Shown piece after piece: positions 1 to 64,000 of a stretch of 64,000 nucleotides of DNA. The stretch lies in contig CAXHJY010000898.1 in NCBI GenBank assembly GCA_964016885.1, positions 473,189-537,188 on the forward strand. Direction: 5' to 3'. How positions within the stretch are numbered: the stretch's first letter is position 1; the number at the start of each line of letters is the position of its first letter. The notes below the pieces were generated by a model, which saw nothing but the letters and a program-made list of their open reading frames with translations, was not told the origin of the DNA and ran no database searches. Source of the DNA: Eledone cirrhosa. Taxonomy: Eukaryota. Both the position numbers and the translations under genes were made by a program.

Positions 1-2069
1 TTAGCTTAGCTTAGGATAGCTTAGCTTAGCTTAGCTTAGGATAGCTTAGCTTAGCTTAGCTTAGGATAGCTTAGCTTAGCTTAGGATAGCTTAGCTTAGC
101 TTAGGATAGCTTAGCTTAGCTTAGCTTAGGATAGCTTAGCTTAGCTTAGCTTAGGATAGCTTAGCTTAGCTTAGCTTAGGATAGCTTAGCTTAGCTTAGG
201 ATAGCTTAGCTTAGCTTAGCTTAGGATAGCTTAGCTTAGCTTAGCTTAGGATAGCTTAGCTTAGCTTAGCTTAGGATAGATTAGCTTAGCTTAGGATAGC
301 TTAGCTTAGCTTAGCTTAGGAAAGCTTAGCTTAGCTTAGGATAGCTTAGCTTAGCTTAGCTTAGGATAGCTTAGGATAGCTTAGCTTAGGATAGCTTAGG
401 ATAGCTTAGCTTAGGATAGCTTAGGATAGCTTAGGTTAGGATAGCTTAGCTTAGGATAGCTTAGGATAGCTTAGCTTAGGATAGCTTAGGATAGCTTAGC
501 TTAGGATAGCTTAGGATAGCTTAGCTTAGGATAGCTTAGCTTAGGATAGCTTAGGAAAGCTTAGCTTAGCTTAGCTTAGGATAGCTTAGCTTAGGATAGC
601 TTAGCTTAGCTTAGCTTAGGATAGCTTAGGATAGCTTAGCTTAGGATAGCTTAGGATAGCTTAGCTTAGGATAGCTTAGCTTAGGATAGCTTAGCTTAGG
701 ATAGCTTAGGATAGCTTAGCTTAGGATAGCTTAGGATAGCTTAGCTTAGGATAGCTTAGCTTAGGATAGCTTAGGATAGCTTAGCTTAGCTTAGCTTAGG
801 ATAGCTTAGCTTAGCTTAGCTTAGGATAGCTTAGCTTAGCTTAGCTTAGCTTAGCTTAGCTTAGGATAGCTTAGGATAGCTTAGCTTAGGATAGCTTAGG
901 ATAGCTTAGCTTAGGATAGCTTAGCTTAGGATAGCTTAGCTTAGCTTAGCTTAGGATAGCTTAGCTTAGGATAGCTTAGGATAGCTTAGCTTAGGATAGC
1001 TTAGCTTAGGATAGCTTAGGATAGCTCAGCTTAGCTTAGCTTAGGATAGCTTAGCTTAGCTTAGCTTAGGATAGCTTAGCTTAGCTTAGGATAGCTTAGC
1101 TTAGCTTAGCTTAGGATAGCTTAGCTTAGCTTAGCTTAGGATAGCTTAGCTTAGCTTAGCTTAGGATAGCTTAGCTTAGGATAGCTTAGCTTAGGATAGC
1201 TTAGCTTAGGTTAGCTTAGCTTAGCTTAGCTTAGGATAGCTTAGCTTAGCTTAGCTTAGGATAGCTTAGCTTAGCTTAGCTTAGGATAGCTTAGCTTAGC
1301 TTAGGATAGCTTAGCTTAGCTTAGCTTAGGATAGCTTAGCTTAGCTTAGCTTAGGATAGCTTAGCTTAGCTTAGCTTAGGATAGCTTAGCTTAGGATAGC
1401 TTAGCTTAGGATAGCTTAGCTTAGGTTAGCTTAGCTTAGCTTAGCTTAGGATAGCTTAGGATAGCTTAGCTTAGGATAGCTTAGCTTAGCTTAGCTTAGG
1501 ATAGCTTAGCTTAGCTTAGCTTAGGATAGCTTAGCTTAGGATAGCTTAGGATTGCTTAGCTTAGCTTAGCTTAGGATAGCTTAGCTTAGCTTAGGATAGC
1601 TTAGCTTAGCTTAGCTTAGGATAGCTTAGCTTAGCTTAGGATAGCTTAGCTTAGCTTAGCTTAGGATAGCTTAGCTTAGCTTAGCTTAGGATAGCTTAGC
1701 TTAGCTTAGCTTAGGATAGCTTAGGATAGCTTAGGATAGCTTAGCTTAGCTTAGCTTAGGATAGCTTAGCTTAGCTTAGGATAGCTTAGCTTAGCTTAGC
1801 TTAGGATAGCTTAGCTTAGCTTAGGATAGCTTAGCTTAGCTTAGCTTAGGATAGCTTAGCTTAGCTTAGCTTAGGATAGCTTAGCTTAGCTTAGCTTAGG
1901 ATAGCTTAGCTTAGCTTAGCTTAGGATAGATTAGCTTAGCTTAGGATAGCTTAGCTTAGCTTAGCTTAGGAAAGCTTAGCTTAGCTTAGGATAGCTTAGT
2001 TTAGCTTAGCTTAGGAGAGCTTAGCTTAGCTTAGCTTAGGATAGCTTAGCTTAGCTTAGCTTAGGATAG

Positions 2070-4000
2070 CTTAGCTTAGCTTAGCTTAGGTAGCTTAGCT
2101 TAGCTTAGCTTAGGATAGCTTAGCTTAGCTTAGCTTAGCTTAGGATAGCTTAGCTTAGCTTAGCTTAGGATAGCTTAGGATAGCTTAGCTTAGGATAGCT
2201 TAGGATAGCTTACCTTAGGAGAGCTTAGCTTAGGATAGCTTAGCTTAGGATAGCTTAGGATAGCTTAGCTTAGGATAGCTTAGCTTAGGATAGCTTAGCT
2301 TAGGATAGCTTAGGATAGCTTAGCTTAGCTTAGCTTAGGATAGCTTAGCTTAGCTTAGCTTAGGATAGCTTAGCTTAGGTTAGCTTAGCTTAGCTTAGCT
2401 TAGCTTAGGATAGCTTAGCTTAGGATAGCTTAGGATAGCTTAGCTTAGGATAGCTTAGGATAGCTTAGCTTAGGATAGCTTAGCTTAGGATAGCTTAGGA
2501 TAGCTTAGCTTAGGATAGCTTAGGATAGCTTAGCTTAGGATAGCTTAGCTTAGGATAGCTTAGGATAGCTTAGCTTAGCTTAGCTTAGGATAGCTTAGCT
2601 TAGCTTAGCTTAGCTTAGCTTAGGATAGCTTAGCTTAGCTTAGCTTAGGATAGCTTAGGATAGCTTAGCTTAGGATAGCTTAGGATAGCTTAGCTTAGGA
2701 TAGCTTAGGATAGCTTAGGATAGCTTAGCTTAGGACAGCTTAGCTTAGCTTAGCTTAGGATAGCTTAGCTTGGCTTAGGATAGCTTAGCTTAGCTTAGCT
2801 TAGGATAGCTTAGCTTAGCTTAGCTTAGGATAGCTTAGCTTAGCTTAGCTTAGGATAGCTTAGCTTAGGATAGCTTAGCTTAGCTTAGCTTAGGATAGCT
2901 TAGCTTAGCTTAGCTTAGGACAGCTTAGCTTAGCTTAGCTTAGGATAGCTTAGCTTAGCTTAGGATAGCTTAGCTTAGCTTAGCTTAGGATAGCTTAGCT
3001 TAGCTTAGCTTAGGATAGCTTAGCTTAGGATAGCTTAGCTTAGCTTAGCTTAGGTAGCTTAGCTTAGCTTAGCTTAGGATAGCTTAGCTTAGCTTAGCTT
3101 AGCTTAGGATAGCTTAGCTTAGCTTAGCTTAGGATAGCTTAGGATAGCTTAGCTTAGGATAGCTTAGGATAGCTTACCTTAGGAGAGCTTAGCTTAGGAT
3201 AGCTTAGCTTAGGATAGCTTAGGATAGCTTAGCTTAGGATAGCTTAGCTTAGGATAGCTTAGCTTAGGATAGCTTAGGATAGCTTAGCTTAGCTTAGCTT
3301 AGGATAGCTTAGCTTAGCTTAGCTTAGGATAGCTTAGCTTAGGTTAGCTTAGCTTAGCTTAGCTTAGCTTAGGATAGCTTAGCTTAGGATAGCTTAGGAT
3401 AGCTTAGCTTAGGATAGCTTAGGATAGCTTAGCTTAGGATAGCTTAGCTTAGGATAGCTTAGGATAGCTTAGCTTAGGATAGCTTAGGATAGCTTAGCTT
3501 AGGATAGCTTAGCTTAGGATAGCTTAGGATAGCTTAGCTTAGCTTAGCTTAGGATAGCTTAGCTTAGCTTAGCTTAGCTTAGCTTAGGATAGCTTAGCTT
3601 AGCTTAGCTTAGGATAGCTTAGGATAGCTTAGCTTAGGATAGCTTAGGATAGCTTAGCTTAGGATAGCTTAGGATAGCTTAGGATAGCTTAGCTTAGGAC
3701 AGCTTAGCTTAGCTTAGCTTAGGATAGCTTAGCTTGGCTTAGGATAGCTTAGCTTAGCTTAGCTTAGGATAGCTTAGCTTAGCTTAGCTTAGGATAGCTT
3801 AGCTTAGCTTAGCTTAGGATAGCTTAGCTTAGCTTAGGATAGCTTAGCTTAGCTTAGCTTAGGATAGCTTAGCTTAGCTTAGCTTAGGACAGCTTAGCTT
3901 AGCTTAGCTTAGGATAGCTTAGCTTAGCTTAGGATAGCTTAGCTTAGCTTAGCTTAGGATAGCTTAGCTTAGCTTAGCTTAGGATAGCTTAGCTTAGGAT
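2070..4000 (+). repeat. Tandem duplication with ~964-bp unit (also in copy B at ~33930-35860)
   Basis: Deletion 2091/3055, TTACC 2210/3174, ACAGC 2735/3699 and TTGGC 2770/3734 are all at offset 964. The second ACAGC pair 2920/3889 is at offset 969. Confidence 0.9.
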
Positions 4001-7000
4001 AGCTTAGCTTAGGATAGCTTAACTTAGGTTAGCTTAGCTTAGCTTAGCTTAGAATAGCTTAGGATAGCTTAGCTTAGGATAGCTTAGCTTAGCTTAGTTT
4101 AGGATAGCTTAGCTTAGCTTAGCTTAGGATAGCTTAGCTTAGCTTAGCTTAGGATAGCTTAGCTTAGCTTAGCTTAGGATAGCTTAGCTTAGGATAGCTT
4201 AGGATAGCTTAGCTTAGCTTAGCTTAGGATAGCTTAGCTTAGCTTAGCTTAGGATAGCTTAGCTTAGCTTAGGATAGCTTAGCTTAGCTTAGCTTAGGAT
4301 AGCTTAGCTTAGCTTAGCTTAGGATAGCTTAGCTTAGCTTAGCTTAGGATAGCTTAGGATAGCTTAGGATAGCTTAGCTTAGCTTAGCTTAGGATAGCTT
4401 AGCTTAGCTTAGCTTAGGATAGCTTAGCTTAGCTTAGCTTAGGATAGCTTAGCTTAGCTTAGGATAGCTTAGCTTAGCTTAGCTTAGGATAGCTTAGCTT
4501 AGCTTAGCTTAGGATAGCTTAGCTTAGCTTAGCTTAGGATAGCTTAGCTTAGCTTAGGATAGCTTAGCTTAGCTTAGCCCAGGATAGCTTAGCTTAGGAT
4601 AGCTTAGGATAGCTTAGCTTAGGATAGCTTAGCTTAGGATAGCTTAGGATAGCTTAGCTTAGCTTAGCTTAGGAGAGCTTAGCTTAGCTTAGCTTAGGAT
4701 AGCTTAGCTTAGCTTAGGATAGCTTAGCTTAGCTTAGCTTAGGATAGCTTAGCTTAGCTTAGCTTAGGATAGCTTAGCTTAGCTTAGGATAGCTTAGCTT
4801 AGCTTAGCTTAGGATAGCTTAGCTTAGCTTAGCTTAGGATAGCTTAGCTTAGCTTAGCTTAGGATAGCTTAGCTTAGGATAGCTTAGCTTAGGATAGCTT
4901 AGCTTAGGTTAGCTTAGCTTAGCTTAGCTTAGGATAGCTTAGGATAGCTTAGCTTAGGATAGCTTAGCTTAGCTTAGCTTAGGATAGCTTAGCTTAACTT
5001 AGCTTAGGATAGCTTAGCTTAGGATAGCTTAGGATTGCTTAGCTTAGCTTAGCTTAGGATAGCTTAGCTTAGCTTAGGATAGCTTAGCTTAGCTTAGCTT
5101 AGGATAGCTTAGCTTAGCTTAGCTTAGGATAGCTTAGCTTAGCTTAGCTTAGGATAGCTTAGGATAGCTTAGGATAGCTTAGCTTAGCTTAGCTTAGGAT
5201 AGCTTAGCTTAGCTTAGGATAGCTTAGCTTAGCTTAGCTTAGGATAGCTTAGCTTAGCTTAGGATAGCTTAGCTTAGCTTAGCTTAGGATAGCTTAGCTT
5301 AGCTTAGCTTAGGATAGCTTAGCTTAGCTTAGCTTAGGATAGCTTAGCTTAGCTTAGCTTAGGATAGCTTAGCTTAGCTTAGCTTAGGATAGATTAGCTT
5401 AGCTTAGGATAGCTTAGCTTAGCTTAGCTTAGGAAAGCTTAGCTTAGCTTAGGATAGCTTAGCTTAGCTTAGCTTAGGAGAGCTTAGCTTAGCTTAGCTT
5501 AGGATAGCTTAGCTTAGCTTAGCTTAGGATAGCTTAGCTTAGCTTAGCTTAGGTAGCTTAGCTTAGCTTAGCTTAGGATAGCTTAGCTTAGCTTAGCTTA
5601 GCTTAGCTTAGGATAGCTTAGCTTAGCTTAGCTTAGGAGAGCTTAGCTTAGCTTAGCTTAGGATAGCTTAGGATAGCTTAGCTTAGGATAGCTTAGGATA
5701 GCTTACCTTAGGAGAGCTTAGCTTAGGATAGCTTAGCTTAGGATAGCTTAGGATAGCTTAGCTTAGGATAGCTTAGCTTAGGATAGCTTAGCTTAGGATA
5801 GCTTAGGATAGCTTAGCTTAGCTTAGGATAGCTTAGCTTAGCTTAGCTTAGGATAGCTTAGCTTAGGTTAGCTTAGCTTAGCTTAGCTTAGCTTAGGATA
5901 GCTTAGCTTAGGATAGCTTAGGATAGCTTAGCTTAGGATAGCTTAGGATAGCTTAGCTTAGGATAGCTTAGCTTAGGATAGCTTAGGATAGCTTAGCTTA
6001 GGATAGCTTAGGATAGCTTAGCTTAGGATAGCTTAGCTTAGGATAGCTTAGGATAGCTTAGCTTAGCTTAGCTTAGGATAGCTTAGATTAGCTTAGCTTA
6101 GGATAGCTTAGCTTAGCTTAGCTTAGGATAGCTTAGCTTAGCTTAGCTTAGGATAGCTTAGGATAGCTTAGCTTAGGATAGCTTAGGATAGCTTAGCTTA
6201 GGATAGCTTAGGATAGCTTAGGATATCTTAGCTTAGCTTAGCTTAGGATAGCTTAGCTTAGCTTAGCTTAGGATAGCTTACCTTAGCTTAGCTTAGGATA
6301 GCTTAGCTTAGCTTAGGATAGCTTAGCTTAGCTTAGCTTAGGATAGCTTAGCTTAGCTTAGCTTAGGACAGCTTAGCTTAGCTTAGCTTAGGATAGCTTA
6401 GCTTAGCTTAGGATAGCTTAGCTTAGCTTAGCTTAGGATAGCTTAGCTTAGCTTAGCTTAGGATAGCTTAGCTTAGGATAGCTTAGCTTAGGATAGCTTA
6501 GCTTAGGTTAGCTTAGCTTAGCTTAGCTTAGGATAGCTTAGGATAGCTTAGCTTAGGATAGCTTAGCTTAGCTTAGCTTAGGATAGCTTAGCTTAGCTTA
6601 GCTTAGGATAGCTTAGCTTAGCTTAGCTTAGGATAGCTTAGCTTAGCTTAGCTTAGGATAGCTTAGCTTAGGATAGCTTAGGATAGCTTAGCTTAGCTTA
6701 GCTTAGGATAGCTTAGCTTAGCTTAGCTTAGGATAGCTTAGCTTAGCTTAGGATAGCTTAGCTTGGCTTAGCTTAGGATAGCTTAGCTTAGCTTAGCTTA
6801 GGATAGCTTAGCTTAGCTTAGCTTAGCTTAGCTTAGGATAGCTTAGGATAGCTTAGGATAGCTTAGCTTAGCTTAGCTTAGGATAGCTTAGCTTAGCTTA
6901 GCTTAGGTTAGCTTAGCTTAGCTTAGCTTAGGATAGCTTAGCTTAGCTTAGCTTAGGATAGCTTAGCTTAGCTTAGCTTAGGATAGCTTAGCTTAGCTTA

Positions 7001-10000
7001 GCTTAGGATAGCTTAGCTTAGCTTAGCTTAGGATAGCTTAGCTTAGCTTAGCTTAGGATAGCTTAGCTTAGCTTAGCTTAGGATAGCTTAGCTTAGCTTT
7101 GCTTAGGATAGATTAGCTTAGCTTAGGATAGCTTAGCTTAGCTTAGCTTAGGAAAGCTTAGCTTAGCTTAGGATAGCTTAGCTTAGCTTAGCTTAGGAGA
7201 GCTTAGCTTAGCTTAGCTTAGGATAGCTTAGCTTAGCTTAGCTTAGGATAGCTTAGGATAGCTTAGCTTAGGATAGCTTAGGATAGCTTAGCTTAGGATA
7301 GCTTAGCTTAGGATAGCTTAGCTTAGGATAGCTTAGGATAGCTTAGCTTAGCTTAGCTTAGGATAGCTTAGGATAGCTTAGCTTAGGATAGCTTAGGATA
7401 GCTTAGCTTAGGATAGATTAGGATAGCTTAGCTTAGGATAGCTTAGGATAGCTTAGCTTAGGATAGGTTAGCTTAGGATAGCTTAGCTTAGCTTAGGATA
7501 GCTTAGCTTGGGATAGCTTAGGATAGCTTAGGATAGCTTAGCTTAGGATAGCTTAGCTTAGGATAGCTTAGGATAGCTTAGCTTAGCTTAGCTTAGGATA
7601 GCTTAGCTTAGCTTAGCTTAGGATAGCTTAGCTTAGCTTAGGATAGCTTAGCTTAGCTTAGCTTAGGATAGCTTAGCTTAGCTTAGCTTAGGATAGCTTA
7701 GCTTAGCTTAGCTTAGGATAGCTTAGCTTAGCTTAGCTTAGGATAGCTTAGCTTAGCTTAGCTTAGGATAGCTTAGCTTAGCTTAGCTTAGAATAGCTTA
7801 GCTTAGGATAGCTTAGCTTAGGATAGCTTAGCTTAGGATAGCTTAGGATAGCTTAGCTTAGGATAGCTTAGGATAGCTTAGCTTAGGATAGCTTAGCTTA
7901 GCTTAGGATAGCTTAGCTTAGCTTAGAATAGCTTAGCTTAGCTTAGCTTAGGATAGCTTAGCTTAGGATAGCTTAGGAAAGCTTAGCTTAGCTTAGCTTA
8001 GGATAGCTTAGCTTAGCTTAGCTTAGGATAGCTTAGCTTAGCTTAGGATAGTTTAGCTTAGCTTAGCTTAGGATAGCTTAGCTTAGCTTAGCTTAGGATA
8101 GCTTAGCTTAGCTTAGCTTAGGATAGCTTAGCTTAGCTTAGCTTAGGATAGCTTAGCTTAGCTTAGCTTAGGATAGCTTAGCTTAGCTTAGGATAGCTTA
8201 GCTTAGCTTAGCTTAGGATAGCTTAGCTTAGCTTAGCTTAGGATAGCTTAGCTTAGGATAGCTTAGCTTAGCTTAGCTTAGGATAGCTTAGCTTAGCTTA
8301 GCTTAGGATAGCTTAGCTTAGCTTAGCTTAGGATAGCTTAGCTTAGCTTAGCTTAGGATAGCTTAGCTTAGCTTAGCTTAGGATAGCTTAGCTTAGCTTA
8401 GCTTAGGATAGCTTAGCTTAGCTTAGCTTAGGATAGCTTAGCTTAGCTTAGCTTAGGATAGCTTAGCTTAGCTTAGCTTAGGATAGCTTAGCTTAGCTTG
8501 GCTTAGGATAGCTTAGCTTAGCTTGGCTTAGGATAGCTTAGCTTAGCTTAGCTTAGGATAGCTTAGCTTAGCTTAGCTTAGGATAGCTTAGCTTAGCTTA
8601 GCTTAGGATAGCTTAGCTTAGCTTAGGATAGCTTAGCTTAGTTTAGGATAGCTTAGCTTAGCTTAGCTTAGGATAGCTTAGGATAGCTTAGCTTAGGATA
8701 GCTTAGGATAGCTTAGCTTAGGATAGCTTAGGATAGCTTAGGTTAGGATAGCTTAGCTTAGGATAGCTTAGGATAGCTTAGCTTAGGATAGCTTAGGATA
8801 GCTTAGCTTAGGATAGCTTAGGATAGCTTAGCTTAGGATAGCTTAGCTTAGGATAGCTTAGGAAAGCTTAGCTTAGCTTAGCTTAGGATAGCTTAGCTTA
8901 GCTTAGCTTAGGATAGCTTAGCTTAGCTTAGCTTAGGATAGCTTAGGATAGCTTAGCTTAGGATAGCTTAGGATAGCTTAGCTTAGGATAGCTTAGCTTA
9001 GGATAGCTTAGCTTAGGATAGCTTAGCTTAGGATAGCTTAGGATAGCTTAGCTTAGGATAGCTTAGGATAGCTTAGCTTAGGATAGCTTAGCTTAGGATA
9101 GCTTAGGATAGCTTAGCTTAGCTTAGCTTAGGATAGCTTAGCTTAGCTTAGCTTAGTATAGCTTAGCTTAGCTTAGCTTAGCTTAGGATAGCTTAGCTTA
9201 GCTTAGCTTAGGATAGCTTAGGATAGCTTAGCTTAGGATAGCTTAGGATAGCTTAGCTTAGGATAGCTTAGGATAGCTTAGCTTAGGATAGCTTAGGATA
9301 GCTTAGCTTAGGATAGCTTAGCTTAGGATAGCTTAGCTTAGCTTAGCTTAGGATAGCTTAGCTTAGGATAGCTTAGGATAGCTTAGCTTAGGATAGCTTA
9401 GCTTAGGATAGCTTAGGATAGCTTAGCTTAGCTTAGCTTAGGATAGCTTAGCTTAGCTTAGCTTAGGATAGCTTAGCTTAGCTTAGGATAGCTTAGCTTA
9501 GCTTAGCTTAGGATAGCTTAGCTTAGCTTAGTTTAGGATAGCTTAGCTTAGCTTAGCTTAGGATAGCTTAGCTTAGCTTAGCTTAGGATAGCTTAGCTTA
9601 GCTTAGGATAGCTTAGCTTAGGATAGCTTAGGATAGCTTAGCTTAGGATAGCTTAGCTTAGGATAGCTTAGCTTAGGTTAGCTTAGCTTAGCTTAGCTTA
9701 GGATAGCTTAGGATAGCTTAGCTTAGGATAGCTTAGCTTAGCTTAGCTTAGGATAGCTTAGCTTAGCTTAGCTTAGGATAGCTTAGCTTAGCTTAGGATA
9801 GCTTAGCTTAGGATAGCTTAGGATAGCTTAGCTTAGCTTAGCTTAGGATAGCTTAGCTTAGCTTAGGATAGCTTAGCTTAGCTTAGGATAGCTTAGCTTA
9901 GCTTAGCTTAGGATAGCTTAGCTTAGCTTAGGATAGCTTAGCTTAGGTTAGCTTAGGATAGCTTAGGATAGCTTAGCTTAGCTTAGCTTAGCTTAGGATA

Positions 10001-10029
10001 GCTTAGCTTAGCTTAGCTTAGGATAGCTT

Positions 10030-12790
10030 AGCTTAGCTTAGCTTAGGATAGCTTAGCTTAGCTTAGGATAGCTTAGCTTAGCTTAGCTTAGGATAGCTTA
10101 GCTTAGCTTAGGATAGCTTAGCTTAGCTTAGCTTAGGATAGCTTAGCTTAGCTTAGCTTAGGATAGCTTAGCTTAGCTTAGCTTAGGATAGCTTAGCTTA
10201 GCTTAGCTTAGGATAGCTTAGCTTAGCTTAGCTTAGGATAGATTAGCTTAGCTTAGGATAGCTTAGCTTAGCTTAGCTTAGGAAAGCTTAGCTTAGCTTA
10301 GGATAGCTTAGCTTAGCTTAGCTTAGGAGAGCTTAGCTTAGCTTAGCTTAGGAAAACTTAGCTTAGCTTAGCTTAGCTTAGGATAGCTTAGCTTAGCTTA
10401 GCTTAGGTAGCTTAGCTTAGCTTAGCTTAGGATAGCTTAGCTTAGCTTAGCTTAGCTTAGCTTAGGATAGCTTAGCTTAGCTTAGCTTAGGATAGCTTAG
10501 CTTAGCTTAGGATAGCTTAGGATAGCTTAGCTTAGGATAGCTTAGGATAGCTTACCTTAGGAGAGCTTAGCTTAGGATAGCTTAGCTTAGGATAGCTTAG
10601 GATAGCTTAGCTTAGGATAGCTTAGCTTAGGATAGCTTAGCTTAGGATAGCTTAGGATAGCTTAGCTTAGCTTAGCTTAGGATAGCTTAGCTTAGCTTAG
10701 CTTAGGATAGCTTAGCTTAGGTTAGCTTAGCTTAGGATAGCTTAGGATAGCTTAGCTTAGGATAGCTTAGGATAGCTTAGCTTAGGATAGCTTAGGATAG
10801 CTTAGCTTAGGATAGCTTAGCTTAGGATAGCTTAGGATAGCTTAGCTTAGGATAGCTTAGGATAGCTTAGCTTAGGATAGCTTAGGATAGCTTAGCTTAG
10901 GATAGCTTAGCTTAGGATAGCTTAGGATAGCTTAGCTTAGCTTAGCTTAGGATAGCTTAGCTTAGCTTAGCTTAGGATAGCTTAGCTTAGCTTAGCTTAG
11001 GATAGCTTAGCTTAGCTTAGCTTAGGATAGCTTAGGATAGCTTAGCTTAGGATAGCTTAGGATAGCTTAGCTTAGGATAGCTTAGGATAGCTTAGGATAG
11101 CTTAGCTTAGCTTAGCTTAGGATAGCTTAGCTTAGCTTAGCTTAGGATAGCTTAGCTTAGCTTAGCTTAGGATAGCTTAGCTTAGCTTAGGATAGCTTAG
11201 CTTAGCTTAGCTTAGGATAGCTTAGCTTAGCTTAGGATAGCTTAACTTAGCTTAGCTTAGGATAGCTTAGCTTAGCTTAGCTTAGGATAGCTTAGCTTAG
11301 GATAGCTTAGCTTAGGATAGCTTAGCTTAGGTTAGCTTAGCTTAGCTTAGCTTAGGATAGCTTAGGATAGCTTAGCTTAGGATAGCTTAGCTTAGCTTAG
11401 GATAGCTTAGCTTAGCTTAGCTTAGGATAGCTTAGCTTAGCTTAGGATAGCTTAGCTTAGCTTAGCTTAGGATAGCTTAGCTTAGCTTAGGATAGCTTAG
11501 CTTAGCTTAGCTTAGGATAGCTTAGCTTAGCTTAGCTTAGGATAGCTTAGCTTAGCTTAGCTTAGGATAGCTTAGCTTAGCTTAGCTTAGGATAGCTTAG
11601 CTTAGCTTAGCTTAGGATAGATTAGCTTAGCTTAGGATAGCTTAGCTTAGCTTAGCTTAGGAAAGCTTAGCTTAGCTTAGGATAGCTTAGCTTAGCTTAG
11701 CTTAGGAGAGCTTAGCTTAGCTTAGCTTAGGAAAACTTAGCTTAGCTTAGCTTAGCTTAGGATAGCTTAGCTTAGCTTAGCTTAGGTAGCTTAGCTTAGC
11801 TTAGCTTAGGATAGCTTAGCTTAGCTTAGCTTAGCTTAGCTTAGGATAGCTTAGCTTAGCTTAGCTTAGGAGAGCTTAGCTTAGCTTAGGATAGCTTAGG
11901 ATAGCTTAGCTTAGGATAGCTTAGGATAGCTTACCTTAGGAGAGCTTAGCTTAGGATAGCTTAGCTTAGGATAGCTTAGGATAGCTTAGCTTAGGATAGC
12001 TTAGCTTAGGATAGCTTAGCTTAGGATAGCTTAGGATAGCTTAGCTTAGCTTAGCTTAGGATAGCTTAGCTTAGCTTAGCTTAGGATAGCTTAGCTTAGG
12101 TTAGCTTAGCTTAGGATAGCTTAGGATAGCTTAGCTTAGGATAGCTTAGGATAGCTTAGCTTAGGATAGCTTAGGATAGCTTAGCTTAGGATAGCTTAGC
12201 TTAGGATAGCTTAGGATAGCTTAGCTTAGGATAGCTTAGGATAGCTTAGCTTAGGATAGCTTAGGATAGCTTAGCTTAGGATAGCTTAGCTTAGGATAGC
12301 TTAGGATAGCTTAGCTTAGCTTAGCTTAGGATAGCTTAGCTTAGCTTAGCTTAGGATAGCTTAGCTTAGCTTAGCTTAGGATAGCTTAGCTTAGCTTAGC
12401 TTAGGATAGCTTAGGATAGCTTAGCTTAGGATAGCTTAGGATAGCTTAGCTTAGGATAGCTTAGGATAGCTTAGGATAGCTTAGCTTAGCTTAGCTTAGG
12501 ATAGCTTAGCTTAGCTTAGCTTAGGATAGCTTAGCTTAGCTTAGCTTAGGATAGCTTAGCTTAGCTTAGGATAGCTTAGCTTAGCTTAGCTTAGGATAGC
12601 TTAGCTTAGCTTAGGATAGCTTAGCTTAGCTTAGCTTAGGATAGCTTAGCTTAGCTTAGCTTAGGATAGCTTAGCTTAGGATAGCTTAGCTTAGGATAGC
12701 TTAGCTTAGGTTAGCTTAGCTTAGCTTAGCTTAGGATAGCTTAGGATAGCTTAGCTTAGGATAGCTTAGCTTAGCTTAGCTTAGGATAGC
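10030..12790 (+). repeat. Tandem duplication with 1379-bp unit, found only in copy A
   Basis: ATAGA 10238/11617, private AAAAC 10353/11732, deletion 10408/11787 and TTACC 10552/11931 are all at offset 1379. Confidence 0.9.
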
Positions 12791-12949
12791 TTAGCTTAGC
12801 TTAGCTTAGGATAGCTTAGCTTAGCTTAGGATAGCTTAGCTTAGCTTAGCTTAGGATAGCTTAGCTTAGCTTAGCTTAGGATAGCTTAGCTTAGCTTAGC
12901 TTAGGATAGCTTAGCTTAGCTTAGGATAGCTTAGCTTAGCTTAGCTTAG

Positions 12950-15900
12950 GATAGCTTAGCTTAGCTTAGCTTAGGATAGCTTAGCTTAGCTTAGCTTAGG
13001 ATAGCTTAGCATAGCTTAGCTTAGGATAGCTTAGCTTAGCTTAGCTTAGGATAGCTTAGCTTAGCTTAGGATAGCTTAGCTTAGCTTGGCTTAGGATAGC
13101 TTAGCTTAGCTTGGCTTAGGATAGCTTAGCTTAGCTTAGCTTAGGATAGCTTAGCTTAGGATAGCTTAGGATAGCTTAGCTTAGCTTAGCTTAGGATAGC
13201 TTAGCTTAGTTTAGGATAGCTTAGCTTAGCTTAGCTTAGGATAGCTTAGGATAGCTTAGCTTAGGATAGCTTAGGATAGCTTAGCTTAGGATAGCTTAGG
13301 ATAGCTTAGCTTAGGATAGCTTAGGATAGCTTAGGTTAGGATAGCTTAGCTTAGGATAGCTTAGGATAGCTTAGCTTAGGATAGCTTAGGATAGCTTAGC
13401 TTAGGATAGCTTAGGATAGCTTAGCTTAGGATAGCTTAGCTTAGGATAGCTTAGGAAAGCTTAGCTTAGCTTAGCTTAGGATAGCTTAGCTTAGCTTAGC
13501 TTAGGATAGCTTAGGATAGCTTAGCTTAGGATAGCTTAGGATAGCTTAGCTTAGGATAGCTTAGCTTAGGATAGCTTAGCTTAGGATAGCTTAGGATAGC
13601 TTAGCTTAGGATAGCTTAGGATAGCTTAGCTTAGGTAGCTTAGCTTAGGATAGCTTAGGATAGCTTAGCTTAGCTTAGCTTAGGATAGCTTAGCTTAGCT
13701 TAGGATAGCTTAGCTTAGCTTAGCTTAGCTTAGGATAGCTTAGCTTAGCTTAGGATAGCTTAGGATAGCTTAGCTTAGGATAGCTTAGGATAGCTTAGCT
13801 TAGGATAGCTTAGGATAGCTTAGCTTAGGATAGCTTAGGATAGCTTAGCTTAGGATAGCTTAGCTTAGGATAGCTTAGCTTAGCTTAGCTTAGGATAGCT
13901 TAGCTTAGGATAGCTTAGGATATCTTAGGTTAGGATAGCTTAGCTTAGGATAGCTTAGGATAGATTAGCTTAGCTTAGCTTAGGATAGCTTAGCTTAGCT
14001 TAGCTTAGGATAGCTTAGCTTAGCTTAGGATAGCTTAGCTTAGCTTAGCTTAGGATAGCTTAGCTTAGCTTAGCTTAGGATAGCTTAGCTTAGCTTAGGA
14101 TAGCTTAGCTTAGCTTAGCTTAGGATAGCTTAGCTTAGCTTAGCTTAGGATAGCTTAGCTTAGGATAGCTTAGCTTAGGATAGCTTAGCTTAGGTTAGCT
14201 TAGCTTAGCTTAGCTTAGGATAGCTTAGGATAGCTTAGCTTAGGATAACTTAGCTTAGCTTAGCTTAGGATAGCTTAGCTTAGCTTAGCTTAGGATAGCT
14301 TAGCTTAGCTTAGCTTAGGATAGCTTAGCTTAGGATAGCTTAGGATTGCTTAGCTTAGCTTAGCTTAGGATAGCTTAGCTTAGCTTAGCTTAGGATAGCT
14401 TAGCTTAGCTTAGGATAGCTTAGCTTAGCTTAGCTTAGGATAGCTTAGCTTAGCTTAGCTTAGGATAGCTTAGCTTAGCTTAGCTTAGGATAGCTTAGGA
14501 TAGCTTAGGATAGCTTAGCTTAGCTTAGCTTAGGATAGCTTAGCTTAGCTTAGGATAGCTTAGCTTAGCTTAGCTTAGGATAGCTTAGCTTAGCTTAGGA
14601 TAGCTTAGCTTAGCTTAGCTTAGGATAGCTTAGCTTAGCTTAGCTTAGGATAGCTTAGCTTAGCTTAGCTTAGGATAGCTTAGCTTAGCTTAGCTTAGGA
14701 TAGCTTAGCTTAGCTTAGCTTAGGATAGATTAGCTTAGCTTAGGATAGCTTAGCTTAGCTTAGCTTAGGAAAGCTTAGCTTAGCTTAGGATAGCTTAGCT
14801 TAGCTTAGCTTAGGAGAGCTTAGCTTAGCTTAGCTTAGGATAGCTTAGCTTAGCTTAGGATAGCTTAGCTTAGCTTAGGTAGCTTAGCTTAGCTTAGCTT
14901 AGGATAGCTTAGCTTAGCTTAGCTTAGCTTAGGATAGCTTAGCTTAGCTTAGCTTAGGAGAGCTTAGCTTAGCTTAGCTTAGGATAGCTTAGGATAGCTT
15001 AGCTTAGGATAGCTTAGGATAGCTTACCTTAGGAGAGCTTAGCTTAGGATAGCTTAGCTTAGGATAGCTTAGGATAGCTTAGCTTAGGATAGCTTAGCTT
15101 AGGATAGCTTAGCTTAGGATAGCTTAGGATAGCTTAGCTTAGCTTAGCTTAGGATAGCTTAGCTTAGCTTAGCTTAGGATAGCTTAGCTTAGGTTAGCTT
15201 AGCTTAGCTTAGCTTAGCTTAGGATAGCTTAGCTTAGGATAGCTTAGGATAGCTTAGGATAGCTTAGCTTAGGATAGCTTAGCTTAGGATAGCTTAGGAT
15301 AGCTTAGCTTAGGATAGCTTAGGATAGCTTAGCTTAGGATAGCTTAGCTTAGGATAGCTTAGGATAGCTTAGCTTAGCTTAGCTTAGGATAGCTTAGCTT
15401 AGCTTAGCTTAGGATAGCTTAGCTTAGCTTAGGATTGCTTAGCTTAGCTTAGCTTAGCTTAGCTTAGGATAGCTTAGGATAGCTTAGCTTAGGATAGCTT
15501 AGCTTAGGATAGCTTAGGATAGCTTAGGATAGCTTAGCTTAGCTTAGCTTAGGATAGCTTAGCTTAGCTTAGCTTAGGATAGCTTAGCTTAGCTTAGCTT
15601 AGGATAGCTTAGCTTAGCTTAGGATAGCTTAGCTTAGCTTAGCTTAGGATAGCTTAGCTTAGCTTAGCTTAGGACAGCTTAGCTTAGCTTAGCTTAGGAT
15701 AGCTTAGCTTAGCTTAGGATAGCTTAGCTTAGCTTAGCTTAGGATAGCTTAGCTTAGGATAGCTTAGCTTAGGATAGCTTAGCTTGGGTTAGCTTAGCTT
15801 AGCTTAGCTTAGGATAGCTTAGGATAGCTTAGCTTAGGATAGCTTAGCTTAGCTTAGCTTAGGATAGCTTAGCTTAGCTTAGCTTAGGATAGCTTAGCTT

Positions 15901-17280
15901 AGCTTAGCTTAGGATAGCTTAGCTTAGCTTAGCTTAGGATAGCTTAGCTTAGGATAGCTTAGGATAGCTTAGCTTAGCTTAGCTTAGGATAGCTTAGCTT
16001 AGCTTAGCTTAGGATAGCTTAGCTTAGCTTAGGATAGCTTAGCTTAGCTTAGCTTAGGATAGCTTAGCTTAGCTTAGCTTAGGATAGCTTAGCTTAGCTT
16101 AGCTTAGGATAGCTTAGGATAGCTTAGGATAGCTTAGCTTAGCTTAGCTTAGGATAGCTTAGCTTAGCTTAGCTTAGGATAGCTTAGCTTAGCTTAGCTT
16201 AGGATAGCTTAGCTTAGCTTAGGATAGCTTAGCTTAGCTTAGGATAGCTTAGCTTAGCTTAGCTTAGGATAGCTTAGCTTAGCTTAGCTTAGGATAGCTT
16301 AGCTTAGCTTAGCTTAGGATAGCTTAGCTTAGCTTAGGATAGCTTAGCTTAGCTTAGCTTAGGATAGCTTAGCTTAGCTTAGCTTAGGATAGCTTAGCTT
16401 AGCTTAGCTTAGGATAGATTAGCTTAGCTTAGGATAGCTTAGCTTAGCTTAGCTTAGGAAAGCTTAGCTTAGCTTAGGATAGCTTAGCTTAGCTTAGCTT
16501 AGGATAGCTTAGGATAGCTTAGCTTAGGATAGCTTAGGATAGCTTAGCTTAGGATAGCTTAGGATAGCTTAGGTTAGGGTAGCTTAGCTTAGGATAGCTT
16601 AGGATAGCTTAGCTTAGGATAGCTTAGGATAGCTTAGCTTAGGATAGCTTAGCTTAGGATAGCTTAGCTTAGGATAGCTTAGGAAAGCTTAGCTTAGCTT
16701 AGCTTAGGATAGCTTAGCTTAGCTTAGCTTAGGATAGCTTAGCTTAGCTTAGCTTAGGATAGCTTAGGATAGCTTAGCTTAGGATAGCTTAGGATAGCTT
16801 AGCTTAGGATAGCTTAGCTTAGGATAGCTTAGCTTAGGATAGCTTAGGATAGCTTAGCTTAGGATAGCTTAGGATAGCTTAGCTTAGGATAGCTTAGCTT
16901 AGGATAGCTTAGGATAGCTTAGCTTAGCTTAGCTTAGGATAGCTTAGCTTAGCTTAGCTTAGGATAGCTTAGCTTAGCTTAGCTTAGCTTAGCTTAGCTT
17001 AGCTTAGGATAGCTTAGGATAGCTTAGCTTAGGATAGCTTAGGATAGCTTAGCTTAGGATAGCTTAGCTTAGGATAGCTTAGCTTAGCTTAGCTTAGGAT
17101 AGCTTAGCTTAGGATAGCTTAGGATAGCTTAGCTTAGGATAGCTTAGCTTAGGATAGCTTAGGATAGCTTAGCTTAGCTTAGCTTAGGATAGCTTAGCTT
17201 AGCTTAGCTTAGGATAGCTTAGCTTAGCTTAGGATAGCTTAGCTTAGCTTAGCTTAGGATAGCTTAGCTTAGCTTAGCTT
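12950..17280 (+). repeat. ~4-kb segment repeated at ~28700-33000, ~38400-42200 and ~59800-64000
   Basis: ATATC-TTAGG-TTAGG at 13920/29672/38832/60746, ATAAC at 14245/29997/39157/61066, and TTGGG-TTAGC at 15784/31511/40686/62605. Confidence 0.88.
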
Positions 17281-17619
17281 AGGATAGCTTAGCTTAGGAT
17301 AGCTTAGGATAGCTTAGCTTAGCTTAGCTTAGGATAGCTTAGCTTAGCTTAGCTTAGGATAGCTTAGCTTAGCTTAGGATAGCTTAGCTTAGCTTAGCTT
17401 AGGATAGCTTAGCCTAGCTTAGCTTAGGATAGCTTAGCTTAGCTTAGCTTAGGATAGCTTAGCTTAGGATAGCTTAGGATAGCTTAGCTTAGCTTAGCTT
17501 AGGATAGCTTAGCTTAGCTTAGGATAGCTTAGCTTAGCTTAGGATAGCTTAGCTTAGCTTAGCTTAGGATAGCTTAGCTTAGCTTAGCTTAGGATAGCTT
17601 AGCTTAGGTTAGCTTAGGA

Positions 17620-20600
17620 TAGCTTAGGATAGCTTAGGATAGCTTAGCTTAGCTTAGCTTAGCTTAGGATAGCTTAACTTAGCTTAGGATAGCTTAGCTT
17701 AGCTTAGCTTAGGATAGCTTAGCTTAGCTTAGCTTAGGATAGCTTAGCTTAGCTTAGCTTAGGATAGCTTAGCTTAGCTTAGCTTAGGATAGCTTAGCTT
17801 AGCTTAGGATAGCTTAGCTTAGCTTAGCTTAGAATAGCTTAGCTTAGGATAGCTTAGCTTAGGATAGCTTAGGATAGCTTAGCTTAGGATAGCTTAGGAT
17901 AGCTTAGCTTAGGATAGCTTAGCTTAGCTTAGCTTAGGATAGCTTAGCTTAGCTTAGGATAGCTTAGCTTAGCTTAGCTTAGGATAGCTTAGCTTAGGAT
18001 AGCTTAGGAAAGCTTAGCTTAGCTTAGCTTAGCTTAGCTTAGCTTAGCTTAGCTTAGGATAGCTTAGCTTAGCTTAGGATAGTTTAGCTTAGCTTAGCTT
18101 AGGATAGCTTAGCTTAGCTTAGCTTAGGATAGCTTAGCTTAGCTTAGCTTAGGATAGCTTAGCTTAGCTTAGGATAGCTTAGCTTAGCTTAGCTTAGGAT
18201 AGCTTAGCTTAGCTTAGGATAGCTTAGCTTAGCGTAGCTTAGGATAGCTTAGCTTAGCTTAGCTTAGGATAGCTTAGCTTAGGATAGCTTAGCTTAGCTT
18301 AGGATAGCTTAGCTTAGCTTAGCTTAGGATAGCTTAGCTTAGCTTAGCTTAGGATAGCTTAGCTTAGCTTAGCTTAGTATAGCTTAGCTTAGCTTAGCTT
18401 AGGATAGCTTAGCTTAGCTTAGCTTAGGATAGCTTAGCTTAGCTTAGCTTAGGATAGCTTAGCTTAGCTTAGCTTAGGATAGCTTAGCTTAGCTTAGCTT
18501 AGGATAGCTTAGCTTAGCTTGGCTTAGGATAGCTTAGCTTAGCTTGGCTTAGGATAGCTTAGCTTAGCTTAGCTTAGGATAGCTTAGCTTAGCTTAGCTT
18601 AGCTTAGCTTAGCTTAGGATAGCTTAGCTTAGCTTAGCTTAGCTTAGGATAGCTTAGCTTAGCTTAGCTTAGGATAGCTTAGCTTAGCTTAGCTTAGCTT
18701 AGCTTAGGATAGCTTAGCTTAGCTTAGCTTAGGATAGCTTAGCTTAGTTTAGGATAGCTTAGCTTAGCTTAGCTTAGGATAGCTTAGGATAGCTTAGCTT
18801 AGGATAGCTTAGGATAGCTTAGCTTAGGATAGCTTAGGATAGCTTAGGTTAGGATAGCTTAGCTTAGGATAGCTTAGGATAGCTTAGCTTAGGATAGCTT
18901 AGGATAGCTTAGCTTAGGATAGCTTAGGATAGCTTAGCTTAGAATAGCTTAGCTTAGGATAGCTTAGGAAAGCTTAGCTTAGCTTAGCTTAGGATAGCTT
19001 AGCTTAGCTTAGCTTAGGATAGCTTAGCTTAGCTTAGCTTAGGATAGCTTAGGATAGCTTAGCTTAGGATAGCTTAGGATAGCTTAGCTTTGGATAGCTT
19101 AGCTTAGGAGAGCTTAGCTTAGGATAGCTTAGGATAGCTTAGCTTAGGATAGCTTAGGATAGCTTAGCTTAGGATAGCTTAGCTTAGGATAGCTTAGGAT
19201 AGCTTAGCTTAGCTTAGCTTAGGATAGCTTAGCTTAGCTTAGCTTAGCTTAGGATAGCTTAGCTTAGCTTAGCTTAGCTTAGGATAGCTTAGCTTAGCTT
19301 AGGATAGCTTAGGATAGCTTAGCTTAGGATAGCTTAGGATAGCTTAGCTTAGGATAGCTTAGGATAGCTTAGCTTAGGATAGCTTAGGATAGCTTAGCTT
19401 AGGATAGCTTAGCTTAGGATAGCTTAGCTTAGCTTAGCTTAGGATAGCTTAGCTTAGGATAGCTTAGGATAGCTTAGCTTAGGATAGCTTAGCTTAGGAT
19501 AGCTTAGGATAGCTTAGCTTAGCTTAGCTTAGGATAGCTTAGCTTAGCTTAGCTTAGGATAGCTTAGCTTAGCTTAGGATAGCTTAGCTTAGCTTAGCTT
19601 AGGATAGCTTAGCTTAGCTTAGCTTAGGATAGCTTAGCTTAGCTTAGGATAGCTCAGCTTAGCTTAGCTTAGGAAAGCTTAGCTTAGCTTAGCTTAGGAT
19701 AGCTTAGCTTAGGATAGCTTAGCTTAGGATAGCTTAGCTTAGGTTAGCTTAGCTTAGCTTAGCTTAGGATAGCTTAGGATAGCTTAGCTTAGGATAGCTT
19801 AGCTTAGCTTAGCTTAGGATAGCTTAGCTTAGCTTAGCTTAGGATAGCTTAGCTTAGCTTAGCTTAGGATAGCTTAGCTTAGGATAGCTTAGGATAGCTT
19901 AGCTTAGCTTAGCTTAGGATAGTTTAGCTTAGCTTAGCTTAGGATAGCTTAGCTTAGCTTAGCTTAGGATAGCTTAGCTTAGCTTAGCTTAGGATAGCTT
20001 AGCTTAGGTTAGCTTAGGATAGCTTAGGATAGCTTAGCTTAGGATAGCTTAGGATAGCTTAGCTTAGGATAGCTTAGCTTAGGATAGCTTAGCTTAGGAT
20101 AGCTTAGGATAGCTTAGGATAGCTTAGCTTAGCTTAGCTTAGCTTAGGATAGCTTAACTTAGCTTAGGATAGCTTAGCTTAGCTTAGCTTAGGATAGCTT
20201 AGCTTAGCTTAGCTTAGGATAGCTTAGCTTAGCTTAGCTTAGGATAGCTTAGCTTAGCTTAGCTTAGGATAGCTTAGCTTAGCTTAGCTTAGGATAGCTT
20301 AGCTTAGCTTAGCTTAGAATAGCTTAGCTTAGGATAGCTTAGCTTAGGATAGCTTAGGATAGCTTAGCTTAGGATAGCTTAGGATAGCTTAGCTTAGGAT
20401 AGCTTAGCTTAGATTAGCTTAGGATAGCTTAGCTTAGCTTAGGATAGCTTAGCTTAGCTTAGCTTAGGATAGCTTAGCTTAGGATAGCTTAGGAAAGCTT
20501 AGCTTAGCTTAGCTTAGCTTAGCTTAGCTTAGCTTAGCTTAGGATAGCTTAGCTTAGCTTAGGATAGTTTAGCTTAGCTTAGCTTAGGATAGCTTAGCTT

Positions 20601-22610
20601 AGCTTAGCTTAGGATAGCTTAGCTTAGCTTAGCTTAGGATAGCTTAGCTTAGCTTAGGATAGCTTAGCTTAGCTTAGCTTAGGATAGCTTAGCTTAGCTT
20701 AGGATAGCTTAGCTTAGCTTAGCTTAGGATAGCTTAGCTTAGCTTAGCTTAGGATAGCTTAGCTTAGGATAGCTTAGCTTAGCTTAGGATAGCTTAGCTT
20801 AGCTTAGCTTAGGATAGCTTAGCTTAGCTTAGCTTAGGATAGCTTAGCTTAGCTTAGCTTAGTATAGCTTAGCTTAGCTTAGCTTAGGATAGCTTAGCTT
20901 AGCTTAGCTTAGGATAGCTTAGCTTAGCTTAGCTTAGGATAGCTTAGCTTAGCTTAGCTTAGGATAGCTTAGCTTAGCTTAGCTTAGGATAGCTTAGCTT
21001 AGCTTGGCTTAGGATAGCTTAGCTTAGCTTGGCTTAGGATAGCTTAGCTTAGCTTAGCTTAGGATAGCTTAGCTTAGCTTAGCTTAGCTTAGCTTAGCTT
21101 AGGATAGCTTAGCTTAGCTTAGCTTAGCTTAGGATAGCTTAGCTTAGCTTAGCTTAGCTTAGGATAGCTTAGCTTAGCTTAGCTTAGCTTAGCTTAGGAT
21201 AGCTTAGCTTAGCTTAGCTTAGGATAGCTTAGCTTAGTTTAGGATAGCTTAGCTTAGCTTAGCTTAGGATAGCTTAGGATAGCTTAGCTTAGGATAGCTT
21301 AGGATAGCTTAGCTTAGGATAGCTTAGGATAGCTTAGGTTAGGATAGCTTAGCTTAGGATAGCTTAGGATAGCTTAGCTTAGGATAGCTTAGGATAGCTT
21401 AGCTTAGGATAGCTTAGGATAGCTTAGCTTAGAATAGCTTAGCTTAGGATAGCTTAGGAAAGCTTAGCTTAGCTTAGCTTAGGATAGCTTAGCTTAGCTT
21501 AGCTTAGGATAGCTTAGCTTAGCTTAGCTTAGGATAGCTTAGGATAGCTTAGCTTAGGATAGCTTAGGATAGCTTAGCTTTGGATAGCTTAGCTTAGGAG
21601 AGCTTAGCTTAGGATAGCTTAGGATAGCTTAGCTTAGGATAGCTTAGGATAGCTTAGCTTAGGATAGCTTAGCTTAGGATAGCTTAGGATAGCTTAGCTT
21701 AGCTTAGCTTAGGATAGCTTAGCTTAGCTTAGCTTAGCTTAGGATAGCTTAGCTTAGCTTAGCTTAGCTTAGGATAGCTTAGCTTAGCTTAGCTTAGGAT
21801 AGCTTAGGATAGCTTAGCTTAGGATAGCTTAGGATAGCTTAGCTTAGGATAGCTTAGGATAGCTTAGCTTAGGATAGCTTAGGATAGCTTAGCTTAGGAT
21901 AGCTTAGCTTAGGATAGCTTAGCTTAGCTTAGCTTAGGATAGCTTAGCTTAGGATAGCTTAGGATAGCTTAGCTTAGGATAGCTTAGCTTAGGATAGCTT
22001 AGGATAGCTTAGCTTAGCTTAGCTTAGGATAGCTTAGCTTAGCTTAGCTTAGGATAGCTTAGCTTAGCTTAGGATAGCTTAGCTTAGCTTAGCTTAGGAT
22101 AGCTTAGCTTAGCTTAGCTTAGGATAGCTTAGCTTAGCTTAGCTTAGGATAGCTTAGCTTAGCTTAGGATAGCTCAGCTTAGCTTAGCTTAGGAAAGCTT
22201 AGCTTAGCTTAGCTTAGGATAGCTTAGCTTAGGATAGCTTAGCTTAGGATAGCTTAGCTTAGGTTAGCTTAGCTTAGCTTAGCTTAGGATAGCTTAGGAT
22301 AGCTTAGCTTAGGATAGCTTAGCTTAGCTTAGCTTAGGATAGCTTAGCTTAGCTTAGCTTAGGATAGCTTAGCTTAGCTTAGCTTAGGATAGCTTAGCTT
22401 AGGATAGCTTATGATAGCTTAGCTTAGCTTAGCTTAGGATAGTTTAGCTTAGCTTAGCTTAGGATAGCTTAGCTTAGCTTAGCTTAGGATAGCTTAGCTT
22501 AGCTTAGCTTAGGATAGCTTAGCTTAGGTTAGCTTAGGATAGCTTAGGATAGCTTAGCTTAGGATAGCTTAGGATAGCTTAGCTTAGGATAGCTTAGCTT
22601 AGGATAGCTT
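17620..22610 (+). repeat. Tandem duplication with ~2.5-kb unit (copy A)
   Basis: TTAAC 17674/20154, AAAGC 18009/20494, TTAGT-ATAGC 18374/20859, TTGGC 18519/21004, TTTGG 19089/21579 and TCAGC 19654/22174; offsets 2480-2520. Confidence 0.9.
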
Positions 22611-25600
22611 AGCTTAGGTTAGCTTAGCTTAGCTTAGCTTAGGATAGCTTAGGATAGCTTAGCTTAGGATAGCTTAGCTTAGCTTAGCTTAGGATAGCTT
22701 AGCTTAGGATAGCTTAGGATAGCTTAGCTTAGGATAGCTTAGCTTAGGATAGCTTAGCTTAGGATAGCTTAGGATAGCTTAGCTTAGCTTAGCTTAGGAT
22801 AGCTTAGCTTAGCTTAGCTTAGGATAGCTTAGCTTAGGTTAGCTTAGCTTAGCTTAGCTTAGGATAGCTTAGCTTAGGATAGCTTAGGATAGCTTAGCTT
22901 AGGATAGCTTAGCTTAGGATAGCTTAGGATAGCTTAGCTTAGGATAGCTTAGAATAGCTTAGCTTAGGATAGCTTAGCTTAGGATAGCTTAGGATAGCTT
23001 AGCTTAGCTTAGCTTAGGATAGCTTAGCTTAGCTTAGCTTAGGATAGCTTAGCTTAGCTTAGCTTAGGATAGCTTAGCTTAGCTTAGCTTAGGATAGCTT
23101 AGGATAGCTTAGCTTAGGATAGCTTAGGATAGCTTAGGATAGCTTAGCTTAGCTTAGCTTAGGATAGCTTAGCTTAGCTTAGCTTAGGATAGCTTAGCTT
23201 AGCTTAGCTTAGGATAGCTTAGCTTAGCTTAGGATAGCTTAGCTTAGCTTAGCTTAGGATAGCTTAGCTTAGCTTAGCTTAGGATAGCTTAGCTTAGCTT
23301 AGGATAGCTTAGCTTAGGATAGCTTAGCTTAGCTTAGCTTAGGATAGCTTAGCTTAGCTTAGCTTAGGATAGCTTAGCTTAGCTTAGCTTAGGATAGCTT
23401 AGCTTAGCTTAGCTTAGGATAGCTTAGCTTAGCTTAGCTTAGGATAGCTTAGCTTAGCTTAGCTTAGGATAGCTTAGCTTAGCTTAGCTTAGGATAGATT
23501 AGCTTAGCTTAGGATAGCTTAGCTTAGCTTAGCTTAGGAAAGCTTAGCTTAGCTTAGGATAGCTTAGCTTAGCTTAGCTTAGGAGAGCTTAGCTTAGCTT
23601 AGGATAGCTTAGCTTAGCTTAGCTTAGGATAGCTTAGCTTAGCTTAGCTTAGGTAGCTTAGCTTAGCTTAGCTTAGGATAGCTTAGCTTAGCTTAGCTTA
23701 GGATAGCTTAGGATAGCTTAGCTTAGGATAGCTTAGGATAGCTTACCTTAGGAGAGCTTAGCTTAGGATAGCTTAGCTTAGGATAGCTTAGGATAGCTTA
23801 GCTTAGGATAGCTTAGCTTAGGATAGCTTAGCTTAGGATAGCTTAGGATAGCTTAGCTTAGCTTAGCTTAGGATAGCTTAGCTTAGCTTAGCTTAGGATA
23901 GCTTAGCTTAGGTTAGCTTAGCTTAGCTTAGCTTAGGATAGCTTAGGATAGCTTAGCTTAGGATAGCTTAGGATAGCTTAGCTTAGGATAGCTTAGGATA
24001 GCTTAGCTTAGGATAGCTTAGCTTAGGATAGCTTAGGATTGCTTAGCTTAGGATAGCTTAGGATAGCTTAGCTTAGGATAGCTTAGCTTAGGATCGCTTA
24101 GGATAGCTTAGCTTAGCTTAGCTTAGGATAGCTTAGCTTAGCTTAGCTTAGGATAGCTTAGCTTAGCTTAGCTTAGGATAGCTTAGCTTAGCTTAGCTTA
24201 GGATAGCTTAGGATAGCTTAGCTTAGGATAGCTTAGGATAGCTTAGCTTAGGATAGCTTAGGATAGCTTAGCTTAGGATAGCTTAGCTTAGGATAGCTTA
24301 GCTTAGGATAGCTTAGGATAGCTTAGCTTAGGATAGCTTAGGATAGCTTAGCTTAGGATAGCTTAGCTTAGGATAGCTTAGCTTAGGATAGCTTAGGATA
24401 GCTTAGCTTAGCTTAGCTTAGGATAGCTTAGCTTAGCTTAGCTTAGGATAGCTTAGCTTAGCTTAGCTTAGGATAGCTTAGCTTAGCTTAGCCTAGGATA
24501 GCTTAGGATAGCTTAGCTTAGGATAGCTTAGGATAGCTTAGCTTAGGTTAGCTTAGGATAGCTTAGCTTAGGATAGATTAGCTTAGGATAGCTTAGCTTA
24601 GGATAGCTTAGGATAGCTTAGCTTAGGATAGCTTAGGATAGCTTAGCTTAGAATAGCTTAGCTTAGGATAGCTTAGGAAAGCTTAGCTTAGCTTAGCTTA
24701 GGATAGCTTAGCTTAGCTTAGCTTAGGATAGCTTAGCTTAGCTTAGCTTAGGATAGCTTAGGATAGCTTAGCTTAGGATAGCTTAGGATAGCTTAGCTTT
24801 GGATAGCTTAGCTTAGGAGAGCTTAGCTTAGGATAGCTTAGGATAGCTTAGCTTAGGATAGCTTAGGATAGCTTAGCTTAGGATAGCTTAGCTTAGGATA
24901 GCTTAGGATAGCTTAGCTTAGCTTAGCTTAGGATAGCTTAGCTTAGCTTAGCTTAGGATAGCTTAGCTTAGCTTAGCTTAGCTTAGGATAGCTTAGCTTA
25001 GCTTAGCTTAGGATAGCTTAGGATAGCTTAGCTTAGGATAGCTTAGGATAGCTTAGCTTAGGATAGCTTAGGATAGCTTAGCTTAGGATAGCTTAGGATA
25101 GCTTAGCTTAGGATAGCTTAGCTTAGGATAGCTTAGCTTAGCTTAGCTTAGGATAGCTTAGCTTAGGATAGCTTAGGATAGCTTAGCTTAGGATAGCTTA
25201 GCTTAGGATAGCTTAGGATAGCTTAGCTTAGCTTAGGATAGCTTAGCTTAGCTTAGCTTAGGATAGCTTAGCTTAGCTTAGGATAGCTTAGCTTAGCTTA
25301 GCTTAGGATAGCTTAGCTTAGCTTAGCTTAGGATAGCTTAGCTTAGCTTAGCTTAGGATAGCTTAGCTTAGCTTAGGATAGCTCAGCTTAGCTTAGCTTA
25401 GGATAGCTTAGCTTAGGTTAGCTTAGGATAGCTTAGGATGGCTTAGGATAGCTTAGCTTAGCTTAGCTTAGGATAGCTTAGCTTAGCTTAGCTTAGGATA
25501 GCTTAGCTTAGCTTAGCTTAGGATAGCTTAGCTTAGCTTAGGATAGCTTAGCTTAGCTTAGCTTAGGATAGCTTAGCTTAGCTTAGGATAGCTTAGCTTA

Positions 25601-28600
25601 GCTTAGCTTAGGATAGCTTAGCTTTGCTTAGGATAGCTTAGCTTAGCTTAGCTTAGGATAGCTTAGCTTAGCTTAGCTTAGGATAGCTTAGCTTAGGTTA
25701 GCTTAGGATAGCTTAGGATAGCTTAGGATAGCTTAGCTTAGCTTAGCTTAGGATAGCTTAGCTTAGCTTAGCTTAGGATAGCTTAGCTTAGCTTAGCTTA
25801 GGATAGCTTAGCTTAGCTTAGGATAGCTTAGCTTAGCTTAGCTTAGGATAGCTTAGCTTAGCTTAGGATAGCTTAGCTTAGCTTAGCTTAGGATAGCTTA
25901 GCTTTGCTTAGGATAGCTTAGCTTAGCTTAGCTTAGGATAGCTTAGCTTAGCTTAGCTTAGGATAGCTTAGCTTAGCTTAGCTTAGGATAGATTAGCTTA
26001 GCTTAGGATAGCTTAGCTTAGCTTAGCTTAGGAAAGCTTAGCTTAGCTTAGGATAGCTTAGCTTAGCTTAGCTTAGGAGAGCTTAGCTTAGCTTAGGATA
26101 GCTTAGCTTAGCTTAGCTTAGGATAGCTTAGCTTAGCTTAGGTAGCTTAGCTTAGCTTAGCTTAGGATAGCTTAGCTTAGCTTAGCTTAGCTTAGGATAG
26201 CTTAGCTTAGCTTAGCTTAGGATAGCTTAGCTTAGCTTAGCTTAGGATAGCTTAGGATAGCTTAGCTTAGGATAGCTTAGGATAGCTTACCTTAGGAGAG
26301 CTTAGCTTAGGATAGCTTAGCTTAGGATAGCTTAGGATAGCTTAGCTTAGGATAGCTTAGCTTAGGATAGCTTAGCTTAGGATAGCTTAGGATAGCTTAG
26401 CTTAGCTTAGCTTAGGATAGCTTAGCTTAGCTTAGCTTAGGATAGCTTAGCTTAGGTTAGCTTAGCTTAGCTTAGCTTAGGATAGCTTAGCTTAGGATAG
26501 CTTAGGATAGCTTAGCTTAGGATAGCTTAGCTTAGGATAGCTTAGCTTAGCTTTGCTTAGGATAGCTTAGCTTAGCTTAGCTTAGGATAGCTTAGCTTAG
26601 CTTAGCTTAGGATAGCTTAGCTTAGCTTAGCTTAGGATAGCTTAGCTTAGCTTAGCTTAGGATAGCTTAGCTTAGCTTAGCTTAGGATAGCTTAGCTTAG
26701 CTTAGCTTAGGATCGCTTAGCTTAGCTTAGGATAGCTTAGCTTAGCTTAGGATAGCTTAGCTTAGCTTAGCTTAGGATAGCTTAGCTTAGCTTAGGATAG
26801 CTTAGGATAGCTTAGCTTAGGAGAGCTTAGCTTAGCTTAGCTTAGGATAGCTTAGCTTAGCTTAGCTTAGGATAGCTTAGCTTAACTTAGCTTAGGATAG
26901 CTTAGCTTAGCTTAACTTAGGATAGCTTAGCTTAGCTTAGCTTAGGATAGCTTAGCTTAGCTTAGCTTAGGATAGCTTAGCTTAGCTTAGCTTAGGATAG
27001 CTTAGGATAGCTTAGCTTAGGATAGCTTAGGATAGCTTACCTTAGGAGAGCTTAGCTTAGGATAGCTTAGCTTAGGATAGCTTAGGATAGCTTAGCTTAG
27101 GATAGCTTAGCTTAGGATAGCTTAGCTTAGGATAGCTTAGGATAGCTTAGCTTAGCTTAGCTTAGGATAGCTTAGCTTAGCTTAGCTTAGGATAGCTTAG
27201 CTTAGCTTAGCTTAGGATAGCTTAGCTTAGCTTAGCTTAGGATAGCTTAGGATAGCTTAGCTTAGGATAGCTTAGGATAGCTTAGCTTAGGATAGCTTAG
27301 GATAGCTTAGCTTAGGATAGCTTAGCTTAGGATAGCTTAGCTTAGGATAGCTTAGGATAGCTTAGCTTAGGATAGCTTAGGATAGCTTAGCTTAGGATAG
27401 CTTAGCTTAGGATAGCTTAGGATAGCTTAGCTTAACTTAGCTTAGGATAGCTTAGCTTAGCTTAGCTTAGGATAGCTTAGCTTAGCTTAGCTTAGGATAG
27501 CTTAGCTTAGCTTAGCTTAGGATAGCTTAGGATAGCTTAGCTTAGGATAGCTTAGGATAGCTTAGCTTAGGATAGCTTAGGATAGTTTAGCTTAGGATAG
27601 CTTAGCTTAGGATAGCTTAGGATAGCTTAGCTTAGCTTAGCTTAGGATAGCTTAGGATAGCTTAGCTTAGGATAGCTTAGGATAGCTTAGCTTAGGATAG
27701 ATTAGGATAGCTTAGCTTAGGATAGCTTAGGATAGCTTAGCTTAGGATAGCTTAGCTTAGGATAGCTTAGCTTAGCTTAGCTTAGGATAGCTTAGCTTGG
27801 GATAGCTTAGGATAGCTTAGCTTAGGATAGCTTAGCTTAGGATAGCTTAGGATAGCTTAGCTTAGCTTAGCTTAGGATAGCTTAGCTTAGCTTAGCTTAG
27901 GATAGCTTAGCTTAGCTTAGGATAGCTTAGCTTAGCTTAGCTTAGGATAGCTTAGCTTAGCTTAGCTTAGGATTGCTTAGCTTAGCTTAGCTTAGGATAG
28001 CTTAGCTTAGCTTAGCTTAGGATAGCTTAGCTTAGCTTAGCTTAGGATAGCTTAGCTTAGCTTAGCTTAGAATAGCTTAGCTTAGGATAGCTTAGCTTAG
28101 GATAGCTTAGCTTAGGATAGCTTAGCTTAGGATAGCTTAGGATAGCTTAGCTTAGGATAGCTTAGGATAGCTTAGCTTAGGATAGCTTAGCTTAGCTTAG
28201 CTTAGGATAGCTTAGCTTAGCTTAGGATAGCTTAGCTTAGCTTAGCTTAGGATAGCTTAGCTTAGGATAGCTTAGGAAAGCTTAGCTTAGCTTAGCTTAG
28301 GATAGCTTAGCTTAGCTTAGCTTAGGATAGCTTAGCTTAGCTTAGGATAGCTTAGCTTAGCTTAGCTTAGGATAGCTTAGCTTAGCTTAGTTTAGGATAG
28401 CTTAGCTTAGCTTAGCTTAGGATAGCTTAGCTTGGCTTAGCTTAGGATAGCTTAGCTTAGCTTAGCTTAGGATAGCTTAGCTTAGGATAGCTTAGCTTAG
28501 CTTAGCTTAGGATAGCTTAGCTTAGCTTAGCTTAGGATAGCTTAGCTTAGGATAGCTTAGCTTAGCTTAGCTTAGGATAGCTTAGCATAGCTTAGCTTAG

Positions 28601-31600
28601 GATAGCTTAGCTTAGCTTAGCTTAGGATAGCTTAGCTTAGCTTAGCTTAGGATAGCTTAGCTTAGCTTAGCTTAGGATAGCTTAGCTTAGCTTAGCTTAG
28701 GATAGCTTAGCTTAGCTTAGCTTAGGATAGCTTAGCATAGCTTAGCTTAGGATAGCTTAGCTTAGCTTAGCTTAGGATAGCTTAGCTTAGCTTAGGATAG
28801 CTTAGCTTAGCTTGGCTTAGGATAGCTTAGCTTAGCTTGGCTTAGGATAGCTTAGCTTAGCTTAGCTTAGGATAGCTTAGCTTAGGATAGCTTAGGATAG
28901 CTTAGCTTAGCTTAGCTTAGGATAGCTTAGCTTAGTTTAGGATAGCTTAGCTTAGCTTAGCTTAGGATAGCTTAGGATAGCTTAGCTTAGGATAGCTTAG
29001 GATAGCTTAGCTTAGGATAGCTTAGGATAGCTTAGCTTAGGATAGCTTAGGATAGCTTAGGTTAGGATAGTTTAGCTTAGGATAGCTTAGGATAGCTTAG
29101 CTTAGGATAGCTTAGGATAGCTTAGCTTAGGATAGCTTAGGATAGCTTAGCTTAGGATAGCTTAGCTTAGGATAGCTTAGGAAAGCTTAGCTTAGCTTAG
29201 CTTAGGATAGCTTAGCTTAGCTTAGCTTAGGATAGCTTAGCTTAGCTTAGCTTAGGATAGCTTAGGATAGCTTAGCTTAGGATAGCTTAGGATAGCTTAG
29301 CTTAGGATAGCTTAGCTTAGGATAGCTTAGCTTAGGATAGCTTAGGATAGCTTAGCTTAGGATAGCTTAGGATAGCTTAGCTTAGGATAGCTTAGCTTAG
29401 GATAGCTTAGGATAGCTTAGCTTAGCTTAGCTTAGGATAGCTTAGCTTAGCTTAGGATAGCTTAGCTTAGCTTAGCTTAGCTTAGGATAGCTTAGCTTAG
29501 CTTAGGATAGCTTAGGATAGCTTAGCTTAGGATAGCTTAGGATAGCTTAGCTTAGGATAGCTTAGGATAGCTTAGCTTAGGATAGCTTAGGATAGCTTAG
29601 CTTAGGATAGCTTAGCTTAGGATAGCTTAGCTTAGCTTAGCTTAGGATAGCTTAGCTTAGGATAGCTTAGGATATCTTAGGTTAGGATAGCTTAGCTTAG
29701 GATAGCTTAGGATAGATTAGCTTAGCTTAGCTTAGGATAGCTTAGCTTAGCTTAGCTTAGGATAGCTTAGCTTAGCTTAGGATAGCTTAGCTTAGCTTAG
29801 CTTAGGATAGCTTAGCTTAGCTTAGCTTAGGATAGCTTAGCTTAGCTTAGGATAGCTTAGCTTAGCTTAGCTTAGGATAGCTTAGCTTAGCTTAGCTTAG
29901 GATAGCTTAGCTTAGGATAGCTTAGCTTAGGATAGCTTAGCTTAGGTTAGCTTAGCTTAGCTTAGCTTAGGATAGCTTAGGATAGCTTAGCTTAGGATAA
30001 CTTAGCTTAGCTTAGCTTAGGATAGCTTAGCTTAGCTTAGCTTAGGATAGCTTAGCTTAGCTTAGCTTAGGATAGCTTAGCTTAGGATAGCTTAGGATTG
30101 CTTAGCTTAGCTTAGCTTAGGATAGCTTAGCTTAGCTTAGCTTAGGATAGCTTAGCTTAGCTTAGGATAGCTTAGCTTAGCTTAGCTTAGGATAGCTTAG
30201 CTTAGCTTAGCTTAGGATAGCTTAGCTTAGCTTAGCTTAGGATAGCTTAGGATAGCTTAGGATAGCTTAGCTTAGCTTAGCTTAGGATAGCTTAGCTTAG
30301 CTTAGGATAGCTTAGCTTAGGATAGCTTAGCTTAGCTTAGCTTAGGATAGCTTAGCTTAGCTTAGCTTAGGATAGCTTAGCTTAGCTTAGCTTAGGATAG
30401 CTTAGCTTAGCTTAGCTTAGGATAGCTTAGCTTAGCTTAGCTTAGGATAGATTAGCTTAGCTTAGGATAGCTTAGCTTAGCTTAGCTTAGGAAAGCTTAG
30501 CTTAGCTTAGGATAGCTTAGCTTAGCTTAGCTTAGGAGAGCTTAGCTTAGCTTAGCTTAGGATAGCTTAGCTTAGCTTAGCTTAGGATAGCTTAGCTTAG
30601 CTTAGGTAGCTTAGCTTAGCTTAGCTTAGGATAGCTTAGCTTAGCTTAGCTTAGCTTAGGATAGCTTAGCTTAGCTTAGCTTAGGAGAGCTTAGCTTAGC
30701 TTAGCTTAGGATAGCTTAGGATAGCTTAGCTTAGGATAGCTTAGGATAGCTTACCTTAGGAGAGCTTAGCTTAGGATAGCTTAGCTTAGGATAGCTTAGG
30801 ATAGCTTAGCTTAGGATAGCTTAGCTTAGGATAGCTTAGCTTAGGATAGCTTAGGATAGCTTAGCTTAGCTTAGCTTAGGATAGCTTAGCTTAGCTTAGC
30901 TTAGGATAGCTTAGCTTAGGTTAGCTTAGCTTAGCTTAGCTTAGCTTAGGATAGCTTAGCTTAGGATAGCTTAGGATAGCTTAGGATAGCTTAGCTTAGG
31001 ATAGCTTAGCTTAGGATAGCTTAGGATAGCTTAGCTTAGGATAGCTTAGGATAGCTTAGCTTAGGATAGCTTAGCTTAGGATAGCTTAGGATAGCTTAGC
31101 TTAGCTTAGCTTAGGATAGCTTAGCTTAGCTTAGCTTAGGATAGCTTAGCTTAGCTTAGCTTAGGATTGCTTAGCTTAGCTTAGCTTAGCTTAGGATAGC
31201 TTAGGATAGCTTAGCTTAGGATAGCTTAGCTTAGGATAGCTTAGGATAGCTTAGGATAGCTTAGCTTAGCTTAGCTTAGGATAGCTTAGCTTAGCTTAGC
31301 TTAGGATAGCTTAGCTTAGCTTAGCTTAGGATAGCTTAGCTTAGCTTAGGATAGCTTAGCTTAGCTTAGCTTAGGATAGCTTAGCTTAGCTTAGCTTAGG
31401 ACAGCTTAGCTTAGCTTAGCTTAGGATAGCTTAGCTTAGCTTAGGATAGCTTAGCTTAGCTTAGCTTAGGATAGCTTAGCTTAGGATAGCTTAGCTTAGG
31501 ATAGCTTAGCTTGGGTTAGCTTAGCTTAGCTTAGCTTAGGATAGCTTAGGATAGCTTAGCTTAGGATAGCTTAGCTTAGCTTAGCTTAGGATAGCTTAGC

Positions 31601-34600
31601 TTAGCTTAGCTTAGGATAGCTTAGCTTAGCTTAGCTTAGGATAGCTTAGCTTAGCTTAGCTTAGGATAGCTTAGCTTAGGATAGCTTAGGATAGCTTAGC
31701 TTAGCTTAGCTTAGGATAGCTTAGCTTAGCTTAGCTTAGGATAGCTTAGCTTAGCTTAGGATAGCTTAGCTTAGCTTAGCTTAGGATAGCTTAGCTTAGC
31801 TTAGCTTAGGATAGCTTAGCTTAGCTTAGCTTAGGATAGCTTAGGATAGCTTAGGATAGCTTAGCTTAGCTTAGCTTAGGATAGCTTAGCTTAGCTTAGC
31901 TTAGGATAGCTTAGCTTAGCTTAGCTTAGGATAGCTTAGCTTAGCTTAGGATAGCTTAGCTTAGCTTAGGATAGCTTAGCTTAGCTTAGCTTAGGATAGC
32001 TTAGCTTAGCTTAGCTTAGGATAGCTTAGCTTAGCTTAGCTTAGGATAGCTTAGCTTAGCTTAGGATAGCTTAGCTTAGCTTAGCTTAGGATAGCTTAGC
32101 TTAGCTTAGCTTAGGATAGCTTAGCTTAGCTTAGCTTAGGATAGATTAGCTTAGCTTAGGATAGCTTAGCTTAGCTTAGCTTAGGAAAGCTTAGCTTAGC
32201 TTAGGATAGCTTAGCTTAGCTTAGCTTAGGATAGCTTAGGATAGCTTAGCTTAGGATAGCTTAGGATAGCTTAGCTTAGGATAGCTTAGGATAGCTTAGG
32301 TTAGGATAGCTTAGCTTAGGATAGCTTAGGATAGCTTAGCTTAGGATAGCTTAGGATAGCTTAGCTTAGGATAGCTTAGGATAGCTTAGCTTAGGATAGC
32401 TTAGGAAAGCTTAGCTTAGCTTAGCTTAGGATAGCTTAGCTTAGCTTAGCTTAGGATAGCTTAGCTTAGCTTAGCTTAGGATAGCTTAGGATAGCTTAGC
32501 TTAGGATAGCTTAGGATAGCTTAGCTTAGGATAGCTTAGCTTAGGATAGCTTAGCTTAGGATAGCTTAGGATAGCTTAGCTTAGGATAGCTTAGGATAGC
32601 TTAGCTTAGGATAGCTTAGCTTAGGATAGCTTAGGATAGCTTAGCTTAGCTTAGCTTAGGATAGCTTAGCTTAGCTTAGCTTAGGATAGCTTAGCTTAGC
32701 TTAGCTTAGCTTAGCTTAGCTTAGGATAGCTTAGGATAGCTTAGCTTAGGATAGCTTAGGATAGCTTAGCTTAGGATAGCTTAGCTTAGGATAGCTTAGC
32801 TTAGCTTAGCTTAGGATAGCTTAGCTTAGGATAGCTTAGGATAGCTTAGCTTAGGATAGCTTAGCTTAGGATAGCTTAGGATAGCTCAGCTTAGCTTAGC
32901 TTAGGATAGCTTAGCTTAGCTTAGCTTAGGATAGCTTAGCTTAGCTTAGGATAGCTTAGCTTAGCTTAGCTTAGGATAGCTTAGCTTAGCTTAGGATAGC
33001 TTAGCTTAGCTTAGCTTAGGATAGCTTAGCTTAGGATAGCTTAGCTTAGGATAGCTTAGCTTAGGTTAGCTTAGCTTAGCTTAGCTTAGGATAGCTTAGC
33101 TTAGCTTAGCTTAGGATAGCTTAGCTTAGCTTAGCTTAGGATAGCTTAGCTTAGCTTAGGATAGCTTAGCTTAGCTTAGCTTAGGATAGCTTAGCTTAGC
33201 TTAGCTTAGGATAGCTTAGCTTAGCTTAGCTTAGGATAGCTTAGCTTAGGATAGCTTAGCTTAGGATAGCTTAGCTTAGGTTAGCTTAGCTTAGCTTAGC
33301 TTAGGATAGCTTAGGATAGCTTAGCTTAGGATAGCTTAGCTTAGCTTAGCTTAGGATAGCTTAGCTTAGCTTAGCTTAGGATAGCTTAGCTTAGGAGAGC
33401 TTAGGATTGCTTAGCTTAGCTTAGCTTAGGATAGCTTAGCTTAGCTTAGGATAGCTTAGCTTAGCTTAGCTTAGGATAGCTTAGCTTAGCTTAGGATAGC
33501 TTAGCTTAGCTTAGCTTAGGATAGCTTAGCTTAGCTTAGCTTAGGATAGCTTAGCTTAGCTTAGCTTAGGATAGCTTAGGATAGCTTAGGATAGCTTAGC
33601 TTAGCTTAGCTTAGGATAGCTTAGCTTAGCTTAGGATAGCTTAGCTTAGCTTAGCTTAGGATAGCTTAGCTTAGCTTAGGATAGCTTAGCTTAGCTTAGC
33701 TTAGGATAGCTTAGCTTAGCTTAGCTTAGGATAGCTTAGCTTAGCTTAGCTTAGGATAGCTTAGCTTAGCTTAGCTTAGGATAGATTAGCTTAGCTTAGG
33801 ATAGCTTAGCTTAGCTTAGCTTAGGAAAGCTTAGCTTAGCTTAGGATAGCTTAGTTTAGCTTAGCTTAGGAGAGCTTAGCTTAGCTTAGCTTAGGATAGC
33901 TTAGCTTAGCTTAGCTTAGGATAGCTTAGCTTAGCTTAGCTTAGGTAGCTTAGCTTAGCTTAGCTTAGGATAGCTTAGCTTAGCTTAGCTTAGCTTAGGA
34001 TAGCTTAGCTTAGCTTAGCTTAGGATAGCTTAGGATAGCTTAGCTTAGGATAGCTTAGGATAGCTTACCTTAGGAGAGCTTAGCTTAGGATAGCTTAGCT
34101 TAGGATAGCTTAGGATAGCTTAGCTTAGGATAGCTTAGCTTAGGATAGCTTAGCTTAGGATAGCTTAGGATAGCTTAGCTTAGCTTAGCTTAGGATAGCT
34201 TAGCTTAGCTTAGCTTAGGATAGCTTAGCTTAGGTTAGCTTAGCTTAGCTTAGCTTAGCTTAGGATAGCTTAGCTTAGGATAGCTTAGGATAGCTTAGCT
34301 TAGGATAGCTTAGGATAGCTTAGCTTAGGATAGCTTAGCTTAGGATAGCTTAGGATAGCTTAGCTTAGGATAGCTTAGGATAGCTTAGCTTAGGATAGCT
34401 TAGCTTAGGATAGCTTAGGATAGCTTAGCTTAGCTTAGCTTAGGATAGCTTAGCTTAGCTTAGCTTAGCTTAGCTTAGGATAGCTTAGCTTAGCTTAGCT
34501 TAGGATAGCTTAGGATAGCTTAGCTTAGGATAGCTTAGGATAGCTTAGCTTAGAATAGCTTAGGATAGCTTAGGATAGCTTAGCTTAGGACAGCTTAGCT

Positions 34601-37600
34601 TAGCTTAGCTTAGGATAGCTTAGCTTGGCTTAGGATAGCTTAGCTTAGCTTAGCTTAGGATAGCTTAGCTTAGCTTAGCTTAGGATAGCTTAGCTTAGCT
34701 TAGCTTAGGATAGCTTAGCTTAGCTTAGGATAGCTTAGCTTAGCTTAGCTTAGGATAGCTTAGCTTAGCTTAGCTTAGGACAGCTTAGCTTAGCTTAGCT
34801 TAGGATAGCTTAGCTTAGCTTAGGATAGCTTAGCTTAGCTTAGCTTAGGATAGCTTAGCTTAGCTTAGCTTAGGATAGCTTAGCTTAGGATAGCTTAGCT
34901 TAGCTTAGCTTAGGTAGCTTAGCTTAGCTTAGCTTAGGATAGCTTAGCTTAGCTTAGCTTAGCTTAGGATAGCTTAGCTTAGCTTAGCTTAGGATAGCTT
35001 AGGATAGCTTAGCTTAGGATAGCTTAGGATAGCTTACCTTAGGAGAGCTTAGCTTAGGATAGCTTAGCTTAGGATAGCTTAGGATAGCTTAGCTTAGGAT
35101 AGCTTAGCTTAGGATAGCTTAGCTTAGGATAGCTTAGGATAGCTTAGCTTAGCTTAGCTTAGGATAGCTTAGCTTAGCTTAGCTTAGGATAGCTTAGCTT
35201 AGGTTAGCTTAGCTTAGCTTAGCTTAGCTTAGGATAGCTTAGCTTAGGATAGCTTAGGATAGCTTAGCTTAGGATAGCTTAGGATAGCTTAGCTTAGGAT
35301 AGCTTAGCTTAGGATAGCTTAGGATAGCTTAGCTTAGGATAGCTTAGGATAGCTTAGCTTAGGATAGCTTAGCTTAGGATAGCTTAGGATAGCTTAGCTT
35401 AGCTTAGCTTAGGATAGCTTAGCTTAGCTTAGCTTAGCTTAGCTTAGGATAGCTTAGCTTAGCTTAGCTTAGGATAGCTTAGGATAGCTTAGCTTAGGAT
35501 AGCTTAGGATAGCTTAGCTTAGGATAGCTTAGGATAGCTTAGGATAGCTTAGCTTAGGACAGCTTAGCTTAGCTTAGCTTAGGATAGCTTAGCTTGGCTT
35601 AGGATAGCTTAGCTTAGCTTAGCTTAGGATAGCTTAGCTTAGCTTAGCTTAGGATAGCTTAGCTTAGCTTAGCTTAGGATAGCTTAGCTTAGCTTAGGAT
35701 AGCTTAGCTTAGCTTAGCTTAGGATAGCTTAGCTTAGCTTAGCTTAGGACAGCTTAGCTTAGCTTAGCTTAGGATAGCTTAGCTTAGCTTAGGATAGCTT
35801 AGCTTAGCTTAGCTTAGGATAGCTTAGCTTAGCTTAGCTTAGGATAGCTTAGCTTAGGATAGCTTAGCTTAGGATAGCTTAACTTAGGTTAGCTTAGCTT
35901 AGCTTAGCTTAGAATAGCTTAGGATAGCTTAGCTTAGGATAGCTTAGCTTAGCTTAGTTTAGGATAGCTTAGCTTAGCTTAGCTTAGGATAGCTTAGCTT
36001 AGCTTAGCTTAGGATAGCTTAGCTTAGCTTAGCTTAGGATAGCTTAGCTTAGGATAGCTTAGGATAGCTTAGCTTAGCTTAGCTTAGGATAGCTTAGCTT
36101 AGCTTAGCTTAGGATAGCTTAGCTTAGCTTAGGATAGCTTAGCTTAGCTTAGCTTAGGATAGCTTAGCTTAGCTTAGCTTAGGATAGCTTAGCTTAGCTT
36201 AGCTTAGGATAGCTTAGGATAGCTTAGGATAGCTTAGCTTAGCTTAGCTTAGGATAGCTTAGCTTAGCTTAGCTTAGGATAGCTTAGCTTAGCTTAGCTT
36301 AGGATAGCTTAGCTTAGCTTAGGATAGCTTAGCTTAGCTTAGCTTAGGATAGCTTAGCTTAGCTTAGCTTAGGATAGCTTAGCTTAGCTTAGCTTAGGAT
36401 AGCTTAGCTTAGCTTAGGATAGCTTAGCTTAGCTTAGCTTAGGATAGCTTAGCTTAGGATAGCTTAGGATAGCTTAGCTTAGGATAGCTTAGCTTAGGAT
36501 AGCTTAGGATAGCTTAGCTTAGCTTAGCTTAGGAGAGCTTAGCTTAGCTTAGCTTAGGATAGCTTAGCTTAGCTTAGGATAGCTTAGCTTAGCTTAGCTT
36601 AGGATAGCTTAGCTTAGCTTAGCTTAGGATAGCTTAGCTTAGCTTAGGATAGCTTAGCTTAGCTTAGCTTAGGATAGCTTAGCTTAGCTTAGCTTAGGAT
36701 AGCTTAGCTTAGCTTAGCTTAGCTTAGGATAGCTTAGCTTAGGATAGCTTAGCTTAGGATAGCTTAGCTTAGGTTAGCTTAGCTTAGCTTAGCTTAGGAT
36801 AGCTTAGGATAGCTTAGCTTAGGATAGCTTAGCTTAGCTTAGCTTAGGATAGCTTAGCTTAACTTAGCTTAGGATAGCTTAGCTTAGGATAGCTTAGGAT
36901 TGCTTAGCTTAGCTTAGCTTAGGATAGCTTAGCTTAGCTTAGGATAGCTTAGCTTAGCTTAGCTTAGGATAGCTTAGCTTAGCTTAGCTTAGGATAGCTT
37001 AGCTTAGCTTAGCTTAGGATAGCTTAGGATAGCTTAGGATAGCTTAGCTTAGCTTAGCTTAGGATAGCTTAGCTTAGCTTAGGATAGCTTAGCTTAGCTT
37101 AGCTTAGGATAGCTTAGCTTAGCTTAGGATAGCTTAGCTTAGCTTAGGATAGCTTAGCTTAGCTTAGCTTAGGATAGCTTAGCTTAGCTTAGCTTAGGAT
37201 AGCTTAGCTTAGCTTAGCTTAGGATAGCTTAGCTTAGCTTAGCTTAGGATAGATTAGCTTAGCTTAGGATAGCTTAGCTTAGCTTAGCTTAGGAAAGCTT
37301 AGCTTAGCTTAGGATAGCTTAGCTTAGCTTAGCTTAGGAGAGCTTAGCTTAGCTTAGCTTAGGATAGCTTAGCTTAGCTTAGCTTAGGATAGCTTAGCTT
37401 AGCTTAGCTTAGGTAGCTTAGCTTAGCTTAGCTTAGGATAGCTTAGCTTAGCTTAGCTTAGCTTAGCTTAGGATAGCTTAGCTTAGCTTAGCTTAGGAGA
37501 GCTTAGCTTAGCTTAGCTTAGGATAGCTTAGGATAGCTTAGCTTAGGATAGCTTAGGATAGCTTACCTTAGGAGAGCTTAGCTTAGGATAGCTTAGCTTA

Positions 37601-40600
37601 GGATAGCTTAGGATAGCTTAGCTTAGGATAGCTTAGCTTAGGATAGCTTAGCTTAGGATAGCTTAGGATAGCTTAGCTTAGCTTAGGATAGCTTAGCTTA
37701 GCTTAGCTTAGGATAGCTTAGCTTAGGTTAGCTTAGCTTAGCTTAGCTTAGCTTAGGATAGCTTAGCTTAGGATAGCTTAGGATAGCTTAGCTTAGGATA
37801 GCTTAGGATAGCTTAGCTTAGGATAGCTTAGCTTAGGATAGCTTAGGATAGCTTAGCTTAGGATAGCTTAGGATAGCTTAGCTTAGGATAGCTTAGCTTA
37901 GGATAGCTTAGGATAGCTTAGCTTAGCTTAGCTTAGGATAGCTTAGATTAGCTTAGCTTAGGATAGCTTAGCTTAGCTTAGCTTAGGATAGCTTAGCTTA
38001 GCTTAGCTTAGGATAGCTTAGGATAGCTTAGCTTAGGATAGCTTAGGATAGCTTAGCTTAGGATAGCTTAGGATAGCTTAGGATATCTTAGCTTAGCTTA
38101 GCTTAGGATAGCTTAGCTTAGCTTAGCTTAGGATAGCTTACCTTAGCTTAGCTTAGGATAGCTTAGCTTAGCTTAGGATAGCTTAGCTTAGCTTAGCTTA
38201 GGATAGCTTAGCTTAGCTTAGCTTAGGACAGCTTAGCTTAGCTTAGCTTAGGATAGCTTAGCTTAGCTTAGGATAGCTTAGCTTAGCTTAGCTTAGGATA
38301 GCTTAGCTTAGCTTAGCTTAGGATAGCTTAGCTTAGGATAGCTTAGCTTAGGATAGCTTAGCTTAGGTTAGCTTAGCTTAGCTTAGCTTAGGATAGCTTA
38401 GCTTAGCTTAGCTTAGGATAGCTTAGGATAGCTTAGCTTAGGATAGCTTAGGATAGCTTAGCTTAGGATAGCTTAGCTTAGGATAGCTTAGCTTAGGATA
38501 GCTTAGGATAGCTTAGCTTAGGATAGCTTAGGATAGCTTAGCTTAGGTAGCTTAGCTTAGGATAGCTTAGGATAGCTTAGCTTAGCTTAGCTTAGGATAG
38601 CTTAGCTTAGCTTAGGATAGCTTAGCTTAGCTTAGCTTAGCTTAGGATAGCTTAGCTTAGCTTAGGATAGCTTAGGATAGCTTAGCTTAGGATAGCTTAG
38701 GATAGCTTAGCTTAGGATAGCTTAGGATAGCTTAGCTTAGGATAGCTTAGGATAGCTTAGCTTAGGATAGCTTAGCTTAGGATAGCTTAGCTTAGCTTAG
38801 CTTAGGATAGCTTAGCTTAGGATAGCTTAGGATATCTTAGGTTAGGATAGCTTAGCTTAGGATAGCTTAGGATAGATTAGCTTAGCTTAGCTTAGGATAG
38901 CTTAGCTTAGCTTAGCTTAGGATAGCTTAGCTTAGCTTAGGATAGCTTAGCTTAGCTTAGCTTAGGATAGCTTAGCTTAGCTTAGCTTAGGATAGCTTAG
39001 CTTAGCTTAGGATAGCTTAGCTTAGCTTAGCTTAGGATAGCTTAGCTTAGCTTAGCTTAGGATAGCTTAGCTTAGGATAGCTTAGCTTAGGATAGCTTAG
39101 CTTAGGTTAGCTTAGCTTAGCTTAGCTTAGGATAGCTTAGGATAGCTTAGCTTAGGATAACTTAGCTTAGCTTAGCTTAGGATAGCTTAGCTTAGCTTAG
39201 CTTAGGATAGCTTAGCTTAGCTTAGCTTAGGATAGCTTAGCTTAGGATAGCTTAGGATTGCTTAGCTTAGCTTAGCTTAGGATAGCTTAGCTTAGCTTAG
39301 CTTAGGATAGCTTAGCTTAGCTTAGGATAGCTTAGCTTAGCTTAGCTTAGGATAGCTTAGCTTAGCTTAGCTTAGGATAGCTTAGCTTAGCTTAGCTTAG
39401 GATAGCTTAGGATAGCTTAGGATAGCTTAGCTTAGCTTAGCTTAGGATAGCTTAGCTTAGCTTAGGATAGCTTAGCTTAGCTTAGCTTAGGATAGCTTAG
39501 CTTAGCTTAGGATAGCTTAGCTTAGCTTAGCTTAGGATAGCTTAGCTTAGCTTAGCTTAGGATAGCTTAGCTTAGCTTAGCTTAGGATAGCTTAGCTTAG
39601 CTTAGCTTAGGATAGCTTAGCTTAGCTTAGCTTAGGATAGATTAGCTTAGCTTAGGATAGCTTAGCTTAGCTTAGCTTAGGAAAGCTTAGCTTAGCTTAG
39701 GATAGCTTAGCTTAGCTTAGCTTAGGAGAGCTTAGCTTAGCTTAGCTTAGGATAGCTTAGCTTAGCTTAGGATAGCTTAGCTTAGCTTAGGTAGCTTAGC
39801 TTAGCTTAGCTTAGGATAGCTTAGCTTAGCTTAGCTTAGCTTAGGATAGCTTAGCTTAGCTTAGCTTAGGAGAGCTTAGCTTAGCTTAGCTTAGGATAGC
39901 TTAGGATAGCTTAGCTTAGGATAGCTTAGGATAGCTTACCTTAGGAGAGCTTAGCTTAGGATAGCTTAGCTTAGGATAGCTTAGGATAGCTTAGCTTAGG
40001 ATAGCTTAGCTTAGGATAGCTTAGCTTAGGATAGCTTAGGATAGCTTAGCTTAGCTTAGCTTAGGATAGCTTAGCTTAGCTTAGCTTAGGATAGCTTAGC
40101 TTAGGTTAGCTTAGCTTAGCTTAGCTTAGCTTAGGATAGCTTAGCTTAGGATAGCTTAGGATAGCTTAGGATAGCTTAGCTTAGGATAGCTTAGCTTAGG
40201 ATAGCTTAGGATAGCTTAGCTTAGGATAGCTTAGGATAGCTTAGCTTAGGATAGCTTAGCTTAGGATAGCTTAGGATATCTTAGCTTAGCTTAGCTTAGG
40301 ATAGCTTAGCTTAGCTTAGCTTAGGATAGCTTAGCTTAGCTTAGGATTGCTTAGCTTAGCTTAGCTTAGGATAGCTTAGGATAGCTTAGCTTAGGATAGC
40401 TTAGCTTAGGATAGCTTAGGATAGCTTAGGATAGCTTAGCTTAGCTTAGCTTAGGATAGCTTAGCTTAGCTTAGCTTAGGATAGCTTAGCTTAGCTTAGC
40501 TTAGGATAGCTTAGCTTAGCTTAGGATAGCTTAGCTTAGCTTAGCTTAGGATAGCTTAGCTTAGCTTAGCTTAGGACAGCTTAGCTTAGCTTAGCTTAGG

Positions 40601-42519
40601 ATAGCTTAGCTTAGCTTAGGATAGCTTAGCTTAGCTTAGCTTAGGATAGCTTAGCTTAGGATAGCTTAGCTTAGGATAGCTTAGCTTGGGTTAGCTTAGC
40701 TTAGCTTAGCTTAGGATAGCTTAGGATAGCTTAGCTTAGGATAGCTTAGCTTAGCTTAGCTTAGGATAGCTTAGCTTAGCTTAGCTTAGGATAGCTTAGC
40801 TTAGCTTAGCTTAGGATAGCTTAGCTTAGCTTAGCTTAGGATAGCTTAGCTTAGGATAGCTTAGGATAGCTTAGCTTAGCTTAGCTTAGGATAGCTTAGC
40901 TTAGCTTAGCTTAGGATAGCTTAGCTTAGCTTAGGATAGCTTAGCTTAGCTTAGCTTAGGATAGCTTAGCTTAGCTTAGCTTAGGATAGCTTAGCTTAGC
41001 TTAGCTTAGGATAGCTTAGGATAGCTTAGGATAGCTTAGCTTAGCTTAGCTTAGGATAGCTTAGCTTAGCTTAGCTTAGGATAGCTTAGCTTAGCTTAGC
41101 TTAGGATAGCTTAGCTTAGCTTAGGATAGCTTAGCTTAGCTTAGGATAGCTTAGCTTAGCTTAGCTTAGGATAGCTTAGCTTAGCTTAGCTTAGGATAGC
41201 TTAGCTTAGCTTAGGATAGCTTAGCTTAGCTTAGGATAGCTTAGCTTAGCTTAGCTTAGGATAGCTTAGCTTAGCTTAGCTTAGGATAGCTTAGCTTAGC
41301 TTAGCTTAGGATAGATTAGCTTAGCTTAGGATAGCTTAGCTTAGCTTAGCTTAGGAAAGCTTAGCTTAGCTTAGGATAGCTTAGCTTAGCTTAGCTTAGG
41401 ATAGCTTAGGATAGCTTAGCTTAGGATAGCTTAGGATAGCTTAGCTTAGGATAGCTTAGGATAGCTTAGGTTAGGGTAGCTTAGCTTAGGATAGCTTAGG
41501 AGAGCTTAGCTTAGGATAGCTTAGGATAGCTTAGCTTAGGATAGCTTAGGATAGCTTAGCTTAGGATAGCTTAGCTTAGGATAGCTTAGGAAAGCTTAGC
41601 TTAGCTTAGCTTAGGATAGCTTAGCTTAGCTTAGCTTAGGATAGCTTAGCTTAGCTTAGCTTAGGATAGCTTAGGATAGCTTAGCTTAGGATAGCTTAGG
41701 ATAGCTTAGCTTAGGATAGCTTAGCTTAGGATAGCTTAGCTTAGGATAGCTTAGGATAGCTTAGCTTAGGATAGCTTAGGATAGCTTAGCTTAGGATAGC
41801 TTAGCTTAGGATAGCTTAGGATAGCTTAGCTTAGCTTAGCTTAGGATAGCTTAGCTTAGCTTAGCTTAGGATAGCTTAGCTTAGCTTAGCTTAGCTTAGC
41901 TTAGCTTAGGATAGCTTAGGATAGCTTAGCTTAGGATAGCTTAGGATAGCTTAGCTTAGGATAGCTTAGCTTAGGATAGCTTAGCTTAGCTTAGCTTAGG
42001 ATAGCTTAGCTTAGGATAGCTTAGGATAGCTTAGCTTAGGATAGCTTAGCTTAGGATAGCTTAGGATAGCTTAGCTTAGCTTAGCTTAGGATAGCTTAGC
42101 TTAGCTTAGCTTAGGATAGCTTAGCTTAGCTTAGGATAGCTTAGCTTAGCTTAGCTTAGGATAGCTTAGCTTAGCTTAGCTTAGGATAGCTTAGCTTAGG
42201 ATAGCTTAGGATAGCTTAGCTTAGCTTAGCTTAGGATAGCTTAGCTTAGCTTAGCTTAGGATAGCTTAGCTTAGCTTAGGATAGCTTAGCTTAGCTTAGC
42301 TTAGGATAGCTTAGCCTAGCTTAGCTTAGGATAGCTTAGCTTAGCTTAGCTTAGGATAGCTTAGCTTAGGATAGCTTAGGATAGCTTAGCTTAGCTTAGC
42401 TTAGGATAGCTTAGCTTAGCTTAGGATAGCTTAGCTTAGCTTAGGATAGCTTAGCTTAGCTTAGCTTAGGATAGCTTAGCTTAGCTTAGCTTAGGATAGC
42501 TTAGCTTAGGTTAGCTTAG

Positions 42520-45500
42520 GATAGCTTAGGATAGCTTAGGATAGCTTAGCTTAGCTTAGCTTAGCTTAGGATAGCTTAACTTAGCTTAGGATAGCTTAGC
42601 TTAGCTTAGCTTAGGATAGCTTAGCTTAGCTTAGCTTAGGATAGCTTAGCTTAGCTTAGCTTAGGATAGCTTAGCTTAGCTTAGCTTAGGATAGCTTAGC
42701 TTAGCTTAGGATAGCTTAGCTTAGCTTAGCTTAGAATAGCTTAGCTTAGGATAGCTTAGCTTAGGATAGCTTAGGATAGCTTAGCTTAGGATAGCTTAGG
42801 ATAGCTTAGCTTAGGATAGCTTAGCTTAGCTTAGCTTAGGATAGCTTAGCTTAGCTTAGGATAGCTTAGCTTAGCTTAGCTTAGGATAGCTTAGCTTAGG
42901 ATAGCTTAGGAAGCTTAGCTTAGCTTAGCTTAGCTTAGCTTAGCTTAGCTTAGCTTAGGATAGCTTAGCTTAGCTTAGGATAGTTTAGCTTAGCTTAGCT
43001 TAGGATAGCTTAGCTTAGCTTAGCTTAGGATAGCTTAGCTTAGCTTAGCTTAGGATAGCTTAGCTTAGCTTAGGATAGCTTAGCTTAGCTTAGCTTAGGA
43101 TAGCTTAGCTTAGCTTAGGATAGCTTAGCTTAGCTTAGCTTAGGATAGCTTAGCTTAGCTTAGCTTAGGATAGCTTAGCTTAGGATAGCTTAGCTTAGCT
43201 TAGGATAGCTTAGCTTAGCTTAGCTTAGGATAGCTTAGCTTAGCTTAGCTTAGGATAGCTTAGCTTAGCTTAGCTTAGTATAGCTTAGCTTAGCTTAGCT
43301 TAGGATAGCTTAGCTTAGCTTAGATTAGGATAGCTTAGCTTAGCTTAGCTTAGGATAGCTTAGCTTAGCTTAGCTTAGGATAGCTTAGCTTAGCTTAGCT
43401 TAGGATAGCTTAGCTTAGCTTGGCTTAGGATAGCTTAGCTTAGCTTGGCTTAGGATAGCTTAGCTTAGCTTAGCTTAGGATAGCTTAGCTTAGCTTAGCT
43501 GAGCTTAGCTTAGCTTAGGATAGCTTAGCTTAGCTTAGCTTAGCTTAGGATAGCTTAGCTTAGCTTAGCTTAGCTTAGGATAGCTTAGCTTAGCTTAGCT
43601 TAGCTTAGCTTAGGATAGCTTAGCTTAGCTTAGCTTAGGATAGCTTAGCTTAGTTTAGGATAGCTTAGCTTAGCTTAGCTTAGGATAGCTTAGGATAGCT
43701 TAGCTTAGGATAGCTTAGGATAGCTTAGCTTAGGATAGCTTAGGATAGCTTAGGTTAGGATAGCTTAGCTTAGGATAGCTTAGGATAGCTTAGCTTAGGA
43801 TAGCTTAGGATAGCTTAGCTTAGGATAGCTTAGGATAGCTTAGCTTAGAATAGCTTAGCTTAGGATAGCTTAGGAAAGCTTAGCTTAGCTTAGCTTAGGA
43901 TAGCTTAGCTTAGCTTAGCTTAGGATAGCTTAGCTTAGCTTAGCTTAGGATAGCTTAGGATAGCTTAGCTTAGGATAGCTTAGGATAGCTTAGCTTTGGA
44001 TAGCTTAGCTTAGGAGAGCTTAGCTTAGGATAGCTTAGGATAGCTTAGCTTAGGATAGCTTAGGATAGCTTAGCTTAGGATAGCTTAGCTTAGGATAGCT
44101 TAGGATAGCTTAGCTTAGCTTAGCTTAGGATAGCTTAGCTTAGCTTAGCTTAGCTTAGGATAGCTTAGCTTAGCTTAGCTTAGCTTAGGATAGCTTAGCT
44201 TAGCTTAGGATAGCTTAGGATAGCTTAGCTTAGGATAGCTTAGGATAGCTTAGCTTAGGATAGCTTAGGATAGCTTAGCTTAGGATAGCTTAGGATAGCT
44301 TAGCTTAGGATAGCTTAGCTTAGGATAGCTTAGCTTAGCTTAGCTTAGGATAGCTTAGCTTAGGATAGCTTAGGATAGCTTAGCTTAGGATAGCTTAGCT
44401 TAGGATAGCTTAGGATAGCTTAGCTTAGCTTAGCTTAGGATAGCTTAGCTTAGCTTAGCTTAGGATAGCTTAGCTTAGCTTAGGATAGCTTAGCTTAGCT
44501 TAGCTTAGGATAGCTTAGCTTAGCTTAGCTTAGGATAGCTTAGCTTAGCTTAGCTTAGGATAGCTTAGCTTAGCTTAGGATAGCTCAGCTTAGCTTAGCT
44601 TAGGAAAGCTTAGCTTAGCTTAGCTTAGGATAGCTTAGCTTAGGATAGCTTAGCTTAGGATAGCTTAGCTTAGGTTAGCTTAGCTTAGCTTAGCTTAGGA
44701 TAGCTTAGGATAGCTTAGCTTAGGATAGCTTAGCTTAGCTTAGCTTAGGATAGCTTAGCTTAGCTTAGCTTAGGATAGCTTAGCTTAGCTTAGCTTAGGA
44801 TAGCTTAGCTTAGGATAGCTTAGGATAGCTTAGCTTAGCTTAGCTTAGGATAGTTTAGCTTAGCTTAGCTTAGGATAGCTTAGCTTAGCTTAGCTTAGGA
44901 TAGCTTAGCTTAGCTTAGCTTAGGATAGCTTAGCTTAGGTTAGCTTAGGATAGCTTAGGATAGCTTAGCTTAGGATAGCTTAGGATAGCTTAGCTTAGGA
45001 TAGCTTAGCTTAGGATAGCTTAGCTTAGGATAGCTTAGGATAGCTTAGGATAGCTTAGCTTAGCTTAGCTTAGCTTAGGATAGCTTAACTTAGCTTAGGA
45101 TAGCTTAGCTTAGCTTAGCTTAGGATAGCTTAGCTTAGCTTAGCTTAGGATAGCTTAGCTTAGCTTAGCTTAGGATAGCTTAGCTTAGCTTAGCTTAGGA
45201 TAGCTTAGCTTAGCTTAGCTTAGGATAGCTTAGCTTAGCTTAGCTTAGAATAGCTTAGCTTATGATAGCTTAGCTTAGGATAGCTTAGGATAGCTTAGCT
45301 TAGGATAGCTTAGGATAGCTTAGCTTAGGATAGCTTAGCTTAGCTTAGCTTAGGATAGCTTAGCTTAGCTTAGGATAGCTTAGCTTAGCTTAGCTTAGGA
45401 TAGCTTAGCTTAGGATAGCTTAGGAAAGCTTAGCTTAGCTTAGCTTAGCTTAGCTTAGCTTAGGATAGCTTAGCTTAGCTTAGGATAGTTTAGCTTAGCT

Positions 45501-47520
45501 TAGCTTAGGATAGCTTAGCTTAGCTTAGCTTAGGATAGCTTAGCTTAGCTTAGCTTAGGATAGCTTAGCTTAGCTTAGGATAGCTTAGCTTAGCTTAGCT
45601 TAGGATAGCTTAGCTTAGCTTAGGATAGCTTAGCTTAGCTTAGCTTAGGATAGCTTAGCTTAGCTTAGCTTAGGATAGCTTAGCTTAGGATAGCTTAGCT
45701 TAGCTTAGGATAGCTTAGCTTAGCTTAGCTTAGGATAGCTTAGCTTAGCTTAGCTTAGGATAGCTTAGCTTAGCTTAGCTTAGTATAGCTTAGCTTAGCT
45801 TAGCTTAGTATAGCTTAGCTTAGCTTAGCTTAGGATAGCTTAGCTTAGCTTAGCTTAGGATAGCTTAGCTTAGCTTAGCTTAGGATAGCTTAGCTTAGCT
45901 TAGCTTAGGATAGCTTAGCTTAGCTTGGCTTAGGATAGCTTAGCTTAGCTTGGCTTAGGATAGCTTAGCTTAGCTTAGCTTAGGATAGCTTAGCTTAGCT
46001 TAGCTTAGCTTAGCTTAGCTTAGGATAGCTTAGCTTAGCTTAGCTTAGCTTAGGATAGCTTAGCTTAGCTTAGCTTAGCTTAGGATAGCTTAGCTTAGCT
46101 TAGCTTAGCTTAGCTTAGGATAGCTTAGCTTAGCTTAGCTTAGGATAGCTTAGCTTAGTTTAGGATAGCTTAGCTTAGCTTAGCTTAGGATAGCTTAGGA
46201 TAGCTTAGCTTAGGATAGCTTAGGATAGCTTAGCTTAGGATAGCTTAGGATAGCTTAGGTTAGGATAGCTTAGCTTAGGATAGCTTAGGATAGCTTAGCT
46301 TAGGATAGCTTAGGATAGCTTAGCTTAGGATAGCTTAGGATAGCTTAGCTTAGAATAGCTTAGCTTAGGATAGCTTAGGAAAGCTTAGCTTAGCTTAGCT
46401 TAGGATAGCTTAGCTTAGCTTAGCTTAGGATAGCTTAGCTTAGCTTAGCTTAGGATAGCTTAGGATAGCTTAGCTTAGGATAGCTTAGGATAGCTTAGCT
46501 TTGGATAGCTTAGCTTAGGAGAGCTTAGCTTAGGATAGCTTAGGATAGCTTAGCTTAGGATAGCTTAGGATAGCTTAGCTTAGGATAGCTTAGCTTAGGA
46601 TAGCTTAGGATAGCTTAGCTTAGCTTAGCTTAGGATAGCTTAGCTTAGCTTAGCTTAGGATAGCTTAGCTTAGCTTAGCTTAGCTTAGGATAGCTTAGCT
46701 TAGCTTAGCTTAGGATAGCTTAGGATAGCTTAGCTTAGGATAGCTTAGGATAGCTTAGCTTAGGATAGCTTAGGATAGCTTAGCTTAGGATAGCTTAGGA
46801 TAGCTTAGCTTAGGATAGCTTAGCTTAGGATAGCTTAGCTTAGCTTAGGATAGCTTAGCTTAGGATAGCTTAGGATAGCTTAGCTTAGGATAGCTTAGCT
46901 TAGGATAGCTTAGGATAGCTTAGCTTAGCTTAGCTTAGGATAGCTTAGCTTAGCTTAGCTTAGGATAGCTTAGCTTAGCTTAGGATAGCTTAGCTTAGCT
47001 TAGCTTAGGATAGCTTAGCTTAGCTTAGCTTAGGATAGCTTAGCTTAGCTTAGCTTAGGATAGCTTAGCTTAGCTTAGGATAGCTCAGCTTAGCTTAGCT
47101 TAGGAAAGCTTAGCTTAGCTTAGCTTAGGATAGCTTAGCTTAGGATAGCTTAGCTTAGGATAGCTTAGCTTAGGTTAGCTTAGCTTAGCTTAGCTTAGGA
47201 TAGCTTAGGATAGCTTAGCTTAGGATAGCTTAGCTTAGCTTAGCTTAGGATAGCTTAGCTTAGCTTAGCTTAGGATAGCTTAGCTTAGCTTAGCTTAGGA
47301 TAGCTTAGCTTAGGATAGCTTAGGATAGCTTAGCTTAGCTTAGCTTAGGATAGTTTAGCTTAGCTTAGCTTAGGATAGCTTAGCTTAGCTTAGCTTAGGA
47401 TAGCTTAGCTTAGCTTAGCTTAGGATAGCTTAGCTTAGGTTAGCTTAGGATAGCTTAGGATAGCTTAGCTTAGGATAGCTTAGGATAGCTTAGCTTAGGA
47501 TAGCTTAGCTTAGGATAGCT
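42520..47520 (+). repeat. Tandem duplication with ~2.5-kb unit (copy B counterpart of 17620-22610)
   Basis: TTAAC 42576/45085, TTGGC 43420/45925, TTTGG 43995/46500 and TCAGC 44585/47085; offsets 2500-2509. Confidence 0.88.
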
Positions 47521-48399
47521 TAGCTTAGGTTAGCTTAGCTTAGCTTAGCTTAGGATAGCTTAGGATAGCTTAGCTTAGGATAGCTTAGCTTAGCTTAGCT
47601 TAGGATAGCTTAGCTTAGGATAGCTTAGGATAGCTTAGCTTAGGATAGCTTAGCTTAGGATAGCTTAGCTTAGGATAGCTTAGGATAGCTTAGCTTAGCT
47701 TAGCTTAGGATAGCTTAGCTTAGCTTAGCTTAGGATAGCTTAGCTTAGGTTAGCTTAGCTTAGCTTAGCTTAGGATAGCTTAGCTTAGGATAGCTTAGGA
47801 TAGCTTAGCTTAGGATAGCTTAGCTTAGGATAGCTTAGGATAGCTTAGCTTAGGATAGCTTAGAATAGCTTAGCTTAGGATAGCTTAGCTTAGGATAGCT
47901 TAGGATAGCTTAGCTTAGCTTAGCTTAGGATAGCTTAGCTTAGCTTAGCTTAGGATAGCTTAGCTTAGCTTAGCTTAGGATAGCTTAGCTTAGCTTAGCT
48001 TAGGATAGCTTAGGATAGCTTAGCTTAGGATAGCTTAGGATAGCTTAGGATAGCTTAGCTTAGCTTAGCTTAGGATAGCTTAGCTTAGCTTAGCTTAGGA
48101 TAGCTTAGCTTAGCTTAGCTTAGGATAGCTTAGCTTAGCTTAGGATAGCTTAGCTTAGCTTAGCTTAGGATAGCTTAGCTTAGCTTAGCTTAGGATAGCT
48201 TAGCTTAGCTTAGGATAGCTTAGCTTAGGATAGCTTAGCTTAGCTTAGCTTAGGATAGCTTAGCTTAGCTTAGCTTAGGATAGCTTAGCTTAGCTTAGCT
48301 TAGGATAGCTTAGCTTAGCTTAGCTTAGGATAGCTTAGCTTAGCTTAGCTTAGGATAGCTTAGCTTAGCTTAGCTTAGGATAGCTTAGGATAGCTTAGC

Positions 48400-51300
48400 T
48401 TAGGATAGCTTAGGATAGCTTAGCTTAGGATAGCTTAGGATAGCTTAGCTTAGGATAGCTTAGGATAGCTTAGCTTAGGATAGCTTAGGATAGCTTAGCT
48501 TAGGATAGCTTAGGATAGCTTAGCTTAGGATAGCTTAGCTTAGGATAGCTTAGCTTAGGATAGCTTAGGATAGCTTAGCTTAGCTTAGCTTAGGATAGCT
48601 TAGCTTAGCTTAGCTTAGGATAGCTTAGCTTAGCTTAGCTTAGGATAGCTTAGCTTAGCTTAGCCTAGGATAGCTTAGGATAGCTTAGCTTAGGATAGCT
48701 TAGGATAGCTTAGCTTAGGTTAGCTTAGGATAGCTTAGCTTAGGATAGATTAGCTTAGGATAGCTTAGCTTAGGATAGCTTAGGATAGCTTAGCTTAGGA
48801 TAGCTTAGGATCGCTTAGCTTAGAATAGCTTAGCTTAGGATAGCTTAGGAAAGCTTAGCTTAGCTTAGCTTAGGATAGCTTAGCTTAGCTTAGCTTAGGA
48901 TAGCTTAGCTTAGCTTAGCTTAGGATAGCTTAGGATAGCTTAGCTTTGGATAGCTTAGCTTAGGAGAGCTTAGCTTAGGATAGCTTAGGATAGCTTAGCT
49001 TAGGATAGCTTAGGATAGCTTAGCTTAGGATAGCTTAGCTTAGGATAGCTTAGGATAGCTTAGCTTAGCTTAGCTTAGGATAGCTTAGCTTAGCTTAGCT
49101 TAGGATAGCTTAGCTTAGCTTAGCTTAGCTTAGGATAGCTTAGCTTAGCTTAGCTTAGGATAGCTTAGGATAGCTTAGCTTAGGATAGCTTAGGATAGCT
49201 TAGCTTAGGATAGCTTAGGATAGCTTAGCTTAGGATAGCTTAGGATAGCTTAGCTTAGGATAGCTTAGCTTAGGATAGCTTAGCTTAGCTTAGCTTAGGA
49301 TAGCTTAGCTTAGGATAGCTTAGGATAGCTTAGCTTAGGATAGCTTAGCTTAGGATAGCTTAGGATAGCTTAGCTTAGCTTAGCTTAGGATAGCTTAGCT
49401 TAGCTTAGCTTAGGATAGCTTAGCTTAGCTTAGGATAGCTTAGCTTAGCTTAGCTTAGGATAGCTTAGCTTAGCTTAGCTTAGGATAGCTTAGCTTAGCT
49501 TAGCTTAGGATAGCTTAGCTTAGCTTAGGATAGCTCAGCTTAGCTTAGCTTAGGATAGCTTAGCTTAGGTTAGCTTAGGATAGCTTAGGATGGCTTAGGA
49601 TAGCTTAGCTTAGCTTAGCTTAGGATAGCTTAGCTTAGCTTAGCTTAGGATAGCTTAGCTTAGCTTAGCTTAGGATAGCTTAGCTTAGCTTAGGATAGCT
49701 TAGCTTAGCTTAGCTTAGGATAGCTTAGCTTAGCTTAGGATAGCTTAGCTTAGCTTAGCTTAGGATAGCTTAGCTTTGCTTAGGATAGCTTAGCTTAGCT
49801 TAGCTTAGGATAGCTTAGCTTAGCTTAGCTTAGGATAGCTTAGCTTAGGATAGCTTAGCTTAGCTTTGCTTAGGATAGCTTAGCTTAGCTTAGCTTAGGA
49901 TAGCTTAGCTTAGCTTAGCTTAGGATAGCTTAGCTTAGCTTAGCTTAGGATAGCTTAGCTTAGCTTAGCTTAGGATAGCTTAGCTTAGGATAGCTTAGCT
50001 TAGCTTAGGATAGCTTAGCTTAGCTTAGCTTAGGATAGCTTAGCTTTGCTTAGGATAGCTTAGCTTAGCTTAGCTTAGGATAGCTTAGCTTAGCTTAGCT
50101 TAGGATAGCTTAGCTTAGCTTAGCTTAGGATAGATTAGCTTAGCTTAGGATAGCTTAGATTAGCTTAGCTTAGGAAAGCTTAGCTTAGCTTAGGATAGCT
50201 TAGCTTAGCTTAGCTTAGGAGAGCTTAGCTTAGCTTAGGATAGCTTAGCTTAGCTTAGCTTAGGATAGCTTAGCTTAGCTTAGGTAGCTTAGCTTAGCTT
50301 AGCTTAGGATAGCTTAGCTTAGCTTAGCTTAGCTTAGGATAGCTTAGCTTAGCTTAGCTTAGGATAGCTTAGCTTAGCTTAGCTTAGGATAGCTTAGGAT
50401 AGCTTAGCTTAGGATAGCTTAGGATAGCTTACCTTAGGAGAGCTTAGCTTAGGATAGCTTAGCTTAGGATAGCTTAGGATAGCTTAGCTTAGGATAGCTT
50501 AGGATAGCTTAGCTTAGGATAGCTTAGGATAGCTTAGCTTAGGATAGCTTAGCTTAGGATAGCTTAGCTTAGGATAGCTTAGGATAGCTTAGCTTAGGAT
50601 AGCTTAGGATAGCTTAGCTTAGGATAGCTTAGCTTAGGATAGCTTAGCTTAGGATAGCTTAGGATAGCTTAGCTTAGCTTAGCTTAGGATAGCTTAGCTT
50701 AGCTTAGCTTAGGATAGCTTAGCTTAGCTTAGCTTAGGATAGCTTAGCTTAGCTTAGCCTAGGATAGCTTAGGATAGCTTAGCTTAGGATAGCTTAGGAT
50801 AGCTTAGCTTAGGTTAGCTTAGGATAGCTTAGCTTAGGATAGATTAGCTTAGGATAGCTTAGCTTAGGATAGCTTAGGATAGCTTAGCTTAGGATAGCTT
50901 AGGATCGCTTAGCTTAGAATAGCTTAGCTTAGGATAGCTTAGGAAAGCTTAGCTTAGCTTAGCTTAGGATAGCTTAGCTTAGCTTAGCTTAGGATAGCTT
51001 AGCTTAGCTTAGCTTAGGATAGCTTAGGATAGCTTAGCTTAGGATAGCTTAGGATAGCTTAGCTTTGGATAGCTTAGCTTAGGAGAGCTTAGCTTAGGAT
51101 AGCTTAGGATAGCTTAGCTTAGGATAGCTTAGGATAGCTTAGCTTAGGATAGCTTAGCTTAGGATAGCTTAGGATAGCTTAGCTTAGCTTAGCTTAGGAT
51201 AGCTTAGCTTAGCTTAGCTTAGGATAGCTTAGCTTAGCTTAGCTTAGCTTAGGATAGCTTAGCTTAGCTTAGCTTAGGATAGCTTAGGATAGCTTAGCTT

Positions 51301-54300
51301 AGGATAGCTTAGGATAGCTTAGCTTAGGATAGCTTAGGATAGCTTAGCTTAGGATAGCTTAGGATAGCTTAGCTTAGGATAGCTTAGCTTAGGATAGCTT
51401 AGCTTAGCTTAGCTTAGGATAGCTTAGCTTAGGATAGCTTAGGATAGCTTAGCTTAGGATAGCTTAGCTTAGGATAGCTTAGGATAGCTTAGCTTAGCTT
51501 AGCTTAGGATAGCTTAGCTTAGCTTAGCTTAGGATAGCTTAGCTTAGCTTAGGATAGCTTAGCTTAGCTTAGCTTAGGATAGCTTAGCTTAGCTTAGCTT
51601 AGGATAGCTTAGCTTAGCTTAGCTTAGGATAGCTTAGCTTAGCTTAGGATAGCTCAGCTTAGCTTAGCTTAGGATAGCTTAGCTTAGGTTAGCTTAGGAT
51701 AGCTTAGGATGGCTTAGGATAGCTTAGCTTAGCTTAGCTTAGGATAGCTTAGCTTAGCTTAGCTTAGGATAGCTTAGCTTAGCTTAGGATAGCTTAGCTT
51801 AGCTTAGGATAGCTTAGCTTAGCTTAGGATAGCTTAGCTTAGCTTAGCTTAGGATAGCTTAGCTTTGCTTAGGATAGCTTAGCTTAGCTTAGCTTAGGAT
51901 AGCTTAGCTTAGCTTAGCTTAGGATAGCTTAGCTTAGGATAGCTTAGCTTAGCTTTGCTTAGGATAGCTTAGCTTAGCTTAGCTTAGGATAGCTTAGCTT
52001 AGCTTAGCTTAGGATAGCTTAGCTTAGCTTAGGATAGCTTAGCTTAGCTTAGCTTAGGATAGCTTAGCTTAGCTTAGCTTAGGATAGCTTAGCTTAGCTT
52101 AGCTTAGGATAGCTTAGCTTAGCTTAGCTTAGGATAGCTTAGGATAGCTTAGCTTAGGATAGCTTAGGATAGCTTAGGATAGCTTAGCTTAGCTTAGCTT
52201 AGGATAGCTTAGCTTAGCTTAGCTTAGGATAGCTTAGCTTAGCTTAGCTTAGGATAGCTTAGCTTAGCTTAGGATAGCTTAGCTTAGCTTAGCTTAGGAT
52301 AGCTTAGCTTAGCTTAGCTTAGGATAGCTTAGCTTAGCTTAGGATAGCTTAGCTTAGGATAGCTTAGCTTAGCTTAGCTTAGGATAGCTTAGCTTAGCTT
52401 AGCTTAGGATAGCTTAGCTTAGCTTAGCTTAGGATAGCTTAGCTTAGCTTAGCTTAGGATAGCTTAGCTTAGCTTAGCTTAGGATAGCTTAGCTTAGCTT
52501 AGCTTAGGATAGCTTAGCTTAGCTTAGCTTAGGATAGATTAGCTTAGCTTAGGATAGCTTAGCTTAGCTTAGCTTAGGAAAGCTTAGCTTAGCTTAGGAT
52601 AGCTTAGCTTAGCTTAGCTTAGGAGAGCTTAGCTTAGCTTAGGATAGCTTAGCTTAGCTTAGCTTAGGATAGCTTAGCTTAGCTTAGCTTAGGTAGCTTA
52701 GCTTAGCTTAGCTTAGGATAGCTTAGCTTAGCTTAGCTTAGGATAGCTTAGGATAGCTTAGCTTAGGATAGCTTAGGATAGCTTACCTTAGGAGAGCTTA
52801 GCTTAGGATAGCTTAGCTTAGGATAGCTTAGGATAGCTTAGCTTAGGATAGCTTAGCTTAGGATAGCTTAGCTTAGGATAGCTTAGGATAGCTTAGCTTA
52901 GCTTAGCTTAGGATAGCTTAGCTTAGCTTAGCTTAGGATAGCTTAGCTTAGGTTAGCTTAGCTTAGCTTAGCTTAGGATAGCTTAGGATAGCTTAGCTTA
53001 GGATAGCTTAGGATAGCTTAGCTTAGGATAGCTTAGGATAGCTTAGCTTAGGATAGCTTAGTTTAGGATAGCTTAGGATTGCTTAGCTTAGGATAGCTTA
53101 GGATAGCTTAGCTTAGGATAGCTTAGCTTAGGATAGCTTAGCTTAGGATCGCTTAGGATAGCTTAGCTTAGCTTAGCTTAGGATAGCTTAGCTTAGCTTA
53201 GCTTAGGATAGCTTAGCTTAGCTTAGCTTAGGATAGCTTAGCTTAGCTTAGCTTAGGATAGCTTAGGATAGCTTAGCTTAGGATAGCTTAGGATAGCTTA
53301 GCTTAGGATAGCTTAGGATAGCTTAGCTTAGGATAGCTTAGCTTAGGATAGCTTAGCTTAGGATAGCTTAGGATAGCTTAGCTTAGGATAGCTTAGGATA
53401 GCTTAGCTTAGGATAGCTTAGCTTAGGATAGCTTAGCTTAGGATAGCTTAGGATAGCTTAGCTTAGCTTAGCTTAGGATAGCTTAGCTTAGCTTAGCTTA
53501 GGATAGCTTAGCTTAGCTTAGCTTAGGATAGCTTAGCTTAGCTTAGCCTAGGATAGCTTAGGATAGCTTAGCTTAGGATAGCTTAGGATAGCTTAGCTTA
53601 GGTTAGCTTAGGATAGCTTAGCTTAGGATAGATTAGCTTAGGATAGCTTAGCTTAGGATAGCTTAGGATAGCTTAGCTTAGGATAGCTTAGGATCGCTTA
53701 GCTTAGAATAGCTTAGCTTAGGATAGCTTAGGAAAGCTTAGCTTAGCTTAGCTTAGGATAGCTTAGCTTAGCTTAGCTTAGGATAGCTTAGCTTAGCTTA
53801 GCTTAGGATAGCTTAGGATAGCTTAGCTTAGGATAGCTTAGGATAGCTTAGCTTTGGATAGCTTAGCTTAGGAGAGCTTAGCTTAGGATAGCTTAGGATA
53901 GCTTAGCTTAGGATAGCTTAGGATAGCTTAGCTTAGGATAGCTTAGCTTAGGATAGCTTAGGATAGCTTAGCTTAGCTTAGCTTAGGATAGCTTAGCTTA
54001 GCTTAGCTTAGGATAGCTTAGCTTAGCTTAGCTTAGCTTAGGATAGCTTAGCTTAGCTTAGCTTAGGATAGCTTAGGATAGCTTAGCTTAGGATAGCTTA
54101 GGATAGCTTAGCTTAGGATAGCTTAGGATAGCTTAGCTTAGGATAGCTTAGGATAGCTTAGCTTAGGATAGCTTAGCTTAGGATAGCTTAGCTTAGCTTA
54201 GCTTAGGATAGCTTAGCTTAGGATAGCTTAGGATAGCTTAGCTTAGGATAGCTTAGCTTAGGATAGCTTAGGATAGCTTAGCTTAGCTTAGCTTAGGATA

Positions 54301-57300
54301 GCTTAGCTTAGCTTAGCTTAGGATAGCTTAGCTTAGCTTAGGATAGCTTAGCTTAGCTTAGCTTAGGATAGCTTAGCTTAGCTTAGCTTAGGATAGCTTA
54401 GCTTAGCTTAGCTTAGGATAGCTTAGCTTAGCTTAGGATAGCTCAGCTTAGCTTAGCTTAGGATAGCTTAGCTTAGGTTAGCTTAGGATAGCTTAGGATG
54501 GCTTAGGATAGCTTAGCTTAGCTTAGCTTAGGATAGCTTAGCTTAGCTTAGGATAGCTTAGCTTAGCTTAGCTTAGGATAGCTTAGCTTAGCTTAGGATA
54601 GCTTAGCTTAGCTTAGCTTAGGATAGCTTAGCTTTGCTTAGGATAGCTTAGCTTAGCTTAGCTTAGGATAGCTTAGCTTAGCTTAGCTTAGGATAGCTTA
54701 GCTTAGGATAGCTTAGCTTAGCTTTGCTTAGGATAGCTTAGCTTAGCTTAGCTTAGGATAGCTTAGCTTAGCTTAGCTTAGGATAGCTTAGCTTAGCTTA
54801 GCTTAGGATAGCTTAGCTTAGCTTAGCTTAGGATAGCTTAGCTTAGGATAGCTTAGCTTAGCTTAGGATAGCTTAGCTTAGCTTAGCTTAGGATAGCTTA
54901 GCTTTGCTTAGGATAGCTTAGCTTAGCTTAGCTTAGCTTAGGATAGCTTAGCTTAGCTTAGCTTAGGATAGATTAGCTTAGCTTAGGATAGCTTAGCTTA
55001 GCTTAGCTTAGGAAAGCTTAGCTTAGCTTAGGATAGCTTAGCTTAGCTTAGCTTAGGAGAGCTTAGCTTAGCTTAGGATAGCTTAGCTTAGCTTAGCTTA
55101 GGATAGCTTAGCTTAGCTTAGGTAGCTTAGCTTAGCTTAGCTTAGGATAGCTTAGCTTAGCTTAGCTTAGCTTAGGATAGCTTAGCTTAGCTTAGCTTAG
55201 GATAGCTTAGCTTAGCTTAGCTTAGGATAGCTTAGGATAGCTTAGCTTAGGATAGCTTAGGATAGCTTACCTTAGGAGAGCTTAGCTTAGGATAGCTTAG
55301 CTTAGGATAGCTTAGGATAGCTTAGCTTAGGATAGCTTAGGATAGCTTAGCTTAGGATAGCTTAGGATAGCTTAGCTTAGGATAGCTTAGCTTAGGATAG
55401 CTTAGCTTAGGATAGCTTAGGATAGCTTAGCTTAGGATAGCTTAGGATAGCTTAGCTTAGGATAGCTTAGCTTAGGATAGCTTAGCTTAGGATAGCTTAG
55501 GATAGCTTAGCTTAGCTTAGCTTAGGATAGCTTAGCTTAGCTTAGCTTAGGATAGCTTAGCTTAGCTTAGCTTAGGATAGCTTAGCTTAGCTTAGCCTAG
55601 GATAGCTTAGGATAGCTTAGCTTAGGATAGCTTAGGATAGCTTAGCTTAGGTTAGCTTAGGATAGCTTAGCTTAGGATAGATTAGCTTAGGATAGCTTAG
55701 CTTAGGATAGCTTAGGATAGCTTAGCTTAGGATAGCTTAGGATCGCTTAGCTTAGAATAGCTTAGCTTAGGATAGCTTAGGAAAGCTTAGCTTAGCTTAG
55801 CTTAGGATAGCTTAGCTTAGCTTAGCTTAGGATAGCTTAGCTTAGCTTAGCTTAGGATAGCTTAGGATAGCTTAGCTTAGGATAGCTTAGGATAGCTTAG
55901 CTTTGGATAGCTTAGCTTAGGAGAGCTTAGCTTAGGATAGCTTAGGATAGCTTAGCTTAGGATAGCTTAGGATAGCTTAGCTTAGGATAGCTTAGCTTAG
56001 GATAGCTTAGGATAGCTTAGCTTAGCTTAGCTTAGGATAGCTTAGCTTAGCTTAGCTTAGGATAGCTTAGCTTAGCTTAGCTTAGCTTAGGATAGCTTAG
56101 CTTAGCTTAGCTTAGGATAGCTTAGGATAGCTTAGCTTAGGATAGCTTAGGATAGCTTAGCTTAGGATAGCTTAGGATAGCTTAGCTTAGGATAGCTTAG
56201 GATAGCTTAGCTTAGGATAGCTTAGCTTAGGATAGCTTAGCTTAGCTTAGCTTAGGATAGCTTAGCTTAGGATAGCTTAGGATAGCTTAGCTTAGGATAG
56301 CTTAGCTTAGGATAGCTTAGGATAGCTTAGCTTAGCTTAGCTTAGGATAGCTTAGCTTAGCTTAGCTTAGGATAGCTTAGCTTAGCTTAGGATAGCTTAG
56401 CTTAGCTTAGCTTAGGATAGCTTAGCTTAGCTTAGCTTAGGATAGCTTAGCTTAGCTTAGCTTAGGATAGCTTAGCTTAGCTTAGGATAGCTCAGCTTAG
56501 CTTAGCTTAGGATAGCTTAGCTTAGGTTAGCTTAGGATAGCTTAGGATGGCTTAGGATAGCTTAGCTTAGCTTAGCTTAGGATAGCTTAGCTTAGCTTAG
56601 CTTAGGATAGCTTAGCTTAGCTTAGCTTAGGATAGCTTAGCTTAGCTTAGGATAGCTTAGCTTAGCTTAGCTTAGGATAGCTTAGCTTAGCTTAGGATAG
56701 CTTAGCTTAGCTTAGCTTAGGATAGCTTAGCTTTGCTTAGGATAGCTTAGCTTAGCTTAGCTTAGGATAGCTTAGCTTAGCTTAGCTTAGGATAGCTTAG
56801 CTTAGGATAGCTTAGCTTAGCTTTGCTTAGGATAGCTTAGCTTAGCTTAGCTTAGGATAGCTTAGCTTAGCTTAGCTTAGGATAGCTTAGCTTAGCTTAG
56901 CTTAGGATAGCTTAGCTTAGCTTAGCTTAGGATAGCTTAGCTTAGGATAGCTTAGCTTAGCTTAGGATAGCTTAGCTTAGCTTAGCTTAGGATAGCTTAG
57001 CTTTGCTTAGGATAGCTTAGCTTAGCTTAGCTTAGGATAGCTTAGCTTAGCTTAGCTTAGGATAGCTTAGCTTAGCTTAGCTTAGGATAGATTAGCTTAG
57101 CTTAGGATAGCTTAGCTTAGCTTAGCTTAGGAAAGCTTAGCTTAGCTTAGGATAGCTTAGCTTAGCTTAGCTTAGGAGAGCTTAGCTTAGCTTAGGATAG
57201 CTTAGCTTAGCTTAGCTTAGGATAGCTTAGCTTAGCTTAGGTAGCTTAGCTTAGCTTAGCTTAGGATAGCTTAGCTTAGCTTAGCTTAGCTTAGGATAGC

Positions 57301-57400
57301 TTAGCTTAGCTTAGCTTAGGATAGCTTAGCTTAGCTTAGCTTAGGATAGCTTAGGATAGCTTAGCTTAGGATAGCTTAGGATAGCTTACCTTAGGAGAGC
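48400..57400 (+). repeat. Four-copy expansion of a ~2.1-kb CTAGG/ATGGC-marked unit that is single-copy in A (~24200-26300)
   Basis: CTAGG at 48665, 50759, 53548 and 55597 versus only 24493 in A. ATGGC at 49590, 51709, 54498 and 56547 versus only 25438 in A. Confidence 0.9.
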
Positions 57401-60400
57401 TTAGCTTAGGATAGCTTAGCTTAGGATAGCTTAGGATAGCTTAGCTTAGGATAGCTTAGCTTAGGATAGCTTAGCTTAGGATAGCTTAGGATAGCTTAGC
57501 ATAGCTTAGCTTAGGATAGCTTAGCTTAGCTTAGCTTAGGATAGCTTAGCTTAGGTTAGCTTAGCTTAGCTTAGCTTAGGATAGCTTAGCTTAGGATAGC
57601 TTAGGATAGCTTAGCTTAGGATAGCTTAGCTTAGGATAGCTTAGCTTAGCTTTGCTTAGGATAGCTTAGCTTAGCTTAGCTTAGGATAGCTTAGCTTAGC
57701 TTAGCTTAGGATAGCTTAGCTTAGCTTAGCTTAGGATAGCTTAGCTTAGCTTAGCTTAGGATAGCTTAGCTTAGCTTAGCTTAGGATAGCTTAGCTTAGC
57801 TTAGCTTAGGATCGCTTAGCTTAGCTTAGGATAGCTTAGCTTAGCTTAGGATAGCTTAGCTTAGCTTAGCTTAGGATAGCTTAGCTTAGCTTAGGATAGC
57901 TTAGGATAGCTTAGCTTAGGAGAGCTTAGCTTAGCTTAGCTTAGGATAGCTTAGCTTAGCTTAGCTTAGGATAGCTTAGCTTAACTTAGCTTAGGATAGC
58001 TTAGCTTAGCTTAACTTAGGATAGCTTAGCTTAGCTTAGCTTAGGATAGCTTAGCTTAGCTTAGCTTAGGATAGCTTAGCTTAGCTTAGCTTAGGATAGC
58101 TTAGGATAGCTTAGCTTAGGATAGCTTAGGATAGCTTACCTTAGGAGAGCTTAGCTTAGGATAGCTTAGCTTAGGATAGCTTAGGATAGCTTAGCTTAGG
58201 ATAGCTTAGCTTAGGATAGCTTAGCTTAGGATAGCTTAGGATAGCTTAGCTTAGCTTAGCTTAGGATAGCTTAGCTTAGCTTAGCTTAGGATAGCTTAGC
58301 TTAGCTTAGCTTAGGATAGCTTAGCTTAGCTTAGCTTAGGATAGCTTAGGATAGCTTAGCTTAGGATAGCTTAGGATAGCTTAGCTTAGGATAGCTTAGG
58401 ATAGCTTAGCTTAGGATAGCTTAGCTTAGGATAGCTTAGCTTAGGATAGCTTAGGATAGCTTAGCTTAGGATAGCTTAGGATAGCTTAGCTTAGGATAGC
58501 TTAGCTTAGGATAGCTTAGGATAGCTTAGCTTAACTTAGCTTAGGATAGCTTAGCTTAGCTTAGCTTAGGATAGCTTAGCTTAGCTTAGCTTAGGATAGC
58601 TTAGCTTAGCTTAGCTTAGGATAGCTTAGGATAGCTTAGCTTAGGATAGCTTAGGATAGCTTAGCTTAGGATAGCTTAGGATAGTTTAGCTTAGGATAGC
58701 TTAGCTTAGGATAGCTTAGGATAGCTTAGCTTAGCTTAGCTTAGGATAGCTTAGGATAGCTTAGCTTAGGATAGCTTAGGATAGCTTAGCTTAGGATAGA
58801 TTAGGATAGCTTAGCTTAGGATAGCTTAGGATAGCTTAGCTTAGGATAGCTTAGCTTAGGATAGCTTAGCTTAGCTTAGCTTAGGATAGCTTAGCTTGGG
58901 ATAGCTTAGGATAGCTTAGCTTAGGATAGCTTAGCTTAGGATAGCTTAGGATAGCTTAGCTTAGCTTAGCTTAGGATAGCTTAGCTTAGCTTAGCTTAGG
59001 ATAGCTTAGCTTAGCTTAGGATAGCTTAGCTTAGCTTAGCTTAGGATAGCTTAGCTTAGCTTAGCTTAGGATTGCTTAGCTTAGCTTAGCTTAGGATAGC
59101 TTAGCTTAGCTTAGCTTAGGATAGCTTAGCTTAGCTTAGCTTAGGATAGCTTAGCTTAGCTTAGCTTAGAATAGCTTAGCTTAGGATAGCTTAGCTTAGG
59201 ATAGCTTAGCTTAGGATAGCTTAGCTTAGGATAGCTTAGGATAGCTTAGCTTAGGATAGCTTAGGATAGCTTAGCTTAGGATAGCTTAGCTTAGCTTAGC
59301 TTAGGATAGCTTAGCTTAGCTTAGGATAGCTTAGCTTAGCTTAGCTTAGGATAGCTTAGCTTAGGATAGCTTAGGAAAGCTTAGCTTAGCTTAGCTTAGG
59401 ATAGCTTAGCTTAGCTTAGCTTAGGATAGCTTAGCTTAGCTTAGGATAGCTTAGCTTAGCTTAGCTTAGGATAGCTTAGCTTAGCTTAGTTTAGGATAGC
59501 TTAGCTTAGCTTAGCTTAGGATAGCTTAGCTTGGCTTAGCTTAGGATAGCTTAGCTTAGCTTAGCTTAGGATAGCTTAGCTTAGGATAGCTTAGCTTAGC
59601 TTAGCTTAGGATAGCTTAGCTTAGCTTAGCTTAGGATAGCTTAGCTTAGGATAGCTTAGCTTAGCTTAGCTTAGGATAGCTTAGCATAGCTTAGCTTAGG
59701 ATAGCTTAGCTTAGCTTAGCTTAGGATAGCTTAGCTTAGCTTAGCTTAGGATAGCTTAGCTTAGCTTAGCTTAGGATAGCTTAGCTTAGCTTAGCTTAGG
59801 ATAGCTTAGCTTAGCTTAGCTTAGGATAGCTTAGCATAGCTTAGCTTAGGATAGCTTAGCTTAGCTTAGCTTAGGATAGCTTAGCTTAGCTTAGGATAGC
59901 TTAGCTTAGCTTGGCTTAGGATAGCTTAGCTTAGCTTGGCTTAGGATAGCTTAGCTTAGCTTAGCTTAGGATAGCTTAGCTTAGGATAGCTTAGGATAGC
60001 TTAGCTTAGCTTAGCTTAGGATAGCTTAGCTTAGTTTAGGATAGCTTAGCTTAGCTTAGCTTAGGATAGCTTAGGATAGCTTAGCTTAGGATAGCTTAGG
60101 ATAGCTTAGCTTAGGATAGCTTAGGATAGCTTAGCTTAGGATAGCTTAGGATAGCTTAGGTTAGGATAGTTTAGCTTAGGATAGCTTAGGATAGCTTAGC
60201 TTAGGATAGCTTAGGATAGCTTAGCTTAGGATAGCTTAGGATAGCTTAGCTTAGGATAGCTTAGCTTAGGATAGCTTAGGAAAGCTTAGCTTAGCTTAGC
60301 TTAGGATAGCTTAGCTTAGCTTAGCTTAGGATAGCTTAGCTTAGCTTAGCTTAGGATAGCTTAGGATAGCTTAGCTTAGGATAGCTTAGGATAGCTTAGC

Positions 60401-62955
60401 TTAGGATAGCTTAGCTTAGGATAGCTTAGCTTAGGATAGCTTAGGATAGCTTAGCTTAGGATAGCTTAGGATAGCTTAGCTTAGGATAGCTTAGCTTAGG
60501 ATAGCTTAGGATAGCTTAGCTTAGCTTAGCTTAGGATAGCTTAGCTTAGCTTAGGATAGCTTAGCTTAGCTTAGCTTAGCTTAGGATAGCTTAGCTTAGC
60601 TTAGGATAGCTTAGGATAGCTTAGCTTAGGATAGCTTAGGATAGCTTAGCTTAGGATAGCTTAGGATAGCTTAGCTTAGGATAGCTTAGCTTAGGATAGC
60701 TTAGCTTAGCTTAGCTTAGGATAGCTTAGCTTAGGATAGCTTAGGATATCTTAGGTTAGGATAGCTTAGCTTAGGATAGCTTAGGATAGATTAGCTTAGC
60801 TTAGCTTAGGATAGCTTAGCTTAGCTTAGCTTAGCTTAGCTTAGCTTAGGATAGCTTAGCTTAGCTTAGCTTAGGATAGCTTAGCTTAGCTTAGCTTAGG
60901 ATAGCTTAGCTTAGCTTAGGATAGCTTAGCTTAGCTTAGCTTAGGATAGCTTAGCTTAGCTTAGCTTAGGATAGCTTAGCTTAGGATAGCTTAGCTTAGG
61001 ATAGCTTAGCTTAGGTTAGCTTAGCTTAGCTTAGCTTAGGATAGCTTAGGATAGCTTAGCTTAGGATAACTTAGCTTAGCTTAGCTTAGGATAGCTTAGC
61101 TTAGCTTAGCTTAGGATAGCTTAGCTTAGCTTAGCTTAGGATAGCTTAGCTTAGGATAGCTTAGGATTGCTTAGCTTAGCTTAGCTTAGGATAGCTTAGC
61201 TTAGCTTAGCTTAGGATAGCTTAGCTTAGCTTAGGATAGCTTAGCTTAGCTTAGCTTAGGATAGCTTAGCTTAGCTTAGCTTAGGATAGCTTAGCTTAGC
61301 TTAGCTTAGGATAGCTTAGGATAGCTTAGGATAGCTTAGCTTAGCTTAGCTTAGGATAGCTTAGCTTAGCATAGGATAGCTTAGCTTAGCTTAGCTTAGG
61401 ATAGCTTAGCTTAGCTTAGGATAGCTTAGCTTAGCTTAGCTTAGGATAGCTTAGCTTAGCTTAGCTTAGGATAGCTTAGCTTAGCTTAGCTTAGGATAGC
61501 TTAGCTTAGCTTAGCTTAGGATAGCTTAGCTTAGCTTAGCTTAGGATAGATTAGCTTAGCTTAGGATAGCTTAGCTTAGCTTAGCTTAGGAAAGCTTAGC
61601 TTAGCTTAGGATAGCTTAGCTTAGCTTAGCTTAGGAGAGCTTAGCTTAGCTTAGCTTAGGATAGCTTAGCTTAGCTTAGCTTAGGATAGCTTAGCTTAGC
61701 TTAGGTAGCTTAGCTTAGCTTAGCTTAGGATAGCTTAGCTTAGCTTAGCTTAGCTTAGGATAGCTTAGCTTAGCTTAGCTTAGGAGAGCTTAGCTTAGCT
61801 TAGCTTAGGATAGCTTAGGATAGCTTAGCTTAGGATAGCTTAGGATAGCTTACCTTAGGAGAGCTTAGCTTAGGATAGCTTAGCTTAGGATAGCTTAGGA
61901 TAGCTTAGCTTAGGATAGCTTAGCTTAGGATAGCTTAGCTTAGGATAGCTTAGGATAGCTTAGCTTAGCTTAGCTTAGGATAGCTTAGCTTAGCTTAGCT
62001 TAGGATAGCTTAGCTTAGGTTAGCTTAGCTTAGCTTAGCTTAGCTTAGGATAGCTTAGCTTAGGATAGCTTAGGATAGCTTAGGATAGCTTAGCTTAGGA
62101 TAGCTTAGCTTAGGATAGCTTAGGATAGCTTAGCTTAGGATAGCTTAGGATAGCTTAGCTTAGGATAGCTTAGCTTAGGATAGCTTAGGATAGCTTAGCT
62201 TAGCTTAGCTTAGGATAGCTTAGCTTAGCTTAGCTTAGGATAGCTTAGCTTAGCTTAGCTTAGGATTGCTTAGCTTAGCTTAGCTTAGGATAGCTTAGGA
62301 TAGCTTAGCTTAGGATAGCTTAGCTTAGGATAGCTTAGGATAGCTTAGGATAGCTTAGCTTAGCTTAGCTTAGGATAGCTTAGCTTAGCTTAGCTTAGGA
62401 TAGCTTAGCTTAGCTTAGCTTAGGATAGCTTAGCTTAGCTTAGGATAGCTTAGCTTAGCTTAGCTTAGGATAGCTTAGCTTAGCTTAGCTTAGGACAGCT
62501 TAGCTTAGCTTAGCTTAGGATAGCTTAGCTTAGCTTAGGATAGCTTAGCTTAGCTTAGCTTAGGATAGCTTAGCTTAGGATAGCTTAGCTTAGGATAGCT
62601 TAGCTTGGGTTAGCTTAGCTTAGCTTAGCTTAGGATAGCTTAGGATAGCTTAGCTTAGGATAGCTTAGCTTAGCTTAGCTTAGGATAGCTTAGCTTAGCT
62701 TAGCTTAGGATAGCTTAGCTTAGCTTAGCTTAGGATAGCTTAGCTTAGCTTAGCTTAGGATAGCTTAGCTTAGGATAGCTTAGGATAGCTTAGCTTAGCT
62801 TAGCTTAGGATAGCTTAGCTTAGCTTAGCTTAGGATAGCTTAGCTTAGCTTAGGATAGCTTAGCTTAGCTTAGCTTAGGATAGCTTAGCTTAGCTTAGCT
62901 TAGGATAGCTTAGCTTAGCTTAGCTTAGGATAGCTTAGGATAGCTTAGGATAGCT

Positions 62956-64000
62956 TAGCTTAGCTTAGCTTAGGATAGCTTAGCTTAGCTTAGCTTAGGA
63001 TAGCTTAGCTTAGCTTAGCTTAGGATAGCTTAGCTTAGCTTAGGATAGCTTAGCTTAGCTTAGGATAGCTTAGCTTAGCTTAGCTTAGGATAGCTTAGCT
63101 TAGCTTAGCTTAGGATAGCTTAGCTTAGCTTAGCTTAGGATAGCTTAGCTTAGCTTAGGATAGCTTAGCTTAGCTTAGCTTAGGATAGCTTAGCTTAGCT
63201 TAGCTTAGGATAGCTTAGCTTAGCTTAGCTTAGGATAGATTAGCTTAGCTTAGGATAGCTTAGCTTAGCTTAGCTTAGGAAAGCTTAGCTTAGCTTAGGA
63301 TAGCTTAGCTTAGCTTAGCTTAGGATAGCTTAGGATAGCTTAGCTTAGGATAGCTTAGGATAGCTTAGCTTAGGATAGCTTAGGATAGCTTAGGTTAGGA
63401 TAGCTTAGCTTAGGATAGCTTAGGATAGCTTAGCTTAGGATAGCTTAGGATAGCTTAGCTTAGGATAGCTTAGGATAGCTTAGCTTAGGATAGCTTAGGA
63501 AAGCTTAGCTTAGCTTAGCTTAGGATAGCTTAGCTTAGCTTAGCTTAGGATAGCTTAGCTTAGCTTAGCTTAGGATAGCTTAGGATAGCTTAGCTTAGGA
63601 TAGCTTAGGATAGCTTAGCTTAGGATAGCTTAGCTTAGGATAGCTTAGCTTAGGATAGCTTAGGATAGCTTAGCTTAGGATAGCTTAGGATAGCTTAGCT
63701 TAGGATAGCTTAGCTTAGGATAGCTTAGGATAGCTTAGCTTAGCTTAGCTTAGGATAGCTTAGCTTAGCTTAGCTTAGGATAGCTTAGCTTAGCTTAGCT
63801 TAGCTTAGCTTAGCTTAGGATAGCTTAGGATAGCTTAGCTTAGGATAGCTTAGGATAGCTTAGCTTAGGATAGCTTAGCTTAGGATAGCTTAGCTTAGCT
63901 TAGCTTAGGATAGCTTAGCTTAGGATAGCTTAGGATAGCTTAGCTTAGGATAGCTTAGCTTAGGATAGCTTAGGATAGCTCAGCTTAGCTTAGCTTAGGA
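62956..64000 (+). repeat. Start of a third super-repeat copy (C), truncated by the window end
   Basis: ATAGA 63235, AAAGC 63280 and TCAGC 63980 match 32141/32186/32886 (offset 31094) and 276/321/1026. Confidence 0.8.

What the first reader, a model, noticed from the sequence alone, without database searches (positions are those of the whole stretch)
1..64000. A 5-bp satellite concealing a ~31-32 kb higher-order repeat
Seen: rare variant pentamers recur in identical order at ~31.86 kb (first part) and ~31.1 kb (last part), giving two full copies and the start of a third (TCAGC in the same context at 1026, 32886, 63980). Each unit spans over 6000 monomers. Established: higher-order repeats are typical of centromeric satellites such as primate alpha satellite, and pentamer-derived human HSat3 has kb-scale periods. 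Inference: this is a recently amplified, multi-level HOR much longer than those familiar periods, compatible with an actively homogenising centromeric or subtelomeric array.
Basis: partly seen in the sequence, partly recalled or inferred. Interest (0 to 1): 0.8.

Follow-up and report, generated by a model that had tools for sequence, protein, structure and literature searches.

The report
Young 31-kb duplication in pentamer satellite
The window is one unbroken five-letter satellite in which a ~31-kb stretch recurs at about 99.9% identity but already differs by four kilobase-sized rearrangements, so it is likely an ordinary young duplication of the kind satellites keep making, not a fixed centromere-type higher-order repeat.

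Summary
The long-range repeat is real. The window is a single-strand (TTAGC)n-TTAGG-ATAGC satellite with off-diagonals at 31.86, 24.9 and 31.1 kb; the longest exact repeat is 3,188 bp against at most 420 bp in 30 Markov nulls. It is not two full copies of a fixed unit. About 24.9 of unit A's 31.9 kb has a collinear partner in B. B lacks 6,948 bp, gains ~2.1 and ~4.9 kb by duplication and loses ~0.75 kb, so the near-equal lengths are a coincidence. Aligned parts differ by 19 substitution events and 24 pentamer-register indels in 24,665 bp. About 5 substitutions per kb-scale event resembles the ~4:1 measured in Arabidopsis centromeres. The third copy is 1,041 bp. Beneath lie 25-bp and ~2.4-kb periods. 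Best reading: a young, eroding tandem macro-duplication in a nested satellite like human HSat3, where duplications up to 5 Mb are published. Copy number, centromere role and organism are untested; a haplotype mis-join is disfavoured, not excluded. I found the motif in neither the papers searched nor earlier scan notes.

The parts
1..64000 (+). Continuous (TTAGC)n-TTAGG-ATAGC satellite. n is mostly 3, 1 or 0, which gives a 25-bp base period. 402 of 12,804 tokens are variants. Non-coding.
   Evidence: longest stop-to-stop frame 29 codons; 0 Rfam matches
1..31865 (+). Unit A of the macro-duplication; the start is set by the window edge, so the phase is arbitrary
31866..62959 (+). Unit B, a rearranged copy of A; six blocks of A account for 98.6% of its tokens
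62960..64000 (+). Start of a third copy; identical to 31174-32906 from 62268 to the window end (1,733 bp)
1..6541 (+). Block matching 31866-38401 (offset 31,860); 3 substitution events and 6 indels
6542..13457 (+). A-only segment. It is absent from B (net 6,948 bp, 32-bp junction overlap at B 38370-38401); inferred to be a deletion in B.
13458..23477 (+). Block matching 38370-48388 (offset ~24.9 kb); 10 substitution events and 9 indels
48389..55292 (+). B-only expansion. Extra copies of A 23.0-26.4 kb arise from a ~2.1-kb and a ~4.9-kb tandem duplication and a ~0.75-kb deletion (inferred order). The same new junction stands at 50455 and 55293.
24189..32906 (+). Block matching 55293-64000 (offset ~31.1 kb); holds the longest exact match, 26403-29590 (3,188 bp)
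12921..17253 (+). Hub block X (~4.3 kb). Other copies: 1-1135 (part), 28647-32970, 38388-42155 (cut by the deletion) and 59746-64000. The 15.7-kb pair is as young as A/B (1.5 differences/kb).
17614..22613 (+). Two-copy ~2.5-kb tandem duplication, also present in B (42516-47524), so older than the A/B split
2061..3993 (+). Two-copy ~0.96-kb tandem duplication, also present in B (33916-35853)
10018..12850 (+). Two-copy ~1.38-kb tandem duplication inside the A-only segment

Best explanation
The window is a non-coding pentamer satellite holding a ~31-32-kb stretch repeated head to tail at about 99.9% identity, likely a young tandem macro-duplication made by ordinary homology-driven satellite turnover and already eroding. 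Shown: nested periods of 5 and 25 bp; older 2.2-2.5-kb blocks 9-16 differences/kb apart; local 1-2.5-kb tandem duplications shared by both units; the A/B pair at about 1.7 differences/kb; and four kb-scale differences that all keep the 5-bp register. Inferred: the order of events (25-bp unit, ~2.4-kb nested repeat, local duplications, the ~32-kb duplication, then in B a 6.9-kb deletion, a 2.1-kb duplication, a 4.9-kb duplication that copied the first junction, and a 0.75-kb deletion). Also inferred: the machinery, unequal sister exchange or break-induced replication for gains and single-strand annealing for losses, with slippage for the 5-30-bp indels. The period would be a passing by-product of array growth, not a maintained unit; heterochromatin is the expected setting, untested.
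For: Block map and offsets. 19 substitution events and 24 indels of 5-30 bp, all multiples of 5, in 24,665 aligned bp. A six-block model of A explains 6,136 of B's 6,221 tokens with no gap above 15 tokens. All four B copies of block A 24.3-25.7 kb share a variant (ATCGC) and a one-pentamer insertion that A lacks, so B's internal duplications postdate the A/B split. The same new junction, with a 48-bp overlap, stands at 50455 and 55293. Both A flanks of the 6.9-kb gap sit in contexts seen elsewhere in the array, while B's join is new, which points to a deletion in B. About 5 substitutions per kb-scale event (19:4) is close to Arabidopsis centromeres: 208:56 in mutation-accumulation lines and 1,113:275 in HPG1, nearly all register-preserving; the authors invoke BIR and SSA (10.1101/2025.06.02.657473, passages). 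Two markers (TCAGC present, GTAGC absent) group the X copies at 1, 31866 and 62960 against those at 16139 and 41041, as a ~31-kb tandem period predicts.
Against: Only about 2.03 copies are visible, so 'few copies, eroding' cannot be told from one divergent pair inside a long HOR array. The 19:4 ratio rests on four events. All four large events fall in B and none in A (chance about 1 in 8 if even; my arithmetic), which could also reflect an assembly or haplotype effect. Junction overlaps (32, 48 and 8 bp; one not measurable) are only modestly above random in-register pairs (median 8, 12% reach 30 bp), so they do not single out a repair pathway. 0.08% divergence is also what two haplotypes could show (inference). 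No reads were laid on the sequence.
Confidence: 0.62

Rival explanations
1. A genuine, many-copy ~31-32-kb higher-order repeat of over 6,000 pentamers, with A and B as structural variants of one maintained unit, perhaps at a centromere.
For: A third copy begins, identical to B's start over 1,733 bp. It carries the markers of the copies that lead into the first block. A and B lengths are within 761 bp. Alpha arrays also carry HOR structural variants (figure legend seen).
Against: 22% of A has no partner in B and about 6.2 kb of B is extra copies, so the length match is the sum of a loss and gains. Blocks recur at many unrelated offsets (0.96, 2.0, 2.5, 2.8, 4.8, 9.2, 15.7, 21.9 kb). The 15.7-kb pair is as young as A/B. 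Nothing in the window bears on centromere function.
Confidence: 0.2
2. A and B are the two haplotypes of one ~31-kb region, joined in tandem by the assembler through the repeated 4.3-kb X block.
For: 0.08% substitutions plus a few kb-scale differences is plausible between haplotypes of a satellite (inference). The join would fall in X, which occurs five times at 1.5-3.4 differences/kb. The visible third copy lies wholly within X.
Against: There is no N gap, so no gap-marked scaffold join lies inside the window. On this model the first and last X of one haplotype would be paralogues, yet they share two markers that the middle X lacks. X at 31866 equals X at 62960 (0 differences in 1,020 bp) but differs from X at 1 by 2 indels. 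That places a join in the last ~550 bp of X, too short an exact overlap for a long-read assembler unless the second haplotype differs there (inference).
Confidence: 0.12
3. The array is telomeric, or telomere-derived and still made by telomerase, with a template that yields the mixed TTAGG/TTAGC words.
For: 27% of tokens are TTAGG, the canonical insect telomere motif (PMC12036569, passages). The array is on one strand with GC skew about +0.27.
Against: TTAGG never runs more than twice in a row. The order of n values is copied exactly over kilobases, which needs DNA-to-DNA copying. No retrotransposon insertion occurs in 64 kb, whereas most insect telomeres are so interrupted. The motif letters were absent from the main text of two insect telomere papers, and a general telomere review gave one unrelated hit. 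A distant origin from a TTAGG repeat is not excluded.
Confidence: 0.06

Closest known systems
Human HSat2/HSat3 nested tandem repeats, especially DYZ1 on Yq12 (10.1101/2021.07.12.452052 and 10.1101/2022.12.01.518724; passages read)
   Same: Pentamer-derived satellite with a kb-scale nested period (DYZ1 ~3.6 kb; here ~2.4 kb). The period varies locally. Iterative tandem duplications of large blocks, up to 5 Mb in Yq12, are attributed to unequal exchange.
   Different: Unrelated sequence (CATTC there). Far less decayed from its pentamers here: 3.1% variant tokens, about 0.6% of bases. Information is carried mainly by the order of run lengths. Organism not known.
Arabidopsis CEN178 arrays, measured mutation spectrum (10.1101/2025.06.02.657473; passages)
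   Same: Register-preserving kb-scale tandem duplications and deletions at about one per four point changes; block similarity arises without a fixed HOR.
   Different: 178-bp monomer at CENH3-marked centromeres. Largest wild-type indel 13.7 kb (59.5 and 105 kb deletions only in rtel1), smaller than the ~32-kb duplication here.
Primate alpha-satellite HORs and macro-repeats (review PMC8122249, passages)
   Same: Large blocks more alike than the parts inside them; macro-repeats and zones of recent duplication are described.
   Different: Alpha HORs have a discrete number of ~70%-identical monomers in fixed order, repeated many times. Here monomers are near-identical 5-mers, the two units differ in 20-22% of their length and about two copies are seen.
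Maize CentC/knob180 local and long-range HOR patterns (PMC13011684; passages); ape pCht subterminal caps (PMC12058530; passages)
   Same: Long-range periodicity in non-centromeric heterochromatin: ~1 Mb in knobs, 335-536 kb in pCht caps. Maize HOR patterns are unrelated to the active centromere.
   Different: Longer monomers. The pCht period is marked by a ~30-kb non-satellite spacer; this window has none.

Membership tests
Higher-order repeat, strict (alpha-satellite type) | A discrete, fixed number of monomers in fixed order per unit | tested here: not met
   6,374 vs 6,221 tokens; four kb-scale differences in block content
Higher-order repeat, strict (alpha-satellite type) | Units more alike to each other than blocks within a unit | tested here: met
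   A/B blocks 1.4-1.7 differences/kb vs 9-16/kb among old internal blocks. Exception: the 15.7-kb internal pair is equally young.
Higher-order repeat, strict (alpha-satellite type) | Many tandem copies of the unit | tested here: inconclusive
   About 2.03 copies in 64 kb; no flank or genome held
Nested tandem repeat / macro-duplicated simple satellite (HSat2/3-like architecture) | Derived from a short simple repeat | tested here: met
   97% of tokens are three pentamers; periods 15, 25, 50 by TRF on bases 1-20,000
Nested tandem repeat / macro-duplicated simple satellite (HSat2/3-like architecture) | Longer kb-scale unit without fixed monomer count, varying locally | tested here: met
   2.5 kb is the top interval for 100-mers; variant-pair excess at 2.4 kb, z 7.3 in the window and 4.9 in A alone; spacing irregular
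Human HSat2/HSat3 themselves | CATTC-derived sequence | tested here: not met
   The word is not among the 32 token types or the 40 commonest 5-mers
Functional centromeric satellite | CENP-A/CENH3 occupancy and primary-constriction location | not testable with these tools
   No chromatin or position data
Functional centromeric satellite | Excess fold-back structure (a proposed, not defining, trait) | tested here: not met
   z -0.66 to +3.3 in 6 of 6 folds: none better than shuffles
Insect-type (TTAGG)n telomere | Long runs of the telomeric motif | tested here: not met
   Longest TTAGG run is 2
Insect-type (TTAGG)n telomere | Chromosome-end position and a matching telomerase RNA template | not testable with these tools
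   No genome held

The most novel reading that the evidence does not exclude
An undescribed TTAGG-containing pentamer satellite, shared by several species, whose array is tiled by many copies of a ~31-kb, 6,000-monomer super-unit. The unit's identity is written almost wholly in the order of run lengths: a barcode that records every slip and duplication and would let satellite mutation be read at single-event resolution, possibly at a centromere or chromosome end.
Probability: 0.2. Interest if true: 0.55.

Novelty: new member of a known kind. Interest (0 to 1): 0.25.

Why it matters
As it stands this is a clean example of layered satellite growth outside the model species: a 5-bp repeat yields a readable history of 25-bp, 2.4-kb, 1-5-kb and 32-kb duplications, with a ratio of point to kb-scale change like that measured in Arabidopsis centromeres. 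That supports the view that long-range periods arise and decay as a by-product of turnover whatever the monomer length. It shows no new mechanism or function. It would matter more if the flanks held many fixed copies, or if the array carried CENH3 or capped chromosomes.

Tried and rejected
Chance: rejected by Markov nulls and label shuffles. Coding or RNA gene: longest frame 29 codons among 87 of at least 20; 0 Rfam matches. Special hairpin stability: 0 of 6 folds beat shuffles. A as two diverged 15.7-kb halves: rejected, only the 4.3-kb X block matches at that offset and it is as young as A/B. Plain global alignment of A to B (539 tokens matched): uninformative, because the low-complexity grammar aligns anywhere. 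Prokaryotic, viral or metagenomic source or relatives: 0 exact matches in four scans. Own genome: none held. Sequencing runs (one 5-kb stretch, 103 words, 24 rows): three runs of one sample of organism J hold 0.70-0.76 and may be the source; K 0.42, L 0.27, M 0.23 and A 0.20 are flagged as holders; 13 more rows hold 0.12-0.19. None was laid, so small shares are no evidence; 202 of the stretch's 966 distinct 31-mers (21%) use only the three common pentamers, which alone could give shares up to about 0.2. Literature: 10 searches gave no paper on this motif. Two wheat hits were chance matches inside a FISH oligo; PMC2289018 showed no occurrence in the held text; PMC12400953 had nothing on simple-satellite periods; 10.64898/2026.05.10.723265 was seen as abstract and outline only. 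Earlier scan notes: nothing on this DNA, and the six listed notes were unrelated.
Full report
What the sequence is. The whole window parses into 12,804 pentamer tokens on one strand: 5,787 TTAGC, 3,437 TTAGG, 3,178 ATAGC and 402 variants of 29 types. TTAGG is followed by ATAGC 3,123 times, so the grammar is TTAGG-ATAGC-(TTAGC)n. In the 3,492 units the commonest n are 3 (1,051), 1 (930), 0 (736) and 2 (223). A unit with n=3, or an n=1 plus n=0 pair, spans 25 bp, and self-identity peaks at lag 25 (0.913); TRF on the first 20 kb gives periods 15, 25 and 50. GC is 0.40 and skews are flat throughout. There is no N, no frame over 29 codons, no Rfam match and no excess fold-back in six folds. That this is a eukaryotic satellite is inferred from its size and form; exact scans of viral, prokaryotic and metagenome collections found nothing and no genome is held.

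The long-range repeat is real. Shared 150- and 300-mers peak at offsets 31,099, 31,860 and ~24,900. The longest exact match is 3,188 bp (26,403-29,590 with 57,502-60,689), while 30 Markov simulations of orders 3, 8 and 12 gave 175-420 bp. Pairs of the same rare variant pile up at 31.0, 24.9 and 31.8 kb (z 12.8, 11.5, 10.5 against 300 shuffles). TCAGC stands at 1026, 32886 and 63980 with the same 40 upstream bases, though it occurs 12 times in all.

It is a mosaic, not a fixed unit. Take A as 1-31,865 and B as 31,866-62,959. A 1-6,541 matches at +31,860, A 13,458-23,477 at +24.9 kb, A 22,985-25,236 at +29.05 kb and A 24,189 onward at +31.1 kb. A 6,542-13,457 has no partner in B: a net 6,948-bp gap with a 32-bp overlap at the join. 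Both A flanks sit in contexts common elsewhere in the array while B's join is new, so I infer a deletion in B. B 48.4-57.5 kb holds four copies of A 24.3-25.7 kb. All four share a variant and a one-pentamer insertion that A lacks, and one new junction with a 48-bp overlap stands twice, at 50,455 and 55,293. The simplest history is a 2.1-kb tandem duplication, then a 4.9-kb duplication that copied its junction, and a 0.75-kb deletion in the first copy. A model of B as six blocks of A matches 6,136 of 6,221 tokens, with no gap over 15 tokens. The similar lengths of A and B are thus a 6.9-kb loss offset by about 6.2 kb of gains.

Age and layers. In 24,665 aligned bases A and B differ by 19 substitution events (0.08%; one is a one-base loss in an A-run and may be a consensus error) and 24 indels of 5, 10, 15, 25 or 30 bp. 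Shared by both units, and so older, are tandem pairs of 0.96 kb and 2.5 kb. Older still are many 1.3-4-kb blocks at 7-16 differences/kb, most often 2.2-2.5 kb long; 2.5 kb is the top recurrence interval of 100-mers and variant pairs are in excess at 2.4 kb within A alone (z 4.9). Left-to-right factorisation leaves only 4,398 bases not covered by an earlier match of at least 100 bp. A 4.3-kb hub block X occurs five times. Its copies 15.7 kb apart differ by 1.5/kb, as young as A/B, but their surroundings do not match, so A is not two 15.7-kb halves.

The third copy and the haplotype question. Bases 62,268-64,000 equal 31,174-32,906 exactly. This lies inside X, and the window ends about 90 bases before the point (32,994 in B) where X copies part into different followers. 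Two markers still group the X copies at 1, 31,866 and 62,960 against those at 16,139 and 41,041, which a ~31-kb tandem period gives for free. If A and B were haplotypes joined inside X, the first and last X of one haplotype would have to be sister paralogues anyway. Since X at 31,866 matches the last X and not the first at an indel near 32,370, the join would be confined to about 550 bp, unless the second haplotype differs there. This disfavours a mis-join without excluding it; no reads were laid.

How it most likely works. Shown: nested blocks, register-preserving differences, relative ages. Inferred: homology-driven copying inside the array (unequal sister exchange or break-induced replication for gains, single-strand annealing for losses, slippage for 5-30-bp changes). 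In Arabidopsis centromeres 208 point changes came with 56 large indels in mutation-accumulation lines, and 1,113 with 275 in HPG1 accessions, all but one keeping the period (10.1101/2025.06.02.657473, passages). The 19:4 here is of the same order, on small numbers. Junction overlaps of 32, 48 and 8 bp are only modestly above random in-register pairs (median 8; 12% reach 30), so the pathway is not pinned down. All four large events lie in B, which is unexplained but not unlikely.

Comparison with what is known. Altemose et al. keep 'higher-order repeat' for units of a discrete number of like monomers, call the kb-scale units of pentamer-derived HSat2/3 nested tandem repeats, note that their period varies locally, and describe macro-repeats in alpha arrays (10.1101/2021.07.12.452052, passages). 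In T2T-Y, DYZ1 is a ~3.6-kb nested repeat of a pentamer, and iterative tandem duplications up to 5 Mb span its blocks (10.1101/2022.12.01.518724, passages). Maize knobs show patterns recurring about 1 Mb apart, and maize HORs do not track the active centromere (PMC13011684, passages); ape pCht caps have a 335-536-kb period (PMC12058530, passages). This array therefore works like HSat3 and is not a member of it or of strict HORs. TTAGG is the canonical insect telomere motif (PMC12036569, passages), but it never runs more than twice here. An ancient telomeric origin is possible; a working telomere is unlikely.

Novelty. Ten paper searches found no report of this motif, and the scan's notes hold nothing on this DNA. 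The library lacks most subscription journals. The list of periods in the Altemose supplement (Fig. S10) and the table of non-canonical insect telomere motifs in PMC12036569 (a figure) could not be seen and may bear on this; I read no supplements.

Verdict. Observation partly confirmed; interpretation partly supported. It is a new sequence example of a known architecture. Best explanation 0.62, many-copy HOR 0.20, haplotype join 0.12, telomerase product 0.06. Interest 0.25.

Noticed in passing
window 1-64000: TTAGG and ATAGC almost always come as a pair (3,123 times). Against two TTAGC words the pair differs by two adjacent bases, so one ancient two-base change may underlie the whole grammar.
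   Followed up: no
window 1-64000: Run length n=2 is scarce (223 units) between n=1 (930) and n=3 (1,051), so the 25-bp phase is favoured although single-pentamer indels are the commonest small change (13 of 24).
   Followed up: partly
window 42911: The only one-base loss among A/B differences falls in a short A-run (AAAGC to AAGC), a typical long-read consensus error; a 4-base token TAGC, by contrast, is old and present 20 times.
   Followed up: no
window 1-64000: Only 9 CG dinucleotides in 64 kb, 8 of them in one variant word, so the array offers almost no CpG for methylation.
   Followed up: no
window 26001-31000: Runs under 13 organism labels share 12-76% of the sampled words; K (0.42), L (0.27) and M (0.23) exceed the 21% that common words alone could give, a hint that relatives share variant contexts.
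   Followed up: partly
window 38370-55340: All four kb-scale differences between the units map to unit B; none to A.
   Followed up: partly
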